DNA of 64,000 nucleotides, from positions 68,405 to 132,404 of the forward strand of contig JAGBDV010000002.1 in the NCBI GenBank assembly GCA_017937305.1, written 5' to 3'. This DNA is from Bacilli bacterium. Its GTDB lineage: Bacteria; Bacillota_I; Bacilli_A; ML615J-28; CAG-313. Position numbers and translations under genes: made by a program. Shown one piece after another: positions 1-64,000 of this stretch. The notes under the pieces are model-generated. The model had not been told where the DNA came from. It worked only from the letters and a program-made list of their open reading frames with translations, and did not search any database. The number at the start of each line of letters is the position of its first letter. Position 1 is the first letter of the stretch.

Positions 1-141
1 AAGTCCAGTAGGATTACAAAATGTTTTTACTACTTCAACTTCATTAAGTAATTCTTCTGGTGTTGCGTGGGGAATGAGTCCAGATGAAGTTTTAATGCAC
101 GCAATAGTTCCACCAGTTGTAATTAATAATATTTTTTTCAT
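1..141 (-). CDS. ansA: L-asparaginase (type I), 5' part, truncated by the window edge
   Basis: Manual translation of the minus strand from the ATG at 141 gives MKKILLITTGGTIACIKTSSGLIPH..., with the TGGTIA asparaginase motif. SD AGGTGA overlaps the stop of the upstream gene. Confidence 0.85.
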   Translation of the reverse strand, partial: MKKILLITTGGTIACIKTSSGLIPHATPEELLNEVEVVKTFCNPTGL

Positions 142-150
142 GTTATTCAC

Positions 151-813
151 CTAGTTAATTTTATCAATAAGTTCTTGATAATCTTTTATATAAAAATTAG
201 CTATTTCTAGTTTTTCTTTTTCTTCTTTACAAGTTTGTTCATAAACTGCACATGTAATAAAACCAGCTTTACTTGCGGTATTTAAAGCCATTAATAAATC
301 CTCAAATACCATACAATTAGATATATCTACTCCTAATTTTTTAGCTGCTTCTAAATATATAGTTGGTTTATCTTTACCATCTTTAAAATGATTAACTTCT
401 AGGATAAAATCAAATAAATCATATATACCATTTCTTTCTAAACATTTCTTATAACAATCTTCATCATTAGCTGTTGCAGCACAAAATGGAATATTATGCT
501 CTTTTAATAACATTAAGAATTCTTTTACATGAGGTTTTAAAACTACTTCATTAGCGTATAGTTCTAAAACACCATTTTTCCATTCTTTGATTATATCTTC
601 TTTTTTCTCATTTAAATTAAATCTTTTAATTGTATATTCTGCAGCTTTATCAAGACCAATATGTCCAATTGCTTCTTGATAATCTTTTGGCATTTCCATA
701 TTTCTTTTTGAGAAAAATCTAATATCAACCTCTCCCCAAATTCCACATGAATCAATGAGTGTGCCATCTATATCAAATATAACGCCTTTTATTTCTAAAT
801 TATCTATTTTCAT
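151..813 (-). CDS. HAD-family phosphatase (beta-PGM/Gph-like)
   Basis: Motif I FDIDGTLIDS, a KP motif and FED motif IV. Confidence 0.85.
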   Translation of the reverse strand: MKIDNLEIKGVIFDIDGTLIDSCGIWGEVDIRFFSKRNMEMPKDYQEAIGHIGLDKAAEYTIKRFNLNEKKEDIIKEWKNGVLELYANEVVLKPHVKEFLMLLKEHNIPFCAATANDEDCYKKCLERNGIYDLFDFILEVNHFKDGKDKPTIYLEAAKKLGVDISNCMVFEDLLMALNTASKAGFITCAVYEQTCKEEKEKLEIANFYIKDYQELIDKIN

Positions 814-924
814 ATTATACCTCGAATTTATTCTATTATACCATATAATGGAAGTTTTTAACTTAAATTAAATATTTTTTTAAAATAAAAGAGCAATTTT
901 AATATCTCACGCGATTATATAAAA

Positions 925-954
925 AAACATCTATAGATTTCTCTATAGATGTTT
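925..954 (-). terminator. Intrinsic terminator after gap
   Basis: Inverted repeat AAACATCTATAGA/TCTATAGATGTTT with a flanking A run (U tract on the minus strand). Confidence 0.8.
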
Positions 955-963
955 AGTTTTTAA

Positions 964-2037
964 TTAGCAGTTTTCTGCAAAGTATTTGATTGTTCTAACC
1001 ATTTGGCTAGTGTATGAGTTTTCATTGTCATACCAAGAAACTACTTGAACTTGATATAAGCCATTTCCAAGTGGAGCAACCATAGTTTGAGTAGCATCAA
1101 ATAATGAACCAAATCTCATACCAATTACATCTGAAGAAACGATTGGATCTTCATTGTAACCATAAGATTCGCTAGCAGCAGCTTTCATAGCAGCATTGAT
1201 AGCTTCTTTAGTAACGTCTTCACCTTTAACAACAGCTGTTAAAATAGTTGTTGAACCTGTAGGAACTGGAACACGTTGTGCAGCACCGATTAATTTACCA
1301 TTAAGTTCAGGAATAACTAAACCGATTGCTTTAGCAGCACCTGTTGAGTTAGGAACGATGTTAGCAGCACCAGCACGAGCTCTTCTTAAATCACCTTTTC
1401 TATGTGGTCCATCAAGAATCATTTGGTCACCAGTATAAGCATGAATAGTAGCCATGATACCAGATTGAATTTCTGCATAATCATTTAAAGCTTTAGCCAT
1501 AGGAGCTAAACAGTTAGTTGTACAAGAAGCAGCAGAGATAATGTTGTCTTCTTTAGTTAAGATGTTTTCGTTAACACCATAAACAACTGTTGGTAAATCA
1601 TTTCCAGCAGGAGCAGAAATAACTACTTTCTTAGCACCAGCATCGATGTGAGCTTGTGATTTAGCTTTTGAACAATAGAAACCAGTACATTCTAATACTA
1701 CATCTACGTCTAATTCTCCCCAAGGAAGATTTTGTGCTTTAGGTTCAGCATAAATTGTAATTTCTTTTCCATCTACAGTAATAGATCCTGGAACAACTAC
1801 AGTTTTGCCATCTTCAGCAAATTCAGGTTCTTTTGAAGAAACTGTGTGTAAGTTTTCACCGATGTAACCAGCATAACCACCTTGTGCAGTGTCATACTTT
1901 AATAAGTTTGCAAGCATTTTAGGACTAGTTAAGTCATTGATAGCTACGATTTCGTAACCTTCTGCACCAAACATTTGTCTGAATGCTAAACGACCAATAC
2001 GACCAAATCCATTAATCGCTACTTTTACATTTGCCAT
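964..2037 (-). CDS. gap: Type I glyceraldehyde-3-phosphate dehydrogenase
   Basis: INGFGRIGR, catalytic [15 protein letters not shown]; AGGAGG SD. Confidence 0.98.
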
Positions 2038-2216
2038 TTTTATATTCCTCCTAATTAATTATAAATTTATAAAATGGTTTTACAATATATATTTTACCAC
2101 TTTTTGTAAAATTATTCAATTGTTTTACTTATTTACAAAATGATATATATTTTATTAATGCATCTTTTTCTTTTATTTGTCAAAAAGTGTTATAATTATT
2201 ATTACGAGGTGATATA

Positions 2217-3602
2217 TTGACAAGTAGTATAAAACAAAAAAGATATGAAGTAGAAATGATTAATGGAAACATTTTTAAAAATATGATTAAATATTGTATC
2301 CCATTAATGCTTACTGGCATATTACAACTTTTATATAACGCTGCCGACTTAATTGTTGTATCTAACTTTAGTAATGATCCATCTGCTTTAGGGGCTGTTG
2401 GTTCTACTGGTAGTTTAACTGCGCTAGTAGTTAATTTATTTATGGGATTATCAGTAGGTACTAACGTTCTTGCTGCAAGAAAATATGCAGTAGGTGATGC
2501 TGAAGGAATGAAAAAAGTTGTTCATACATCAGTATTAGTTAGCGTACTTATTGGTGTGGTTGTAGGTTTATTTGGATTTATTTCTGCTAGATGGTTATTA
2601 GATATGATGAGTAATCCTCTACCTAAAGCAGTTACATATATAAGAATATATTTTATAGGACTTCCTTTTATGCTTTTATATAATTTTGCTGCTGCAATCT
2701 TAAGAGGTATAGGTGATACAAAACGACCACTTTTCTTTCTTGCAATAAGCGGACTAGTAAATGTGGTTCTTAATTTATTCTTTGTAATTGTTTGTGGCAT
2801 GAGTGTTGAGGGTGTTGCTATCGCAACAGTTGCATCGCAAGTTATATCATGTATTATGATAATGTATTGTCTAATTAAAACAAAAGAAAGCTATCATTTT
2901 GGTTTTAAAGATTTAAAAATTAGCCGAAAAGAACTAATTGGAATGCTAAAGATTGGTCTTCCTGCTGGTATTCAAAGTTCATTATTCTCTATATCAAACG
3001 TATTAATTCAATCATCAATTAATAAATTTGGTGGAGCAGTTATGAACGGTAATACTGCTGCAAATTCACTAGATGGATTTGTTTATACTGGTATGAACTC
3101 TGTATATCATGCATCAATTGCTTTTACTAGTCAAAATGTTGCTGCTAATAAAAAAGAAAATTTACGTAAAGTTTTACTTTATGCATTACTTCTTGTGTTT
3201 ATTATAGGAATACTACTTGGTGGAGGATTTTATATCTTTGGAAATACTTTATTAAAAATATATACACAAGATCCATTTGAAATTAAAGTTGCTTACCTAA
3301 AAATGACTTATTTATGTCTTCCATATTTCTTATTTGGTATGATGGATGTTGTAAGTGGTAGTATTAGGGGTATGGGGAATTCTTTAGTTCCAATGATTAC
3401 TTCTATTATTGGTATATGTGTAGTAAGGGTACTTTGGATATATCTAATATTTAATCCTAATACTAACTTTACTGATTATAAAGATTTAAGTATTTTATTT
3501 ATTTCATATCCTATTTCATGGATTGCAACACTCGTTGCTAATTTAATAACATATATAATTGTATCTAAAAAAGTAAAACAAAAGATGTGTATAGTGAATT
3601 AA
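2217..3602 (+). CDS. MATE family efflux transporter
   Basis: About 12 TM segments; LQLLYNAADLIVV and RGIGDTKRPL motifs. Confidence 0.92.
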   Translation: MTSSIKQKRYEVEMINGNIFKNMIKYCIPLMLTGILQLLYNAADLIVVSNFSNDPSALGAVGSTGSLTALVVNLFMGLSVGTNVLAARKYAVGDAEGMKKVVHTSVLVSVLIGVVVGLFGFISARWLLDMMSNPLPKAVTYIRIYFIGLPFMLLYNFAAAILRGIGDTKRPLFFLAISGLVNVVLNLFFVIVCGMSVEGVAIATVASQVISCIMIMYCLIKTKESYHFGFKDLKISRKELIGMLKIGLPAGIQSSLFSISNVLIQSSINKFGGAVMNGNTAANSLDGFVYTGMNSVYHASIAFTSQNVAANKKENLRKVLLYALLLVFIIGILLGGGFYIFGNTLLKIYTQDPFEIKVAYLKMTYLCLPYFLFGMMDVVSGSIRGMGNSLVPMITSIIGICVVRVLWIYLIFNPNTNFTDYKDLSILFISYPISWIATLVANLITYIIVSKKVKQKMCIVN

Positions 3603-3624
3603 TTCACTTACACATCTTTTTTAT

Positions 3625-3939
3625 TTATTTTAATAACTCTTCTAACAACAATGGTATATCTTCAACTAATGTTTCGTATAAGGTATCTTGAATAATACCT
3701 TCGTAATTATGAACAATTACATTTCTCATACCGATTATTCGTTTCCAATCAATATTACATTTTTCTTTTATTTCTTTTGAAAGTTTTTTTGCATGTTCAG
3801 CTATTTGTAAAATTAGAAAAGAACTAGAATAAACTAATGCCTCATTATTTACAAATTCATCAAAACTTTTCACAGTACTTATATTCTCAATTAACCAATT
3901 ACAATATTCAACTATTTTTATTAAATTTTTGTCTTTCAT
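3625..3939 (-). CDS. hepT: HepT-like HEPN ribonuclease toxin (DUF86)
   Basis: RNVIVHNY matches the RX4HXY HEPN motif; overlaps the upstream nucleotidyltransferase gene. Confidence 0.85.
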   Translation of the reverse strand: MKDKNLIKIVEYCNWLIENISTVKSFDEFVNNEALVYSSSFLILQIAEHAKKLSKEIKEKCNIDWKRIIGMRNVIVHNYEGIIQDTLYETLVEDIPLLLEELLK

Positions 3940-4417
3940 AAATTACTATCCCCGTTTTTCTTATTTCTAAATCTACTTTAGAGTCTTTGATAATTGATGT
4001 ATCTCTAATTAAATCAATTTCTCTATTAAATAATTCTTCTAAATCTTGAGCAAGTCCATAAAACGCTAGACCTTTAAGTGAAGTTGTAACAACTAAATCG
4101 ATATCACTTGTTGGTTTAGCAAATCCTTTTGCGTAAGAACCAAATAAAATAATTTTTGATATATCATATTTATTAACAACACCTCCTAATTTTTTTTTAA
4201 TCATTGTAAATGAATAAACCCCGCCCTTGTCTTTAATTTCTTGTTCTTTATAATAATTTAACAGTTCATCTACAACCAAATCAATTGTCCATTCAGCTGG
4301 CACCCTTGCGCCTTCTTCCCAATTCTGAAATGTTCTTAAGGGAATACCTAAATATGAGCTGGCTTCTTTTTGAGTAAGATTTAAATTTAATCGAACTTGT
4401 TTTAATATAGATGACAT
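3908..4417 (-). CDS. mntA: XRE-HTH / minimal nucleotidyltransferase (MntA-like antitoxin) fusion
   Basis: N-terminal LTQKEAS..LGIPLRTFQNWEEG HTH; C-terminal GSYAKGFAKPTSDID (GSX10DXD). Start moved to ATG 4417, which follows a GGAGGA SD. Confidence 0.82.
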   Translation of the reverse strand: MSSILKQVRLNLNLTQKEASSYLGIPLRTFQNWEEGARVPAEWTIDLVVDELLNYYKEQEIKDKGGVYSFTMIKKKLGGVVNKYDISKIILFGSYAKGFAKPTSDIDLVVTTSLKGLAFYGLAQDLEELFNREIDLIRDTSIIKDSKVDLEIRKTGIVIYERQKFNKNS

Positions 4418-4436
4418 ATATCTATCCTCCATTAAC

Positions 4437-4465
4437 ATTATATCACTCATTGAGTGTTTTGTCAA
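4437..4465 (-). promoter_or_regulatory. Consensus sigma-A promoter with a palindromic operator in the spacer (TA operon)
   Basis: Minus strand TTGACA-17 bp-TATAAT; the spacer contains the inverted repeat CACTCA-A-TGAGTG (4444-4456). Confidence 0.8.
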
Positions 4466-4504
4466 GCATTTTTTTGAAAAAAAGTAATTAGAGAATATCT
4501 CTAA

Positions 4505-6355
4505 TTACTTAATTGAATTATCCATTTGTTCTTTGATAAATTGTTTTTTATAAAGGTTATAATAGATTCCTTCTTGAATTAATAATTCTTTGTGAGTACC
4601 AGATTCTTTTATTTCTCCATCTTTAATTACTAGGATTTTATCTGCATCAATAATAGTAGATAATCTATGTGCAACAATGAATGTTGTTCTTCCTTTCATA
4701 AAGTTGTTCATAACACCTTGAATTAGTTTTTCTGTTTCAGTGTCAATTGAAGATGTTGCTTCATCAAGGATTAATATTTTAGGATCTTTAATTATAGCAC
4801 GCGCAAAGCTTATTAATTGTCTTTGTCCAAGGGATAGTTTAGAACCACCTTCTCCAACTAAAGTATCATATCCATCTTTTAAAGATGTAATAAATTCATG
4901 AGCTTGAGCTTTTTTAGCGGCATCTATTATTTCATCCATGCTAGCATCAAGTTTCCCATAGGCGATGTTTTCTTTAATTGTTCCATTAAATAAGTGTGGT
5001 GTTTGAAGTACATAACCAATATTTTCATGTAAATGGTTAATACTTCTTTCTTTATAGTTTTTATTGTCAATATATATTTCACCACTAGTTGGTTCATAGA
5101 ATCTACAAAGAAGATTAATAATTGTAGATTTACCTGCACCTGTTGTACCTACTAATGCAACTACTTCTCCTTTATTGACTTTTAGGTTAAAGTTCTTTAA
5201 TACTACTTCTTTTTGTGTATAAGAGAAGGTTACATCTTTAAATTCTACATTACCTTCTAAGTCTTCCCAATTTTCGCGTTTAGGGCTCAAAATAGTGCCA
5301 TAAATCGCTTTTACTTCTTCAGTGTCATAAATATCTACTTTAGTTTCAATTAAATCAATAATTCTTTCAGCACTTGCTTGTGCTTGTTGTAAATCTGATA
5401 ATACTCTTGCAATAGCCATTACAGGATCAAAGAATAGTGTTGTGTAGTTTATAAATAAGTATAATACTTCTACAGTTATTGATATTCCAGCAATGTAACC
5501 TAAAATACCACCACTACCAATTCCAAGCGTAAGTCCCACACCAACATATCCCATTGCAAGAACAATTGGCCAGAAAAGACTTGATCTAAATATTGCTTTT
5601 AATGACTCTTTTTTCATTGTGCTAGTTAGTGTTTTAAATTCATTATATCTTGAATCTTCTAAACAAAGTGTTTTTGTTGTTTTAGCACCTAGAATAGATT
5701 CATTAAAGCTTGCAGTAATTTTAGAATTTGTTTTTCTTACACTACGATATGCTTTTAAAATTGTTTTTGTAAAGAATACACAAACAACAAACATAATTGG
5801 AGTAATAAAAGTAATAATAAGTGCTAATTTCCAATTTGTAATATATATCATTACAAGTACCCCAAGCATTGTAAATACTGCCCAGAATAAATCTACCATT
5901 CCCCAAGAAATAATTTCTGATAATTTTCTTGAATCACTTGTAAGTCTAGCCATTATCCAACCTGAAGGTGTTTTATCATAATATGAGAATGGAAGTTCTT
6001 GTAATTTTTCAAAAGCTTCTTTTCTAATCTCATATCCAACCTCTACTTCAACATGGCCTGCCTGTCGTAAAAACAAATAGATTGTAACCATATAAAGTAA
6101 AGCACCAAGTACGTACAATCCAATAAATATCCACTTTTTAGAAAAGTCAGGGTTTTCACTAAAGAATACTTTAATTACTTCTGCATTAAGTAGTGGAGTA
6201 AGTACATCAAGAGCTGCAAGCATAATAACAGATATAATCATTATTATGATGTGCTTTTTTCTTTTTAGAACAAGTTTAATAATTTTTTTCCAAACAGAAG
6301 ATGATAATTTGGAAGGTTTATCGTCTAATTCTTCATATTCTAATTCATCGTTCAT
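4505..6355 (-). CDS. ABC exporter ATP-binding/permease subunit (heterodimer half 2)
   Basis: TMD plus NBD; Walker A GTTGAGKST, LSLGQRQ, ILDEATS. Confidence 0.93.
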   Translation of the reverse strand: MNDELEYEELDDKPSKLSSSVWKKIIKLVLKRKKHIIIMIISVIMLAALDVLTPLLNAEVIKVFFSENPDFSKKWIFIGLYVLGALLYMVTIYLFLRQAGHVEVEVGYEIRKEAFEKLQELPFSYYDKTPSGWIMARLTSDSRKLSEIISWGMVDLFWAVFTMLGVLVMIYITNWKLALIITFITPIMFVVCVFFTKTILKAYRSVRKTNSKITASFNESILGAKTTKTLCLEDSRYNEFKTLTSTMKKESLKAIFRSSLFWPIVLAMGYVGVGLTLGIGSGGILGYIAGISITVEVLYLFINYTTLFFDPVMAIARVLSDLQQAQASAERIIDLIETKVDIYDTEEVKAIYGTILSPKRENWEDLEGNVEFKDVTFSYTQKEVVLKNFNLKVNKGEVVALVGTTGAGKSTIINLLCRFYEPTSGEIYIDNKNYKERSINHLHENIGYVLQTPHLFNGTIKENIAYGKLDASMDEIIDAAKKAQAHEFITSLKDGYDTLVGEGGSKLSLGQRQLISFARAIIKDPKILILDEATSSIDTETEKLIQGVMNNFMKGRTTFIVAHRLSTIIDADKILVIKDGEIKESGTHKELLIQEGIYYNLYKKQFIKEQMDNSIK

Positions 6356-6356
6356 A

Positions 6357-8159
6357 CTACTTAACCTCCTTTTCTACAAGATTTAAGAACTCTTCTTCCA
6401 AAGCTCCTTGAATCTTCCAAAGGGAAGCATATAATCCATCTTTATTAGATAATTCTGCATGTGTTCCAATATCTGCGATATTACCATTTTCTAAAACAAT
6501 TATTTTATCTGCTTCTTTTGCAGTAGTGATTCTATGAGTAATAATAATTGTTGTTGTTTCTTTACTATTAGTTTTAATTGAGTTTCTAATAGATTGATCA
6601 GTTTCAGTATCAACCGCACTTAGTGAGTCATCAAATATTAATACAGGTTTATTTAGAATTAGCATTCTTGCAATAGCTAATCTTTGTTTTTGACCACCAG
6701 AAAGTGTAACACCTTTTTCTCCAACTAAAGTTTCATATTTTTTATCAAAGTTTAAGATATCAGTATGAACATGTGCCATTTTTGTTGCTTTATATACATC
6801 ATCAATAGTTTTATTTGGTGAAGAGATTCTTACATTTTCTAAGATATTTTTGTTATATAAGAATGGATCTTGTAAAACAATACCAATATGATCTCTTAAC
6901 CATTTTTTATCAATATCTTTTAATTCTACTCCATCTATTAAAATACTACCACTAGTATATTCTAACATTCTTTCTAATATATGAACAATTGTCGATTTAC
7001 CGCAACCAGTTTTACCTACTATTGCGATTGTTTCACCAGCTTTAATATCAAATGTAATATTATTAAGTAATTCATTATCGGCATCTTCAAATTTAAAGCA
7101 TACATTCTTAAAGGAAATATTTCCTTTAATTTCTGGTTTAAGAGTTCCATTTATAATAAACTCGTCATCTTTAGATAAGATTTCATCAACACGTTTTGCT
7201 GCAACAATTGATTTACCAAAATCACCAATGATTCTTCCAAGTGATCTAATTGGATATACTAACATTGAAATATAACTAATACATACAACAATATCACCGA
7301 CACCGACTAAGTTTTGTTCTGCAAGAAATATACAATAACCTATTGTAACAGCATATTGTAAAATTGTAATACCATCACTAAATCCCCAGAAGTAAGCCAT
7401 TGCTTTATTTAAGTGTTCTACTTCTTCTTTATAAACTGTATTCTTTTTGTCAAATTTTTCTATTTCTTCTAATTCATTTGCAAATGCTTTTACAACACGT
7501 GCACCATTAACATTTTCTTCAATACACGTAATCATATTAGCTTCAACTTTTTCTATTTCATCAAATTTTTTACTTACATATTTAAAATAAATTGCACTCG
7601 CAATAAAATTAACTGGAATTACACATAAAGTTATAAGCATTATACCAACATTGATTGAAGCCATTTGAACAGCTCCAGAAATTAGTGATGCAAAGATATA
7701 TAAGATTTGTGGAAGTTGATTACTTAAAAATCCTTTAATCGTTTCAATATCAGAAGTACATCTTTGAATTAAATCTCCACTATCAACATTGTTATGATAA
7801 CTATACGATAAATTTCCAATATGTCTAAATAATTTATTACGCATATTTAGTGATATACCTTCAGCATACACACCTTTTAAATAACCATTCAATAGCATTA
7901 AACCACCACGAATAATTTGGAAGAGTACAAGTGTTACTGCAACGATAATAACACTTTTAATTGGTTCAAAGCTATTAAAGAAATTTATTAAAAAACTTGG
8001 TAATGTATTTACTGAATCTTTTTGTTCTAAAATGTTATCAAATACATACTTAATAAATTGTGGAACATACGAATATGTAACTGGAACTATGATTGTTAAT
8101 AAACAAATTATAAGAAGAATAAGAATAAAAGGCTTTGCCCATTTTAGTAATTTTTTCAT
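6357..8159 (-). CDS. ABC exporter ATP-binding/permease subunit (heterodimer half 1, degenerate site)
   Basis: TMD plus NBD; GKTGCGKST, LSGGQKQR, Walker B followed by D (FDDSLSAVD). Confidence 0.93.
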   Translation of the reverse strand: MKKLLKWAKPFILILLIICLLTIIVPVTYSYVPQFIKYVFDNILEQKDSVNTLPSFLINFFNSFEPIKSVIIVAVTLVLFQIIRGGLMLLNGYLKGVYAEGISLNMRNKLFRHIGNLSYSYHNNVDSGDLIQRCTSDIETIKGFLSNQLPQILYIFASLISGAVQMASINVGIMLITLCVIPVNFIASAIYFKYVSKKFDEIEKVEANMITCIEENVNGARVVKAFANELEEIEKFDKKNTVYKEEVEHLNKAMAYFWGFSDGITILQYAVTIGYCIFLAEQNLVGVGDIVVCISYISMLVYPIRSLGRIIGDFGKSIVAAKRVDEILSKDDEFIINGTLKPEIKGNISFKNVCFKFEDADNELLNNITFDIKAGETIAIVGKTGCGKSTIVHILERMLEYTSGSILIDGVELKDIDKKWLRDHIGIVLQDPFLYNKNILENVRISSPNKTIDDVYKATKMAHVHTDILNFDKKYETLVGEKGVTLSGGQKQRLAIARMLILNKPVLIFDDSLSAVDTETDQSIRNSIKTNSKETTTIIITHRITTAKEADKIIVLENGNIADIGTHAELSNKDGLYASLWKIQGALEEEFLNLVEKEVK

Positions 8160-8323
8160 AATAGTCTCCTTTTTTATTTTCTTATTTATCTAAAATAAAA
8201 TTTTTTACTTATTCATGATTACCACCTCTAATTATTTCTATTATATCAAAATGGTATTTAGTTTACAATCATTATACAATCAATAGGCCTTAATTATAAA
8301 ATTATGTTCTTGTGTAAATAAAT

Positions 8324-8361
8324 GGAAAACGTTTGCAAAGTACATATATATATGGTATATT
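8324..8361 (+). promoter_or_regulatory. Promoter of amidase lipoprotein 1 with a cre/LacI-type operator over the -35
   Basis: GGAAAACGTTTGCA overlaps TTGCAA; 17 bp spacer; extended -10 TGG-TATATT. Confidence 0.55.
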
Positions 8362-8386
8362 ATTATAGTAAAGGAGAATATGATAA

Positions 8387-11300
8387 ATGAAAAAACTTTC
8401 TAAATTTTTATTTGTCTTTCTTCTTGGTGCATTATGTTTAATTGCATCATGTAAGAAAGAAATTCAAGAAGTAACTTTTACAAATATTCCAGAATCAATG
8501 TATGTAAATGATTCATTCACAGTGGAATACTCAAAACAAGAGGATGTAACAGCTACATTTGTTAGTAGCAATATTAATGTTGCAACTGTTGAAGGAGAAA
8601 AAGTTACTGCTGTTGCTGCAGGTGAATTTACATTAACTGCAACATTTACTTTAGGAAAAAAGACAAAAGAATATAAACACACAATTACTGTTCTTAATGC
8701 AGAATTTAATATTAATTATAATTTAAATGAAGGTGTGCTACCTGGTGATGCTCCTAGTAAATATAATGTAAAGAATCTACCTCTTACACTAGTTAATCCA
8801 ACTCGTGAAGGATATATCTTTAGTGGTTGGTATTTAAGTGAAGATTTTAGTGGCAATCAAGTTACTGAAATTGTAAAAGGTTCAATTGGAGAAGTTAACC
8901 TTTATGCAAAATGGGTTGAGGCTCCAGTTTATCTTACTATTACTTATAGTTTAAATAGTGGTAAACTTCCTGATGGTGCTCCTACAGAGTTCGTTAAAGG
9001 TATTGGTGTTAAACTTCCTGTTCCTACACGCGAAGGTTATAACTTCTTAGGTTGGACAAAGACAAAAACTGGACAAACTTATATTTCAGAAATTAGTGAA
9101 ACAGAAACTACTAATGTAACAGTTTATGCTCAATGGGAAAAAATTATCTACTATGGTAATATCACATATGAATTAAATGGTGGTACATTACCTGAAGGTG
9201 CTGCTTCTAAATATGAAGAAGGAAAAGCATTTACTCTTCCTATTCCTACACAAGAAGGTTATAAATTCTTAGGATGGTCTAAAGAAGCTGGTTCTACTTC
9301 TTATATTGAAAAGATTCCTGCAACTCAAAAAGGTGATGTAACTGTTTATGCAAACTGGGAAGAAATTAAAGAACCTAGTGTTGGGGATCCATTCACAGTT
9401 GAATTTGAACTAAATGGTGGTGCTTGGAGCTGGACAACTGGTACAGTTGTTGATGCTTCTAAAGGAATTGATTCTGTATCTAATTTACCAGAAATCTTCA
9501 TGGCTGATTTCTACACTTATTTAGTTGAAAATAATTTACTAAACTCAAGTAAAGTTTCTACAAAGATTCAAGTAAATAACTGGGCTGCATTTAGTGCAAA
9601 CAATGGTGACCCTGTTGCATTATACAATACTACTTCAACTGTTAAAACTGGTGCTGCTGATGGTTATAGTGAATTATTCTTTGATAGTATTAATGGTTAT
9701 GTTGCTGTTGGTGGATTCTTAGGTACAAGTCCTTATAAAGAAAAATATGCTAATGTTACAAAACACATGATTCAAATGACACTTTATAGATATAGTACTG
9801 TTCCAGTAACTGATAAAACATTCAAAGCTGGTGCTGGATTTGTTCTTGATGGATATTTCTATGGTACTCAAGGATTACTTGCAAGTTCTAAAGCAAATTA
9901 TCAAGAATTTAATGCTTTACGTGCTTTAATTCCAACTCCAACTGTTGGTTATGATAATAGTACTGCAACTCAAAATACTTATTTAGTATCTGAAGGTGTT
10001 ATTGGCACTGAATTAAAACTTGTTGCTCCAGTTAAAGAAGGACATATGTTCTTAGGCTGGTATGATAATGCAGAATTTGCTGGTGAAAAAATTGAAAGCG
10101 TTAAGGCTGGTTGCAAATTATATGCTTGTTGGTTTGATTTAAATGCACCTGCTCCAACATTTAAGATTGAATATGAATTAAATGGTGGAACAAATGATGC
10201 TGATGCACCTACAAGTTATACTCAAGGTGATGCAGTTGAATTACTTAAACCAACTAGAAGTGGTTATACTTTCCTTGGTTGGTCAACTGATGCTGAAGGT
10301 AATAATATTGTTACAGAAATTGCTGCTACTTCAAAAGGTGATGTAAAATTATATGCTAACTGGGCAGAAGGTGAAGAAGAAATTTACACAATTGAATATA
10401 AATATTCAGAAGGTAAACTACCTACTTATACTGTTGATTCACTAGAAGCATTTACTGCTTACTTCTTTGAAAAATTCCACGCATGGAGTGGATCTTCAGC
10501 CTCTGTTGAAGACTTTAAGAATGCTGCACTAGGTGCTTGGTCAAGTGGTTCTGATGGTGGTTATAAATTATATCTTCAAAATGCACGTGGACAAGTTAAT
10601 GAAAGTTACTTTGTTCATGCAGCTGAAAATATCGAACTATGGACTCCTTGGATGGATGTAATGGATGCTAAAGTTACAGAAATTAATGGTTCACAAAATG
10701 CTTGGGGTTCTAACTATGTAGGTTACTTAAGAATTGCTGCATTCTTCAAACAATCTGCATCATACTGGACAGCAGCTCGTACTGAAGACGTTTATAAAGG
10801 TTTAGCAATTCCTAAAGAATTAGTTAATGAATATAGACCTGGTGATAGTTTTGAATTACTAGAATTAAGTGTTAATGATGGAAGAACATTCCTTGGTTGG
10901 TATGATCAAAATGGAAATAAAGTTGAAAGAATTACTGCAACTTCAAAAGAAGATTTAGTATTAACTGCTAAATGGAGTGAAGCAATTCCTGTTGAAACAT
11001 TTGAAATTACAAATGAAATTACTAAATTATTAAAACTTGGTACTCATCAATTAACTTGGACTATTGGTCCAGATAATGCAACATTCAAGAAACTTACATT
11101 TGCATCAAGTGATGAAAGTGTATTAACAGTTTCAGAAAATGGTTTAATTGAAGCAATTAATATTGGTACTGCAAAAGTATTAATTACAGTTTACGGTAAT
11201 ACTTCACTTAACACTGAAATTGAAATTGAAGTTTATGTTGATCCTTATATTGATGGTGAATTCGTTGATGAAACATATGTTGTCGCTGAACAATCAATTC

Positions 11301-12571
11301 AACTTGCTGCTAAATATGTTGGCAAGAACACAACAAACTTAGTATGGGCTTCTAAAACTCCAGATATTGCATCAGTTGATGAAACAGGTGCTGTTACAGG
11401 TCATAAAGAAGGTCTTGCAGAAATCGTAGTTTCTGATGCAAATAATGACAAAGTATCATTTACATTCTACGTTACTGTTCTTAAAGAAGCTCCTACAGGA
11501 ATGTTAAAATTATTACTTGATAGTAATAATAAAGAAGTATATACAAAAGATCATTTACTAATCGGTATTAAGATTGGTAGTGATGGTGCTTATTACTCTG
11601 ATATTGTAGGTAGCGTATCTAAATTATTCTTTGAAGATTATGAAGTTCATACAGACTATTATCTTGAAAATCCAAATAATAAATCTAATTATAGTTCAGG
11701 TGGTGTTCAATTTATTACTGTTCACTATGCTGCTGATATGCCATATTCATCTTCTGCAATGTTTAATGGTGGTAAAAACCTTGCTTCTTACAATAAATCA
11801 TGTAACACAAACGGAACTCAAGCTTCATGGCATTATAGTGTTGGTAACGATGGTATTTGGGCTTCTCAAAATGAAGCTTATGCTGCATGGCATGCTGGTT
11901 CAAGTAAAACTATGACATGGACCAACAGTGGTGTTACAACTAGTCAAGTTGGTACAGATGTTTTACCTACAGATGTTAAATTAGGTAGTGATGGATACTT
12001 CTATATTAAAGGTGTTAAGACAACTGTTAAGAATACTACTTCAAGTACTAAACTTAATGGTATGGGATTAGCTGTTAAATTAGAAGGTACTACATGGCAA
12101 TTAGGTGGCCATTACTATAACTCAACTTATCAATACATTTCTTCTACTGGTGGTAATAATAACTCAATCGGTATGGAAACATCAGTTAGAGAAGGTTCTG
12201 ACCTATGGTTAACATGGCAATACACTGCTCAACTTTGTGCTAAACTTCTATTAAAATATAAATTACCTATTCAAAGACTAGTAGGTCACCACTTCTTCAG
12301 TGGTAAATGGTGTCCTCAACCAATGCTAGAAAATGATCTAGAAATTTGGCATGAATTTGTAGAACTTACAAGACAACAAATGGATTTATATGAAAACTAT
12401 GCTGATTATAAATTATCATTTGCAAGTGAAAGTTCTTACTTAAAAGATAATGGTAGAGTAAAAGAATTACCTAATTATCCTGAATGTGTAACTTATACTG
12501 TAACTTATACAACAGGATCAACAACTAAGACAATTACATTATCTTCAGTTCTTCCAGGTAACTTAGAATAA
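8387..12571 (+). CDS. Surface lipoprotein: Ig-like and InlB-B (Flg_new) repeats with a C-terminal Amidase_2 (paralog 1)
   Basis: Lipobox LIASC; repeats Y.LNGG...P.REGY.F.GW...LYA.W; amidase motifs ITVH, WHAG, SIGME, GHH, KWCP. Confidence 0.88.
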   Translation: MKKLSKFLFVFLLGALCLIASCKKEIQEVTFTNIPESMYVNDSFTVEYSKQEDVTATFVSSNINVATVEGEKVTAVAAGEFTLTATFTLGKKTKEYKHTITVLNAEFNINYNLNEGVLPGDAPSKYNVKNLPLTLVNPTREGYIFSGWYLSEDFSGNQVTEIVKGSIGEVNLYAKWVEAPVYLTITYSLNSGKLPDGAPTEFVKGIGVKLPVPTREGYNFLGWTKTKTGQTYISEISETETTNVTVYAQWEKIIYYGNITYELNGGTLPEGAASKYEEGKAFTLPIPTQEGYKFLGWSKEAGSTSYIEKIPATQKGDVTVYANWEEIKEPSVGDPFTVEFELNGGAWSWTTGTVVDASKGIDSVSNLPEIFMADFYTYLVENNLLNSSKVSTKIQVNNWAAFSANNGDPVALYNTTSTVKTGAADGYSELFFDSINGYVAVGGFLGTSPYKEKYANVTKHMIQMTLYRYSTVPVTDKTFKAGAGFVLDGYFYGTQGLLASSKANYQEFNALRALIPTPTVGYDNSTATQNTYLVSEGVIGTELKLVAPVKEGHMFLGWYDNAEFAGEKIESVKAGCKLYACWFDLNAPAPTFKIEYELNGGTNDADAPTSYTQGDAVELLKPTRSGYTFLGWSTDAEGNNIVTEIAATSKGDVKLYANWAEGEEEIYTIEYKYSEGKLPTYTVDSLEAFTAYFFEKFHAWSGSSASVEDFKNAALGAWSSGSDGGYKLYLQNARGQVNESYFVHAAENIELWTPWMDVMDAKVTEINGSQNAWGSNYVGYLRIAAFFKQSASYWTAARTEDVYKGLAIPKELVNEYRPGDSFELLELSVNDGRTFLGWYDQNGNKVERITATSKEDLVLTAKWSEAIPVETFEITNEITKLLKLGTHQLTWTIGPDNATFKKLTFASSDESVLTVSENGLIEAINIGTAKVLITVYGNTSLNTEIEIEVYVDPYIDGEFVDETYVVAEQSIQLAAKYVGKNTTNLVWASKTPDIASVDETGAVTGHKEGLAEIVVSDANNDKVSFTFYVTVLKEAPTGMLKLLLDSNNKEVYTKDHLLIGIKIGSDGAYYSDIVGSVSKLFFEDYEVHTDYYLENPNNKSNYSSGGVQFITVHYAADMPYSSSAMFNGGKNLASYNKSCNTNGTQASWHYSVGNDGIWASQNEAYAAWHAGSSKTMTWTNSGVTTSQVGTDVLPTDVKLGSDGYFYIKGVKTTVKNTTSSTKLNGMGLAVKLEGTTWQLGGHYYNSTYQYISSTGGNNNSIGMETSVREGSDLWLTWQYTAQLCAKLLLKYKLPIQRLVGHHFFSGKWCPQPMLENDLEIWHEFVELTRQQMDLYENYADYKLSFASESSYLKDNGRVKELPNYPECVTYTVTYTTGSTTKTITLSSVLPGNLE

Positions 12572-12577
12572 AAAAAT

Positions 12578-12609
12578 AAAATATCCCATTTATATAAATG
12601 GGATATTTT
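12578..12609. terminator. Bidirectional intrinsic terminator
   Basis: AAAATATCCCATTTA/TAAATGGGATATTTT between convergent genes. Confidence 0.85.
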
Positions 12610-13374
12610 TTATTTTATTGAAATTATTTTAGAATGTTTACTAATAAGTTTTACAAGCAAATCTCCAACAGCTACAATTACAATTATTATTATTAACCAC
12701 GCGAGTAATGGACCATAACCTTCTAAATTACCTTTTAAATTCACTAGCACTCCACCGATTGTTCCATCTACTTGATTCATATATTCACTCATAATCATTA
12801 CTTTAAGTCCTAATCCAAAAGACTGTAAGAATGTAGTAACAATATATGGAACACATAAAGGAACGTAGACAGCGATAAATTTTCTAAAAGGATTAATATT
12901 TAACATCTTTAAATCATCAATAATCGATTTATCTATATTATCTATTGCTCCAATAATTCCTTCAATCATTAATGGAAAGATCACTAAGAATGCAACAATA
13001 CTAGGAGCTATATCTCGATATTCAAAAAAAGCATATAAAATATAGATAGATATTATTGCAAAAGGAGCAGCCTTTAAAATATTAATGATTGGTTTAAAAA
13101 AGTAAATTGAATGGGGAATTATTATATATATGAAGCTAATTAATAAAGCTATTAAAAATGCAGATAATATAACTATTACAACATTTAAAAGAGTTATACC
13201 CAAAACTTTAATACTAGAATGATTACTAAATATATATCCAATGTTTTTAAAAATCTCTAAAACTTTAGGAAATACATAATCATTATTTTGATAAACAGCA
13301 ACTAATTGCCAAATAACAAATATTAAGATGATTGATGAACAACCAAATAAATATTTTTTAATAGTAGAATTCAT
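12610..13374 (-). CDS. ABC transporter permease (SsuC/NitT type)
   Basis: Six TM segments, a degenerate EAA loop and LKVMIMSEY...G.G; coupled to the substrate-binding protein gene. Confidence 0.8.
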   Translation of the reverse strand: MNSTIKKYLFGCSSIILIFVIWQLVAVYQNNDYVFPKVLEIFKNIGYIFSNHSSIKVLGITLLNVVIVILSAFLIALLISFIYIIIPHSIYFFKPIINILKAAPFAIISIYILYAFFEYRDIAPSIVAFLVIFPLMIEGIIGAIDNIDKSIIDDLKMLNINPFRKFIAVYVPLCVPYIVTTFLQSFGLGLKVMIMSEYMNQVDGTIGGVLVNLKGNLEGYGPLLAWLIIIIVIVAVGDLLVKLISKHSKIISIK

Positions 13375-14290
13375 CTACTGGTAAACTTCCTCCCATTTGT
13401 TTAGAGAACCCTAAATCCATCATCATTTGTAAATAGTAATTAACTGCTTCTTTATCACTTTCTAAAATTTGATAGTGGCAATTAGGAATTGCAGAAACTA
13501 ATACTTCCTTACCTAATGTTGCAAATGAAGAGTGTAATAAAACAGCTTTTTCTGCACAAACATTTGGATTTTCATTGGCATTTATAATTGCATTTTTCAT
13601 TTCTTCTAATTGGTCTTTAATAAATTTATGTTTTGTAATACTTTTCTTTACAAAGATACCAGCTTGAGGATAAGACTCATTTCCAGTCATTTTAGCCCAC
13701 TCATCTTGTAAATCAATAATTGATAAATTAAGTTTAGATTTTAACTTTGAAATAGCAGGTTCAGCAGAAACAACGATTTCAGCTTTTCCTCCTGCAAGAA
13801 GTGTATTTGCTTCTGCAACATCTGAAACATATTCTACAGTTACAGTAATATCTGAATGATGTTTAAGTAATGCTTGCATTACAATATCAGGTGTAGAGTT
13901 TTTACCAAATGCAACAACAGTCTTACCATCTAAATCTTTAAACGAATTTAGTGGGGATTTACTTGCAAGATATAAGTTACCCCAAACAAATGTTTTATAC
14001 AATACATATTCTTGATTAACTTGATACATTTTTGCACCTAAATTTACTGGTGCTACAATAACATCATGACTACCTGAAGTAAATGCTGCAACTAAAGGTT
14101 CACTACCTGCAACAACTTCTGCTTTTACATCTGTATTATCAACTGCATATTCAGCTAATCCTAATGCTGGAGTTCCGCTTGGCATAATTATTGATAATTC
14201 TTCTTTTGCTCCTTCATCATTTGTTATTGTACAACTTGTAACAACAATTCCCATTAATAAAATAAATAAACTTAAAATAATTTTTTTCAT
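13358..14290 (-). CDS. ABC substrate-binding lipoprotein (NMT1/SsuA-like)
   Basis: Lipobox VVTSC; PSGTPAL and DLDGKTV..GKNSTPD motifs. Start set at MKKII after an AGGAG SD. Confidence 0.8.
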   Translation of the reverse strand: MKKIILSLFILLMGIVVTSCTITNDEGAKEELSIIMPSGTPALGLAEYAVDNTDVKAEVVAGSEPLVAAFTSGSHDVIVAPVNLGAKMYQVNQEYVLYKTFVWGNLYLASKSPLNSFKDLDGKTVVAFGKNSTPDIVMQALLKHHSDITVTVEYVSDVAEANTLLAGGKAEIVVSAEPAISKLKSKLNLSIIDLQDEWAKMTGNESYPQAGIFVKKSITKHKFIKDQLEEMKNAIINANENPNVCAEKAVLLHSSFATLGKEVLVSAIPNCHYQILESDKEAVNYYLQMMMDLGFSKQMGGSLPVDEFYY

Positions 14291-14384
14291 AATATGTCTC
14301 CTTTTCATGTAACTTTAATATTTATTATATTTATTATTTCTTATTATTTGCATTTATATTATACATTTGTTAAAATAAATATGT

Positions 14385-14400
14385 TGTAACAAATGTTACA
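14385..14400. promoter_or_regulatory. Crp/Fnr-type (HcpR2-like) palindromic site
   Basis: TGTAAC-AAAT-GTTACA between the divergent SBP and Crp/Fnr genes. Confidence 0.65.
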
Positions 14401-14414
14401 CTTTTGGAGAAAAT

Positions 14415-15005
14415 ATGAATATTATTAATTTACTTAAAGAACAAGAAATAAAAGAAAATGTAAGATATAAAACTTTTGATAAAGAGCAAGTTGTTTTTGA
14501 TGAAGGTGCTAAATGTTATGGGATAGGAATTGTTATTGAAGGAGAGATTCTTATCAAAACATTTACTTATAATATTAAAGAAGAAATCATTACTATTATT
14601 AAAGAGAATAATATATTTGGACAATTTCTATTGTTTTCAAAAAATGATAAATATCTTGGTATGGGCATTACCTCTAAAAAAACAAAAATTGCATATATAT
14701 CAAAAGCTAATCTTCTTTTATTATTATCATCTAATAAAGCTTTTTTAGAAGAATACTTAAAACTTATTTGTGATGAAGCTGTAAAAATCAAACAACAATC
14801 AAAACTTCTTGCACATAAAAATATAAGAGATAGAATTATGTTTTATTTAATGACTCATCAAAAAGATAAAATTGTATATTTAAAATCAGTAACTTTTCTT
14901 GCAAACACATTATCAATACCAAGACCTAGTATTTCAAGAGAACTTACTAATATGGAAAATGATGGTTTAATAAAAAGAGCAGGTAAACTTATATATATAA
15001 AATAG
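14415..15005 (+). CDS. Crp/Fnr family transcriptional regulator (HcpR-like)
   Basis: N-terminal cNMP-binding-like domain; C-terminal HTH LSIPRPSISREL. Confidence 0.88.
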   Translation: MNIINLLKEQEIKENVRYKTFDKEQVVFDEGAKCYGIGIVIEGEILIKTFTYNIKEEIITIIKENNIFGQFLLFSKNDKYLGMGITSKKTKIAYISKANLLLLLSSNKAFLEEYLKLICDEAVKIKQQSKLLAHKNIRDRIMFYLMTHQKDKIVYLKSVTFLANTLSIPRPSISRELTNMENDGLIKRAGKLIYIK

Positions 15006-15025
15006 CAGTACAAAGTACTGCTATT
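15001..15025. terminator. Bidirectional intrinsic terminator
   Basis: AATAGCAGTAC/GTACTGCTATT followed by a T run. Confidence 0.8.
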
Positions 15026-15028
15026 TTT

Positions 15029-15928
15029 TTAAAAGCCTATTATTAAACAAATAATATAACCTACAAATAAGCTTACGCCAAACATAATTCCTAAGATTGT
15101 AAAACTATTTTTTACATTTGTTTTTCTTTTAAATAAGAACACAAGTCCAAGTCCTGCGTTCATGCAAAGACCTGAAATACAAGCACCAAAACTTAACCCC
15201 CCAAGTAAGTATACATTTGTTATTGCAACGCTTGCAGCACAGTTTGGAATCATACCAATTAGTGTTGCAAATAATGGAGCTAGATACTTATTAGTTTGAA
15301 GAAATGAAGAAAGATTATCTTCACCAATAAAATGGATTGCTGTGTTAAAGATAAGGGTAATACCTAATACATATGCAAATATCTTAAGTGAATGAACTAG
15401 TGGATGCCAAAGATGTTTATAAACTTTTGAACGTTCATCTCCACCCTCAATTGGATGGCTACAACAACCAATATGAACATCTTCTTCAAAACTTTCGTGA
15501 CAATGTTCTAAATGTTCATGTACTTCATGTTTGTTTTTTGTATGAAAGAAATCAACAATATAACCTGTTGCAAAACCAATAATAAATTTTAATCCAAGCA
15601 TCAATAAAATTGATAAAATATTTTCTTTATTTGCTTGGGATAGTAAAATTGGTAAAGCTTCATCGCTACATGCTAAAAATAAAGCAATTAAAGTTCCCAT
15701 TGTAATGTGGCGTTTAACATATAAGTCAGATGCCACAACACTAAACCCACATTGAGGGACAAGACCAAGTGCTGATGCAATAACAGGACTAAAGCGATTT
15801 TTCTTTCCTAATCCTTTTGCAATACGTTCTTCAACAAAACTAATTATAAAATATAAAATAAGCGCAACAACAAATACTTTTAAGCTTTCTTCTAATGAGT
15901 GTAATATAATATGTAATGTTTCGCCCAT
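15029..15928 (-). CDS. Putative metal (Mn/Zn) transporter, ArsP_2-like
   Basis: LGLVPQCGFSV, ACSDEALP, a His/Cys-rich loop and GMIPNCAAS. Start set at MGETL after an AGGAGG SD. Confidence 0.75.
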   Translation of the reverse strand: MGETLHIILHSLEESLKVFVVALILYFIISFVEERIAKGLGKKNRFSPVIASALGLVPQCGFSVVASDLYVKRHITMGTLIALFLACSDEALPILLSQANKENILSILLMLGLKFIIGFATGYIVDFFHTKNKHEVHEHLEHCHESFEEDVHIGCCSHPIEGGDERSKVYKHLWHPLVHSLKIFAYVLGITLIFNTAIHFIGEDNLSSFLQTNKYLAPLFATLIGMIPNCAASVAITNVYLLGGLSFGACISGLCMNAGLGLVFLFKRKTNVKNSFTILGIMFGVSLFVGYIICLIIGF

Positions 15929-15929
15929 T

Positions 15930-16352
15930 TTATTCCTCCTGTTTATTTTTTTGACATTCTTCACATAAGCCGTATAAAACAACACGACCTGGATCAACTT
16001 TAAATTTATGATCTTTTACGACATGATTAATGATTTCATTTATGTGAGGGCATTCTAAATGCTGCAATGTCCCGCATTCAATACACATTAAATGGAAATG
16101 TTCTTTGCAATCTTCGCTAGAATCTACATATTGATAACATGCTTTATCAGATTCAGATAATATATATTTTTTTACATCACCAGTAGATACTAATACATCT
16201 AAATAACGATATAGGGTTGCACGAGATACACTAACTTTTTGTGCATTTAAGATAAATAACATATCATCTACTGTTAAATGTTTATTTTTATTATTTTTTA
16301 ACATTTCTAAAATAAATACTTTTTGTCTTGTATTATAAACTTTAACTTCCAT
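15930..16352 (-). CDS. Fur family transcriptional regulator
   Basis: HLTVDD, SRATLYRYL, HFHLMCIECG and C-terminal CEEC. Start set at MEVK. Confidence 0.9.
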   Translation of the reverse strand: MEVKVYNTRQKVFILEMLKNNKNKHLTVDDMLFILNAQKVSVSRATLYRYLDVLVSTGDVKKYILSESDKACYQYVDSSEDCKEHFHLMCIECGTLQHLECPHINEIINHVVKDHKFKVDPGRVVLYGLCEECQKNKQEE

Positions 16353-16372
16353 AAATAACTCCAAATTGAAAT

Positions 16373-16387
16373 TGAGACTCATTCTCA
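16373..16387 (-). promoter_or_regulatory. Fur-box-like 7-1-7 operator (autoregulation)
   Basis: TGAGAAT-G-AGTCTCA just downstream of a TTTACT-17-TATAAT promoter, before the fur-like gene. Confidence 0.6.
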
Positions 16388-16502
16388 TATTTATATTATA
16401 CACTATTATAATATATTAGTAAATTAATTTGATTTTTTTTCTAAAAGTACTTGAAATATCTTTTAACTTATTATAAAATATAAGTACAAGGAGGAATATT
16501 CT

Positions 16503-17102
16503 ATGAAAAAAATTATTACAATAGGACGAGAATGTGGTAGTGGTGGACATACTATTGCTTTAAAAGTTGCTGAAGCTTTAGGGATTCCTTGCTATGATAA
16601 AGAGATTATTTCTATGGTTGCAGATAAATGTATGGTGTCAAAAGAATATGCTGAAAAAGTTGGTGAACTACTAACTAATTCAATGTTTCAATCATACTAT
16701 GGTTATGGTGAAGTCAGATTCCCATATTCATCACCATCTCTTCAAGATCAAATTAATTCTACACAAGTTGATATTATTAATAATTTAGCTGAAAATTCTT
16801 CTTGTGTAATAGTTGGGCGTGGAGCTGATTATATATTAAGAAAAAGAGATGATGTTCTAAATATCTTTATTAAAGCTTCCATGGAACATAAAGTAATGTT
16901 ATCAAAAGAAAAACATGATTTAACAAATAAAGAGGCTAAAACAATTCTTTTAAAACGTGATAAAGAACGTTCTAAACATTATTATTTCTATACAGGTCAA
17001 ACATGGGGTGACGCTAAAAACTATCATTTAGTTTTAGATAGTGGTGTTCTTGGAGAAGAAACATGTGTTAAATTAATCGTTGAGGCATTTAAAAATTCAT
17101 AA
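16503..17102 (+). CDS. Cytidylate kinase-like family protein
   Basis: ITIGRECGSGG, VIVGRGADYIL, W....NYHL.LDS. Confidence 0.85.
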   Translation: MKKIITIGRECGSGGHTIALKVAEALGIPCYDKEIISMVADKCMVSKEYAEKVGELLTNSMFQSYYGYGEVRFPYSSPSLQDQINSTQVDIINNLAENSSCVIVGRGADYILRKRDDVLNIFIKASMEHKVMLSKEKHDLTNKEAKTILLKRDKERSKHYYFYTGQTWGDAKNYHLVLDSGVLGEETCVKLIVEAFKNS

Positions 17103-17245
17103 GAATTTTATAAAGTAAATACAAATCCTTTTGTCAATCATATATATTGATTAAACAAGAGGATTTTTTGTTTTTATCATTATTACTTATCAAATTAAAA
17201 TTTTATGTTATACTAATAATAGAATTTAAATAGGAGGTGTTATAT

Positions 17246-18613
17246 ATGTACGCAAAATGTGCATGGAAAAAATATTCTTCTTCTGATTTAGAACAAGTAT
17301 TTAAATTTAATGAAGAATATAAAGATTATATTACAAAAGGAAAAACTGAACGTCTATGTGTTGATGAAGCAGTTAAAATTTCAGAAGAACATGGTTTTAA
17401 ACCATTATCTAGTTATGATAAATTAAATCCTGGTGATAAAGTATATGTTACTAATAAAGGTAAAAACATTGCATGCTTTGTAATTGGAGATAAACCAGTT
17501 GAAGAAGGTCTAAGAGTTCTTGGAGCTCATATTGATTCACCTAGAATTGATATTAAACAAAATCCATTATATGAAAAAAATGGTTTTGCACTACTTGATG
17601 CTCACTATTATGGTGGAATTAAAAAATATCAATGGGTAACTATTCCTCTTGCATTACACGGTGTTGTTTGTAAAAAAGATGGAAGTACCATCAATGTATG
17701 TATTGGTGAAGACGAAAAAGATCCAGTACTTGGTATTAGTGATTTATTAATTCACCTATCTGCAGATCAAATGCAAAAGCCAGGTGCAAAAGTTATTGAA
17801 GGTGAAGACCTTGATTTAACACTAGGTAATATGCCTTTAGAAGGTGAAGAAAAAGATGCTGTTAAAGCTAATGTTTTAAAACTATTAAAAGAAAAATATG
17901 ATTTTGAAGAAGAAGACTTTATCAGTGCTGAACTTGAAATTGTACCTGCTGGTCCTGCAAGAGATTATGGATTAGACAGAAGCATGGTTGCAGGATATGG
18001 ACATGATGATAGAGTTTGTGCTTATACTTCTTTAAGAGCTGTTCTTGATGCAGGAAAATGTGAATATACAACTTGTGCTATTTTAGTAGATAAAGAGGAA
18101 GTTGGTTCAATAGGTGCAACAGGTGCTCATTCAAAATTCTTTGAAAATACAGTTGCAGAACTAATTAATCTTTCAACTACATATTCAGAACTTAAAGTTC
18201 GTCACGCAATGGAAAACACTAAAATGTTATCAAGTGATGTTTCTGCAGGATTTGATCCACTATATGCTGGTGTAAATGATCCTAAAAATGCTGCATATTT
18301 AGGTAATGGTATTTGTTTCAATAAATATACAGGTTCTCGTGGTAAGAGTGGTTGTAATGATGCAATGCCAGAATATATGGCAGAAATTAGAAGAACAATG
18401 GATGATAATAACATTAATTATCAAACAGCTGAACTTGGACGTGTTGACCAAGGTGGTGGTGGAACAATTGCATACATTCTTGGTAATTATAATATGAATG
18501 TTATTGATGCAGGTATCGCAGTACTTAATATGCATGCTCCAATGGAAATTGTTTCTAAAGCCGATGTATATGAAGCATACTGCGCATATAAAGCATTTAT
18601 TTCTAAATTATAA
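17246..18613 (+). CDS. M18 family aminopeptidase
   Basis: AHIDSPR, YYGGIKKYQW, DKEEVGS, GGGGTIA, MHAP. Start set at the ATG after GGAGG. Confidence 0.93.
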   Translation: MYAKCAWKKYSSSDLEQVFKFNEEYKDYITKGKTERLCVDEAVKISEEHGFKPLSSYDKLNPGDKVYVTNKGKNIACFVIGDKPVEEGLRVLGAHIDSPRIDIKQNPLYEKNGFALLDAHYYGGIKKYQWVTIPLALHGVVCKKDGSTINVCIGEDEKDPVLGISDLLIHLSADQMQKPGAKVIEGEDLDLTLGNMPLEGEEKDAVKANVLKLLKEKYDFEEEDFISAELEIVPAGPARDYGLDRSMVAGYGHDDRVCAYTSLRAVLDAGKCEYTTCAILVDKEEVGSIGATGAHSKFFENTVAELINLSTTYSELKVRHAMENTKMLSSDVSAGFDPLYAGVNDPKNAAYLGNGICFNKYTGSRGKSGCNDAMPEYMAEIRRTMDDNNINYQTAELGRVDQGGGGTIAYILGNYNMNVIDAGIAVLNMHAPMEIVSKADVYEAYCAYKAFISKL

Positions 18614-18619
18614 AAAAAA

Positions 18620-18645
18620 GGTTAGTAGATATATATCTACTAACC
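18620..18645. terminator. Bidirectional intrinsic terminator
   Basis: GGTTAGTAGAT/ATCTACTAACC flanked by A and T runs. Confidence 0.8.
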
Positions 18646-18663
18646 AATTTTTTTATTTAGATT

Positions 18664-21600
18664 TTAGTAAATTTTACCAAAGTTACCTTCATTCCAAATT
18701 AATTTTGCAGAATAAGAACCATCCCATTGAGTCCATGATGTTGTACCAGGAATTACACTGTAAAGAGTAATTGTTTTAGATACGCCACCAATAGTAACTG
18801 TAACATCATAAGAAACAGTTGTAGTAGTCTTAGGAGGATTATAAACACGACCTGTATTATCAACGATATCAGGGTTATTTGATTTCATTGTAATTTCAGC
18901 ATCAGCATAATCTTTCATGATAATATAGTTAACTTCAACCATCTTCATAAATTCATCCCAATATTGACCAGCTCTAATTGATTGAGGACAGTTTTTACCA
19001 CTCCATGTATTATGTTCTTTAACTCTATCTAGACCTAAACCATTTCTAATACAAATATCAGCAACTAATTGACCTGTTCTTTGCCATGTGTCATAAATAT
19101 CACCAGATACATTTACACACATTTCAATACCTACTGAGTTATTATTACCACCATAGTTACCGATGGAACCAGCTGCAACTTGAGAGAAATCTACTCTTAA
19201 TGGAGCAACATAGTAATAGCCATCAACAATCTTGTAACTAGGACCTAAAGTTGTGAAATGAGCTTTAGAAGGATTTGCAATAGTCTTAGTACCATTAGAA
19301 ATTGGAACTGAAATATTTGTTCTTTGACCATCAATTGTTAAGTACCAATTTGAACCATCTTGAACCATATCAAATTCTGGATCCTTTTCACCAGCTTTAA
19401 CACCTGTTGTTAACCAAGAGAATGAGTAACCTGTACCATCACCTGCATGGTATGCACGATATTTTTCACGAACTACACCTAAAATTTCATAGTTACCTGT
19501 TGTATAATGAATTGATGTACCACCAGTTGACATTGATGAGCCAATTGAATGAACTGTACCAGTAAGAGTCGCAGTATCATGAACTGTAACAAATTCAATT
19601 GTATCTTCAGCACGACGTTCTTTATGGTTAGAAGTATCTGTAATAGCATCTGAATTTGCATAATATTGTTCATTTACAACATAAGGAGTAAATAAGAAGT
19701 AGTTAACGCTACCATACATAGAATCATAGTATCTTTGCGTACCATCATTATATAAGCAAACATTACCAGCATCAACTAATGCAAAGTTATATTCAGAAAT
19801 TAATTTAACAACTTCATCAACTTTTGTTTCTTCAGCAAGATCAGCAACGATTAATTGGATCTTAACTTTGAAATTAGAACCACTATTATCACTAACTGTA
19901 ATAGTTACTGTACCTTCTTTTAATGCTTTAACATAACCATCTGCATCTACAGTTGCGATTGAAGAATCACTTGAATCAAAAGACATTACAACATTTTCAG
20001 TATTTTTACCTAATGCATGTGCATGAATTTGAACTTCTTCTCCAACACTTAATACACCATCAAATTCATCTTCGAAATCGACTTCAATTGATGGAATTGA
20101 ATAAACTGTAATTGTATAAGTCTTAATAGCGTAACCTACATAATCTCTAATTGTAATTGTACAAGTACCAGCATTATTAGCAGTCATTAAACCACCTTTT
20201 GTTACACTTATAATATCTGGGTCACTAGTTTCAAATAAAACATCTTGGAAGTATGCATCAGTTGGAAGAACTTTTGCAACAATTTGGAATGTATCACCTG
20301 TTATCATTTCTTCTATAATAGCATCTACTTGCATATCAGTTACTGGAGTTAATTCATTCCATTTAGCTTTTAGTGCCACATCTGCTTTTAAATCAAATAC
20401 TGTTTCGTATTTATTACCTAAAGCATCGTACCAACCATCAAATTCATAACCAAGTTTAAATGGTGTAATTAATTTATCATTTGTAGTTACATCAATAGTA
20501 ATTTTGCTTTCAGTAGGAGCAACATCATAGAATTTTACTTCACCAGGAGTTGTATTATCCATATCAATTGGATTACGGCTAAATGCAACAACTTGACCTA
20601 CTTTAATAGATGTAGTTACGATTGGGTGTAATTGCCCTTTATTGTTGTGTGAGTTAGAAATAGTTAATACATATTCAGCACCAGCAGCCCATGAAGATGG
20701 ACCTGATTGAATAATGTTTTTAACAACATATAAACCACTTACTTCATCTTTACCAATATAAATTCTATCAGAGAATGTAGCACCAGGGTCACATGAAGTT
20801 GTACCTAAGAATACATATTGTGCATAGTTAGTACCAGTCCAGAAAGCACCTTCATTGTAGTTGTAGTTATTAACCGTTAATGTTGCAGCAGGAGTACCTA
20901 ATTTTAAGTAAGACTCACCTGATACACCACCATCTAAATCATATTCAACTACAAATGCACTAATTCGTTGCCAATTTGCATATAGAGTTATATCTTCTAT
21001 ATTGTCTTTACCAATCGAATCAATATAATCAGTTGAATTAGGTTTAATACTCCAACCAAGGAATGTCCAACCATCACGAACTGGAGTACCTAGTACTAAT
21101 TCAGAACCAGCCATTACTAAATTATCTGCGTTATAAACACCACCATCTAATTCATAAGTAACTTTATAGAATTTAACAGCATCAGCAACATTAATTGTTG
21201 GTTTAGTAGTAAGTGTAGTACCGTAAGATTTGCAATGTTTAAATAAAGATGCATGCTTAGATAAATCTGTAATTACTTGACCATTATTATCTTCATAGTA
21301 GTTTTCAGCAAATACTGCTAAATGCGGGTTAGTACTTTCTGAATCACCTGTACCATTATATGATTGATAATAGAATTCAGTTGGTAAACCTAAGAAAATA
21401 TTGTTTTTAATATCACAAGACCAAGGACCATCTGAGTTGCCTTGACCATTGTTTCTAAAGTAAATACCATTGTAACAATGATCAAAAATGTTTTCTTCGA
21501 TTGTAATTACACCACCGTGTTCTTGATAACTCCATGCACCAATCGTACCACTGTTAGCAGTATTAGTCATCAAACCACCACACTTGATGAATTCATTACC

Positions 21601-24600
21601 TTTAAATATAATTACAGTTGAAGTACTAGCTTTACCACTATAGCTCTTGAAGTATACAGCATTTTGACCTTTTCCAACAGTAGGATTTTCGAATTTATTA
21701 TTAGTGAATGATAATACACCATAAACATAACCGCCATCAATTCTGATACAGTCACGAGTATAATTATAGAATTCATTATTATCAACAGTTAAATTGTAGT
21801 TTCTACCTACATGAATATTTTCTGCAGCAACGTTTTCAAATTTATTATTATTAAATGCAAAGTTTGTTGCACTATTAACAGCACTGTAAGCAAATTGAAT
21901 GAAACCAGAATCAACATAGTTCGTTGTAGGTTTATATTCTGCAGCAACTAAAGTTGAATCAACAACTAAATTGTTTTGGAAAATAAATCCTGAATAATCA
22001 CCCGATTTACCAGTAACTTGAGCAGCACCAGTAAATTTTAAACCATCAATGACAAGATTCTTAGCAGCAGCATTAACTGTAATAACAGATTTAATTACAG
22101 CTTCAGCAGCACGATTAGTTGCGTGACCTGCAACGCCAGCATTAGGACCTTGAATTGTAAGGTTTGGTGTTTTAATTGTTACAGCTTCATTATAATCACC
22201 AGCAACAAGTTTAATAATATCTCCATTTTGAGCAGCAGCTAAAGCAGCAGATAATGTTGCATAATGTCCTTCTTCAGTTGTACCATCAACGATTAAGAAT
22301 GGTTCTCTCCATTTTGCAACAAGAGTTAATTCACCTGTTGTTCCAGCAGGAATAGATTCAACTTTTACACCATTTAAGAACCAACCACTAAATAGGTAAC
22401 CTTCTTTTTCAACGATAGGTAAGCTTTCAATACCCAAATCTTTATCATAAGCAAATGGATAAGTAGAAATAATTTCACCTTCAGCAGCATCAAATGTTAC
22501 TTTAAAATATTGATCTGGATATTTTTCAGCAAGAATTAACATATAACGAGATGCTCTATCTGCTTCACTCTTCGCAACAGTTACATCAGCTGTAACAGTT
22601 GAGATAGCTGATAATTCAGAAGGAGCAATATTAAATGCTTTACCATCTACATCTAAATATAAGTTTTCATCAAAGACTAATTTATTTGCAGCTGTAGGAT
22701 GAGCAAATTTAGTTACATTATCAAATGTATTATATTTAATATATGATGTTTCTGCAATACTTTCGAAGTAACCTGGTTGATTAGCAGTTGTTCCAACAAA
22801 ATAGTTGTTATAAGCTTCTAAAGAACCGCCTCTTACTCTAAATAAAGCAGCAGCTGAGTTAGCAACAACACCACTTCCTAAACCTTCAACTTTATTACTT
22901 AATAAGATAGTCTTTTTAATACCAGTTGTAGTCCATAAAGCAAATTGGCCAATTGAATAAATATGAGAATTTTCAATTGTTAGTATAGCACTTGAACTTC
23001 CACCAACAAATTTAACAAATGTATTCATATCTGAAACTGTACAACTTGCAAATGTTAATTCTTCAACAGAACCACCATCTTGGAAATAAACACCAGCTGT
23101 TGAGCTTCCACCACCGATACCTTTTAAGTGAACACCATTAAATACTACTTTCTTAGCAGCAATGTTACCTGAAATATCTTTTGCAACATTGATTAATGCT
23201 TCATCTGCACCAAATTCAGAAACAGGTAAATCAGCATTAGGACCAACAATTTCAAAGCTCTTATTAATAACAACACCTAAAGTATATTCACCAGCAGCTA
23301 AAATAATCTTAGATCCATCAGCTGCACCAGCTATTGCTTCATCTAGTGTAGCGTAATCTAAACCAGCACCTACATAAACAGCACCTTCGATGACTTCTTG
23401 CCATTGTGCATAAACCTTAATATCTTCTTTTTCTGTAGCACCTACAGTTGTAATATAATCAGTAGATTCTATTTCTTTTGTCCAACCTAAGAATTTAAAA
23501 CCTTCTTTTGTAGGAATTGGCAATGTAACTGCAACACCTTCTTCAAATTCGACAGGAGCATTTTCACCTTGTACACCACCATTTAATTCATAAGAAATTT
23601 CATATTTAATAATTATTAATTCCCATTGTGCGTAAACTTTAACATCACCTGTTTCAGTTGCAGCAATTTCAGTAATATATGCAGTACCTGTTTCTTCTTT
23701 TGTCCAACCTAAGAATTTATAACCATCTTTTGTAGGAGTAGGGAGAGTATAACAAGTACCTTCTTCATATTGATCTTCTGCATTATCAGGATTTGTACCA
23801 CCGTTTAATTCATAAACGATATTAGAGAATACAGGAATTTTTTCCCAGTTTGCATATAATTTAACATCAGCTTTAAGTGAACTTGCAATCTTAGTGATAT
23901 ATGTAGTAGATCCTTCAACTGTAGACCAACCTAGGAATGTATAACCTTCTTTAGTAGGATTAACAAGTTGAGTTTCTTCACCTTGTACATATTCAACTGG
24001 AGAGTTAGCACCTAAAGTACCACCATCAAGTTCATATGTAATTGCATGTTTGATATCTGCAAAGTTTGCATATAGTGTAATATCACCAGTTTGACCAGCA
24101 GCAATTTCAGTTACATATTCAGTTGAACCTTCAACTAAGCTCCAACCTAAGAATTGTTTGTTTGCTTTTGTTGCAGCTGCAATTGCAAGTGGAAGATTTC
24201 TTACATCATATTTAGCAGGGTTGCTTGATGCATTCTTACCACCATTTAATTCATAAGTGATTGTATATTCACCTTGTTGAACTTCTATGTTCCATTCTTG
24301 TTTAACTTCTTTATAACCATTAGTTGCAGTTGCAGTAATTTTTGCTGATCCTGCAGCTTTAGCTTCAAAGTTATTTCCATCAACAGAAAGAATTTCTGCG
24401 TTAGATACTTCATAACTTACTGTTACATCACTTCCTGCTTCATGAGTAATTGAGAATTTATCTCCAACATACACATTTTCAGGAAGAGCACTATAAGTTA
24501 CGCTTCCAACTTCAGGTGCTAATACATTAACTTTAACAGTTACTGTAGCGCCTTCATATTCTTTCCATGTAGCAGTAACATTTGCAGTACCTATTCCTAC

Positions 24601-24861
24601 TGCTGTTATGCTATCATTTTCTACTTTAACAATATTTGCGTCACTTGATACGATATCAAGATTTGCTAGAATATCTTCTTCTGTGTACTTTTTAACTTCT
24701 GTAGCAGATAGTTTTAATTCCACAGCTTCGCCGATTATTACACTAATTTCAGATTTTTCAGCAGAAAGTGTAACTTTCTTCTTACCTGAACATGAAGCAA
24801 GTGTAACTAATACAGCAATGAAGATTAAGCTTAATAAAAATGCTTTCTTAAAAAACTTCAT
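18664..24861 (-). CDS. Giant surface lipoprotein: Ig-like and InlB-B repeats, two parallel beta-helix domains, C-terminal Amidase_2 (paralog 2)
   Basis: Lipobox TLASC; InlB-B repeats; YATL..A...A..G..I.L.AG.Y beta-helix caps twice; VTVHDT, YHAGD, SVGIE, KEH, KNCP. Confidence 0.88.
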   Translation of the reverse strand: MKFFKKAFLLSLIFIAVLVTLASCSGKKKVTLSAEKSEISVIIGEAVELKLSATEVKKYTEEDILANLDIVSSDANIVKVENDSITAVGIGTANVTATWKEYEGATVTVKVNVLAPEVGSVTYSALPENVYVGDKFSITHEAGSDVTVSYEVSNAEILSVDGNNFEAKAAGSAKITATATNGYKEVKQEWNIEVQQGEYTITYELNGGKNASSNPAKYDVRNLPLAIAAATKANKQFLGWSLVEGSTEYVTEIAAGQTGDITLYANFADIKHAITYELDGGTLGANSPVEYVQGEETQLVNPTKEGYTFLGWSTVEGSTTYITKIASSLKADVKLYANWEKIPVFSNIVYELNGGTNPDNAEDQYEEGTCYTLPTPTKDGYKFLGWTKEETGTAYITEIAATETGDVKVYAQWELIIIKYEISYELNGGVQGENAPVEFEEGVAVTLPIPTKEGFKFLGWTKEIESTDYITTVGATEKEDIKVYAQWQEVIEGAVYVGAGLDYATLDEAIAGAADGSKIILAAGEYTLGVVINKSFEIVGPNADLPVSEFGADEALINVAKDISGNIAAKKVVFNGVHLKGIGGGSSTAGVYFQDGGSVEELTFASCTVSDMNTFVKFVGGSSSAILTIENSHIYSIGQFALWTTTGIKKTILLSNKVEGLGSGVVANSAAALFRVRGGSLEAYNNYFVGTTANQPGYFESIAETSYIKYNTFDNVTKFAHPTAANKLVFDENLYLDVDGKAFNIAPSELSAISTVTADVTVAKSEADRASRYMLILAEKYPDQYFKVTFDAAEGEIISTYPFAYDKDLGIESLPIVEKEGYLFSGWFLNGVKVESIPAGTTGELTLVAKWREPFLIVDGTTEEGHYATLSAALAAAQNGDIIKLVAGDYNEAVTIKTPNLTIQGPNAGVAGHATNRAAEAVIKSVITVNAAAKNLVIDGLKFTGAAQVTGKSGDYSGFIFQNNLVVDSTLVAAEYKPTTNYVDSGFIQFAYSAVNSATNFAFNNNKFENVAAENIHVGRNYNLTVDNNEFYNYTRDCIRIDGGYVYGVLSFTNNKFENPTVGKGQNAVYFKSYSGKASTSTVIIFKGNEFIKCGGLMTNTANSGTIGAWSYQEHGGVITIEENIFDHCYNGIYFRNNGQGNSDGPWSCDIKNNIFLGLPTEFYYQSYNGTGDSESTNPHLAVFAENYYEDNNGQVITDLSKHASLFKHCKSYGTTLTTKPTINVADAVKFYKVTYELDGGVYNADNLVMAGSELVLGTPVRDGWTFLGWSIKPNSTDYIDSIGKDNIEDITLYANWQRISAFVVEYDLDGGVSGESYLKLGTPAATLTVNNYNYNEGAFWTGTNYAQYVFLGTTSCDPGATFSDRIYIGKDEVSGLYVVKNIIQSGPSSWAAGAEYVLTISNSHNNKGQLHPIVTTSIKVGQVVAFSRNPIDMDNTTPGEVKFYDVAPTESKITIDVTTNDKLITPFKLGYEFDGWYDALGNKYETVFDLKADVALKAKWNELTPVTDMQVDAIIEEMITGDTFQIVAKVLPTDAYFQDVLFETSDPDIISVTKGGLMTANNAGTCTITIRDYVGYAIKTYTITVYSIPSIEVDFEDEFDGVLSVGEEVQIHAHALGKNTENVVMSFDSSDSSIATVDADGYVKALKEGTVTITVSDNSGSNFKVKIQLIVADLAEETKVDEVVKLISEYNFALVDAGNVCLYNDGTQRYYDSMYGSVNYFLFTPYVVNEQYYANSDAITDTSNHKERRAEDTIEFVTVHDTATLTGTVHSIGSSMSTGGTSIHYTTGNYEILGVVREKYRAYHAGDGTGYSFSWLTTGVKAGEKDPEFDMVQDGSNWYLTIDGQRTNISVPISNGTKTIANPSKAHFTTLGPSYKIVDGYYYVAPLRVDFSQVAAGSIGNYGGNNNSVGIEMCVNVSGDIYDTWQRTGQLVADICIRNGLGLDRVKEHNTWSGKNCPQSIRAGQYWDEFMKMVEVNYIIMKDYADAEITMKSNNPDIVDNTGRVYNPPKTTTTVSYDVTVTIGGVSKTITLYSVIPGTTSWTQWDGSYSAKLIWNEGNFGKIY
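23400..24270 (-). repeat. Four tandem InlB-B repeat units (~220 bp period) within paralog 2
   Basis: Near-identical DNA segments TTCTTTTGTCCAACCTAAGAATTTA recur at ~23473 and ~23695. Confidence 0.85.
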
Positions 24862-24918
24862 ATTTTTCTCCTTTACAGTTTTTTAACAGAAATATTATTT
24901 TAATATCTCCTTATAAAT

Positions 24919-24956
24919 ATTTTACCATTATAAAGTAACTTTTGCAAGCGTTTTCT
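24919..24956 (-). promoter_or_regulatory. Promoter of amidase lipoprotein 2 with a cre/LacI-type operator over the -35
   Basis: Minus strand AGAAAACGCTTGCA overlaps TTGCAA; 17 bp spacer; TGG-TAAAAT. Confidence 0.55.
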
Positions 24957-24979
24957 TAATATTTGACAATTTAAAAGAA

Positions 24980-25016
24980 AAATCCTCTTATTCTATAATT
25001 TAGAATAAGAGAATTT
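24980..25016 (-). terminator. Intrinsic terminator between paralogs 3 and 2
   Basis: CTCTTATTCTA/TAGAATAAGAG hairpin. Confidence 0.75.
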
Positions 25017-25025
25017 TAATAATTT

Positions 25026-27938
25026 CTATCTATCTACATAAATACCTTGTACCATTGATGCAAGAGTAATCGATTTACTTTCACCATCTTTTGTAAATGT
25101 AATTGTATAAGTAACACATGTAGATTGTTCTGGTTGATTTACAACTCTACCATTTTTATTAACGATATCTGGATTATTAGAAGTAATTGATACTTCATAA
25201 CCAGCATACTTAGTTAATAGTTCATATTCTGCTTCAACAAGTTCTAAGAATTCCCACCAAATTTCTAAATCGTTTTCAAGCATTGGTTGAGGACAATCTT
25301 TTGCAGTATAGAAGTGGTGACCTCTAACTCTTGTAATATCAAGATTTTGTCTTACCATAATATCAGCAACTAGTTGTGCAGTTTTTTGCCATGTCCACCA
25401 AAGGTCAGAACCTTCATTTACACATGATTCAATACCGATAGAATTTCTATTACCACCTGTTGAACAAATACGTCCTTCATAAACTTGAGTATATGCCCAC
25501 CAAGTTGTACCCATGTAATATTCATCACCAACAATCTTGAATGGTAAACTTTGATCATTAATAAATGATTCAGCTTCTCTATTGTAGAAGGCATTACCAC
25601 TATAAGAAGAATTAGATGAGATAGTACCATCAGCATTTAATTTATGATCAGTACCTCTTGAGCTATAATTCCAAGGTTTAGGCATAGGAATTGTAGTTTT
25701 CTTTCCATTAATTTCATAATAGAAGTCATCTGAAATTGTAAAGTTAGGATACATTGGATCAGCAGCGGCTACTTTAACACCAGATGGAATCCATTTAAAT
25801 TCACCAACTTGAGCAAGTGCACCAGAATCCCCTGCATGCCATGCACCTTTTGATTCATCCATACAGTAGAATACACCATCATTACCAGTTGTATAGTGAA
25901 TTGATGTAGAACCATTTGTTGCGAAGTAACTTGCGTTTGCTGCAGCATTAGCTCCTTTTGCCATATTACCTGTATAGTGAACTGTAATGAATTCAATTGA
26001 ACTCATTGTGCCATATGTAGCTTGAGATTGATTTGATTTATCATAATAAGTTGTATCTTTTTTCAAATTACTATTACCAAATAATTTAGATACACTTCCT
26101 AAAATATCCTTACGATAAGTGTTACCAATATTTAGGTCGTATCTTGTAAATACATTACTTTCATTTGATCTAAGTGCTAAATCTAAAATTCCCTCAGGTA
26201 ATGCTTCTAAAACCATTACAACAAATTCAAGTTTTAATTCAGCATTCTTTGGATCTTTTGCAACAATCTTAGCTTCACCAGCATTAATACCAGTTACATT
26301 ACCACTTTCATCTACAGTAGCAATTTCTGGAGTTAATGATTCCCATACAACTTCACTCGTAGATTCATCACGGTAATTTACTATACCATTTAGTTTAATA
26401 TTTTCATCGATTAAAACATAAGAATTAGTTTCATATGAACCATCAATATAATCACCAGTATATACTTCTAATTCAAACTTAACATCTAAATCACGATTTC
26501 CATTTACTTGAACAGTAATAAATGTAATACCATTACTTAAAGCTTTAATAACACCTCTTGCGTTTACTGTTGCAACACTTTCATCACTTGAATAGAATTT
26601 AACAGTATTATCAGTTACATTTTTAGGACCAATAGTCCATACTAATTGATGAGATGTAAATAATAATAATTCAGAAATTTGATTAATTTCAAATGTTTCT
26701 GCAAATACTTCTTCTTCCCATTTTGCATAGAATACTTTGTTTCCAGTATCAGATGCACCAAGTTTAGTAATAGGGTTACCACTAAATTCTGGATTATCAT
26801 ACCAACCTAAAAATTTTAAGCCACTTTCTAATGATAATACAGGAAGAGTTAATTCTTGTCCTGCTTTATATTTAGATGGTACTTCTTCTTTAATTGGAGT
26901 AACATCACACATTTTTTGAATATAATTTGAGAAATACTTTTCGCCTGATGAATTCCATGAAATGAATTGATGCATTCTTACCATTGCGGCATACGTATCT
27001 GTATAGAAGTTTTGATCTTTACTTACTACTAACATTGCAGTGTTAAATTGTAAGAAGAATTTACTCCATTTTTGATAATATTTAGGAGTATTTAAGAAAT
27101 AGTTAGTTTGACCAGTTGTTGAAGGATTATTTTTTAAAGAAGGGTTACGTAATTTAATATCTTCATATGCTTCTAGTTGTTGTTTAATTTTGCTAACATA
27201 ATCATCAAAGCTAGAAGTTTCTCCATTACCTTGTGCCCATTCATATAAATCTTTAAATAATTCATCAACTATTTCTTCACGATTTTTAGCAGCTCTTGTA
27301 GGCCAAATTGCATCTTCTTTATTCGCTTCAAATTTAACTTTATAAACGCCTACTGGAGTTACTTCTACTAGCCATTCTTGAATATCTTCTTCATATCCAT
27401 TACTTGCAGTTGCAGTAATGATTACATCACCTTCATCATTAGCTGTAAATTTATTGTCTTTTACTGATAAAATATTTTCATCAGATGTTTCATATTTTAC
27501 TGTTACTTCTTTTTCTGATTGATGTTCAATTGTGAATGTATCACCTATAAAAATGTTTTCTGGTAGTTCTGAATATGTAATAACACCTAATTTAGGAGCA
27601 ACTACATTTACTTTTACTGTAGCTGTTGCACCATCATATTCTTTCCATGTTGCAGTGACTTCTGCAGTACCAACTTCTACTGCAACAGCTTTATCATCTT
27701 TAATTTTAATTACTTTATCATCACTTGATGATAATTTTAAATTTGATAATATATCTTCTTCAGAGTATTTTTTTGCTCCTGTTGCAGATAATTTCAAATC
27801 AACTACATCACCTACTGAAACAGTAATTTCTTCAGTTGTTGCAGAAAGCGAAACTTTCTTTTTAGCACCACAAGAAACTAATGTTACAAATAAGGTAATT
27901 AATACAAAACTTAATAATGCTTTCTTAAAAAACTTCAT
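25026..27938 (-). CDS. Surface lipoprotein: Ig-like domains, a split InlB-B repeat and a C-terminal Amidase_2 (paralog 3)
   Basis: Lipobox TLVSC; N-terminus similar to paralog 2; ITVHYT, WHAGD, SIGIE, GHH, KDCP. Confidence 0.88.
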   Translation of the reverse strand: MKFFKKALLSFVLITLFVTLVSCGAKKKVSLSATTEEITVSVGDVVDLKLSATGAKKYSEEDILSNLKLSSSDDKVIKIKDDKAVAVEVGTAEVTATWKEYDGATATVKVNVVAPKLGVITYSELPENIFIGDTFTIEHQSEKEVTVKYETSDENILSVKDNKFTANDEGDVIITATASNGYEEDIQEWLVEVTPVGVYKVKFEANKEDAIWPTRAAKNREEIVDELFKDLYEWAQGNGETSSFDDYVSKIKQQLEAYEDIKLRNPSLKNNPSTTGQTNYFLNTPKYYQKWSKFFLQFNTAMLVVSKDQNFYTDTYAAMVRMHQFISWNSSGEKYFSNYIQKMCDVTPIKEEVPSKYKAGQELTLPVLSLESGLKFLGWYDNPEFSGNPITKLGASDTGNKVFYAKWEEEVFAETFEINQISELLLFTSHQLVWTIGPKNVTDNTVKFYSSDESVATVNARGVIKALSNGITFITVQVNGNRDLDVKFELEVYTGDYIDGSYETNSYVLIDENIKLNGIVNYRDESTSEVVWESLTPEIATVDESGNVTGINAGEAKIVAKDPKNAELKLEFVVMVLEALPEGILDLALRSNESNVFTRYDLNIGNTYRKDILGSVSKLFGNSNLKKDTTYYDKSNQSQATYGTMSSIEFITVHYTGNMAKGANAAANASYFATNGSTSIHYTTGNDGVFYCMDESKGAWHAGDSGALAQVGEFKWIPSGVKVAAADPMYPNFTISDDFYYEINGKKTTIPMPKPWNYSSRGTDHKLNADGTISSNSSYSGNAFYNREAESFINDQSLPFKIVGDEYYMGTTWWAYTQVYEGRICSTGGNRNSIGIESCVNEGSDLWWTWQKTAQLVADIMVRQNLDITRVRGHHFYTAKDCPQPMLENDLEIWWEFLELVEAEYELLTKYAGYEVSITSNNPDIVNKNGRVVNQPEQSTCVTYTITFTKDGESKSITLASMVQGIYVDR

Positions 27939-28051
27939 ATTTATCTCCTTTATAGCATTCTAAGAATGATTATAATCATTTCTTTTTCGTATTTATTATA
28001 CTAGGTTTATGTTTTTTGTTCAAGTAAAGTTTTAAATTAATTTTTAAAATA

Positions 28052-28084
28052 AAATTCCTAGCCTACATTGTAGACTAGGAATTT
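28052..28084 (-). terminator. Intrinsic terminator after the hydrogenase operon
   Basis: AAATTCCTAG.CTAC/GTAG.CTAGGAATTT hairpin. Confidence 0.8.
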
Positions 28085-28110
28085 GTGTTATTTATATAAT
28101 CGGATTTGTT

Positions 28111-29880
28111 TTATTTTTCAGGGAATCTTTCTCTTGAATGATAATGAGTATGTAATAACTCATGAGCTTTATGAGAATTAGGTTCACCTAAGAATTCTTT
28201 ATAAAGTGCTTGAATTTGTGTATTATTATGAGATTGACGAAGAGTTTGTCTTTCATCTTCAGAATAAAGAGCTTGAGCACGTTTTTGTTTAAATGTATCT
28301 AAAATATTAGTATCTTCATTAGGTAAGAACATTGGTTTAACATATGGTTGACCACCACCGTTAATACATCCACCAGGACAACCCATGATTTCAATGAATG
28401 TATATGGGCTCTTACCATCTCTGATTTGATCCATTAATACTTTAGCATTCTTCATACCAGATGCAATAGCGACTTTAATTACGTTTCCATTGATATTGAT
28501 TTCAGCTTCTTTTAAACCATCCATACCACGAACAGCTTCAAATTTAATAGCTTCGTGTTCTTTACCAGTTAATGCAAAGTAAGCAGTTCTAAGTGCAGCT
28601 TCCATAACACCACCAGTAGCACCGAAGATAACACCAGCACCAGTGTATTCACCCATGATGTCTTGGTCAAATTCTTCATCAGGAAGTTTATTAAAGTTAA
28701 TACCACTACGTTTGATTAATTTTGCAAGTTCTCTTGTAGTAAGTACTGCATCAACATCTCTTAATCCTTCACATTCCATTTCAGGACGTTCTTTTTCAAA
28801 TTTCTTAGCTGTACAAGGCATAATTGATACAACGAAAATATCTTTTGGATCAATATTGTTCTTTTCAGCATAGTAAGATTTGATAATAGCACCTTGCATT
28901 TGGTGTGGAGATTTACAGCTTGATAAATGATCTAATTGATCTCCGTAATAATATTCAGCATAGTTAACCCAACCTGGAGAACATGAAGTAATCATTGGAA
29001 GAACACCATCATTTTTAATTCTACCAAGAAGTTCATTTGCTTCTTCCATAATAGTTAAGTCAGCAGCAAAGTTTGTATCATAAACTTTAGCAAAGCCAAG
29101 TCTCTTAAGTGCAGCAACCATTTTACCAGTAACAGCAGTACCAATAGGTAAACCAAATTCTTCACCTAAAGCAGCTCTTACAGCAGGAGCAGTTTGAACA
29201 ACTACATGTTTGCCAGCAAGCATAGCAGCATCAACTTTTTCAATTTCACTCTTTTCAGAAAGTGCACCAGTAGGACATACGCTTACACATTGGCCACAAA
29301 GGATACAAGGAGTTTCAGAGAATGAACGTTCAGCAGCAGGAGCAACGATTGTACTAAAGCCACGTTTTTCAAATCCTAAGATACCAGTACCATGAGCATT
29401 TTGACAACGAGCAACACAACGACCGCAAAGGATACATTTAGAAGTGTCACGAACTAAAGATGGAGTTAAATCATCATAGCTAACTGGAGTCTTAGCACCT
29501 AAGAATTTACCTTCTCTAGCACCAGTGATTTGAGCTACATATAATAATTCACAATGTCCATTCTTTTCACATTGTTGACAGTTCATTGAGTGATTTGATA
29601 ATAATAATTCAACACTTAAACGACGAGCAGCAGCAGCTTTTGGAGAAGAAATTTTAATTTCCATACCTTCAGCAACTGGATATACACATGATGCAACTAA
29701 TCCTCTTGCACCTGTTGCTTCAACTAGACAAACACGACAAGAAGCTAAGCTACATTCACCATGATTAAAGCTACATAATGAAGGGATTTCATAACCACAT
29801 TCTCTTGCAGCTTCTAAAATTGTAAGGCCTTCTTCTACTTGATAAGCAACGCCTTCGATTTTAATATTAATTTTTGCCAT
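28111..29880 (-). CDS. hydA: [FeFe]-hydrogenase catalytic subunit (group A)
   Basis: H-cluster motifs TSCSPGW, MPCTAKKFE and EIMGCPGGCINGGGQP; N-terminal 2Fe-2S, His-ligated and 2x4Fe-4S domains. Confidence 0.96.
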   Translation of the reverse strand: MAKINIKIEGVAYQVEEGLTILEAARECGYEIPSLCSFNHGECSLASCRVCLVEATGARGLVASCVYPVAEGMEIKISSPKAAAARRLSVELLLSNHSMNCQQCEKNGHCELLYVAQITGAREGKFLGAKTPVSYDDLTPSLVRDTSKCILCGRCVARCQNAHGTGILGFEKRGFSTIVAPAAERSFSETPCILCGQCVSVCPTGALSEKSEIEKVDAAMLAGKHVVVQTAPAVRAALGEEFGLPIGTAVTGKMVAALKRLGFAKVYDTNFAADLTIMEEANELLGRIKNDGVLPMITSCSPGWVNYAEYYYGDQLDHLSSCKSPHQMQGAIIKSYYAEKNNIDPKDIFVVSIMPCTAKKFEKERPEMECEGLRDVDAVLTTRELAKLIKRSGINFNKLPDEEFDQDIMGEYTGAGVIFGATGGVMEAALRTAYFALTGKEHEAIKFEAVRGMDGLKEAEININGNVIKVAIASGMKNAKVLMDQIRDGKSPYTFIEIMGCPGGCINGGGQPYVKPMFLPNEDTNILDTFKQKRAQALYSEDERQTLRQSHNNTQIQALYKEFLGEPNSHKAHELLHTHYHSRERFPEK

Positions 29881-29895
29881 TAGAATATACCTCCA

Positions 29896-31758
29896 TTATT
29901 TCTTAATAATTGCGTGGAATGGACAAGAAGAAATACACATACCACACTTAATACATTTATCTTGATCAATAACAAATGGTTGTTTGATTACACCAGAGAT
30001 TGCACCAACTGGACAAACACGTGAGCACTTAGAGCAACCTTTACATTGTTCAGGAACAATATAGTATTGCATTAAATCTTTACAGATATGAGCAGGACAT
30101 TGTTTGTCAACTACGTGTGCAATGTATTCATCTTTGAATTGACGCATTGTTGAAAGTACTGGGTTAGCAGCAGTTTGACCTAAACCACATAGTGAGTTAG
30201 ATTTAACAGCTTCTGATAAATCTTCTAGATCAGCAAGATCTTGTAAAGTTCCTTGACCTTTAGTAATCTTTTCAAGAATTTCAAGAATACGTTTTGTACC
30301 AATACGACATGGAGAACATTTACCACATGATTCATCACAAATAAATTCCATATAGAATTTAGCAACGTCAACCATACAGTTATCTTCATCCATAACGATA
30401 GCACCACCAGAACCCATCATTGAGCCAAGTGCAACTAAGTTATCAAAGTCGATTGGAGTATCTAAATCTTTAGCAGTTAAACATCCACCTGATGGACCAC
30501 CAGTTTGGATAGCTTTGAACTCTTTACCATTAGGAATTCCACCACCAATTTCGTAAATTAAATCACGAACTGTAGTACCCATAGGAATTTCGACTAGACC
30601 AACGTTATTAACTTTACCACCAAGAGCGAATACTTTAGTACCTTTAGATCTTTCAGTACCCATAGATGCGAACTTTTCAGCACCTTCTCTTAAGATGTAT
30701 GGAACACATGCAAGTGTTTCTACGTTGTTAATAATAGATGGTTTTTGCCATAAACCTTTAACAGCTGGGAATGGAGGTCTTGGACGTGGCATACCACGTT
30801 TACCTTCAATTGAGTTAAGTAATGCAGTTTCTTCACCACATACGAATGCACCAGCACCTAAACGAATATGAACATCAAAACTGAAATCAGTTCCTAAAAT
30901 ATTTTCACCTAATAAACCAATTTTCTTAGCTTCTTCAATAGCTTTACGAAGTCTTGCAACAGCAGTTGGATATTCAGCACGAACATAGAAATAACCATTT
31001 TGAGCACCAATTGCATAACCAGCAATAGCCATACCTTCAATAACAGCTAGAGGGTTACCTTCTAAGATTGAACGGTCCATGAATGCACCTGGGTCACCTT
31101 CGTCACCATTACATACTACATATTTTTCAGCAGAGTTTTGATTTAAAGCAAATTGCCATTTTCTACCAGTAGGGAAACCACCGCCTCCACGACCACGTAG
31201 ACCAGCAGCTAATACTTCATCAATAACTTCTTGTTGAGTCATACTTAAAGCTCTTAATAAACCTTTATAAGCACCGTAACCTAAAGCTTCTTCAATGTTT
31301 TCAGGATTGATTACACCACAACCATGTAATGCAACACGTACTTGTTTTTTATAGAAAGTGATTTCATCTTGTTTTTGAATCTTTTCTTTTGTAACAGGGT
31401 CAACATAAAGAAGTCTTTCAACGATTTCACCGTTTAATAAATCTTTTTCAACGATTTCTTCAACGTCTGAAACTTGAACACCACGATATAGAGTGTCTTC
31501 AGGGAAAATCTTAACGAAAGGTCCTTGTGAACAGAAACCAAAACATCCTACTTGGTTAACTGATACTTTTGCGTCAATTCCTTTTGCAGGAATTAATTCT
31601 TGGAATTTTTCAAGGATAGCTTGTGCATCACTTGATAAACATCCTGTACCACCACAAATAACGATTGAACGTTTTCCACCTTTACCAGAGAATTTGTCAT
31701 TAATTTGTTCAGAACAAACTTCAATCTTTTGTAATAATTCTTGTTTAGTATTAATCAT
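29896..31758 (-). CDS. hydB: NuoF-like flavoprotein subunit of the hydrogenase
   Basis: GRGGGGFPTG, DEGDPGAFMDR, FVCGEETAL, ESCGKCSPCRIG; C-terminal 2x4Fe-4S. Confidence 0.95.
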   Translation of the reverse strand: MINTKQELLQKIEVCSEQINDKFSGKGGKRSIVICGGTGCLSSDAQAILEKFQELIPAKGIDAKVSVNQVGCFGFCSQGPFVKIFPEDTLYRGVQVSDVEEIVEKDLLNGEIVERLLYVDPVTKEKIQKQDEITFYKKQVRVALHGCGVINPENIEEALGYGAYKGLLRALSMTQQEVIDEVLAAGLRGRGGGGFPTGRKWQFALNQNSAEKYVVCNGDEGDPGAFMDRSILEGNPLAVIEGMAIAGYAIGAQNGYFYVRAEYPTAVARLRKAIEEAKKIGLLGENILGTDFSFDVHIRLGAGAFVCGEETALLNSIEGKRGMPRPRPPFPAVKGLWQKPSIINNVETLACVPYILREGAEKFASMGTERSKGTKVFALGGKVNNVGLVEIPMGTTVRDLIYEIGGGIPNGKEFKAIQTGGPSGGCLTAKDLDTPIDFDNLVALGSMMGSGGAIVMDEDNCMVDVAKFYMEFICDESCGKCSPCRIGTKRILEILEKITKGQGTLQDLADLEDLSEAVKSNSLCGLGQTAANPVLSTMRQFKDEYIAHVVDKQCPAHICKDLMQYYIVPEQCKGCSKCSRVCPVGAISGVIKQPFVIDQDKCIKCGMCISSCPFHAIIKK

Positions 31759-32246
31759 TAGTTTGCACCTCCCATTTTACGATATTCTTCAATGATTGCT
31801 GGAACTTGAGAAACTGCAACTTTTGGATAAACTTTACCATTAATTGATAAAGCAGGAGCAATACCACAAGCACCGATACAACGTAATGCTTCTAAAGTGA
31901 ATAAACCATCTTCAGTAGTTTCACCTGGTTTAATGTTTAAAATTTCTGAGAATTTGTCAATAACTTGTTGTGCGCCTTTAACGTAACAAGCAGTACCTAG
32001 ACATACACCAATAACATATTTCCCTTTTGGATTTAAAGAGAAGAATGAATAGAATGTAACTACACCATAAATTTCTGCAACAGGTACTCCAATTTGTTCA
32101 GACACTAATTCTTGTACTTCAAGAGGGATGTAACCAAATTCCTTTTGGATGTCACTTAAGATCATCATTAAAGGAGTTTTCTCATCTTTGTATCTTGAAA
32201 TAATTTCAATAATTTGCTTTTCAGCATGAGCTTGTAAATGAGCCAT
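31758..32246 (-). CDS. hydC: NuoE-like 2Fe-2S subunit of the hydrogenase
   Basis: VTFYSFF, CLGTAC and CIGAC motifs; translationally coupled to hydB. Confidence 0.95.
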   Translation of the reverse strand: MAHLQAHAEKQIIEIISRYKDEKTPLMMILSDIQKEFGYIPLEVQELVSEQIGVPVAEIYGVVTFYSFFSLNPKGKYVIGVCLGTACYVKGAQQVIDKFSEILNIKPGETTEDGLFTLEALRCIGACGIAPALSINGKVYPKVAVSQVPAIIEEYRKMGGAN

Positions 32247-32536
32247 AAATTAACCTCCGATTTTTTGTTACGATTATATTAATAACACTATAATACGTCC
32301 GGATATATTATATCAAATTCTTTTTATTTTTGCAAGTTATATATCCAATTTTTCAATATTTGCTAAAAAGTAACAACATGATAAAAATAATTAATAGGAA
32401 ATAATTATTTAACTATTTAATGTGAAAAAGAGTTAAAAACTATAAAATTCATAGTGATTAACTCTTTTAATGATTAAAATATAAAATTAATTTATTCTTT
32501 TAATTAGCACAATTTCTTGTCCTTATACTATAGAAT

Positions 32537-33523
32537 TTACTTAAAAAGCTTTTTAAATATAGCAGGAATATCTGCTTTAAAATACAAAATTTCCTTTGTT
32601 ATTGGATGTTTAAATTTAAGCGTAGACGCGTGAAGCCCAAGTCTTTTTATTGGATCAGATGGCTTACCATATTTATCGTCACCAACAATTGGATGACCCA
32701 AATCATTCATTGCAACTCTTATTTGATTCTTTCTTCCTGTTTCAATTGTGACATCTAACAGTGAATATTTAGAAGATTCTTTTATTACTTTATAGTTAGT
32801 AATTGCTTTTATCCCATCACCTTCTTTATGAGAATCATACATAAGATGTGTGTCTGTTTCTTTTAGCCAACTAATAATTTTATCTTCTTTTTTAGGCATT
32901 TTTCCTTCTACAATAGCTATATATCCACGTTCTTTTACAAGTGTATTCCAGTTTTTAGATAGTAATTCTTTTAATTCATAACTCTTTGTAAATAGAAGTA
33001 ATCCTGATGTTTCTTTATCTAATCTATGTACTTGAAAGCATCTTGCATGTTTATTTTTAGTTGACATATATTCTAGAACTAATTTATATGCAGTTTCAGT
33101 TTTCTCATGATCACTTTCAATTGTAAGCAAACCATTAGGTTTATTAATAACTAAAAGATCATCATCTTCATAAATAATATTAATATTAACTTTTTTCTTT
33201 ACTTCTTGTTTTACAACTTGGCTTCTGTCATATTGTTCTTTTGAAACTTGAACAATATCACCTTTATATAAACGATAGTTAAATTGCGTAACAGGAAGTC
33301 CGTTTACTGCAACATGTCTTTTAGAAAGAATTGTCTTAACATTGTTTCTTGATTGATCGTGGTAGATTTGATATAAAAATTCTAGAAGTTCTATTTCTTT
33401 ATTGACAGAATACTCTTTAATATTTTGATTATGATAAGCTTTTTTCTTTTTTTCTAGATATTCTTCTTTTCTTTTAATTTGTTCTTTAATATATTTTTTT
33501 CTTGCGTTATTAGGCATATTCAT
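32537..33523 (-). CDS. RluA/RluD family pseudouridine synthase
   Basis: NKPNGL, HRLDKETSG, TGRKNQIR, LHA. Confidence 0.93.
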   Translation of the reverse strand: MNMPNNARKKYIKEQIKRKEEYLEKKKKAYHNQNIKEYSVNKEIELLEFLYQIYHDQSRNNVKTILSKRHVAVNGLPVTQFNYRLYKGDIVQVSKEQYDRSQVVKQEVKKKVNINIIYEDDDLLVINKPNGLLTIESDHEKTETAYKLVLEYMSTKNKHARCFQVHRLDKETSGLLLFTKSYELKELLSKNWNTLVKERGYIAIVEGKMPKKEDKIISWLKETDTHLMYDSHKEGDGIKAITNYKVIKESSKYSLLDVTIETGRKNQIRVAMNDLGHPIVGDDKYGKPSDPIKRLGLHASTLKFKHPITKEILYFKADIPAIFKKLFK

Positions 33524-33575
33524 TGTCCTTATTATATATAAAATTATAACTCATCAAAAGATGAGTTATAAAGTA

Positions 33576-34862
33576 TTATTTTTTAGGTGTAAGTAATTCT
33601 TTACCACCCATATATGGTTGAAGTGCTTTAGGAACTCTGATTGATCCATCAGCATTATAGTTGTTTTCTAATACTGCAATTAATCCACGAGGTGTTGCAA
33701 GAACAGTATTGTTTAAAGTATGACAAAGGTAAGTTCCGTTTTCATCTTTAGATTTAATACCAAGTCTTCTTGCTTGTGCATCACCTAGTGTTGAACAGCT
33801 ACCTACTTCAAAATATTTCTTTTGTCGTGGAGACCAAGCTTCTATGTCACATGATTTAACTTTTAAGTCTGCTAAATCACCTGAACAACATTCAAGTGTT
33901 CTTACTGGAACGTCTAAGCTTCTAAAGAATTCAACTGTATAACTCCACATTTTGTTATACCAATCCATTGATTCTTCTTTTTTACAAATTACAACCATTT
34001 CTTGTTTTTCAAATTGATGAACTCTATATAGTCCTCTTTCTTCTAGTCCATGAGCACCTACTTCTTTTCTGAAACATGGGCTATATGATGTAAGAGTTAA
34101 CGGTAATTCTTTTTCTGGGATAATTTGTCCTTTGAATTTACCAATCATAGAGTGTTCTGAAGTACCAATTAAGAATAGGTCTTCCCCTTCAATTTTATAC
34201 ATCATAGCATCCATTTCTTCAAATGACATAACACCACTTACTACATCACTTCTAATCATGAATGGAGGAACACAGTATGTGAAGCCTTTATCAATCATAA
34301 AATCTCTTGCATATGATAGCATTGCAGAGTGTAGTCTTGCGATATCACCCATTAAGTAATAGAAACCATTACCTGATGTTCTTCCAGCAGCTTCTTTGTC
34401 TACACCATTAAGTGCTGCTACGATATCTGCATGATAAGGGATTTCATATTCTGGTACAAATGGCTCACCGTATTTTTGATTTTCTACATTACATGAATCG
34501 TCTTCACCAATTGGAACTGAAGGATCAATAATATTTGGAATTACTAGCATTTTTTCACGAAGTTCTTTTTGTAATTCTTCTACTGCTGGTTCGATTCCTG
34601 CAAGTTCTTTATTTACTTCAACAACTTGTGCTTTGATTGCGTTAGCTTCTTCTACTTTCTTTTCACGCATTAGCATTCCAATTTTTCCACTTAAGTCATT
34701 TCTTTCTTTTCTTAAGTTATCACCTTTTTGTTTTAGATCACGAATCTTTATATCAAGGCTAATTACTTCATCAACTAAAACTAGCTTTTTTTCTTGGAAT
34801 TTCTTTTTAATATTCTCTTTTACAATTTCAGGGTTTTCTCTAATAAATTTAATGTCTAACAT
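33576..34862 (-). CDS. serS: Serine--tRNA ligase
   Basis: MLDIKFIREN coiled coil, GTSEH, FRKE..AHG...RGLYRVHQFEKQE, HTLNNT. Confidence 0.97.
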   Translation of the reverse strand: MLDIKFIRENPEIVKENIKKKFQEKKLVLVDEVISLDIKIRDLKQKGDNLRKERNDLSGKIGMLMREKKVEEANAIKAQVVEVNKELAGIEPAVEELQKELREKMLVIPNIIDPSVPIGEDDSCNVENQKYGEPFVPEYEIPYHADIVAALNGVDKEAAGRTSGNGFYYLMGDIARLHSAMLSYARDFMIDKGFTYCVPPFMIRSDVVSGVMSFEEMDAMMYKIEGEDLFLIGTSEHSMIGKFKGQIIPEKELPLTLTSYSPCFRKEVGAHGLEERGLYRVHQFEKQEMVVICKKEESMDWYNKMWSYTVEFFRSLDVPVRTLECCSGDLADLKVKSCDIEAWSPRQKKYFEVGSCSTLGDAQARRLGIKSKDENGTYLCHTLNNTVLATPRGLIAVLENNYNADGSIRVPKALQPYMGGKELLTPKK

Positions 34863-34926
34863 ATTTATATCCTCTTCATATTATTTTCTTATATAGTTTA
34901 CCATAATTTAATGATTTATTCAATCA

Positions 34927-36003
34927 TTACACTAATTTAACATATTTATAACTTTCAACTACATCATCTTTAGTTGTTTCAATAGTATATTCTATACCTT
35001 TTACGCACTTAGGTAATTTAGTAAGTACACCATTAGGTTCTAAATATTCCGAATGAGGAATAAGTTTAATTTGATATCCTTCTTTAACAAATTCTAAAAT
35101 GTCTTTTTCTACTTCTACTAAGTGTAAGAAATATTCCCATAAGTTATTAACTCTTAAAGTTTGAGGACAGTTCTTTCCACTAAAGAAGTGATGTTGTTTA
35201 ATATCATAAATTTCTAAATCATTTTCATCAAGTAGTTTTGCAACTAATTTAGCACATCTCATAAAGGATAACCAAACATTAGTACCTTCATTAACACATG
35301 TTTCAATACCAATAGAGTTATTATTTCCTCCACGGTTTGCAATCTTTTCATATGTTTTATTAAAGTATGTTTCACCTAAATAGAAATATTCATCATCAAC
35401 AGCCATACAAATACCTTGGTCATTAATATCGTCAACAGTACATACTCTTTTAATTACTTTACCGTCTACTTCTTTTTCAAACATCGGTGCAGGAACAGTT
35501 GTTTTTTCACCGTTAATTGTATAAAAACTATCTTCACTAATGCCAAGTTCAAACTTATCCGATACTTTTACGCCAGTATTATATAAAGTGTAATCATATT
35601 GTGTTGTATCACCTGCGTGATATGCTACTTCATTATCAGGAATATTATGATATATCCCATCATTTCCAACTACATATTGAAAACTAGCTTTGTATGGTTC
35701 TTTTGTATCTACCCACATTTCTTTATAAACAGTATCACTCCAAAATTTTGCAGTGTGTTTTGCACCTGTATCGCCTGTATCATGAACTGTTATATATACT
35801 TTAGGTTTTATTCTTAAATCTCTATTTTCATTTTTTTCTTTTGCGATATGTTCTTTAATATCTAAAGATTCAAATAAATAAGGAGTTATTGAAGATATCA
35901 TTGTTTGTTTAAAGATTTTTTGCCAACCACAAACAACAATTTCTTTTTTAAATACTTCTTCAGTGTTATTTAATTTATTAAAATATTCTAAAACTTTATT
36001 CAT
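34927..36003 (-). CDS. Stand-alone Amidase_2 without a signal peptide (paralog 4)
   Basis: ITVHDT, YHAGD, SIGIE, QHH, KNCP; same insertion and flanking segments as the three lipoproteins. Confidence 0.88.
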   Translation of the reverse strand: MNKVLEYFNKLNNTEEVFKKEIVVCGWQKIFKQTMISSITPYLFESLDIKEHIAKEKNENRDLRIKPKVYITVHDTGDTGAKHTAKFWSDTVYKEMWVDTKEPYKASFQYVVGNDGIYHNIPDNEVAYHAGDTTQYDYTLYNTGVKVSDKFELGISEDSFYTINGEKTTVPAPMFEKEVDGKVIKRVCTVDDINDQGICMAVDDEYFYLGETYFNKTYEKIANRGGNNNSIGIETCVNEGTNVWLSFMRCAKLVAKLLDENDLEIYDIKQHHFFSGKNCPQTLRVNNLWEYFLHLVEVEKDILEFVKEGYQIKLIPHSEYLEPNGVLTKLPKCVKGIEYTIETTKDDVVESYKYVKLV

Positions 36004-36171
36004 ATTTATCCTCCGAATCTATATAATTAATCATTTCTTTATTTTATTATAGCACATTTTTTTAATTTTTGTTAAAATTAATTTATTAAAGTTTTATTTA
36101 AGTGGAAAAATAAAATGTTTTATGATAGAATATATATATATTATGTTTATTTATGAAACGAGGTATTAAAT

Positions 36172-37581
36172 ATGAAGTATGATGTTATATTAGTTGGCGC
36201 TGGTCCAATGGGGATTTATGCTGCTTATGAATTAATGACGAAGAAAAAAGATTTAAAAGTTTTATTAATTGATAAGGGGAGAAATATATATAACCGTAAG
36301 TGTCCGATTCTAGAAAAGAAACTCGAAAAATGTCCAGTAGATAAAAAGGGAAGAATTGGTTGTAAACCTGGATGTTCAATGACTACAGGATTCGGTGGTA
36401 GTGGTGCTTATTCTGATGGTAAGTTCAATATCACGAGTGAATTTGGTGGTTGGATGACTGACTATTTGCCTGAAGAGGAAGTAATTGATTTAATCAAATA
36501 TGTAGATGCAATAAACTTAAAGCATGGTGCTCCTGAAGAAATTACTGATCCTTATACTGATGAAGTATTTGAAATCGAGAAAAAAGGTATCGCAGTTGGT
36601 TTAAAACTTTTACGTAGCCAAGTTAGACATTTAGGTACAGAAATTAACCTTAAGGTTCTTGCAAATATCTATGAAGAAATGAAGCCTCATATTGACTATT
36701 TATTTGAAAAAGCTGTTAAAGATGTTATTGTTGAAGATAATACTGTTAAAGGTGTTATTATGGAAGATGATTCAATTCTTTACGCTGATTATGTTGTACT
36801 TGGTGTTGGTAGAAATGGTTCTGAGTGGCTTGCAAGCACATTATCAAAACATGATGTTAAATTTAAAAACAATCGTGTTGACTTAGGTGTACGTGTTGAA
36901 ACTAATGATATTATTATGGATGAAATTAATCGTAATTTATATGAAGGTAAATTCATCTTTAATACAAGTGTTGGTACACAAGTTAGAACATTCTGTTCTA
37001 ATCCTTCAGGTCATGTAGTAGTTGAAAACCACAATGGTGTAATGCTATGTAATGGTCATTCATATAATGATGTAAAATTAGGATCTAAAAACACTAACTT
37101 TGCATTACTTGTTTCTCAAGAATTTGATGATCCATTTAATGATCCAAATGAATATGCATATGAAATTAGTAAACTTGCAAATAAGCTTTCAGATGGTTCT
37201 GTAATTGTACAAAAATATGGAGATATTAAAAAAGGACGTCGTTCTACTCCTAAACGTATTGCAGAAGGTTTTGTAAAACCTACATTAAAAGAAGCTGTTC
37301 CAGGAGATTTAGGATTAGTTCTTCCTTATAACTTCATGAAATCATTAATCGAAATGATTGAAGCATTAAATCATGTAAGTCCTGGTATCGCTAGTGATCA
37401 TACTTTATTCTATGGTGTTGAAGCTAAATTCTATAGCGATTGTCCGGTTGTATCAAATGATTTTGAAACTAGCATTCATAATTTATATGTTGGAGGGGAT
37501 GGCGCAGGTATTACAAGAGGTCTTGCACAAGCTGGTGCTAATGGTGTTAAGATTGCAAGAATAATCATTAATAAAAAATAA
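36172..37581 (+). CDS. FAD-dependent oxidoreductase (COG2509-like)
   Basis: GAGPMG Rossmann motif, GGSGAYSDGK, GDGAGITRG. Confidence 0.88.
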   Translation: MKYDVILVGAGPMGIYAAYELMTKKKDLKVLLIDKGRNIYNRKCPILEKKLEKCPVDKKGRIGCKPGCSMTTGFGGSGAYSDGKFNITSEFGGWMTDYLPEEEVIDLIKYVDAINLKHGAPEEITDPYTDEVFEIEKKGIAVGLKLLRSQVRHLGTEINLKVLANIYEEMKPHIDYLFEKAVKDVIVEDNTVKGVIMEDDSILYADYVVLGVGRNGSEWLASTLSKHDVKFKNNRVDLGVRVETNDIIMDEINRNLYEGKFIFNTSVGTQVRTFCSNPSGHVVVENHNGVMLCNGHSYNDVKLGSKNTNFALLVSQEFDDPFNDPNEYAYEISKLANKLSDGSVIVQKYGDIKKGRRSTPKRIAEGFVKPTLKEAVPGDLGLVLPYNFMKSLIEMIEALNHVSPGIASDHTLFYGVEAKFYSDCPVVSNDFETSIHNLYVGGDGAGITRGLAQAGANGVKIARIIINKK

Positions 37582-37596
37582 AACAAAGAGGATAAC

Positions 37597-38148
37597 ATGA
37601 ATTTAAATAATGACATTAAAAAAATACTAGTAACAAATGAACAAATTGAGGCTCGTTGTAAAGAATTAGGTGAACAAATTGATATTGACTATGAAGACAA
37701 AAAGCCTATTTTATTATCTCTTTTAAGAGGTAGTATACCTTTTGTTACAACTTTATCAAAATATATTTCTATTCCAATTGAATTCGATTACATGAAAGTA
37801 TCGAGTTACCATGGCGGAACTTCTTCTACAGGTAATGTAGCAGTAACAATTCTTCCTGCTTCAAAACTTGAAGGGCGTCATCTTATCATAGTTGAAGATA
37901 TTGTTGATACTGGATTTACTTTAAGTACTGTTGTTAAAATTCTTAAAACTTATAAACCTGCTTCAATTGAAGTTGCTTCTTTGCTAGACAAGCCTTCAAT
38001 GAGAAAAGTAGACGATTTAGATATTAAGTATGTTGGATTTATTGTTCCTGCTGAATTTGTAGTAGGATTTGGTCTTGATTATAATGAATTATATCGTCAA
38101 CTTCCTTATGTTGGGGTTTTAAAAGAAGAAGTATATACAAAAAAATAA
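37597..38148 (+). CDS. hpt: Hypoxanthine phosphoribosyltransferase
   Basis: VSSY.GGTSS.G, IVEDIVDTGFTL PRPP loop, FVVGFGLDY. Confidence 0.96.
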   Translation: MNLNNDIKKILVTNEQIEARCKELGEQIDIDYEDKKPILLSLLRGSIPFVTTLSKYISIPIEFDYMKVSSYHGGTSSTGNVAVTILPASKLEGRHLIIVEDIVDTGFTLSTVVKILKTYKPASIEVASLLDKPSMRKVDDLDIKYVGFIVPAEFVVGFGLDYNELYRQLPYVGVLKEEVYTKK

Positions 38149-38151
38149 AAT

Positions 38152-38178
38152 AACCTGTTCGGTAATACCGAACAGGTT
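38152..38178. terminator. Bidirectional intrinsic terminator
   Basis: AACCTGTTCGGTA/TACCGAACAGGTT. Confidence 0.85.
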
Positions 38179-39312
38179 TTAATTATTTTGGCGCTTAAAT
38201 TTATACATCAACTCATCAGCTCTTCTGATTGTCTTATTAATGTTTTTATCAAGTTCTTCATCAAAGATTGCATAACCAGCTGAATATGATAAATCTTCAG
38301 TTTCTTTAAAATTATAGAATTCTTCTTTAATATTACTAAGTAATTTTTTAATGATTTCTTTTGTTGCATTAGGAATGAATACTACGAATTCATCTCCACC
38401 AATTCTATACATAACACCAATACGTTCTTTTAGATTCTTATATGAATTTGCAAAATTACAAATAAATCTGTCTCCTGCATCATGACCTTTTTCATCATTT
38501 AATTTCTTAAGTCCATTTAAGTCAAATACAACAACACCAACATTTTTCATTTCATTCTTAACAATCATGTTGTTTAAGTCTATTTGATAAGCATTTCTAT
38601 TTTTAAGACCAGTCATAATATCAGTATTAGACATATCTTGGTAGAATGGATTTGAAATACGTTTAAATACAATATATGATACAACTCCTGCAAGTAATAA
38701 CGATAAACCAATAATAATCGGAATAAAAATACGAATATTATGGAAAGTTTGATATTGTCTGCTTGCATCAAAGATAATACCTAAGGCACCAATAACTTCT
38801 TCACCTTCTAGTATAGGATAATAAAATGAATAAAATTGGCTGATATCTAGATTTTTAATATCACTTGGGTAAACTCTTTGTCCATCAAATGCATGTGAAA
38901 TCTTATCATATGTTCTTGGATCAACAGCTTGACCTGGATATTTATAGTTTTCTGATTCAGTAGTTAAATTACTAACATGATGTCTAATAACACCTTCATT
39001 ATCCATATACGCAGTAAAAATATAAGCTATGCCCGCAGCTTTTGATATATAAGCTAATTCTTTTTGTAATTCTTTATATCTTTCTATATTAACATCAGTT
39101 TCTAAAGTAATAATATTAAAATCAGTTCTACTTATTTCTTGACAAACAAGCTCATAAGTGTCTTCTGCATGGTATCTAATATTATCAAGGGTGTGAGTAT
39201 AAGTAACATTATACATAATTGATGTACATGAAACTGTTGCAAGAATTACGATAATTGTTGTTAGTAACATTACTTGAATATCTACTCTTTTTAATAGTCC
39301 GTGTAATTTCAT
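38179..39312 (-). CDS. Membrane-bound diguanylate cyclase (extracellular sensor + GGDEF)
   Basis: Two TM segments flanking a sensor domain; D.MTGLKNR, DLNGLK..ND..GH..GD, RIGGDEF. Confidence 0.9.
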   Translation of the reverse strand: MKLHGLLKRVDIQVMLLTTIIVILATVSCTSIMYNVTYTHTLDNIRYHAEDTYELVCQEISRTDFNIITLETDVNIERYKELQKELAYISKAAGIAYIFTAYMDNEGVIRHHVSNLTTESENYKYPGQAVDPRTYDKISHAFDGQRVYPSDIKNLDISQFYSFYYPILEGEEVIGALGIIFDASRQYQTFHNIRIFIPIIIGLSLLLAGVVSYIVFKRISNPFYQDMSNTDIMTGLKNRNAYQIDLNNMIVKNEMKNVGVVVFDLNGLKKLNDEKGHDAGDRFICNFANSYKNLKERIGVMYRIGGDEFVVFIPNATKEIIKKLLSNIKEEFYNFKETEDLSYSAGYAIFDEELDKNINKTIRRADELMYKFKRQNN

Positions 39313-39414
39313 AGCAAATTCTCTTCTTTCTCTTTTTTATTATATACTATTTTATTTTATATTTCAAGAAAAAGAAAAACTACATCTATTTTTTAAAGAA
39401 ATAGTCTATCGATA

Positions 39415-40341
39415 TCATAATAAATCTAGTAAAATATTATAATTAATTAGATTTAATATTATAGAAAAAATTATTGGTATTGGAAATATTAATACACTAA
39501 ATAAAATAATTAAAATAAAAGATGAATTTTTAATTTTTTTCAATTTAAATCGCATAAAAGTAATAAATTGATAAATCAGATAAAAACTATACATAAATAA
39601 TATAGTTGAAAGCATTATTATTACTATTTGAATTAATTCATTATTATTATATACATATCTATTAAATAAAAACAATAGTAGGATAATAAGTAATATATAT
39701 CCAATAGCATATATTGTTTTAAATTTTAGTGGTAATTTAATCTTTAATGTATAATCTTTTATCAGTTTTAGTCTTATAACTATTAATGCAAAAACTAAAT
39801 ACAATAAAATTGATTTAATTAAGGAATCAACAATAATGATAATAATAACCGAAATATTAACAATAGAAGATATTAGTTCAGTATTTTGAAAACCTATTGT
39901 ATTTGCGAAATTTAATGCAAGTTCTTCTAAATCAGCCCAATAGCCTATTCCATTAATTAATTCAAATGAATAAATGCTTAATAATGATGCACATAAACAA
40001 GAAATAAAAGTTAGTACATAATTAATTATTTTAACTTTATTATACTTTTCTAAGCAACCAAAAACAAAACCAATAATTATATTTGGCATTATTACCATTA
40101 ATGCAATTAATGGATTGACAAATAAGAATGATAAAGTAATTGATGCTGCAAGAACTGCAATGGAATAGCTAATCTTATTACGGGCTATATATATCGCCAT
40201 AAGAAGTGGAGTGAAATAATATATTAGACTATCTGTTCCAGTAATTAAATATCTTGATATTATTGCAAGAAGTGCATATCCAGCAGTAAATATTCCACCT
40301 TCAGTAATTGCTTTTATCGATTGATTAATTTTTTTACTCAT
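39415..40341 (-). CDS. DUF2232 (YybS-like) membrane protein
   Basis: KAITEGGIFTA N-terminus and many TM segments. Confidence 0.65.
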   Translation of the reverse strand: MSKKINQSIKAITEGGIFTAGYALLAIISRYLITGTDSLIYYFTPLLMAIYIARNKISYSIAVLAASITLSFLFVNPLIALMVIMPNIIIGFVFGCLEKYNKVKIINYVLTFISCLCASLLSIYSFELINGIGYWADLEELALNFANTIGFQNTELISSIVNISVIIIIIVDSLIKSILLYLVFALIVIRLKLIKDYTLKIKLPLKFKTIYAIGYILLIILLLFLFNRYVYNNNELIQIVIIMLSTILFMYSFYLIYQFITFMRFKLKKIKNSSFILIILFSVLIFPIPIIFSIILNLINYNILLDLL

Positions 40342-40342
40342 A

Positions 40343-40738
40343 CTATCTTTTTAAAAAATAATCAATAATATCTTGTCTTGTAACAATGCCAATAAACATG
40401 TCTCGATCATCAATTACAGGAATAAAGTTTTCTGTTTTAGACAAATTAATTAAGTTAGACATATCTTCTGTAACTCTTATTGGTTGATTATCTCTTCTTC
40501 TTTCTATATCTTTTAATAGTACTTTTTCAGAAGCCTTTAAATCAAATACACCTTGGTCCTTGAAATACCACAAAAAATCTCCTTCTGAAATAGTACCTAT
40601 ATATTTACCTTCTTCATCAATTAAGGGCACTGCGGTAAAACCACTTCTATTCATAATTTCAAGACCCGCTCTTAAAGTATTATTTGTATTTAGAACTGTT
40701 AAATTTGCTTTTGGTTTTAAGAAAAATAATATATTCAT
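40343..40738 (-). CDS. Stand-alone tandem CBS domain protein (YkuL/DarB-like)
   Basis: Two CBS motifs (AVPLIDEEGKYIGTISEGD; FIPVIDDRDMFIGIVTR). Confidence 0.85.
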   Translation of the reverse strand: MNILFFLKPKANLTVLNTNNTLRAGLEIMNRSGFTAVPLIDEEGKYIGTISEGDFLWYFKDQGVFDLKASEKVLLKDIERRRDNQPIRVTEDMSNLINLSKTENFIPVIDDRDMFIGIVTRQDIIDYFLKR

Positions 40739-40780
40739 ATAATTACTCCTTTTTGTAAAAGTCTATAATATGAGTTTTAA

Positions 40781-41563
40781 CTAATTGTTAATAACCTCGT
40801 CATTGTTTATTATTTTCTTTGGAGTTGAAAAAATTAATATTAAAGATTTGACAATGTTAATATAGTATGTAATAGAAAGAAATATTAGTAAAGGAATTAT
40901 AATTAAATAAATAGAACCAAATGACAATAACAACTCAATTGCTGCACCATTACTTAATTCTCCAGATGCATCTACATTTTCTCTTATAAATGTGAAAACA
41001 TTTCCTAATACAAATAACATTATTGTAAAAAGTAGCATTAATAAGAAGTTTGATACTGCAAATTTCTTTGTAGCTTTTCTTAATTTATTAGTATGTTCTT
41101 TATCGACATTTTGATATTGAATTCCATTTCCAAAAGATTTAAGCGCATATCCAAAGAAAAATACTGCTACTGTACTAGTTAAAAAGAATGTTCCATACGA
41201 TTTCATGAAATTTTGCGTTAATGATAATAAAAGTGCTTCATTTTGAGGGTTTTTTAGTGCAATAGAATAAAATTCAAATATACCAACGTACTTTCCTCCG
41301 ATAATTAATGGTGAAAACAGTGTAAATAAAAATACTGCAATAATACCAACAATTGATAAAATAGCACCATTATTGAATTCTTGATAATGTGTTTCTTTAT
41401 ATAATCCTTTTAATCCTATCATCATTAAAAATAATGATATTAATAAAGTAATTGGTAATGAGACAACTTCTATATGTTGTCCGATTCCAATAAATGGTAC
41501 CATTGCCATTATAAATTGTAATATAATAGATATTCCAATTAAAATAAAATTCTTCTTTCTCAT
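40781..41563 (-). CDS. Hypothetical multi-pass membrane protein
   Basis: About 6 hydrophobic segments; AGGAG SD. Confidence 0.6.
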   Translation of the reverse strand: MRKKNFILIGISIILQFIMAMVPFIGIGQHIEVVSLPITLLISLFLMMIGLKGLYKETHYQEFNNGAILSIVGIIAVFLFTLFSPLIIGGKYVGIFEFYSIALKNPQNEALLLSLTQNFMKSYGTFFLTSTVAVFFFGYALKSFGNGIQYQNVDKEHTNKLRKATKKFAVSNFLLMLLFTIMLFVLGNVFTFIRENVDASGELSNGAAIELLLSFGSIYLIIIPLLIFLSITYYINIVKSLILIFSTPKKIINNDEVINN

Positions 41564-41633
41564 AATAATCTCCTTTTTTATTATTATATCAAATCTTACT
41601 CAATATAGCAAGAATTCAAAAAAAGATTCTAAA

Positions 41634-42812
41634 TTAAATTTTAGAATCTCTTCTTTTAATTATATATATAAATATTGTAATTACTGCAGCAACACCAAGC
41701 ATGCCTGAACATATATAAAATAATAAAACAGAACTATTAGCATAGATTACACCCCCAATTAAGACCCCAATAATACTTCCTAAAGAGATGAAGCTTTGTC
41801 TAAGCCCCATTAAGATACCAGATTGAATGTTTTTATGTTCATTTAAATATTCAACAATAACAGGTTCAATAATTGCTTTTGTGATAATAAATATCATATA
41901 AAAAGTATATATATTAAATAATAAATTAGGTAATGTAAAAGTAAGTAATAACATTGCTGAACCGATGATTGATAAAATTGAAAGTGTAAGTAATGGTTTA
42001 AATCTTTTAATTATTAATGGTGTAAATAATAGATTTACTAATAATGTTAAGCACCCTACTATTAAATTAACTGTTCCTAGTTTTAAAGATCCATATCCAG
42101 AATCAGAGAAATACACATCTAAATATTTTGAAACATCAGTAAAGGATATATTAATTACTGCAATAACAAATAAAAATATTACTAAAGATATAGGCAATAA
42201 TTTTATATCATTTAAACTCTTTAAAGGATTTATACTTCTTACATTTAGTTTTTCTTCATCTTTAAAATTCATCAATATTAATACATATAACGCAAAAACT
42301 AGCATGGATAATGCCTGGATAAAAAAGACATAATGATAATTTGGATTAAATACTTCTCCTAAAGCTCCACCAATAAAAGAACCAAGAGAAGTTCCTACAA
42401 GTTGTAATGAAATGAAAGTTGCATAAAGTCTAGGACCATTATATTTAGATAAATCCTTACTTCTTGTCATATATGATAAGAATGATACTAAAATACCTCC
42501 ACTAAATATTCCTGAAAATAATCTAGCAGCGATAATTAGATATTGATTTTTTAATACTCCAAATAATATTTGTCCTACTCCATAAAATACTAAGCAAATA
42601 ATTAAAATCCATTTTCTCCCCTTTGCATCTCCAAGTGCTCCCCATATAGGAGCAAATATTAACATCCCTAAAGACATTGCAGCAAAGAAATAACCAAAAA
42701 CAATTTTATCTAAGCCTAATTGATTTATATAATAAGGAGTAATTGGATGTCCAATGTTAGTTGTGATTCCAACAAGTAATCCAGCTATTAATAAAGATAT
42801 ATATTTTTTCAT
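41634..42812 (-). CDS. MFS transporter
   Basis: Motif A WGALGDAKGRK; about 12 TM segments. Confidence 0.9.
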   Translation of the reverse strand: MKKYISLLIAGLLVGITTNIGHPITPYYINQLGLDKIVFGYFFAAMSLGMLIFAPIWGALGDAKGRKWILIICLVFYGVGQILFGVLKNQYLIIAARLFSGIFSGGILVSFLSYMTRSKDLSKYNGPRLYATFISLQLVGTSLGSFIGGALGEVFNPNYHYVFFIQALSMLVFALYVLILMNFKDEEKLNVRSINPLKSLNDIKLLPISLVIFLFVIAVINISFTDVSKYLDVYFSDSGYGSLKLGTVNLIVGCLTLLVNLLFTPLIIKRFKPLLTLSILSIIGSAMLLLTFTLPNLLFNIYTFYMIFIITKAIIEPVIVEYLNEHKNIQSGILMGLRQSFISLGSIIGVLIGGVIYANSSVLLFYICSGMLGVAAVITIFIYIIKRRDSKI

Positions 42813-42878
42813 ATTTTCACCTATTTAATATATATGATTTATTTTAATAAATAAAACATAGGTTAAGACCTATGTTTA

Positions 42879-44285
42879 TTAAATTTCTACGTTTAATTCG
42901 TTTTTATGCTTTTTTGTCTCTTTCATTAAGAAAGATAATAGCAATCCTAAAGCAACAAATACTGATATGCTTTCAGCAATAGGAGTAGCCCATAAAACAC
43001 CAAATTCACCAATTGAATCAACTAAGATAAACATTAGAGGAATATCTAATAGGCCTTTTCTTAAGATTGATAAGATAAACGATGAAACTTTTTTTCCTGT
43101 TGCTTGAAAGACCGTATTAGTTGCAAATGAAATCGAACAAAGCGGTACAGCTACTTCAATAATATGTAAGAATTCTACACCATACCTAATTACATTTTCT
43201 TGTCCTGGAACAAAGAATGCAACAAGTTGTCTTGTAAAAAGTTGGAATAATGTTATTGCAGCTAGTGAAAAACCAATTGCAGTTGCAAACATAAAAGCAA
43301 TTCCTTTTTTCATACGTTTAACATTTTTTGCAGCATAGTTATACGCAATAAACGGTAGCATACCTTGAGTTATACCCATACATATGTTAAATGCTAAGGT
43401 ATTAATCTTTTTAGCAACACCAAGTCCTGCAAGTGAAGGGCTTTGAAGCTCAACAGGTACTGCACCTTTTACCAAAGTATTTGCAAAAATATTAGATACC
43501 ATTGCAAGTGTTGTACTTAATGCAGCAGGGAAACCAATAAATAATACTTCTTTAGGAATTGAATGTTTTAATGAAATATCCTTTGGATTTAATGTAAAAA
43601 CTTTAATTTCTTTATGTTTAATTATATATATGATAAAGAAAATTGTAGCTGCAACATTAGAAAGCATTGTTGCTAGACCTGCTCCTAATACTTCATTTCC
43701 TTTTGGTAATAGTACAAACATAAATAAAGGGTCTAAAATTATATTTAAAACTCCACCTAAACCCATACCAATACTTGCTTCTTTAGATGCACCTACTGCT
43801 CTAACTAGATGTCCAAATACATTATTTAAAATTGTGGGAAGACTACCTATAATCATTGTAATTAATGCATAGTTAAATATATATTCATATGTAACATCTG
43901 ATCCACCAACAGCATAGATAATAGGCTTTGCAAATATTAATATTACTAGACTATATAATATAGATGCAGCAATACTTCCCCATAATGAGAATGCAAATAC
44001 ATGCTTAGCTTTATTAGGTTCTTTTCTTCCAAGATATCTTGCAATTAAGCTAGAACCCCCAATTCCAAATAGACTTGCTACTGCATTCATGATAATAAAT
44101 ACAGGCATTATTACCGATAAAGCTGCAACTGCATTTTCATCTTTTGTTTGTCCTAAGAACCATGTGTCAGCATAGTTATAAATAATCATTATAATTTGTG
44201 AGATAATTGTAGGTATAGCTAAACTGATAAATGCTTTAGGAATAGAATATTCTTCAAATATTTTTGTTTTGTTATTTTGTTCCAT
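42879..44285 (-). CDS. MATE family efflux transporter (MepA-like)
   Basis: LAIPTIISQ...YNYADTWF, FGIGGSSLIAR, LNIILDPLF. Confidence 0.92.
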   Translation of the reverse strand: MEQNNKTKIFEEYSIPKAFISLAIPTIISQIIMIIYNYADTWFLGQTKDENAVAALSVIMPVFIIMNAVASLFGIGGSSLIARYLGRKEPNKAKHVFAFSLWGSIAASILYSLVILIFAKPIIYAVGGSDVTYEYIFNYALITMIIGSLPTILNNVFGHLVRAVGASKEASIGMGLGGVLNIILDPLFMFVLLPKGNEVLGAGLATMLSNVAATIFFIIYIIKHKEIKVFTLNPKDISLKHSIPKEVLFIGFPAALSTTLAMVSNIFANTLVKGAVPVELQSPSLAGLGVAKKINTLAFNICMGITQGMLPFIAYNYAAKNVKRMKKGIAFMFATAIGFSLAAITLFQLFTRQLVAFFVPGQENVIRYGVEFLHIIEVAVPLCSISFATNTVFQATGKKVSSFILSILRKGLLDIPLMFILVDSIGEFGVLWATPIAESISVFVALGLLLSFLMKETKKHKNELNVEI

Positions 44286-44378
44286 ATTAAATCTCCATTA
44301 AATATATTATACCACTTTTTATAAATTTTTAGTCAGAAATGGCATTAAAAAAAGTACTCTTTAGAGTACTTTTTGCTA

Positions 44379-45545
44379 TTATTTATAATGTTTTAATAAA
44401 TATCCTTCTTTTACTTCCTTGATTGACTTTGAAGCTTCTTCACTTAAGTTATTTAAAACATCTTCTAAACCAATAATATAGATTGAATTTTCACATATAT
44501 CATTATATAAATCTCTTGAAAGTGGAATAATAAAATCTTGAATATCTTTGTATTCTTCTTTTTCTGGCAATTGTGAACATATAAAAATATTAACTGGAGC
44601 ATTAGATTTTGAATAAATACAAACAGTGTAAAGATTTAATTCGTGATAATCAAAGAAATATGTTTGTTCTTCATTGATTACTTTTAATCCTTCTTTTTTG
44701 AAGAATATTGTTCTTTCATCTTTAGTATTACCATTATTTAAATAATCAATATAATCTTCAATAAATATATTTAAATTCTTACTGTATAATCTTGGCTTAA
44801 AGATAATTATTAATGCAATCAATCCACCAATTAAAAGTAAGCAAATTGCCAATAAAATATATTTATTATTAATTACTGATTTTAACATAATTGAACCAAA
44901 TATAGCAACCATTACTACAATTAGTGCCACTTTATTAATTAATTTTTCTCTATTTAAAATCTTTACTGTTTGTGAGTTTGGACTAATCATTGAGTTTGTT
45001 ATTGCGTTACTATTGCAAATAATATATTCAATATAGTCAACATCTTTAGTAGAAGGTTCTTTAAAGTATGTAATTAAATTAAGTACCATAAGTGTTAACA
45101 TAACTGCTGCAACAATGATATAAAAGATTATTAATTGATTGTTAGATTTAATTGCAGATGCAAGTCTGTCATAAAGTACTTCATCATTAATTGTTACTTT
45201 ATATATATCTTTAGATTCTAAATCATAGATTAGTTCGATTTTATCATCTATTTTTAAATTATCTTTTATTTTAGGTAAGTTTGATACTACTTCAACATTT
45301 AGTAACACAGTAGTTGAATGATTATTATCTTTTAAATCTTTGATATTAAATACATATTCATTTTCTTTTACTTCAAATGTTTCAACAATCCCTTTTGTTG
45401 AATCAAATGATTCTTCATTTAAATTTTTATTATTAGAAAATGCATTAAATATCATTAAGCCGCATACTACAAGAATTAATGCAGTAAATAGTAAATAACG
45501 TTTTGATTTTTGTTTTTTAGGGTTTTGAACGTTTATTGTTTTCAT
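44379..45545 (-). CDS. Hypothetical membrane protein
   Basis: Four TM segments; directly downstream of the YitT-family gene. Confidence 0.6.
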   Translation of the reverse strand: MKTINVQNPKKQKSKRYLLFTALILVVCGLMIFNAFSNNKNLNEESFDSTKGIVETFEVKENEYVFNIKDLKDNNHSTTVLLNVEVVSNLPKIKDNLKIDDKIELIYDLESKDIYKVTINDEVLYDRLASAIKSNNQLIIFYIIVAAVMLTLMVLNLITYFKEPSTKDVDYIEYIICNSNAITNSMISPNSQTVKILNREKLINKVALIVVMVAIFGSIMLKSVINNKYILLAICLLLIGGLIALIIIFKPRLYSKNLNIFIEDYIDYLNNGNTKDERTIFFKKEGLKVINEEQTYFFDYHELNLYTVCIYSKSNAPVNIFICSQLPEKEEYKDIQDFIIPLSRDLYNDICENSIYIIGLEDVLNNLSEEASKSIKEVKEGYLLKHYK

Positions 45546-45548
45546 ATT

Positions 45549-46499
45549 CTACTCCTTTTCTGGATCAGGTGATGGTCTAGTCCAGCCTTCTCCGTTAATT
45601 TCATGTGCTCTATGTATTGAAACAAAAGCAGTTTTATCAATAATATTTACAATATTAATCAAAGTGGAATATTGTCTCATTGTAAATGATACCATAACAA
45701 CTTTTTTACCTTTTTTAGAAAACCCTCCTGTGGCTTCTAAAATTGTAGTTGTTCTGTCTAATTTAGAAATAATAGCTTGATTAATTTCTTCGTGTTTATC
45801 CGAAACAATTTGTGCAATAAATGCTTGAGATTCACCTAAGAATAATTTGTCAATAACTATTGCACATATAAATGCTGAAGCAATACCAAGTAAAGAAAGT
45901 GTTAAATCTTTTAAAACAAATACACCAGCAAGTACTACTGCTACATCTACTATAAATATTACTACAGAACTTCGTAATCGTTTGAACCATTTACAAATCA
46001 CAAATGCGATAATATCAGTACCACCAGTTGAACCACCACCTAAGAATGCAATAGCACAACCAACTCCGACAAAGGCTCCACCAAATACCGATCCTAATAA
46101 TACACTAATTTCACCATATTGAGCAGATATATCAAAGAAATTATTAAATACGCCTGACTCTACTAATCTTACTGAAATTGAAAAGACTGGCGAATAAACT
46201 ATAGTAGATATTAATGTTTTTAAAGAGAATGATTTTCCAAGAACAAACAATCCTAGTAAAAATAATCCCCATGTTACTACAAATACATATATATCATATG
46301 ATTTAAACGCAAGAAACTCAAATTCAGGAATTAAATTATTTAAAGTGATTGCGATTCCCGCGATACCACCAGTGATAATATCAAACGGAAATAAAAACAC
46401 TCCAGTACCAAACGCAAGAATTACCGTTCCAATTATTACTAAGAAGATATTCTTAATCATTATGAAGATTTCTTTTTTTGAATATTTATTTTTATTCAT
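45549..46499 (-). CDS. YitT family membrane protein (DUF161/DUF2179)
   Basis: TGGIAGIA, GGGSTGGTDIIA, C-terminal ID..AFV......I.GEG. Confidence 0.9.
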   Translation of the reverse strand: MNKNKYSKKEIFIMIKNIFLVIIGTVILAFGTGVFLFPFDIITGGIAGIAITLNNLIPEFEFLAFKSYDIYVFVVTWGLFLLGLFVLGKSFSLKTLISTIVYSPVFSISVRLVESGVFNNFFDISAQYGEISVLLGSVFGGAFVGVGCAIAFLGGGSTGGTDIIAFVICKWFKRLRSSVVIFIVDVAVVLAGVFVLKDLTLSLLGIASAFICAIVIDKLFLGESQAFIAQIVSDKHEEINQAIISKLDRTTTILEATGGFSKKGKKVVMVSFTMRQYSTLINIVNIIDKTAFVSIHRAHEINGEGWTRPSPDPEKE

Positions 46500-46576
46500 T
46501 TGTTAACCTCTTTTTGTTTTATAATATTATCATACCACAAAATATAATATTTTAAAAATAATTTATTAATCAATTA

Positions 46577-46633
46577 TTATTTCATTAGTTTTTTTGCTAT
46601 ATTTCCTTCTGTAAAATTATTTACTTGTGACAT
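46577..46633 (-). pseudogene. 5' remnant of a MATE transporter gene
   Basis: AGGAG SD plus ORF MSQVNNFTEGNIAKKLMK*, matching the typical MATE N-terminus (D/N-x-TEG-x-I-x-K-x-L). Confidence 0.7.
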
Positions 46634-46714
46634 ATATTCTCCTAACTTTTAACTTTATATATTATAACATATTTTCTTTTTTAAAAAATAAAAATGCTAT
46701 GTTAACATAGCATT

Positions 46715-47092
46715 TTATTCTTCAGATTCTATTATGAATGCATCAATAGGTTTTTTATTATTTCCCTCAATAAACTTATGTAGATTAGTTAGTTTAATCC
46801 TATTGATAAAACTAGTAATATCATCAAACTCAAATGAATTATAAAGTATAAAGAATGGAGCTTCTGCCATATATATAGCACTTAATGTTATATTTTTTTC
46901 ATAAGTTCCATAATTACAAATAGCTATTAGATGTAGATTAAAATGTTCAAAATCATTTAGTGGTGAAACACCAGATTCTATACGATAAACTATTGATTTT
47001 GAAGATTCTACTGCAACCCTTTCTTTAAATATTTCTAATAGATTGGTTAATGATAAGTCTTGGTTTAAAAGTAAAATGTTTTCCTTTTTCAT
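46715..47092 (-). CDS. Hypothetical protein
   Basis: 125 aa ORF with an AGGGG SD, followed by a terminator hairpin (46690-46715). Confidence 0.55.
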   Translation of the reverse strand: MKKENILLLNQDLSLTNLLEIFKERVAVESSKSIVYRIESGVSPLNDFEHFNLHLIAICNYGTYEKNITLSAIYMAEAPFFILYNSFEFDDITSFINRIKLTNLHKFIEGNNKKPIDAFIIESEE

Positions 47093-47184
47093 GTTATCCC
47101 CCTTTTTGCTATCTTTAGTATTCTTTTAAACAAGTAATATAATCTCACAAAATAACATAAATTTCATTAAATATACATTATTTT

Positions 47185-47511
47185 TTATAATTTATTATAT
47201 TTTTCCGATGAACCATATGATTTTTCAATCGGATATTTTACAGCATTTTGATCCATCTTCTTATGAATGCAATCAATAATATCAACATTTAAGACAAGTG
47301 ATAATTGTATACAGTAATTCATTACGTCTGATAATTCTTCTAATAAATGTTCTTTATCAAATTCAGTATCAGACCATTGAAAGCATTCTAATAATTCTGC
47401 AGCTTCAATAGAAATTGATTTTGCAAGGTTTACTGGTGTATGAAATTGTTCCCAATTTCTATCTTTAGTAAATTTATCTATTCTTTCTTTTAATTCTTCA
47501 AAACGTTCCAT
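47185..47511 (-). CDS. MazG-like nucleotide pyrophosphohydrolase (dCTPP-like)
   Basis: RNWEQFHTP.NLAKSISIEAAELLECFQW, EELSDV. Confidence 0.9.
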   Translation of the reverse strand: MERFEELKERIDKFTKDRNWEQFHTPVNLAKSISIEAAELLECFQWSDTEFDKEHLLEELSDVMNYCIQLSLVLNVDIIDCIHKKMDQNAVKYPIEKSYGSSEKYNKL

Positions 47512-47519
47512 ATATACCT

Positions 47520-48677
47520 CTATTTAAATTTAAACTTCAATAATACAGGATCATGATCACTAAATGCAAAGTGTTCTAAATCTTTATTTCCACTTTTTGT
47601 AACAATTGTGTCACATGATACTACTTCAATATTATTAGAAATAATAAATCCATCAATTGAAGTTACATACCCTTCTCCAATTTCCCATTCTACAGATATA
47701 TCTCTTGATGTTGGAGCATTTGAACTACAAATTACTTGATACCCTTCAGTAATAGCACAAGTATTATCTTCATTAAAGAACATTTGTAACCAAACTGGTT
47801 TCTTATGAGATATGTAATCTATAAATGGATTTGTTGTTTCGCTATAATTGTGAAGTGGGTTGTTAATTAATAAATCATGATTGAAATCTCCACCAACTAT
47901 TACATAATAACCTTTTTGTTTTACCTCATCTAAATAACTATTTAATTCATTTAGTTGTTTTTCCCTAATTACTCCACCTTCATCGTATGCAGACATATGG
48001 ATATTAACAATAATTAACTTATTATTATTTGATAGTTGAAATTCATTTGCAACAAAACATCTATCTAAATCAAATAATTTTGAAAAGTCTTCTGCGACAG
48101 TTAATGAATATCTTGTTGATGATTCTATTTTATATCTAGATAATGTAGCAATACCTGCATTTACTCTTCCGTGCATATCGTGAAGTGGATAAGGTAAATA
48201 AACACTATGGAAATTAACTCCAAATGTAGATGTATAGGTATTAAAACTATTTTTTATCATTTGATATTGATCAACAAAATAACTTCTTGTAGAATATGTA
48301 TCTACTTCTTGGAACAAGCAAAAATCAGGATCTAAGTCGACAATTGTTTGAATAGCATTTGATGTATTAAATTGTACTACTTCTTTAGAACGAGCTTTTG
48401 ACCACTTTCCTTTTGTTTCTTTTCCTTCTTTTGTTTCTCCAGAATCCATAAAGAAAGTATAATCTTGAGAATGAGCTCCAAATCCAATATTATATGTGGA
48501 AATTGTATATTCTTCATTAATATCAATAACAGCATAACTTTGATTATTTTCTATTTCTAGTATTTGTTTATCTTCAATTCTGTAATATGATGAGAACACA
48601 AATATTACATATGCAACAATTACTAGAATAATTAAACTAAAGAATAGACCTATACTTTTTAAAATTTTCTTTTTCAT
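47520..48677 (-). CDS. Membrane-anchored endonuclease/exonuclease/phosphatase family protein
   Basis: N-terminal TM; TYNIG, FQEVD, NIHMSA, GGDFN, SDHDPV. Confidence 0.9.
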   Translation of the reverse strand: MKKKILKSIGLFFSLIILVIVAYVIFVFSSYYRIEDKQILEIENNQSYAVIDINEEYTISTYNIGFGAHSQDYTFFMDSGETKEGKETKGKWSKARSKEVVQFNTSNAIQTIVDLDPDFCLFQEVDTYSTRSYFVDQYQMIKNSFNTYTSTFGVNFHSVYLPYPLHDMHGRVNAGIATLSRYKIESSTRYSLTVAEDFSKLFDLDRCFVANEFQLSNNNKLIIVNIHMSAYDEGGVIREKQLNELNSYLDEVKQKGYYVIVGGDFNHDLLINNPLHNYSETTNPFIDYISHKKPVWLQMFFNEDNTCAITEGYQVICSSNAPTSRDISVEWEIGEGYVTSIDGFIISNNIEVVSCDTIVTKSGNKDLEHFAFSDHDPVLLKFKFK

Positions 48678-48766
48678 ATTTATTATCTTCTTTCTTATCT
48701 ATAATTATATCAAATTTATTATTTTTTTTCTATAAATAAATTAAAAAACTAGTAGAAATATTACTA

Positions 48767-49291
48767 CTAGTTATAAAATTTATTTAATACAACATCAAAA
48801 GCTTTTGAACAATGATTATATAGCCATATTATGGATAAAAAACTACTGCATGCAAGAATGGCTTCAAATGGTAAATCTGCAATTAAGTAATATGTAATTA
48901 TAGATAAATTAACAGTGCTATTTGCAACTAGAATATTAGGTATTATAAATATCCATGAAAATATTAATGATCCTATTATTCCTACAGTGCCTAATATCAA
49001 AGATGAATTTGTCTTTTTAAAGAATGTGCAACAAATAAGTGGTATACTTAACCAACCTAAAACCATAAATGGAAAATAATATAGATTTAGACTTCCAGTA
49101 ATTAAGCAATCTAGTAACGTATGAATTACAATAATAATACTTGTTTTAACAAATCCTAACTTCTTACTAAATAATACTAGTAGTAAAACTGTTAACTGAA
49201 TATTAGGTAGAAAAGATAATATCTGTTCTTGAACAAAAACTATTGATATACATGCAGCAACTAATACAATATCTTTAATAGAAAACTTCAT
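48767..49291 (-). CDS. ECF transporter S component, cobalamin-type (CbrT-like)
   Basis: FLPNIQ motif, about 5-6 TM segments, downstream of a B12 riboswitch. Confidence 0.78.
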   Translation of the reverse strand: MKFSIKDIVLVAACISIVFVQEQILSFLPNIQLTVLLLVLFSKKLGFVKTSIIIVIHTLLDCLITGSLNLYYFPFMVLGWLSIPLICCTFFKKTNSSLILGTVGIIGSLIFSWIFIIPNILVANSTVNLSIITYYLIADLPFEAILACSSFLSIIWLYNHCSKAFDVVLNKFYN

Positions 49292-49295
49292 AATT

Positions 49296-49697
49296 TTATT
49301 CCCAATCAAAAATAAATTCAGTAATTATCAAAGATATTTTAGTTCCATCTTTAAATTCAATATCAGAAAGACCAACTTCACTCATTTTATTATCAACATA
49401 TATACTAATAAATGTAGACCAGTCTGCTGGAGTATTATAATCTTCAATTGACATAATCATTCCGTTTTGATAAGTTACATTATTAAAGTTATTTTCAATT
49501 AAAACACTAAGCTCATCATTTTCTTTAAATGTAATTTCTTTTGATTTTACAACTTCATTATCAAGATTAATTACTTCTACTGTAATTACTCCATCATAAT
49601 CTGGCTTAAAACTATCTTTTAGAAAATATACAGATAGAGCTATTATCCCTACTGCAATAACACTTAAGATAATTTTAATAATTAAATTCTTTTTCAT
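49296..49697 (-). CDS. DUF4430 (transcobalamin-like) membrane-anchored B12-binding protein
   Basis: N-terminal TM; G.I.SI......W...IYVDNKMSEVG......DG..I pattern; first gene behind the riboswitch. Confidence 0.78.
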   Translation of the reverse strand: MKKNLIIKIILSVIAVGIIALSVYFLKDSFKPDYDGVITVEVINLDNEVVKSKEITFKENDELSVLIENNFNNVTYQNGMIMSIEDYNTPADWSTFISIYVDNKMSEVGLSDIEFKDGTKISLIITEFIFDWE

Positions 49698-49780
49698 TTC
49701 TTCATTAATTATCAATATTAAAAACCGAACTCCAGCAGTTTATGTATATATCTAATTATCCTCCATATATATTTTATTTA

Positions 49781-49939
49781 GTTATAGGCAAGTCTCCTGA
49801 CTCTAATTTCATCCTACTAATCACCTTCTCAAAATATGTTACTCAATGGTTTTTGATGTTCGTCCTTTATTACAGTTGCTGGAACAGTCCAAGACTTTCA
49901 CTTGGTTCCTTATTATCTTTATCGCTAAAGACCTAAAAC
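49781..49939 (-). ncRNA. Cobalamin riboswitch
   Basis: Minus strand AGGT...AATAAGGAA-CCAAGTGAAAGTCTTGG-ACTGTTCCAGCAACTGTAA...CCATTG...GAGAAGG...AGTCAGGAGACTTGCC (B12 box), upstream of DUF4430/ECF genes. Confidence 0.93.
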
Positions 49940-50064
49940 TATATATATTATAATAAAATAAATAGTTCTTGAGGTAAGTTTTGCTCAAGAACTATTTATT
50001 AATTTACCTTTTTAATTGATTTTTAGAAACAATTATTTATAATATATTTTAAGAGGAAAATAAT

Positions 50065-50943
50065 ATGAAATACAATATTGATAAAAAATTTGGTATGTGG
50101 AGATATATGAAAAGCCCAATGAATAGATTTGTTTTTGGTTTTGCAAATTTCTTACTATCTATTATGCCAAAAAGACTTAAGTCAAAAGATTTAATAATAA
50201 CAAAACTGAGATTAAAAAACTGTAATATATATTTTATTACTCCTAAAAAAGAATCTAATAATACTTTAATGTATTTTCATGGTGGTGCTTTTTGTTTTAA
50301 GGGAGGACCAAATCACTTTAAAAATATCAAAGAATATGCAAGAAAAACAAGCGTTACAATAGTTTATGCAGATTATCATATGGCATATCAAAGTGATGAA
50401 GAAATATGTGTAAAAGAATGCTTTGAAGCATATAATTACATTTTACTTTATTCTCAAGTATTGGGTATAAATACAGATAATATCGGGTTTGCAGGAGATT
50501 CAGCGGGTGGATATATATCACTTAGTGTTATTAATGAGTGTTTTAAAAGAAAAATTAAGCTACCTAAATATCAAATGTTGATATATCCTGTTGTTTCTAA
50601 AAATAAGGAATTTAAATCAATTAAAGAATTTACTGATACTCCTATGTGGAATAGTAAATTAAATAAAAGAATGTGGGAGATTTATGCAAATGGTAAATTT
50701 ACATTTGATCCATTAATTGATGATATTTCATTTATGCCTCCTACATATATAGAAGTGTGCGAATTTGATTGTTTACATGATGAAGGGGTAGAGTTATCAA
50801 AGAGATTATGTTCTTTAAATATAGATAATACTTTAAATGAAACATATAAAACAATGCACGGATATGATGTATGTTTTAAACATCCTATAGTAGTTAAGTC
50901 TTTTGAAGAAAGAATTAATTTTATAAAAAGATTTCATAAATAA
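50065..50943 (+). CDS. Alpha/beta hydrolase (HSL-family esterase/lipase)
   Basis: HGGAF oxyanion motif, GDSAGG nucleophile, D.L.DEG, HGY. Confidence 0.92.
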   Translation: MKYNIDKKFGMWRYMKSPMNRFVFGFANFLLSIMPKRLKSKDLIITKLRLKNCNIYFITPKKESNNTLMYFHGGAFCFKGGPNHFKNIKEYARKTSVTIVYADYHMAYQSDEEICVKECFEAYNYILLYSQVLGINTDNIGFAGDSAGGYISLSVINECFKRKIKLPKYQMLIYPVVSKNKEFKSIKEFTDTPMWNSKLNKRMWEIYANGKFTFDPLIDDISFMPPTYIEVCEFDCLHDEGVELSKRLCSLNIDNTLNETYKTMHGYDVCFKHPIVVKSFEERINFIKRFHK

Positions 50944-50968
50944 AAAAAAGAACCAAATGGTTCTTTTT

Positions 50969-51838
50969 TTATTTATACTCCTTTAAAGATTTTCCATTTA
51001 TTTTAGGGGTTACTAAAACTCCTATTGTACCAGGCCCACAATGAGCGCAAATATTAATTGGAATAACTCCTATAATAGGTCTATATCCATTTAATTTATC
51101 ACTAATGTAATCACTAAGCATGTTTATAACATTAACGTCACCATCAAACGAGATAATTGTATAGTCGTATAAATTAGTAGGACAGTTAAGATAGTTTTGA
51201 TCGATCTTTTCATAAAATGCTTTTTTTATGCTTTTAGTCATACCATCTTTTACAAGTGCTCCATCAACAAATGAAAGAACAGGTTTTAAACCTAAAACAT
51301 TACCTACAGCTGCAATGGCAGGAGAAATTCTTCCCCCTTTTTTTAGCGTCGTTAAGTTTTTAGGAATTAACCAAATAAAGTTATCTTTTTTTCTTAACTC
51401 TATATTTTTACAAATAGTTTCAATATCAGTTCCTTTTTCTACTTCTTCTTTTGCATAAAGAGCATGAGATAACATTAATGATGATCCAGAATATGAGTCG
51501 ATAACAATTAGTTTTCCATCAAAATATTCTTTTGCAATATTAGTAAATAAACTAAACATTGATGATAATTTTGAAGATATTGTAAAATGGATTACTTGAT
51601 CATATTCTTTAAATAGATTTTCAAAATATTCAATTATCACTCCTGGAGGAGGAGTAGATGTTTTAATTACTGCGTTATTATTCATATATTCTAATAGTTG
51701 CTCTTGATTAATAGTCACACCATCTAAATATTCAACATCATTAACAATTACATTTAATGGAAATTCACTAATACCATTTTTCTTTAATACTTCACTGTTA
51801 ATTAAACAAGAAGTATCAGCTGAAATTCTTATCTTCAT
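50969..51838 (-). CDS. DegV family fatty-acid-binding protein
   Basis: KTSTP, ISSKLSS, L.KGGRI, H.GPG motifs. Confidence 0.92.
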   Translation of the reverse strand: MKIRISADTSCLINSEVLKKNGISEFPLNVIVNDVEYLDGVTINQEQLLEYMNNNAVIKTSTPPPGVIIEYFENLFKEYDQVIHFTISSKLSSMFSLFTNIAKEYFDGKLIVIDSYSGSSLMLSHALYAKEEVEKGTDIETICKNIELRKKDNFIWLIPKNLTTLKKGGRISPAIAAVGNVLGLKPVLSFVDGALVKDGMTKSIKKAFYEKIDQNYLNCPTNLYDYTIISFDGDVNVINMLSDYISDKLNGYRPIIGVIPINICAHCGPGTIGVLVTPKINGKSLKEYK

Positions 51839-52071
51839 AATTTTCTCCTTTTAATTTAATTTGTTAATTTATTCTTCCCGATTTCTTATTCATTAATAAT
51901 CAAATTTAATTCTAATATTTATGTTTTTTCTTTGACAAGTTTTTATATGTTTAGTAAAATATTAGATGTTACAATTGTAATATCCTTATATAATTATAAT
52001 TAAAAAAATAATAAAAAACTATTAAATGAACTTTTTCAAAATATAAAACTGACAAATTGGAGGTATTTGTA

Positions 52072-52608
52072 ATGACTTTATCAATTAATGAACATAATAA
52101 GAAACATAATAGGATTGTATGCGAAAGTTTAAGAGAAGCTTTAATTATACTGATGAATGAAAAAAACTATTATAAAATTTCAATTTGTGAATTATGTGAA
52201 AAAGCTGGAGTTTCTAGAATGGCTTTTTATAATAATTATGAGTCTAAAGATAATTTGCTTAGACAAATTATTTATTTTCAAACTAATTTGTTAATTGAAA
52301 GAATCGGAAGTCCATTTAGAGAAAAAACAAATGTAGAGTGGTACGTTAAAATGTTTGAATGTATAAAAGAGAATAATATATATCTTAAAACTATTTTTAA
52401 TGCTGATTTTAAATTTGAATATCTATCTGCAATTAATGATTTAGTATTACACGATGGATCAATATCTTCTACAGACAAATACTTACGTTTAATGTGGGCT
52501 GGTGGTGTTGTTAATACTATTATATACTGGGTTGAATCAAATATGAATGATTCTATAATAGAAATGGCAAATTTCTGTTATAATAATTTATCGGTTTGGA
52601 CAAAATAA
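52072..52608 (+). CDS. TetR/AcrR family regulator (divergent from degV)
   Basis: ISICELCEKAGVSRMAFYNNY HTH. Start set at the ATG after GGAGG. Confidence 0.9.
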   Translation: MTLSINEHNKKHNRIVCESLREALIILMNEKNYYKISICELCEKAGVSRMAFYNNYESKDNLLRQIIYFQTNLLIERIGSPFREKTNVEWYVKMFECIKENNIYLKTIFNADFKFEYLSAINDLVLHDGSISSTDKYLRLMWAGGVVNTIIYWVESNMNDSIIEMANFCYNNLSVWTK

Positions 52609-52609
52609 T

Positions 52610-52653
52610 AAAAAGAAGTAACAAACGTTTTATTCGTTATGTTACTTCTTTTT
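52610..52653. terminator. Bidirectional intrinsic terminator
   Basis: AAAAAGAAGTAACA/TGTTACTTCTTTTT. Confidence 0.8.
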
Positions 52654-52657
52654 ATAT

Positions 52658-52750
52658 TATACTCAAAAGATATTTGATATTCCTCTTTTATTACAATTGC
52701 TGAAAACTGTCAAAGACTTTCACTTTGTTTCTTAATATCAATTTCCTTAA
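52658..52750 (-). ncRNA. Degenerate, 3'-truncated cobalamin riboswitch remnant
   Basis: Minus strand TAAGAAA-CAAAGTGAAAGTCTTTG-ACAGTTTTCAGCAATTGTAATAAAAGAGGAATATCAAA aligns with the intact riboswitch at 49781-49939; no B12 box and no downstream gene. Confidence 0.75.
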
Positions 52751-52777
52751 AGAAATAAAATGTATATAATATATATC

Positions 52778-53239
52778 TTAAAATTTTAAATTATTGTCTT
52801 TTAATTGTAATATTTTTTCTTTTACTTTATCTACATCGTAAATCTTACCAATAACAAGCTTTAAGCCACTGATTTTTATAATAATAATATCACCAAATTC
52901 AAAAGGCTCTGAGCTTCTATATGGATGTTCTTTTACTGCACGTACTTCTTTAATTTCTTTTAATGGTATTATAGTTATTTTTTTATATTCATTAAAATAT
53001 AAATTATCTTCATCATATTCTAATATTATTTTAGGCTGTTTTAACACTTTGACTAATATGCAGAACATTGCGATAGTACCGCCTAGGCACATCAAAAATA
53101 AAATTAGAGCTCTAATATCAAAACCACTTATTATAAATCCTAAAAATATTAATAAAGTAATTAGCAAACAAAATACTACACCTGTAATTATACCGCCTGT
53201 GAATCCTTTTACTTTTATTCCTAGTTGTTCCTTTTTCAT
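52778..53239 (-). CDS. Hypothetical 2-TM protein with a bacterial-PH-like C-terminus
   Basis: Two TM segments, then IPLKEIKEV...FGDIII. Confidence 0.55.
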   Translation of the reverse strand: MKKEQLGIKVKGFTGGIITGVVFCLLITLLIFLGFIISGFDIRALILFLMCLGGTIAMFCILVKVLKQPKIILEYDEDNLYFNEYKKITIIPLKEIKEVRAVKEHPYRSSEPFEFGDIIIIKISGLKLVIGKIYDVDKVKEKILQLKDNNLKF

Positions 53240-53279
53240 AATATACTGTTATTTTATTAATAATAGTTTAATCCTAATT

Positions 53280-53753
53280 TTAATTTGCAGCTGATGATAA
53301 AATCATCATTAAAAAAATAAATCCTAAAATTCCGAAAACTGTTCCTAATATAGATTTTAACAATCCTGAACCAGCACGCTCTTTTACATTTTCTTTATTA
53401 GAGTGCTTTCCTAATATACCAAATACTATTCCTGGAACACCTGGTAAAAATGCATATAATCCTATGAATGGAATCCAGAATATACATAAGGAAACTATAC
53501 CTAAAATATTTGATACTTTTGAAAATGCAGACCAACAACCAGCTTCTTCTTTAGGTGCTTCTTTTGCTTTAGGTTGAATAGCTTCAACGAATCTATAACC
53601 GCATACGCAGATATTACAATCATAATGAACTATTTTTTGACAACTAGGACAAAATTTAGTTTTTAATTTTGCATTATCATGGTTTTCAGTTCCACAATAT
53701 GGACAAAAATCAGTTCCTTCAATTAAATTTGCATTACAATTTCTGCATTTCAT
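53280..53753 (-). CDS. Double zinc-ribbon membrane protein (DUF4190-like)
   Basis: CRNC..CPYC and CPSC..C.C; two or three C-terminal TM segments. Confidence 0.75.
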   Translation of the reverse strand: MKCRNCNANLIEGTDFCPYCGTENHDNAKLKTKFCPSCQKIVHYDCNICVCGYRFVEAIQPKAKEAPKEEAGCWSAFSKVSNILGIVSLCIFWIPFIGLYAFLPGVPGIVFGILGKHSNKENVKERAGSGLLKSILGTVFGILGFIFLMMILSSAAN

Positions 53754-53769
53754 ACTATTTTACTCCTTT

Positions 53770-54183
53770 TTAATAAGCGCTATTTAATATAGCAATGATA
53801 ATAATAAAATACCACACAAAGAACAATACAAAAGATAAAATAGTACCGACTAACGACTTTGTGAAACCACGTTGTGCAATATCACTAACTCCATTTTTTT
53901 TAGAACGTTTTCCTAATGCTCCAAATACAATACCTGGTACACCTGGAAGCATTGCAAATAACCCTAATATTGGAATCCAGAATGTACTAATTGCAACAAT
54001 TCCTAATGTGTTAGAAATGTTTGCAAAGTTTTCCCAACAACTAGCTTCTGTTTCTACTTCTTCTTTTTTTGTTTCATTAATAACTTCAACTTTTTGTTCT
54101 TGTTGATATTCAGATTTTGTTCCACAATATGGACAAAAAGCAGTGTTATCTAATAATTCTGCATTACAATTTTTACATTTCAT
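53770..54183 (-). CDS. Zinc-ribbon membrane protein, paralog of the neighbouring gene
   Basis: CKNC..CPYCG; shared FWIP...PGVPGIVFG.LGK.S. Confidence 0.75.
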   Translation of the reverse strand: MKCKNCNAELLDNTAFCPYCGTKSEYQQEQKVEVINETKKEEVETEASCWENFANISNTLGIVAISTFWIPILGLFAMLPGVPGIVFGALGKRSKKNGVSDIAQRGFTKSLVGTILSFVLFFVWYFIIIIAILNSAY

Positions 54184-54424
54184 TTTTTAATTCCTCCATA
54201 AACACTTTTATATTAACATTTTTTATTTTTTCTGTCAATATATTATATGAAAATAAGATTAATTTATCTTTTTAAAAGTAAAAAATCTTTTAATATAATT
54301 GTATCTTCAATTTTATTTTCTTTGTTTTCATAATCAAAATCCTTTTTAAATAAATTATATCACAAGAAAATCAAATATACAATATATAGAATAAAAATAA
54401 CCAGTTAAAAACTGGTTATTTTAT

Positions 54425-55759
54425 TTATTCTTTATTTTTTAAATCAATTCCTAATTCTAAACCTTCATACATGTAATCATTCCATTTAAAGTTTTTATAA
54501 TAGTTTACATGATAACGATGCATTTCTTCTACTAATAAACAGAATTTTCCAACTGTTTGATGTTTAGGAAATACATCAAAGTATTCTCCTTTTAAGTAGA
54601 AATTAAAGAAACTTGAATCTACTTCTGTAATTAGGGTATATAAATTATTGTAATCAATGCTAAATTCGTAAGGTTCACCATTTCTAGTGCCTTTATAATG
54701 CATACCTTTATGGTCAACTCTTATTTTACCTTCACCTACAATAAAGCTTGTTTTATTTTTGCCAACTAGCTTATATTCATCAAGATTTCCTATCTTACAT
54801 TCATCTTCAAAATAGTAATCAGGGTTTTGTCTTATTTCTTTGATAATGTCTTGACGTTCTTGTTCTACCCATTCAAATGGAGATTCTGGTATTACTGCGT
54901 TTTCATATGGATGGAATTCATAATAATCATCCATTGTAGCACCATTCCCACATGAACTACATTCAATCTTATTTAAAACACCCTTCATAGTGAATTCTTT
55001 TCCACATTTAGGACATTTGAAGCAGAAATCTTCTAAACGATGACAAATTCTACCTTTTGTATTCCACTTAATTTTCTTTTCTTTGTTCCATGCGTATTCA
55101 TTTCTTCTAAATTTTTCATTGATGATATCATCCATTTCTTCAACAGATAGATTTATTACATCTTCTTTAGAAAATAAAAGCGACATTGTAGCGTGAGTTT
55201 CACCAAAGCGTTCATCTAAGCATACTTTTGTGTTTTGTAAGTATTGTCCTTCTAAGTAACATAAATATACTGGCACTTTAAAATGTTTAAACATTTTAGA
55301 TGTTCCTGGTACAATTGGTTTATTTCCGCCGTAGTCACTTGCTAATCCTTCTGGAGCAAATGTTACACATCCACCTTTTTTGATTACTTTACTTGTTGCA
55401 GCGATAGTTAGTTTATCAGGATAATAGTTTTTCTTAGGGATTACTCTATTTAATCCAAAAATAAATGAGAATTTTTTTCTATAGAATTCACTATTTCCTG
55501 CAATCATATTAGTAATTCTAGGATATGTAGCACCCATTACATACATATGATCTATTCTTGATAAATGATTAAAGATAACAAAACATGGTCCTTCACAATC
55601 ATTTACATCATCAATAATATGAAACTTAGGTTTATATTTTCTTCCAACAATGTCTAACATTATTGTTTTATAAAGCCACGCAATAAATCTTGGTGCAGGT
55701 TTATATTCTCTTTTTGCAAGTTTTTTTGATATTGGTAATTTTGCCATATTCTTCCTCAT
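54425..55759 (-). CDS. Lysophospholipid acyltransferase (PlsC-like) with a C-terminal zinc ribbon
   Basis: NHLSRID (HX4D), FAPEG, CPKC...CSSC. Confidence 0.85.
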   Translation of the reverse strand: MRKNMAKLPISKKLAKREYKPAPRFIAWLYKTIMLDIVGRKYKPKFHIIDDVNDCEGPCFVIFNHLSRIDHMYVMGATYPRITNMIAGNSEFYRKKFSFIFGLNRVIPKKNYYPDKLTIAATSKVIKKGGCVTFAPEGLASDYGGNKPIVPGTSKMFKHFKVPVYLCYLEGQYLQNTKVCLDERFGETHATMSLLFSKEDVINLSVEEMDDIINEKFRRNEYAWNKEKKIKWNTKGRICHRLEDFCFKCPKCGKEFTMKGVLNKIECSSCGNGATMDDYYEFHPYENAVIPESPFEWVEQERQDIIKEIRQNPDYYFEDECKIGNLDEYKLVGKNKTSFIVGEGKIRVDHKGMHYKGTRNGEPYEFSIDYNNLYTLITEVDSSFFNFYLKGEYFDVFPKHQTVGKFCLLVEEMHRYHVNYYKNFKWNDYMYEGLELGIDLKNKE

Positions 55760-55883
55760 ATTTCTTTATTTTTTTGTAAATTACTCTTTATTATAACATA
55801 ATAATTCATAATAGACAAGCAATTTTAAAATGTCCGCTTTACCAAAATTAGTAAAACGGACAAATTTGTTATTTATGTATTAT

Positions 55884-56582
55884 CTATTTATTTTTATTTA
55901 ACTTGTTTCTTTTTATTAATTCTACTATTAAAAGAATTATAGCATATACAGTAAGATATATAGGTATCATTACCCATATTGTAAAAATAGTGCCATCGAT
56001 TGCAGGAGCAGTCATATAAAATGGATTATTGAATTTAAGTACACACATTAAAAATGATCCATATGCTAAATATGAAGTAAATCCAAATAATGTACAATAC
56101 CATTTCTTATATGTAAGATGCAGATAATCCATGAAAAATACTAAAATTATAACAATAGCAGACCAAGTATGATGCATCATACCAAGAATTGTTGGCTGAT
56201 ACAAAAATGAAGGGTTTTGACCAATAAAATTTGGATAAAATGTAGTTATTACTCCTCCACCTAATGCAATAAGCCAAATAAAATGTAATATTTTATTGTC
56301 TTTTTTCCCAATAAGTAGCGATATTGATAAAACATAACTTGATGTACTACATACACTATCAGTTATTAATTTCATCCAATCTGCTTTTTCATATTCGAAT
56401 ACTAACGCAAGTCTATTAGTAAATATAATTATAAATAATATCGCTGCTGCAATTTTAATAACTATTGTTTTTTCTTTATCTGTTTTTGCCAATCTTTTTG
56501 CTAATATACAAGCAATAATAGCAACTGTAATACTAACTAATATATATATTAAGTGTTCTTTTCCAAATACTTGTGGATTCAT
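55884..56582 (-). CDS. YwaF/TMEM164-family integral membrane protein
   Basis: FGKEHLIY, conserved C and HH positions, multiple TM segments. Confidence 0.65.
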   Translation of the reverse strand: MNPQVFGKEHLIYILVSITVAIIACILAKRLAKTDKEKTIVIKIAAAILFIIIFTNRLALVFEYEKADWMKLITDSVCSTSSYVLSISLLIGKKDNKILHFIWLIALGGGVITTFYPNFIGQNPSFLYQPTILGMMHHTWSAIVIILVFFMDYLHLTYKKWYCTLFGFTSYLAYGSFLMCVLKFNNPFYMTAPAIDGTIFTIWVMIPIYLTVYAIILLIVELIKRNKLNKNK

Positions 56583-56648
56583 ACTCTCACCTTTTGTTTC
56601 TTTTTTTACAATTTACCATATTTTAGAAATATTTACAATAGTAAACTG

Positions 56649-56679
56649 ATTAGAATGCTTTTTTTAATAATTAGAATGC
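56649..56679 (-). promoter_or_regulatory. 10-bp direct repeat (21 bp period) upstream of a promoter, candidate activator site
   Basis: GCATTCTAAT-N11-GCATTCTAAT about 10 bp upstream of TTGTAA-17-(TGG)TAAATT. Confidence 0.45.
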
Positions 56680-56702
56680 AGGTGTTTAATTTTTTATATA
56701 TA

Positions 56703-56731
56703 AAAGACTTCATATAAAATATGAAGTCTTT
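56703..56731 (-). terminator. Intrinsic terminator ending the AT-rich gene array
   Basis: AAAGACTTCATAT/ATATGAAGTCTTT. Confidence 0.85.
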
Positions 56732-56746
56732 AGTTTAATTTAGTAT

Positions 56747-56896
56747 TTATTCAAATACTGCATATAATGTTACATCACCCATAGTTCCTGCAGGAAGTTG
56801 AGTAAATGTTGTAGTTGATGAAGCTTCTAGTGCCCATCCTTTAAATGTTTTCTTTTCTTCACTTTCTAAATATTTTAATAATTCTTCTTTATTCAT
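56747..56896 (-). pseudogene. Chimeric 49-aa ORF ending in half an InlB-B repeat
   Basis: Manual translation MNKEELLKYLESEEKKTFKGWALEASSTTTFTQLPAGTMGDVTLYAVFE*; the 3' half matches F.GW.....I.AG..GDITLYA.F of the repeats in this window. Confidence 0.7.
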
Positions 56897-56907
56897 AAAA
56901 TAATACC

Positions 56908-57225
56908 TTATTTTTTGATTGGATAAACATAAAATAATTCATTTTTACTAAATAATTCTATATAATAATTTATATTATTATCATTTATTTTACTAACTTC
57001 TATTATTTTAGTTTCTGTTATATTTTGTTTTATTTCTTTTTTTAAAATCAGAATTTTACAGATAAAATTTACAATATTTAAAAAGAAAAAGAATGATAGT
57101 ATATAAAATATTATTTTTATAACAATATTTTCAATTTTAAAATTAATTAAAAATAAAAAACAACCAAGAAAATTTAAAGCAACGAAGTAACTTTTAGATT
57201 CTTTATACATTTTTATTAAATTCAT
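56908..57225 (-). CDS. Hypothetical 2-TM protein (possibly truncated)
   Basis: Very AT-rich ORF packed in the array. Confidence 0.5.
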   Translation of the reverse strand: MNLIKMYKESKSYFVALNFLGCFLFLINFKIENIVIKIIFYILSFFFFLNIVNFICKILILKKEIKQNITETKIIEVSKINDNNINYYIELFSKNELFYVYPIKK

Positions 57226-57236
57226 ATTTTAATTAC

Positions 57237-58007
57237 CTACATTTTCTCAATTTCTAACATTAGTTCTTTTAAAACATAAATTGTTTCGTATCTTTTCTTA
57301 ACAGATATTGATCTTAAAATATCATTTAAATTATTATCTTTAAATATATTTATTATATATTCATCATTATCTTGATAATAATTCATAGCTATAGCATATC
57401 CATTTTTGTATTTAACAAAAAATGAATCTTTATTATTTTTTTTAGTTATATATATTAAACTACAATTTTCATATGGTAAATTAGAAAATATACTACTAAA
57501 TTTTAAATTATCCTGAGTTGTTGTTATTGTTAAAACAATACATAGAATAAATAGAATGAAAAATAGCACAACAAAAATCGAACAAAATAGATTTTTCTCT
57601 ATTGCAGCAAAAATAAATAATATTACTGAACCAATTATTGAAATACATCCTAATAGTGGATATAGTTTCTCCCATACTTTTTTTGGATATTTTATTATAT
57701 GTTTTATATTATTTAATTCATCTTGAACACTTAGTATTAATGCTATTAATTTCTCATCTTTTATTTTGCCTTCTTTTATATACACGGTAGAATCTAGAGT
57801 TATGTTTCTTGTTATAGATTTTAAAGAATTTAATTCAAGTCCAATCCTTAAATTACTAATTTCAGTAAAGATTTCATCTTCTAGTAACGATATATCCTCA
57901 TTTGTATTATTATCATCTATTAAATCACTTAAATAATAAATTAGTTCTTCAACTTTATTTTTTAAAATTGTATATTTAATATCTTTGTTACTGAGTTTAT
58001 TTTTCAT
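57237..58007 (-). CDS. Hypothetical membrane protein
   Basis: Two central TM segments; start set at MKNKL after an AGGTGA SD. Confidence 0.55.
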   Translation of the reverse strand: MKNKLSNKDIKYTILKNKVEELIYYLSDLIDDNNTNEDISLLEDEIFTEISNLRIGLELNSLKSITRNITLDSTVYIKEGKIKDEKLIALILSVQDELNNIKHIIKYPKKVWEKLYPLLGCISIIGSVILFIFAAIEKNLFCSIFVVLFFILFILCIVLTITTTQDNLKFSSIFSNLPYENCSLIYITKKNNKDSFFVKYKNGYAIAMNYYQDNDEYIINIFKDNNLNDILRSISVKKRYETIYVLKELMLEIEKM

Positions 58008-58017
58008 TTTATCACCT

Positions 58018-58410
58018 TTATATACCAAGAATATATATTCCATTATAATTTAATGATTTAAGAAACCACTCTAGTAAAATTTCATGGTCTTGTATTTTTT
58101 TCTCTTTTAACAATTTTATTATGTTATTAACTTCTTTTTTAGTATAATAATTTATTCCAAATATATCTACAGCACCACTTTTTAAGTTATTATATATTCC
58201 ATTTTTAAAAATGTCATAGTAAGTCTTCTCGAATTCATTAACATCAGAATGTAATATATATAACGAATCCTCTTGTTTATGCATTATACTATTTACAGAT
58301 ACTTTTTTTATAATACTGGTACTACATTTTAATTTACAATATTGTATTTCAATAAAATTTACTCTTTTCAAATTTGTTATTTCATTAAATGTATAAAATT
58401 TAAATGACAT
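58018..58410 (-). CDS. Hypothetical soluble protein
   Basis: 130 aa ORF with an AGGAG SD. Confidence 0.55.
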   Translation of the reverse strand: MSFKFYTFNEITNLKRVNFIEIQYCKLKCSTSIIKKVSVNSIMHKQEDSLYILHSDVNEFEKTYYDIFKNGIYNNLKSGAVDIFGINYYTKKEVNNIIKLLKEKKIQDHEILLEWFLKSLNYNGIYILGI

Positions 58411-58422
58411 CTTTATGACTCC

Positions 58423-58875
58423 TTAAATCTTATTTTCTATAAAACTATATATTTTTTTATTATATGGTAATACGATATATTTATTCTTTTTTCTGTTATA
58501 TGCATCTTCAATTTGACTTTCTTTAACAGATTTATTTAAAAATAGTATAATGGAATTTTTTTTAATATTCATCATTTTTAATGAATATACTGTTGTATCC
58601 ATTTTTTCAATTCTTTTAATTTCAGAATAAGAAACTTCTTTTATCACGCCAAATATGTTTTTTACAATTATCTTATTGTTTGTTAATTTAAACATTTGAA
58701 TATTTATTAAAGTAATAACAAAGAAATATATAGCCATTACTAAAAATAATATATCTAAGATTGTCCCTATAATAGAATAATTAAATACTATAACAAGACC
58801 TAAAATGGTAAGGATTACAAATAAAATAGAGAATATAAATGGAAATATTGAATATTTAAAATTATTTATTTTCAT
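58423..58875 (-). CDS. Hypothetical 2-TM protein with a bacterial-PH-like C-terminus
   Basis: Two TM segments, then IIVKNIFG..KEVSYSEIKRI. Confidence 0.55.
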   Translation of the reverse strand: MKINNFKYSIFPFIFSILFVILTILGLVIVFNYSIIGTILDILFLVMAIYFFVITLINIQMFKLTNNKIIVKNIFGVIKEVSYSEIKRIEKMDTTVYSLKMMNIKKNSIILFLNKSVKESQIEDAYNRKKNKYIVLPYNKKIYSFIENKI

Positions 58876-58898
58876 TTTCTTCTCCTTTGGATAATATT

Positions 58899-60125
58899 TT
58901 AATTAAATAATTTATTTTTTTGTAAATCATCACAGATATTAATTGCTAAAGCTAATATATCACAAGATGTTTCGTCAACACCAAATGTTTCAAAACTATT
59001 TAATACAGTTGTTTCTAATAAATATTTAACTGTAATTACATCTATTTCCTTTTTATTATAAATTTGTTGTGCTAAAACTTTTGCATCATATGAAAAAATA
59101 TCAGTTGAAGCACCACCTGCTATAATATTTTCTGGATCAAATTTAACTAGATTATCAAAAATAATTTTTTTAATTTCAATAAATCTTTGAGTATTATAAC
59201 CTAATATATCATCAATAACAAATATTATATTATCTGGATTATCTATATTAGTAAAATAAATTGGTTTAGAATCATGAAATTGGATAGATATACTACCTCT
59301 TTCTGCAGATAAATAATATCTTTTTATACTATTTATTTTTTTATAGTCTAATTCAATTTTTCTCTTATTAATAAATGCAATTACAAATTGTTCTTTCTCT
59401 ATATATAATTTTGCTTTAAATTGTTTGAAATCTTTTTTTGTCCATTTAGAAAAAATGCAGTAATATCCTTCTTGTAATATGTTATTTTCATGTTCAAAAG
59501 TTTCTAACTTTTCTTTATCATTATTATTTATAAATAAAAGTTTTCTTTTCCCGTTATAATTAGTCATTAAGCTCATACATAGTCCCATAAATAATCCCCA
59601 TATGATTCCGCCAAGCATAGATAAACCAAATAATGACCAAGAATAACTAGAACCTAACCCATAAAATAGGAAAAATAATATTCCCCATAAAATTCCACCA
59701 ATTAGTGAAATAATAAATGGAATTAATTTATTAATATCTTTAGTAAGATAATAATAATTACATAAAATATATTTATCCTTTTTTCCATCATATATATTTA
59801 TATATGTTTCATTATTATTCCAATGAATAATTATATTTTCTAAATTATGTTTTGAATTATCTCTAGTAGGAATACCGTATAACTTAATGTATAAATCTTT
59901 AATTTGTTCAATATTATATATATTTTTATCAAATTGTATTTCTAAACATGAAACTTTATTATATGCAAAACTATATATAAGTGTTAAGTTTTTCAAGTTA
60001 TCTATTGAAATGTTATCAATTATAAGTTGATGTTTTTTAAACTTCCAATTAATATTTTCTTTTTTAAACATTTTAATTAATGTTTTTTTAGATTTATGTC
60101 CTAATTCTGTTAATTTTTTTATCAT
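58899..60125 (-). CDS. Hypothetical multidomain membrane protein with a DUF1871-like C-terminus
   Basis: Central TM pair, a PH-like region and FDP..I..GA..D.F..DA..LA at the C-terminus. Confidence 0.55.
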   Translation of the reverse strand: MIKKLTELGHKSKKTLIKMFKKENINWKFKKHQLIIDNISIDNLKNLTLIYSFAYNKVSCLEIQFDKNIYNIEQIKDLYIKLYGIPTRDNSKHNLENIIIHWNNNETYINIYDGKKDKYILCNYYYLTKDINKLIPFIISLIGGILWGILFFLFYGLGSSYSWSLFGLSMLGGIIWGLFMGLCMSLMTNYNGKRKLLFINNNDKEKLETFEHENNILQEGYYCIFSKWTKKDFKQFKAKLYIEKEQFVIAFINKRKIELDYKKINSIKRYYLSAERGSISIQFHDSKPIYFTNIDNPDNIIFVIDDILGYNTQRFIEIKKIIFDNLVKFDPENIIAGGASTDIFSYDAKVLAQQIYNKKEIDVITVKYLLETTVLNSFETFGVDETSCDILALAINICDDLQKNKLFN

Positions 60126-60175
60126 AAGTTAATCTCCAAATGAATAATAATATTAAGTATTCATAAATAATTCTA

Positions 60176-60742
60176 TTAATAAAAGCCTCGGCTACTATAT
60201 CTTTTCTTAATCTTAATATTTCTTTGTTTCAAAAGTTTTAAAATATGTTTTTTTACCTCATCACAATTATCTAATAACTATGAAATATGTTCTTCACTAT
60301 TTTCTGTAATAAATATAAAATTAAAGCTAAAGTTTGCCGGATAGTAAAACACTTTACTTACTTTATCTAAATCAATTATAGTTTCTTCGTCTTTTTTATA
60401 AAAATAAATTAGTTTATCATTTATTATTTTAATTGCTATATCAGGTTGTTTTAATTCATTAATAAATCCAAAAATGAACATAAAACCAGCAATTGAAAGA
60501 CCAATAGTTGCTATTAAAGCTTTTTCTTTATTAAATATCCAAGCAAAAGGAATTGTTAATATTATAAGTATACCTATAGTTAAAAATATATATGGTTGTT
60601 TTTTAGAAGTATATCCTATAAGTGTTACTTTATCTGTAACAGGTTCTTTTGGTTCTTTAAATGAAAAACCACAATCACATACTTCTATTTCTAAATTTTG
60701 TTTTTTTCTACAATTTGGGCAATATTTTATTTGTTCCATCAT
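60176..60742 (-). pseudogene. Zinc-ribbon 2-TM protein interrupted by an in-frame TAG at 60278-60280
   Basis: The frame stays open 33 codons past the TAG (LLDNCDEVKKHILKLL...), resembling the C-terminus of 52778-53239. Confidence 0.55.
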
Positions 60743-60832
60743 TAATACCTCTAATTATATATATTATAGTAAATATATTTTAATATGTCAACATTTTAAA
60801 AAGATACTCTTTTTTAAGGAGTATCTTTAGTT

Positions 60833-63800
60833 TTATTTTTTTGTTACTTCTATTTCTGAAACAGGTTCTTCTACATATTTATATTCAAGAACAATATAAT
60901 ATGTACCTTCTTTTAAGTATACTTCCTTGTCTGACCAAGGTATGATTTGAATAACCATTCTTTTATCTTGATTATAAATATATATATTAAGATAATTAGC
61001 ATCAAATTTATAATATGATGTTTCTGTGACTGTAAATTTTAAGAATTCAAAGTCTTTTTCAAAATCTTGTTTAACTTCTTTTACTTCATCTAATTTTAAT
61101 TCGTTCATATTTAAGAAATCTTGCGGATTATCTCTATTTACATTTTTAATTCCTATTGGTATAGGCTTTTTATACATTCCACTTGGATCAGCATCAATAC
61201 CAGGGATTGTAAAATAATATCTACCTGGTTCTAAATCTACATATAAAAGTCTTGCAACATAAGACCAATTACCATTTGGAACTAGTACTTGTATATTATC
61301 AAATTCATCAAATATTTGAACTTCTAGTGATTGATACATTATTGTTGTTTTTTCTTCTAATGTAAAATAGTATTTTAAAGTTTGAGTACTTAACACTTTA
61401 TCACTATATATATATGAATATTTATAATCGTTTAATGTATCGTCTAATTCTTTTAACTCTACCTCATAAGTTTGATCTAATGCTGAATGGAATGTATATT
61501 TTACTTTAGCATAAAGTAATACACTTTCTGAATAGCTACATTCAATTAGATATTCGCCTGGTTCTAAAATTTCATTATATATTCTATTACCTTGTGTATC
61601 ATATATAAATTGGGTGAATCCATATTTTAAAACTTCGTTTGTAAAGTAGTCTAAATATTGAAATCTTACTGAACCTTTTTCTTTGACTACTAACTTCATA
61701 TACATTTTAGGTAGGGTTAAACCTGCCATATAGTAAAGATCTGTATATTCTAAAGAAAGTATTGGTAAATTAGACGAATTCTTATCTGTTACATTATTGT
61801 TTTCTAATTCTTTTACAATAAATTTATATTCTATATTGTCATCAGGATTTAAATAAGAATTTTCTACAATCATTATTTCAAAATTACCAGGAAGTGCAGA
61901 AAAAGATATTTTGTCTCCCGGATTAAAATTAATCATATTAGGATTAGATGTAGGGTATTCTTTTAAAATAACCCTATAATACTGATCAGATGTATTTTCA
62001 ATATAATATATTTTTAATTCGCTTGATGTATTTTCTATCTTATAATATTCAAAATCATGATGGCCTTCTAATGTACCTTGATATGTAATATCCTTTGTAG
62101 TATCAATAACTGTTGGATTATTTTTATCTCCAATTGAATTATAATCATATTTTTGATGAATTACCATTCCACTTTCTGAACTATAGCTTCTTACACCTAT
62201 AAAATACCATCCATCTTCTTTGATTATATAATTTCTCGAAAAATCATCTAGCCATTTACCATATTCAACAACATTAGCATCAACTTTCTTTCCGAATTTA
62301 TCAAAAACTTTAACTTCTAAACGACTTCCAAATAAATTTACATCACTAAAACTATATAAACCTTTTTCCATATATGAATAATAATATATATCACTATGTG
62401 CATCTATATGAAATTCACTTGGAATAGGAGCTTCAATTGTATTATCACTTATTGTAAAATCAATAATATTTAACTTAATATTATAGTCATATCCAGCACT
62501 ATCTTCACTTAAATCAAATCTTTCACAAATAAATAGTTCATTTAAACCAGTTTGTAAAGTAATATAATTTGCTTGATTAGGTTTAATAGTTATAAATTTA
62601 ATTTTATTTATATCTATAAGTAATTTATTTTTGTCATAAATTTTACAAATCAATAAATCTTGTTTACCTAAATTTTCTATTCTTACTGATTTATCAGCAG
62701 AATCATTATTTATATATACTAATTTTTCAACATCATATTTTCCTTCAATAGTACCTTCTAAATCAATTGGATTAGATATATCTATACCTTCAGTTGTTAC
62801 GGTTGTATCATATTCATGATTTGATAAAGTAAATTTTGTTGTATCATGATTTCTATTTGTAGCAATTACATAATAAATCCCATCTTCTTCAATTGGTAAA
62901 AGGGAGTTAATAGGTATATATGTAGATGAATCTATATTACCTAAGGATTCAGTTATTAAATTATAGTTTTCATCATATAATTCTAATTTTATTCCTCTTT
63001 CATTTGAAACAAGCATTCCTTTTTTAGCATCAATTCTTAAATAAGCTTGTTTATATGCATCAAGTTTTAATACTTCTTTATAATCATATGTTTTATAAAC
63101 TTCTTCAAAACAGTCAGGTGCAGTAAATTTATAATCTCCACTTAACATATTCTTTGGAGTAAATTTCATTATATCTATTTCAACTATCAATTTTAAATTA
63201 ATTGGTTCAGATAATTTCTCATATTCAACAACAACTTCTAAAGCCATTGTCACTTTTTCTTCTTTTATTGTATATGTAATAGTTAAATCTGAATTGAATA
63301 AAATATCAATAGGTACGTTTGATGTTTCATAAATATCTTCTAGTATTTCTTTACTTTCTTTATTTAGTGCATCTTTATATTTACACTTAAGTGTATAAAC
63401 ATTATCATTTACTGTTACATTTATTTTTTGACTATTAAATTCAGTAATATAGTAATCACCACTATTTTGGATATCATTGTTTGTTTCATCATTTACAAAA
63501 TCAGATACATAACAATAAAAATCTCTGTCATAGTTTTGTGTATTAATTTTCGTATACTTAAATATTTTATCATCTTCTTGTGTATATATCTCTTTTTCAT
63601 TACCTGTAGTAATTTCTATATATGCAGGTTTTTTTGCAAGACTAATTAGTGAAGATACTCGTTCATTATTAACTTCTACACTTAAGTCTATACTTAAATA
63701 ATCACTAGTTTCTATTTTAGAATTAAATTCATTTACTTTTGTAGTTAATTCATCAAATAGCTGTTGATTTACAACTGGATCGCCATTAGAAAAATTACAG

Positions 63801-63853
63801 CCAGTTAATGTAAATAAAAATAACCCAACAAAAATCCAAAATATTTTTTTCAT
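60833..63853 (-). CDS. Large lipoprotein with repeated beta-sandwich (pre-peptidase-C-terminal-like) modules
   Basis: Lipobox TLTGC; recurring D.E...F....(LY/IY)D.......L..G.YY(I/F) motifs. Confidence 0.65.
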   Translation of the reverse strand: MKKIFWIFVGLFLFTLTGCNFSNGDPVVNQQLFDELTTKVNEFNSKIETSDYLSIDLSVEVNNERVSSLISLAKKPAYIEITTGNEKEIYTQEDDKIFKYTKINTQNYDRDFYCYVSDFVNDETNNDIQNSGDYYITEFNSQKINVTVNDNVYTLKCKYKDALNKESKEILEDIYETSNVPIDILFNSDLTITYTIKEEKVTMALEVVVEYEKLSEPINLKLIVEIDIMKFTPKNMLSGDYKFTAPDCFEEVYKTYDYKEVLKLDAYKQAYLRIDAKKGMLVSNERGIKLELYDENYNLITESLGNIDSSTYIPINSLLPIEEDGIYYVIATNRNHDTTKFTLSNHEYDTTVTTEGIDISNPIDLEGTIEGKYDVEKLVYINNDSADKSVRIENLGKQDLLICKIYDKNKLLIDINKIKFITIKPNQANYITLQTGLNELFICERFDLSEDSAGYDYNIKLNIIDFTISDNTIEAPIPSEFHIDAHSDIYYYSYMEKGLYSFSDVNLFGSRLEVKVFDKFGKKVDANVVEYGKWLDDFSRNYIIKEDGWYFIGVRSYSSESGMVIHQKYDYNSIGDKNNPTVIDTTKDITYQGTLEGHHDFEYYKIENTSSELKIYYIENTSDQYYRVILKEYPTSNPNMINFNPGDKISFSALPGNFEIMIVENSYLNPDDNIEYKFIVKELENNNVTDKNSSNLPILSLEYTDLYYMAGLTLPKMYMKLVVKEKGSVRFQYLDYFTNEVLKYGFTQFIYDTQGNRIYNEILEPGEYLIECSYSESVLLYAKVKYTFHSALDQTYEVELKELDDTLNDYKYSYIYSDKVLSTQTLKYYFTLEEKTTIMYQSLEVQIFDEFDNIQVLVPNGNWSYVARLLYVDLEPGRYYFTIPGIDADPSGMYKKPIPIGIKNVNRDNPQDFLNMNELKLDEVKEVKQDFEKDFEFLKFTVTETSYYKFDANYLNIYIYNQDKRMVIQIIPWSDKEVYLKEGTYYIVLEYKYVEEPVSEIEVTKK

Positions 63854-63954
63854 TTATATATACCTTCCTTATTAATTACATATTTCTTAATAATAATATA
63901 GCATAAAAAATAATTCTTATCAATATTTAATAATTAAATATATATATATTTAAA

Positions 63955-63984
63955 AAAATCTCGTTATTACTAACGAGATTTTTA
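63955..63984. terminator. Intrinsic terminator
   Basis: AAAAATCTCGTTA/TAACGAGATTTTT. Confidence 0.8.
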
Positions 63985-64000
63985 TCTTATATTTATTCAA

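Follow-up and report, generated by a model that had tools for sequence, protein, structure and literature searches.

The closest relatives of the enzymes considered here are XlyA of the PBSX prophage of Bacillus subtilis and PlyL and PlyG of a Bacillus anthracis prophage and phage, endolysins with a zinc site of two histidines and a cysteine, a catalytic glutamate and a lysine two residues before the cysteine. To the same Amidase_2 family belongs AmpD, the cytoplasmic anhydro-MurNAc-L-Ala amidase of Gram-negative recycling, which acts upstream of AnmK and MurQ. The murQ-murR-murP-amiE-nagZ-namZ genes of B. subtilis include those for a MurNAc-L-Ala amidase (AmiE), an exo-glucosaminidase (NagZ), an exo-muramidase (NamZ) and an etherase (MurQ); NagZ, AmiE and NamZ digest peptidoglycan jointly and not singly, after which MurQ takes the MurNAc onward (PMC8054146). 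A further NamZ-family system, with the enzymes NamZ1 and NamZ2, is found in the host-associated Tannerella forsythia, which reportedly lives on the peptidoglycan fragments of its cohabitants (10.1101/2021.12.02.470905).

The window analysed here is a stretch of 64,000 nucleotides from a Bacilli bacterium of the ML615J-28 lineage (contig JAGBDV010000002.1, assembly GCA_017937305.1). A preliminary description, made from the letters alone, had noted four open reading frames that end in one shared amidase module, three of them lipoproteins on long stalks. Translation with table 11 showed these ORFs to be real and correctly placed (Table 1), and in a profile search all four scored above the PF01510 (Amidase_2) gathering score of 26 bits. 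P0001, P0002 and P0003 each start with a signal peptide that ends in a lipobox, as read by eye from the translations, and thus carry the combination of signal peptide and lipobox cysteine by which bacterial lipoproteins are recognised. Their stalks are composed of Flg_new and Big_2 repeats, apart from ~700 amino acids within residues 480-1300 of P0002 that lack a Pfam family; a scan of the central region of that stalk returned Flg_new only. P0003 lies in tandem with P0002, upstream of it and separated by 164 nt. P0004 lacks a signal peptide. Wall-binding domains (LysM, SH3b, CWB, SLH etc.) were found above the Pfam cut-off in none of the four proteins, SH3_5 remaining below it with 19.3 against 22 bits.

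Table 1. Features of the four amidase genes (nucleotide positions in the window) and of the P0004 protein (residue numbers)
Feature	Position	Strand	Basis or content
P0001, lipoprotein amidase, 1394 aa	8387-12571	+	translation, Pfam, alignment of module
P0001 signal peptide and lipobox IASC (Cys22)	8387-8452	+	translation
P0001 stalk	8453-11503	+	Pfam: Flg_new 213.7 bits, 6 stretches; Big_2, 2 stretches
P0001 catalytic module	11504-12568	+	Amidase_2 55.4 bits, two pieces
P0002, giant lipoprotein amidase, 2065 aa	18664-24861	-	translation, Pfam
P0002 signal peptide and lipobox LASC (Cys24)	24790-24861	-	translation
P0002 stalk	19765-24789	-	Pfam: Flg_new 228.4 bits, 7 stretches; Big_2, 2 stretches
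P0002 catalytic module	18667-19764	-	Amidase_2 52.8 bits
P0003, lipoprotein amidase, 970 aa	25026-27938	-	translation, Pfam
P0003 signal peptide and lipobox LVSC (Cys23)	27870-27938	-	translation
P0003 stalk	26142-27869	-	Pfam: Big_2, 2 stretches; Flg_new, 1 stretch
P0003 catalytic module	25029-26141	-	Amidase_2 68.9 bits
P0004, short amidase (bare module), 358 aa	34927-36003	-	Amidase_2 50.2 bits, AlphaFold2 model
P0004 N-terminal element	residues 1-65		helix and beta hairpins
P0004 core part 1	residues 66-132		Zn ligand H74
P0004 beta-rich insertion	residues 133-222
P0004 core part 2	residues 223-305		E234, H271, K277, C279
P0004 C-terminal beta domain	residues 310-358

The family of four proved too small, since the 1.43-Mb assembly (of a genome of ~2 Mb) contains ten paralogs, spread over contigs C3, C5, C10, C12 and C20. 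Eight of these are long forms (662 to 2651 amino acids), in which the module always occupies the extreme C-terminus, beyond a stalk of Flg_new and Ig-like repeats. Seven of the eight possess a signal peptide and lipobox, and the N-terminus of the remaining one is cut off by a contig end. The two short forms, P0004 and a paralog of 375 amino acids, are signal-less and fall into two conserved clades that extend across many genomes (SH-aLRT 99 each). P0001-P0003 belong to a clade that consists solely of copies from this genome, and their branches in it are long. The module of P0003 shares 85% identity with that of the C20 paralog (at least 1965 amino acids). Contigs from metatranscriptomes of two animal-gut studies cover P0001-P0003 in part, with 93-99% likeness; as such libraries can contain DNA, this is a weak hint that the three giant genes are transcribed.

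The motifs that define the active site can be read directly in the translations: TVH(Y/D), SIG(M/I)E or SVGIE, and H..(F/W/Y)(S/T)(G/A)K.CPQ. In the numbering of P0004, H74, H129, E234, H271, K277 and C279 are invariant in the alignment of the ten paralogs and remain so in all 64 rows of the alignment with relatives. Hence the zinc ligands (H74, H271, C279) and the catalytic glutamate (E234) are intact, as had been proposed; the roles of the individual residues are presumably those known from PlyL and T7 lysozyme. The histidines, cysteine and glutamate align to the motifs of XlyA, which is also the best sequence match in the PDB (E 1.6e-33), with PlyL and PlyG next. The AlphaFold2 model of P0004 (pLDDT 96.7, pTM 0.94) superimposes on XlyA (3rdr) with a target TM of 0.94 and an rmsd of 1.4 A in Foldseek, and on PlyL with a target TM of 0.87. 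Nevertheless, the module is not a plain endolysin domain. The profile match in the PDB falls into two parts (profile positions 52-133 and 221-291), and a beta insertion of ~85 residues is located exactly at the HAGDGNGSGN of XlyA. There are also two elements that XlyA and PlyL lack and for which the PDB gave no match, one of ~65 residues at the N-terminus and a beta domain of ~50 residues at the C-terminus. Further differences from these endolysins are the lipid anchor and giant repeat stalk, or the signal-less single module, and the absence of a phage context. Based on sequence and model, the four ORFs are predicted to encode zinc N-acetylmuramoyl-L-alanine amidases of the type seen in the XlyA and PlyL endolysins, in which the core has been rebuilt in a lineage-specific way with the insertion after HAGDG and the two flanking domains. 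The module, an endolysin core into which a conserved domain is inserted, represents a natural set of amidases whose target preferences may differ.

The preliminary reading was conditional on the host being a wall-less relative of Acholeplasmatales and Anaeroplasma. The taxonomic guess was near, considering the labels carried by the related MAGs (Bacilli, Mollicutes, Acholeplasmatales, Anaeroplasma and Coprobacillus sp. CAG:698). The premise of a missing wall, however, fails: the genome encodes MurA (396.1 bits, cut-off 297), MurD, MurE and MraY (each above cut-off), further Mur-ligase paralogs, a SpoVD-like class B PBP, a class A PBP and two Amidase_3 proteins. Most of the pathway is thus present, but FtsW, MurG and MurB were not detected in this 71.8%-complete assembly. 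Since the three genes adjoin in a genome of the same genus (G006), one unassembled stretch would account for their absence. Judging by its gene content, the host is walled and produces peptidoglycan. The amidases could therefore take part in turnover of the host wall, and they may also process wall shed by this species itself.

A different picture emerges from the 41 related genomes. The amidase module occurs in 40 of them, with 1 to 16 matches apiece, a number that differs from the number of genes (8 matches come from 4 genes in G018). Thirteen genomes lack all four of the synthesis markers scored (MraY, FtsW, PBP transpeptidase and MurB); these peptidoglycan-negative calls rest on MAGs, ten of which are at least 92% complete. 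Amidase_3 follows the markers strictly (28/28 marker-positive versus 0/13 marker-negative genomes), whereas the amidase module is kept in 12 of the 13 marker-negative genomes and has a median of 7 matches in this group and in the walled group alike. E234, H271, K277 and C279 are retained in 29/29 aligned rows (out of 33 rows, from five marker-negative genomes), and a lipobox is found in at least seven of the copies from these five genomes. G026, the only high-quality genome in which the amidase is missing, lacks MurQ and NamZ as well. The claim that the enzymes cannot be autolysins therefore loses its basis for the host itself, while a weaker form of it, that they are more than autolysins, receives support from these relatives. 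Because relatives without a wall of their own keep them, the amidases are probably used to harvest walls that belong to other bacteria. Repeated wall loss in these lineages has been described before (Field et al., PMC10868615).

A possible destination for the products is encoded on contig C18 of the host, in an operon for a DUF624 membrane protein, NamZ (NamZ_N 268.4 bits, NamZ_C 156.7 bits), MupG, AnmK, MurQ (360.9 bits, cut-off 302) and an alpha/beta hydrolase. This NamZ lacks a signal peptide, and the ten amidase genes are all located elsewhere, neither within the operon nor beside it. Of the 41 genomes, the 34 that have MurQ (above cut-off) are also the 34 that have NamZ, and 10 of the 13 marker-negative genomes are among them. 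GH3, AnmK or MupG adjoin the two genes in the genomes inspected; where the markers are missing, NamZ and MurQ are separated by a GH3 gene of ~880 amino acids. The module is present in 34/34 genomes that have both MurQ and NamZ, counted over related and thus non-independent samples, and the median number of amidase matches is 8 with the cluster and 2 without it. Conversely, three high-quality marker-positive genomes (G012, G033 and G036) have the module and lack NamZ and MurQ. The connection between amidases and catabolism that we infer is thus one of co-occurrence among related, non-independent genomes.

Compared with the B. subtilis system, NamZ, a GH3 enzyme and MurQ recur in these genomes, but the host NamZ is signal-less, MupG and AnmK are within the operon, and the amidases are unlinked, ten in number and of the Amidase_2 type, the fold of which differs from that of AmiE. 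Moreover, the set is kept in relatives that lack the genes for peptidoglycan synthesis, and there it cannot serve recycling for that very reason. Tannerella reportedly salvages MurNAc for its own wall, whereas the route via AnmK and MurQ is catabolic; given MurA in the host and MurB in its walled relatives, nothing indicates MurNAc auxotrophy. The short signal-less forms resemble AmpD in family and in the company of AnmK and MurQ, although the structural match is weak (rank 10, target TM 0.53 in Foldseek) and these forms carry the insertion and the flanking domains.

Based on the above, we give a probability of roughly 0.55 to the reading that the surface amidases strip peptides off foreign peptidoglycan for uptake and catabolism. 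The long forms would cut stem peptides from non-self peptidoglycan, which would come from neighbouring gut bacteria as walls or as debris of these. The cut would release peptides and leave glycan or muropeptide sugars stripped of them, and these products would then be imported. Against this route stands the lack of an endo-acting enzyme that could cut the glycan strands to a transportable size, as GH73, the family searched for, is found in none of the 41 genomes. Breakdown in the cytoplasm would proceed via NamZ, the GH3 enzyme or MupG, AnmK and finally MurQ, with P0004 and the 375-aa paralog acting like AmpD in removing peptides from imported (anhydro)muropeptides. MurNAc is found in bacterial walls only, and genomes that have lost the markers yet keep 3 to 16 amidase matches along with NamZ, GH3 and MurQ would point to a lifestyle on the walls of others. 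The same enzymes may lyse neighbouring cells.

Ordinary autolysins, acting on the host's own peptidoglycan in growth, separation or recycling, would be an alternative explanation, and one for which the host does encode the substrate. The lipid anchor could then be ascribed to missing sortases, which were reported as absent from RFN20 and ML615J-28 (Field et al., PMC10868615), and the MurQ/NamZ/NagZ/amidase set of B. subtilis is described as one for turnover and recycling (PMC8054146). With GH73 absent from all 41 genomes and NlpC/P60 patchy (17/41), cleavage of the wall needs some other enzyme. Nevertheless, this explanation appears doubtful, as it leaves the undiminished number of modules in the marker-negative genomes unaccounted for, all 13 of which have lost the likelier housekeeping amidase, Amidase_3. 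In addition, the proteins lack a recognisable wall-binding domain, stalks of up to ~2300 residues would put the enzyme far off the membrane, and a set of ten paralogs is large for ~2 Mb of genome.

The preliminary description favoured a dedicated contact-dependent weapon, in which tethered lysins of graded reach would kill neighbours in predation or competition and would require no immunity gene. Endolysin-type amidases lyse Gram-positive cells from outside, and the XlyA/PlyL/PlyG-like core, its distal position on long adhesin-like stalks in eight proteins of widely different length, the fast evolution of the long-form copies and their retention in relatives without peptidoglycan genes all fit such a role. 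Anaeroplasma bactoclasticum, moreover, is said to have been described as bacteriolytic in 1973. On the other hand, the MAG labelled with that name contains two PBPs and a truncated MraY and therefore is no clean wall-less example, and an amidase alone cannot pass the outer membrane, which would bar it from Gram-negative walls. The producer is itself walled, with no protection mechanism identified. A Pfam scan of 20 neighbouring ORFs (to ~40.3 kb of the window) recovered housekeeping genes, such as those for ABC exporters, SerS, an M18 aminopeptidase, Fur and three of a [FeFe] hydrogenase operon, with one ORF lacking a match, and no candidate for an immunity gene or secretion apparatus among them, small ORFs and secretion systems lying outside the scan. 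Considering that nowhere do the computed data separate killing from feeding on debris, and that the tight co-occurrence with the catabolic cluster suggests nutrition rather than antagonism alone, we regard a dedicated weapon as quite unlikely.

Repeats such as Flg_new and Big_2 are characteristic of adhesins at the cell surface and the organism is present in animal gut metagenomes, which could suggest host-interaction proteins with an amidase tip that binds peptidoglycan or detoxifies immunostimulatory muropeptides, like the scavenger PGRPs, which have the Amidase_2 fold. This is very improbable, given that the strict conservation of the catalytic residues argues against a role in binding only, that the link with MurNAc catabolism would stay unexplained and that evidence for host contact was not found. 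Finally, remnants of prophage endolysins, as the nearest solved structures might imply, are hardly tenable in view of the 20 neighbours, which include no holin, phage or cell-division gene (as had been claimed), the six matching phage records, none of which covers at least 80% of the module and all of which match the core only, the lipoprotein signals and giant stalks of the long forms, and the short forms being orthologs kept across many genomes.

If foraging on foreign walls is indeed what these amidases do, this would provide a function for the largest surface proteins of a widespread, uncultured animal-gut group, add a nutritional side to repeated wall loss (Field et al., PMC10868615) and supply concrete candidate genes for the old bacteriolysis of Anaeroplasma. 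A bolder and more tentative proposal, which we think rather unlikely, is that the gut Bacilli with reduced genomes near ML615J-28, Acholeplasmatales and Anaeroplasma are specialised consumers of the walls of other bacteria, some of them true predators or epibionts, whose giant amidase-tipped lipoproteins breach the walls of prey and constitute the lytic factor of Anaeroplasma. Were that the case, loss of the own wall would remove the need for self-protection, which would help to explain why peptidoglycan has been lost repeatedly in these lineages.

All four ORFs of the preliminary description were recovered as long ORFs at their positions with translation table 11, and each exceeded the Amidase_2 cut-off of 26 bits (PF01510; P0001, 55.4; P0002, 52.8; P0003, 68.9; P0004, 50.2 bits). 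The lipoboxes ascribed to three of them were found as IASC, LASC and LVSC, closing the signal peptides of the 1394-, 2065- and 970-aa proteins, respectively (lipoboxes and signal peptides were assigned by eye). The stalks ahead of the C-terminal amidase of these three proteins are equally real and contain 6, 7 and 1 Flg_new stretches, respectively, and two Big_2 stretches each. P0004 lacks a signal peptide and consists of the module only. Four pieces, covering the middle of P0002 and the spacers outside the repeats of P0001 and P0003, were searched for families; three gave Flg_new alone, and the fourth gave nothing significant. The centre of the P0002 stalk includes ~700 residues without a Pfam family, with Flg_new only as two flanking stretches; its regular N- and G-rich turns give, by eye, the impression of a beta-helix. 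No phage, holin or division gene was present among the 20 neighbouring ORFs scanned, as had been claimed; these are housekeeping genes, except for one ORF without a match. The four amidase genes do not form one operon, and the 970- and 2065-aa genes are the sole tandem pair. A HydABC-type [FeFe] hydrogenase operon lies between amidase genes, and an M18 aminopeptidase gene is convergent with the 2065-aa amidase gene, ending 50 nt from its end; the idea that this peptidase helps to exploit released peptides is purely speculative.

Location and content of the features discussed
Feature	Genome and sequence	Position	Strand	Content
P0001	G000, window	8387-12571	+	1394 aa
P0002	G000, window	18664-24861	-	2065 aa
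P0002 stalk centre	G000, window	20962-23424		residues 480-1300
P0003	G000, window	25026-27938	-	970 aa
P0004	G000, window	34927-36003	-	358 aa
M18 aminopeptidase gene	G000, window	17237-18613
HydABC-type operon	G000, window	28111-32246		three genes: Fe_hyd_lg_C, Nuo51-like subunit, 2Fe-2S thioredoxin-like subunit
Tandem amidase paralogs	G000, contig C10	54673-64864		704 and 2651 aa
SIS-domain gene	G000, contig C10	71683-73293		600 aa, taken for GlmS
dcw-type cluster	G000, contig C15			RsmH, SpoVD-like class B PBP, LRR protein, MurE, MraY, MurD
Leucine-rich-repeat protein	G000, contig C15 (locus L022)	13309-15066		585 aa, between class B PBP and MurE
MurNAc operon, NamZ beside MupG	G000, contig C18 (locus L139, outside the window)	10019-15719		six genes: DUF624 membrane protein, NamZ, MupG, AnmK, MurQ, alpha/beta hydrolase
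FtsW, MurB and MurG	G006, contig C3	258848-261830
Short-form amidase gene downstream of GH3 gene	G019, contig C12	38269-40931		amidase of 354 aa

The observation could be extended, as the window's own genome (G000; 1.43 Mb in 25 contigs, 27.5% G+C, 71.8% complete) encodes ten such amidases, not four. The long forms, eight in number, span 662 to 2651 aa; a lipobox is seen in seven, and the eighth is cut by a contig end. The other two are short forms without a signal peptide (358 and 375 aa). The tandem 704- and 2651-aa paralogs are located ~7 kb upstream of the SIS-domain gene, and a matching gene order was seen on contig C200 of the same-genus genome G005. A search for related loci gave 593 pattern matches, of which 398 were confirmed and the best 80 kept. 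Among these best 80 of 398, the nearest named records are MAGs labelled Erysipelotrichaceae (90% identity), Bacilli, Mollicutes, Acholeplasmatales and Anaeroplasma bactoclasticum, together with Coprobacillus sp. CAG:698 and Staphylococcus sp. CAG:324. The module tree comprised 64 rows (54 of the 80 loci and the ten own modules); the loci had been ranked by their likeness to the short P0004, so that the sample is biased to short forms. Two short-form clades were obtained with an SH-aLRT of 99, one of 28 rows including P0004 and one of 9 rows, 8 of them short, including the 375-aa paralog. P0001, P0002, P0003 and three other long forms of G000 formed one clade (SH-aLRT 98) in this tree that favours short forms; P0001 and P0002 have long branches, and the module of P0003 shares 85% identity with that of a paralog on contig C20. 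We infer that the long forms are surface enzymes undergoing diversification, and that the short ones carry out a conserved AmpD-like step in the cytoplasm.

The catalytic domain is of a known kind. The ten modules align across ~360 residues with H74, H129, E234, H271, K277 and C279 invariant (P0004 numbering), and these six remain invariant in the 64-row alignment with relatives. A PDB profile search with the modules recovered XlyA (3hmb, 3rdr; E 1.6e-33), PlyL and PlyG. The match is split between profile positions 52-133 and 221-291, which places an insertion of ~85 residues exactly at the XlyA sequence HAGDGNGSGN. The AlphaFold2 model of P0004, made with the 64-row alignment as input, has a pLDDT of 96.7 and a pTM of 0.94, and its core superimposes on XlyA with a target TM of 0.94 (rmsd 1.4 A) and on PlyL with 0.87. 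A structure search with this model gave no PDB counterpart for the N-terminal element (1-65), the beta-rich insertion (133-222) or the C-terminal beta domain (310-358). The latter, ~55 residues long, also occurs as tandem repeats in relatives' copies, with 2-4 repeats upstream of the amidase at five loci of G018 and G039 (L123, L127, L132, L137, L138); it thus has the character of a self-contained repeat that may serve in binding. None of the six matched records in the phage collection covered at least 80% of the protein, all being matches to the core only. A protein-database search yielded 668 clusters at E <=1e-20, and the sole source name shown was 'N-acetylmuramoyl-L-alanine amidase'.

The preliminary description had argued from a possibly wall-less host, in which these enzymes could not be autolysins, and this premise fails for G000. 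Its genome has a dcw-type cluster, MurA (396.1 bits; NF006873, cut-off 297), a class A PBP, a weak MurF-like ligase, two further Mur-ligase paralogs and two Amidase_3 genes. The peptidoglycan pathway, whose presence the preliminary description named as refuting its reading, is thus essentially there for this genome, with FtsW, MurB and MurG not found in the 71.8%-complete assembly. These three genes adjoin one another in the same-genus genome G006 (97% complete), so that a single stretch missing from the assembly would account for the three absences. The leucine-rich-repeat protein within the dcw cluster shows a weak match to the HupY/LrrG adhesins.

To relate the amidases to wall synthesis, the window's genome was compared with 40 others, of which 10 share its genus, 14 its family and 16 its order (41 in all). 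MraY was matched in 26, FtsW/RodA in 27, PBP transpeptidase in 28, MurB in 27 and MurA, counting strong matches (E 1.9e-86 or better), in 27 genomes, and the five markers are concordant. Thirteen genomes lack MraY, FtsW, PBP and MurB, and their MurA matches are never better than 1.7e-17. Ten of these marker-negative genomes are at least 92% complete, and one of these ten (G001; 95% complete) belongs to the window's own genus. This genus is split: G001, G002, G004 and G008 lack MraY, FtsW, PBP, MurB and Amidase_3, and G003, G005, G006, G007, G009 and G010 have four or all five, with MraY alone absent in G005 and G009. The pattern suggests that peptidoglycan loss within the genus is very recent or ongoing. 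Repeated loss in these orders is described by Field et al. (PMC10868615), who also place the family CAG-698 in the order ML615J-28. Since a mraY match in Coprobacillus sp. CAG:698 agrees in coordinates and score with one in G032, a relative of the window's order (family f2), that order is probably ML615J-28. A Tannerella-type MurNAc auxotrophy was rejected because MurA is present in G000 and MurB in 27 of the 41 genomes, including six of the same genus. The MAG labelled Anaeroplasma bactoclasticum was ruled out as a wall-less case, since two PBPs and a truncated MraY frame were found in it.

Amidase_3 follows the wall markers strictly (28/28 marker-bearing versus 0/13 marker-negative genomes), whereas the module was found in 40 of the 41 genomes, with 12 of the 13 marker-negative genomes among them. 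The median of module matches, which exceeds the gene count where the profile splits, is 7 in either group; in five marker-negative genomes, 8, 16, 7, 10 and 10 matches correspond to ~4, 13, 6, 7 and 6 genes. In these five, E234, H271, K277 and C279 are present in all 29 rows that align there, the other 4 of 33 being unaligned through crude trimming. Among these copies, at least 7 ORFs with a start inside the fetched locus carry a lipobox. Although the host considered here is walled, the presence of the family across the order clearly does not depend on whether the producer has a wall, which supports the claim that these are not just autolysins. The GH73 glucosaminidase (PF01832) was absent from all 41 genomes, 28 of them with peptidoglycan synthesis markers, which rules it out as a glycan-cutting partner. 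NlpC/P60 was patchy (17/41), among genomes both with and without synthesis markers.

G000 also encodes a MurNAc operon, with scores of 268.4 and 156.7 bits for NamZ, 437.9 against 387 for AnmK and 360.9 against 302 for MurQ; its NamZ lacks a signal peptide. According to Müller et al. (PMC8054146), NamZ is missing wherever a MupG-like enzyme is present; in G000 the two are adjacent. The same source showed that peptidoglycan digestion in B. subtilis requires NagZ, NamZ and the amidase AmiE to act jointly, and that the released MurNAc is processed by MurQ. MurQ (over cut-off) and NamZ share an identical distribution, in 34 of the 41 genomes. Of the 13 marker-negative genomes, 10 have both; the other three are G026, the sole high-quality genome without any amidase module, and two incomplete assemblies (65% and 69%). 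The median of module matches is 8 (range 2-16) where the cluster is present and 2 (range 0-7) in the seven genomes without it. GH3 was found in 40 of the 41 genomes; marker-negative ones such as G018, G038, G039, G031 and G027 have a GH3 gene of ~880 aa placed between those for NamZ and MurQ. In G019 a short-form amidase gene is located ~640 bp downstream of a GH3 gene, the only amidase-glycosidase adjacency noticed. To our knowledge MurNAc is found in bacterial walls only, and a genome that keeps the MurNAc route without wall synthesis must be using foreign wall material.

Near-identical DNA was recovered from animal gut metagenomes (pig, sheep and unspecified gut) of several studies. Metatranscriptomic contigs from four runs of two studies match parts of all three giant genes (93-99% likeness), and one of 1340 nt spans the P0001 amidase module. 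They give a weak hint of transcription, as DNA can occur in such libraries; their depth and coverage are unusable as a measure of expression, and uncovered parts constitute no finding.

We found no paper connecting either MurQ or this type of amidase with Mollicutes-like gut lineages, although supplementary gene tables may list such genes. The main text of Field et al. (PMC10868615) has no occurrence of amidase, autolysin, hydrolase or lytic, and Wang et al. (PMC7301438) none of amidase, autolysin, muramoyl, lysozyme or bacteriolytic. In the literature searched, supplementary tables being outside the search, no description was found of the module with its insertion and flanks, of the giant lipoprotein architecture and its order-wide expansion, or of the retention of these enzymes beside MurNAc catabolism in genomes without wall synthesis. 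Field et al. suggest that gaps in precursor synthesis could force muropeptide scavenging. The best-supported reading of our data is that the tethered amidases would harvest foreign peptidoglycan and feed it into a route of NamZ, GH3/MupG, AnmK and MurQ. Lysis of live neighbours is possible, and in walled members the processing of the cell's own shed wall may be a side role.

Follow-up and report, generated by a model that had tools for sequence, protein, structure and literature searches.

A predicted repeat-derived domain within the catalytic region of a multi-copy Amidase_2 family in ML615J-28-type Bacilli

Insert-bearing amidases of the window and their catalytic core

The window, by which we mean the whole analysed stretch of 64,000 nucleotides, carries four of the ten insert-bearing amidase paralogs of this genome (1.43 Mb, 72% complete). 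All Amidase_2 matches of the genome come from these ten proteins, and the insert is present in 10/10. A lipobox and stalks of InlB-B/Big_2 type are common to paralogs A, B and C, and paralog D has no signal peptide. The genes and features are as follows.

8387..12571, + strand: paralog A, 1394-aa predicted lipoprotein with lipobox, InlB-B (Flg_new) and Big_2 stalk and C-terminal Amidase_2 domain (H1113, E1264, H1301, C1309)
11708..12313, + strand: Amidase_2 catalytic region of A, interrupted by the insert
11900..12148, + strand: insert of A, 83 aa (aa 1172-1254)
11972..12034, + strand: intact DUF4988-type repeat unit within insert A (aa 1196-1216)
12104..12148, + strand: terminal aromatic hairpin of insert A, the sole part retained in 'hairpin-only' relatives
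18664..24861, - strand: paralog B, 2065-aa predicted lipoprotein amidase (H1761, E1913, H1950, C1958)
19153..19440, - strand: insert of B, 96 aa (repeat unit 19306-19371)
25026..27938, - strand: paralog C, 970-aa predicted lipoprotein amidase (H654, E837, H874, C882)
25458..25829, - strand: insert of C, 124 aa, with a long variable middle loop (repeat unit about 25689-25739)
34927..36003, - strand: paralog D, 358-aa amidase without signal peptide (H74, E234, H271, C279)
35332..35610, - strand: insert of D, 93 aa long (residues 132-224), with its repeat unit at 35488-35553 and its terminal hairpin at 35332-35376

An earlier sequence-only reading had placed inserts of 83, 96, 124 and 93 aa between the motifs (W/Y)HAG and GGNxNS(I/V)GxE, and these coordinates and lengths proved exact; the shared elements that it described, (S/T)GV, an aromatic..I.G.(K/R)T segment and a later aromatic strand, were seen in our alignments. 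A profile built from the four inserts alone recovered the other six paralogs of the genome with E values of 1e-32 to 1e-6 (next match, E 0.076), which argues that the insert family is not a product of chance. Contigs from two bovine metatranscriptome runs of one study, X1 and X2, span the catalytic regions of A and D with their inserts; no level can be read from them and DNA carry-over is possible. RNA contigs from a related strain differ in repeat order in the 5′ part of B. The N-termini of B and C (window 23118-24861 and 27400-27938) are very alike.

Amidase_2 (PF01510) was detected above the cut-off of 26 bits in 4/4 window paralogs (50-69 bits). The Zn ligands His, His and Cys and the catalytic Glu were retained in 4/4 proteins of the window and in 10/10 of the genome alignment. 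Structure prediction gave a T7-lysozyme-like fold for the core, which superposed on XlyA over 154/154 residues at 1.3 Å with no distortion evident. Judged from residues and model, the catalytic core is intact. It resembles the CwlA-type Amidase_2 enzymes XlyA (Bacillus subtilis PBSX, PDB 3hmb/3rdr), PlyL (1yb0) and PlyG (2l47) in its fold, its His/His/Cys Zn ligands and its catalytic Glu pattern. XlyA aligned to D as two pieces that are adjacent in XlyA: the link is 4 residues in XlyA (3hmb) and 83-124 aa here, a net insertion of 79-120 aa as read off the alignment, so that a short link in CwlA/PlyL-type amidases, as had been asserted, was found for XlyA. Whereas XlyA, PlyL and PlyG carry a C-terminal wall-binding domain, the lipoprotein stalk of the present enzymes lies N-terminal to the enzyme; unlike in these relatives, the core is nested in a split Ig-like domain according to the model, and the genes form a chromosomal family with no phage genes among the scanned neighbours. 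In the model of D (window 34927-36003), the N- and C-terminal segments together resemble a single Ig-like domain that encloses the amidase and would add a second nesting level. The amidase domains of LytA (Streptococcus pneumoniae) and AmiA (Staphylococcus aureus) are also without the insert between G75 and N79, and the third Zn ligand, Cys in the window paralogs, is Asp in LytA. Three Acholeplasma-type homologs (L092:1684-7758, L093:2843-5443 and L094:268-6828) have Asp at this place, like LytA.

Fold and ancestry of the insert

Folded alone by structure prediction, the insert gave ten strands with a pLDDT of 89 and a pTM of 0.79, and the proposed beta-rich subdomain was in this way borne out by the prediction. 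As a whole the insert was, as claimed, uncharacterised: it matched no Pfam-A family above cut-off, no PHROG consistently and no PDB sequence, and the fold search found no solved match (best Z 2.1 among 48,161 chains). SH3b, LysM, choline-binding and PG_binding domains gave no match to the insert in Pfam or fold searches, remote kinship being possible. Variation in length is mostly restricted to one middle loop. No paper on the amidase family or the insert was found among the titles and abstract openings of the open-access literature; the supplements of PMC10868615 may list the genes, and the available part of PMC5337950 held nothing relevant.

The insert profile had 515 matches among 1.84 billion representative sequences, of which the best 150 were analysed. 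Amidase-type proteins accounted for 138 of these (133 with the two halves of the core and 5 short fragments of 104-253 aa). The remaining 12 were tandem-repeat surface proteins without an amidase core, 9/12 above the DUF4988 cut-off, and a complete insert outside this amidase was not found among the best 150 of the 515 matches. A 25-column profile made from 61 repeat units aligned to positions 150-172 of D with an hhalign probability of 98.5, a score that is inflated because the repeat proteins had been selected by the insert profile. These positions align with the 23-residue unit of DUF4988 (PF16378), a collagen-flanked beta-hairpin surface repeat, and the halves of a second unit match the insert ends. 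The HMM of the unit, P-x-I-x-I-S-x-D-G-Y-W-x-I-N-G-x-K-T, reached at least 10 bits in 148/193 inserts and in 0/965 shuffles, with a selection that is partly circular. A second match was detected in 74/193 inserts, again compared with 0/965 shuffles; 58 of the 74 fell in the last 35 residues, 11 at the insert start and 5 elsewhere, and in the 25 examples listed the late matches covered the first half of the unit and the start ones its last strand. Insert A aligned over two neighbouring units of one repeat protein. The second unit was weak in hhalign (probability 19-48), as was the register test for symmetry (Pearson 0.32 in register vs 0.24 at a 4-residue shift; Spearman about 0.05). In a mean-field covariation analysis of 366 sequences, the start strand of the insert was tied to the late hairpin (N142-Y206, z 14), and corresponding positions in the two units were coupled (T143-T168, G144-T169, L153-M200). 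From these alignments and couplings we read the insert as an intact unit joined to a putative second unit in circularly permuted form.

DUF4988 itself was absent among 25/26 families listed for 78 inserts (Pfam, E ≤ 1; none with at least two members), and no insert reaches PF16378 by itself. By sequence comparison the insert is a derivative of the DUF4988 repeat and not a member of that family. A match to a known domain common in Amidase_2 proteins, which the sequence-only reading had named as evidence against itself, was not found for the whole insert, but the unit at its core shares homology with the DUF4988-type repeat and to that extent the description as uncharacterised did not hold. DUF4988 repeats normally occur as 4-12 tandem copies in the stalks of surface proteins, whereas here some two units would be closed, through permutation, within an enzyme loop. 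The function of the repeat is not known according to the available part of PMC12078515. The motif is also in the local pool, since another predicted lipoprotein of this genome (C1:18016-19827, L121) has one DUF4988-type unit directly after the lipid Cys, followed by a D-Ala-D-Ala carboxypeptidase (S11) domain.

Position, natural variants and divergence of the insert

In LytA, Trp72, Gly75 and Asn79 belong to the stem-peptide region, and their change to alanine lowers activity (PMC3950521, partial text). Motif mapping suggests that their equivalents in D are Y128, G131 and N227, which flank the insert. Covariation between insert and core was found for N194-H272 (z 12), D195-H272, Q196-Q270 and A222-N286; N194-H272 was stable in 8 half-samples (z at least 7.5), and weaker pairs such as F207-I233 were lost. 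Since the covarying pairs reach the neighbours of the Zn ligand H271, the insert likely docks beside it. Taken together, motif mapping and covariation make a groove-side geometry of the insert likely. The account that we prefer, with about even confidence, is that the insert is a predicted all-beta, repeat-derived accessory domain in the loop of an XlyA-type Zn amidase, where it would brace and extend the stem-peptide side of the groove of an enzyme likely used in the salvage of foreign peptidoglycan.

Across 41 genomes of the order, many of the Amidase_2 matches were short spans without the insert. Twenty fetched regions encoded one kind of protein with a common C-terminal tail, in which the site holds 2-8 residues, a hairpin of 15-21 residues or a long insert. 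The hairpin of the short form aligned to the last hairpin of the long insert with a probability of 82 (reversed control, 0.4). We built a core-only tree of 69 rows, comprising 40 long, 15 hairpin and 14 insert-less forms, with D included, A-C left out and 32 long forms drawn randomly. The long state requires 5 changes on this tree, at least 3 of them forced by well-supported branches. A single clade of long-insert forms was rejected (AU p 1e-5). Repeated loss and recombination would both fit the tree, whose root depends on a single long branch. At the position of the third Zn ligand, Cys was parsed in 39/40 long, 13/15 hairpin and 9/14 insert-less rows, the others being unparsed. Tandem arrays of 3-4 amidase genes at five loci (L099, L102, L108, L109 and L114) mix long-insert, hairpin-only and insert-less forms. 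A hydrophobic N-terminus was present in 0/120 D-like homologs compared with 93/108 long proteins, so the probably cytoplasmic form also has the insert. The specificity role that had been claimed for the insert fits poorly with the many relatives that have intact catalytic residues and no insert, and, in the form in which it was put, with an insert in the signal-less form.

Could it nevertheless be chiefly the insert that decides which wall type is attacked (mDAP or Lys, cross-bridge), with diversification between paralogs accordingly? Its place in the loop equivalent to the stem-peptide region of LytA (PMC3950521, partial text), its repeated gain or loss and the lower identity between paralogs of the inserts (19-30%) than of the C-terminal part (31-51%) would agree with this, as would the variable sites among 8 B alleles, 12/96 in the insert compared with 2/127 in the core. 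The B cluster was, however, an exception. The density of variable sites in the inserts of cluster A (6/83) and of the Acholeplasma protein (7/91) was near that of the core. Three D ortholog pairs gave, for the insert, dN of 0.055-0.116, dS of 1.06-1.46 and dN/dS of about 0.05-0.08, between the values of the core and Ig parts. Insert identity followed core identity (Spearman 0.70 over 66,795 pairs, 10 of them discordant) and exceeded Ig-part identity in 6/7 divergence bins, and conservation falls mainly on Gly, Pro and core aromatics. There was little sign of diversifying selection on the insert. The claimed diversification for specificity fits poorly with purifying selection, with divergence in step with the core and with conservation above that of the Ig parts, and we regard a main role in the choice of prey as rather unlikely.

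Distribution, salvage genes and possible roles

With up to 16 candidates scored per genome, the insert profile matched 42/300 genomes of the class, this genome included: 31/36 other genomes of the order, 4/10 of family f6 (one weak), 4/23 of family f13 and two weak single matches. The 23 other families among the 300 genomes gave no match. Relatives include a record of Coprobacillus sp. CAG:698, and the family CAG-698 belongs to the order ML615J-28 (PMC10868615, partial text), which suggests that the order is ML615J-28 here. The f13 proteins fall in clusters of Acholeplasma laidlawii (type-strain entries ABX81138.1 and ABX80683.1) and A. hippikon. The origin from a common surface repeat, with a copy in another lipoprotein of the genome, and the many insert-less relatives with intact catalytic residues are what one would expect if the insert were merely tolerated or served purely as a stabiliser, as a fragment of a repeat array that landed in a permissive loop and only adds stability or bulk; retention in 10/10 paralogs and in the 31/36 genomes, purifying selection and a specific covarying contact adjoining the Zn ligand make this doubtful.

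Searches for the Mur ligase, PBP transpeptidase, MraY and SEDS families gave nothing in seven genomes of the order (G027, G028, G029, G031, G038, G039 and G040; 93-98% complete) or in four f13 genomes (99% complete), all with an insert amidase. These eleven genomes hold 1-10 insert matches each, and since the enzymes are present in bacteria without wall-building genes found, they likely help to digest foreign walls. MurQ and NamZ were present in all 11 and neither in G026 and G308, which have no insert amidase, the genomes compared being kin, mostly MAGs, and not independent. MurQ is far wider than the insert in f13 (14/23 vs 4/23), and G018 has NamZ, no wall markers and fetched amidases that are insert-less; the salvage link therefore belongs to the enzyme family and not to the insert. 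In this genome namZ, mupG, anmK and murQ lie side by side (C18:40764-45036, L119), a locus of wall-sugar salvage. Peptidoglycan digestion in B. subtilis proceeds through an amidase, NagZ and NamZ in turn, and in the AmiE-NagZ-NamZ-MurQ system amidase, NamZ and MurQ free and use wall sugars and peptides (PMC8054146, partial text); here namZ and murQ occur with anmK and mupG. In contrast to the AmiE system, the amidase here is an Amidase_2 enzyme in many copies, membrane-tethered on long stalks, and is also found in cells without wall genes found.

The presence of MraY, two Mur ligases and two PBPs in this genome makes a self-wall role possible in this organism. A small dcw cluster (C15:13658-23022, L120) comprises rsmH, a PBP, an LRR lipoprotein, two Mur ligases and mraY. 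The wall machinery may be minimal, since the complete relative G006 has one SEDS and two PBP matches. A role for the enzymes as autolysins, or in the spore cortex, directed at the cell's own peptidoglycan would agree with these wall genes and with the walls and partial sporulation predicted for most ML615J-28 (PMC10868615, partial text). It is improbable in view of the insert matches in the eleven genomes without the four wall markers, and stalks of up to 2,600 aa, membrane anchoring and 10 paralogs in 1.4 Mb seem too much for self-remodelling. Autoinhibited amidases occur in other families. A regulatory lid or partner-docking site that holds the enzyme off its own wall until activation, for which such amidases (PMC10268282, partial text), docking beside the Zn ligand and wall-synthesis genes in need of protection could be cited, is very improbable given that the insert is kept in genomes without wall markers found and that the core superposes on XlyA without evident distortion.

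For the accessory domain that we prefer, about two DUF4988-type units and a terminal aromatic hairpin would be inserted in an amidase loop probably bordering the stem-peptide groove, at a site that the motifs place between the counterparts of LytA Gly75 and Asn79, and the body of the insert would dock on the helix bearing the Zn ligand His271, as covariation suggests. The catalytic machinery can presumably do without it, as natural insert-less forms keep the ligands. From gene content, lipoprotein stalks would keep most copies away from the membrane and signal-less copies would likely act inside, on imported muropeptides; the amidases would likely strip peptides off foreign peptidoglycan, and NamZ, AnmK, MupG and MurQ would then use the sugars. 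What appears to be new here is a repeat-derived accessory domain on a well-known enzyme, predicted beside the stem-peptide groove. It offers a candidate worked case of a surface repeat excised, permuted and grafted near an enzyme active site, with natural none, hairpin and full forms and a predicted fold without solved match.

More tentatively, wall-less or wall-reduced Bacilli (ML615J-28-type gut bacteria and Acholeplasma) may feed on bacteria by contact through giant tethered amidases, with the insert, of unsolved fold, as a swappable module of wall choice. Bacteria without wall genes that hold several wall-cutting enzymes and sugar-salvage genes point to an unexamined lifestyle. The original work on bacteriolytic rumen mollicutes was reportedly done on Anaeroplasma bactoclasticum. 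Such mollicutes are mentioned in the available part of PMC8941964, and if feeding by contact were true, it would give a molecular basis for this long-reported habit, shown in the laboratory organism A. laidlawii. Homologs in cultured A. laidlawii make both the grafted repeat and the lifestyle testable at the bench, and the enzymes may serve as lysins.

Three other loci of the window were recorded. The interval 60833-63853 is a 1006-aa open reading frame with no Pfam match, in a surrounding region (56-64 kb) of 20-23% G+C. An X1 RNA contig joins position 12575 to 15022, and a related strain may thus lack the ABC-type and regulator genes of 12576-15021. A three-gene [FeFe]-hydrogenase cluster (HydABC-like) lies at 28111-32246, with amidases C and D on either side.
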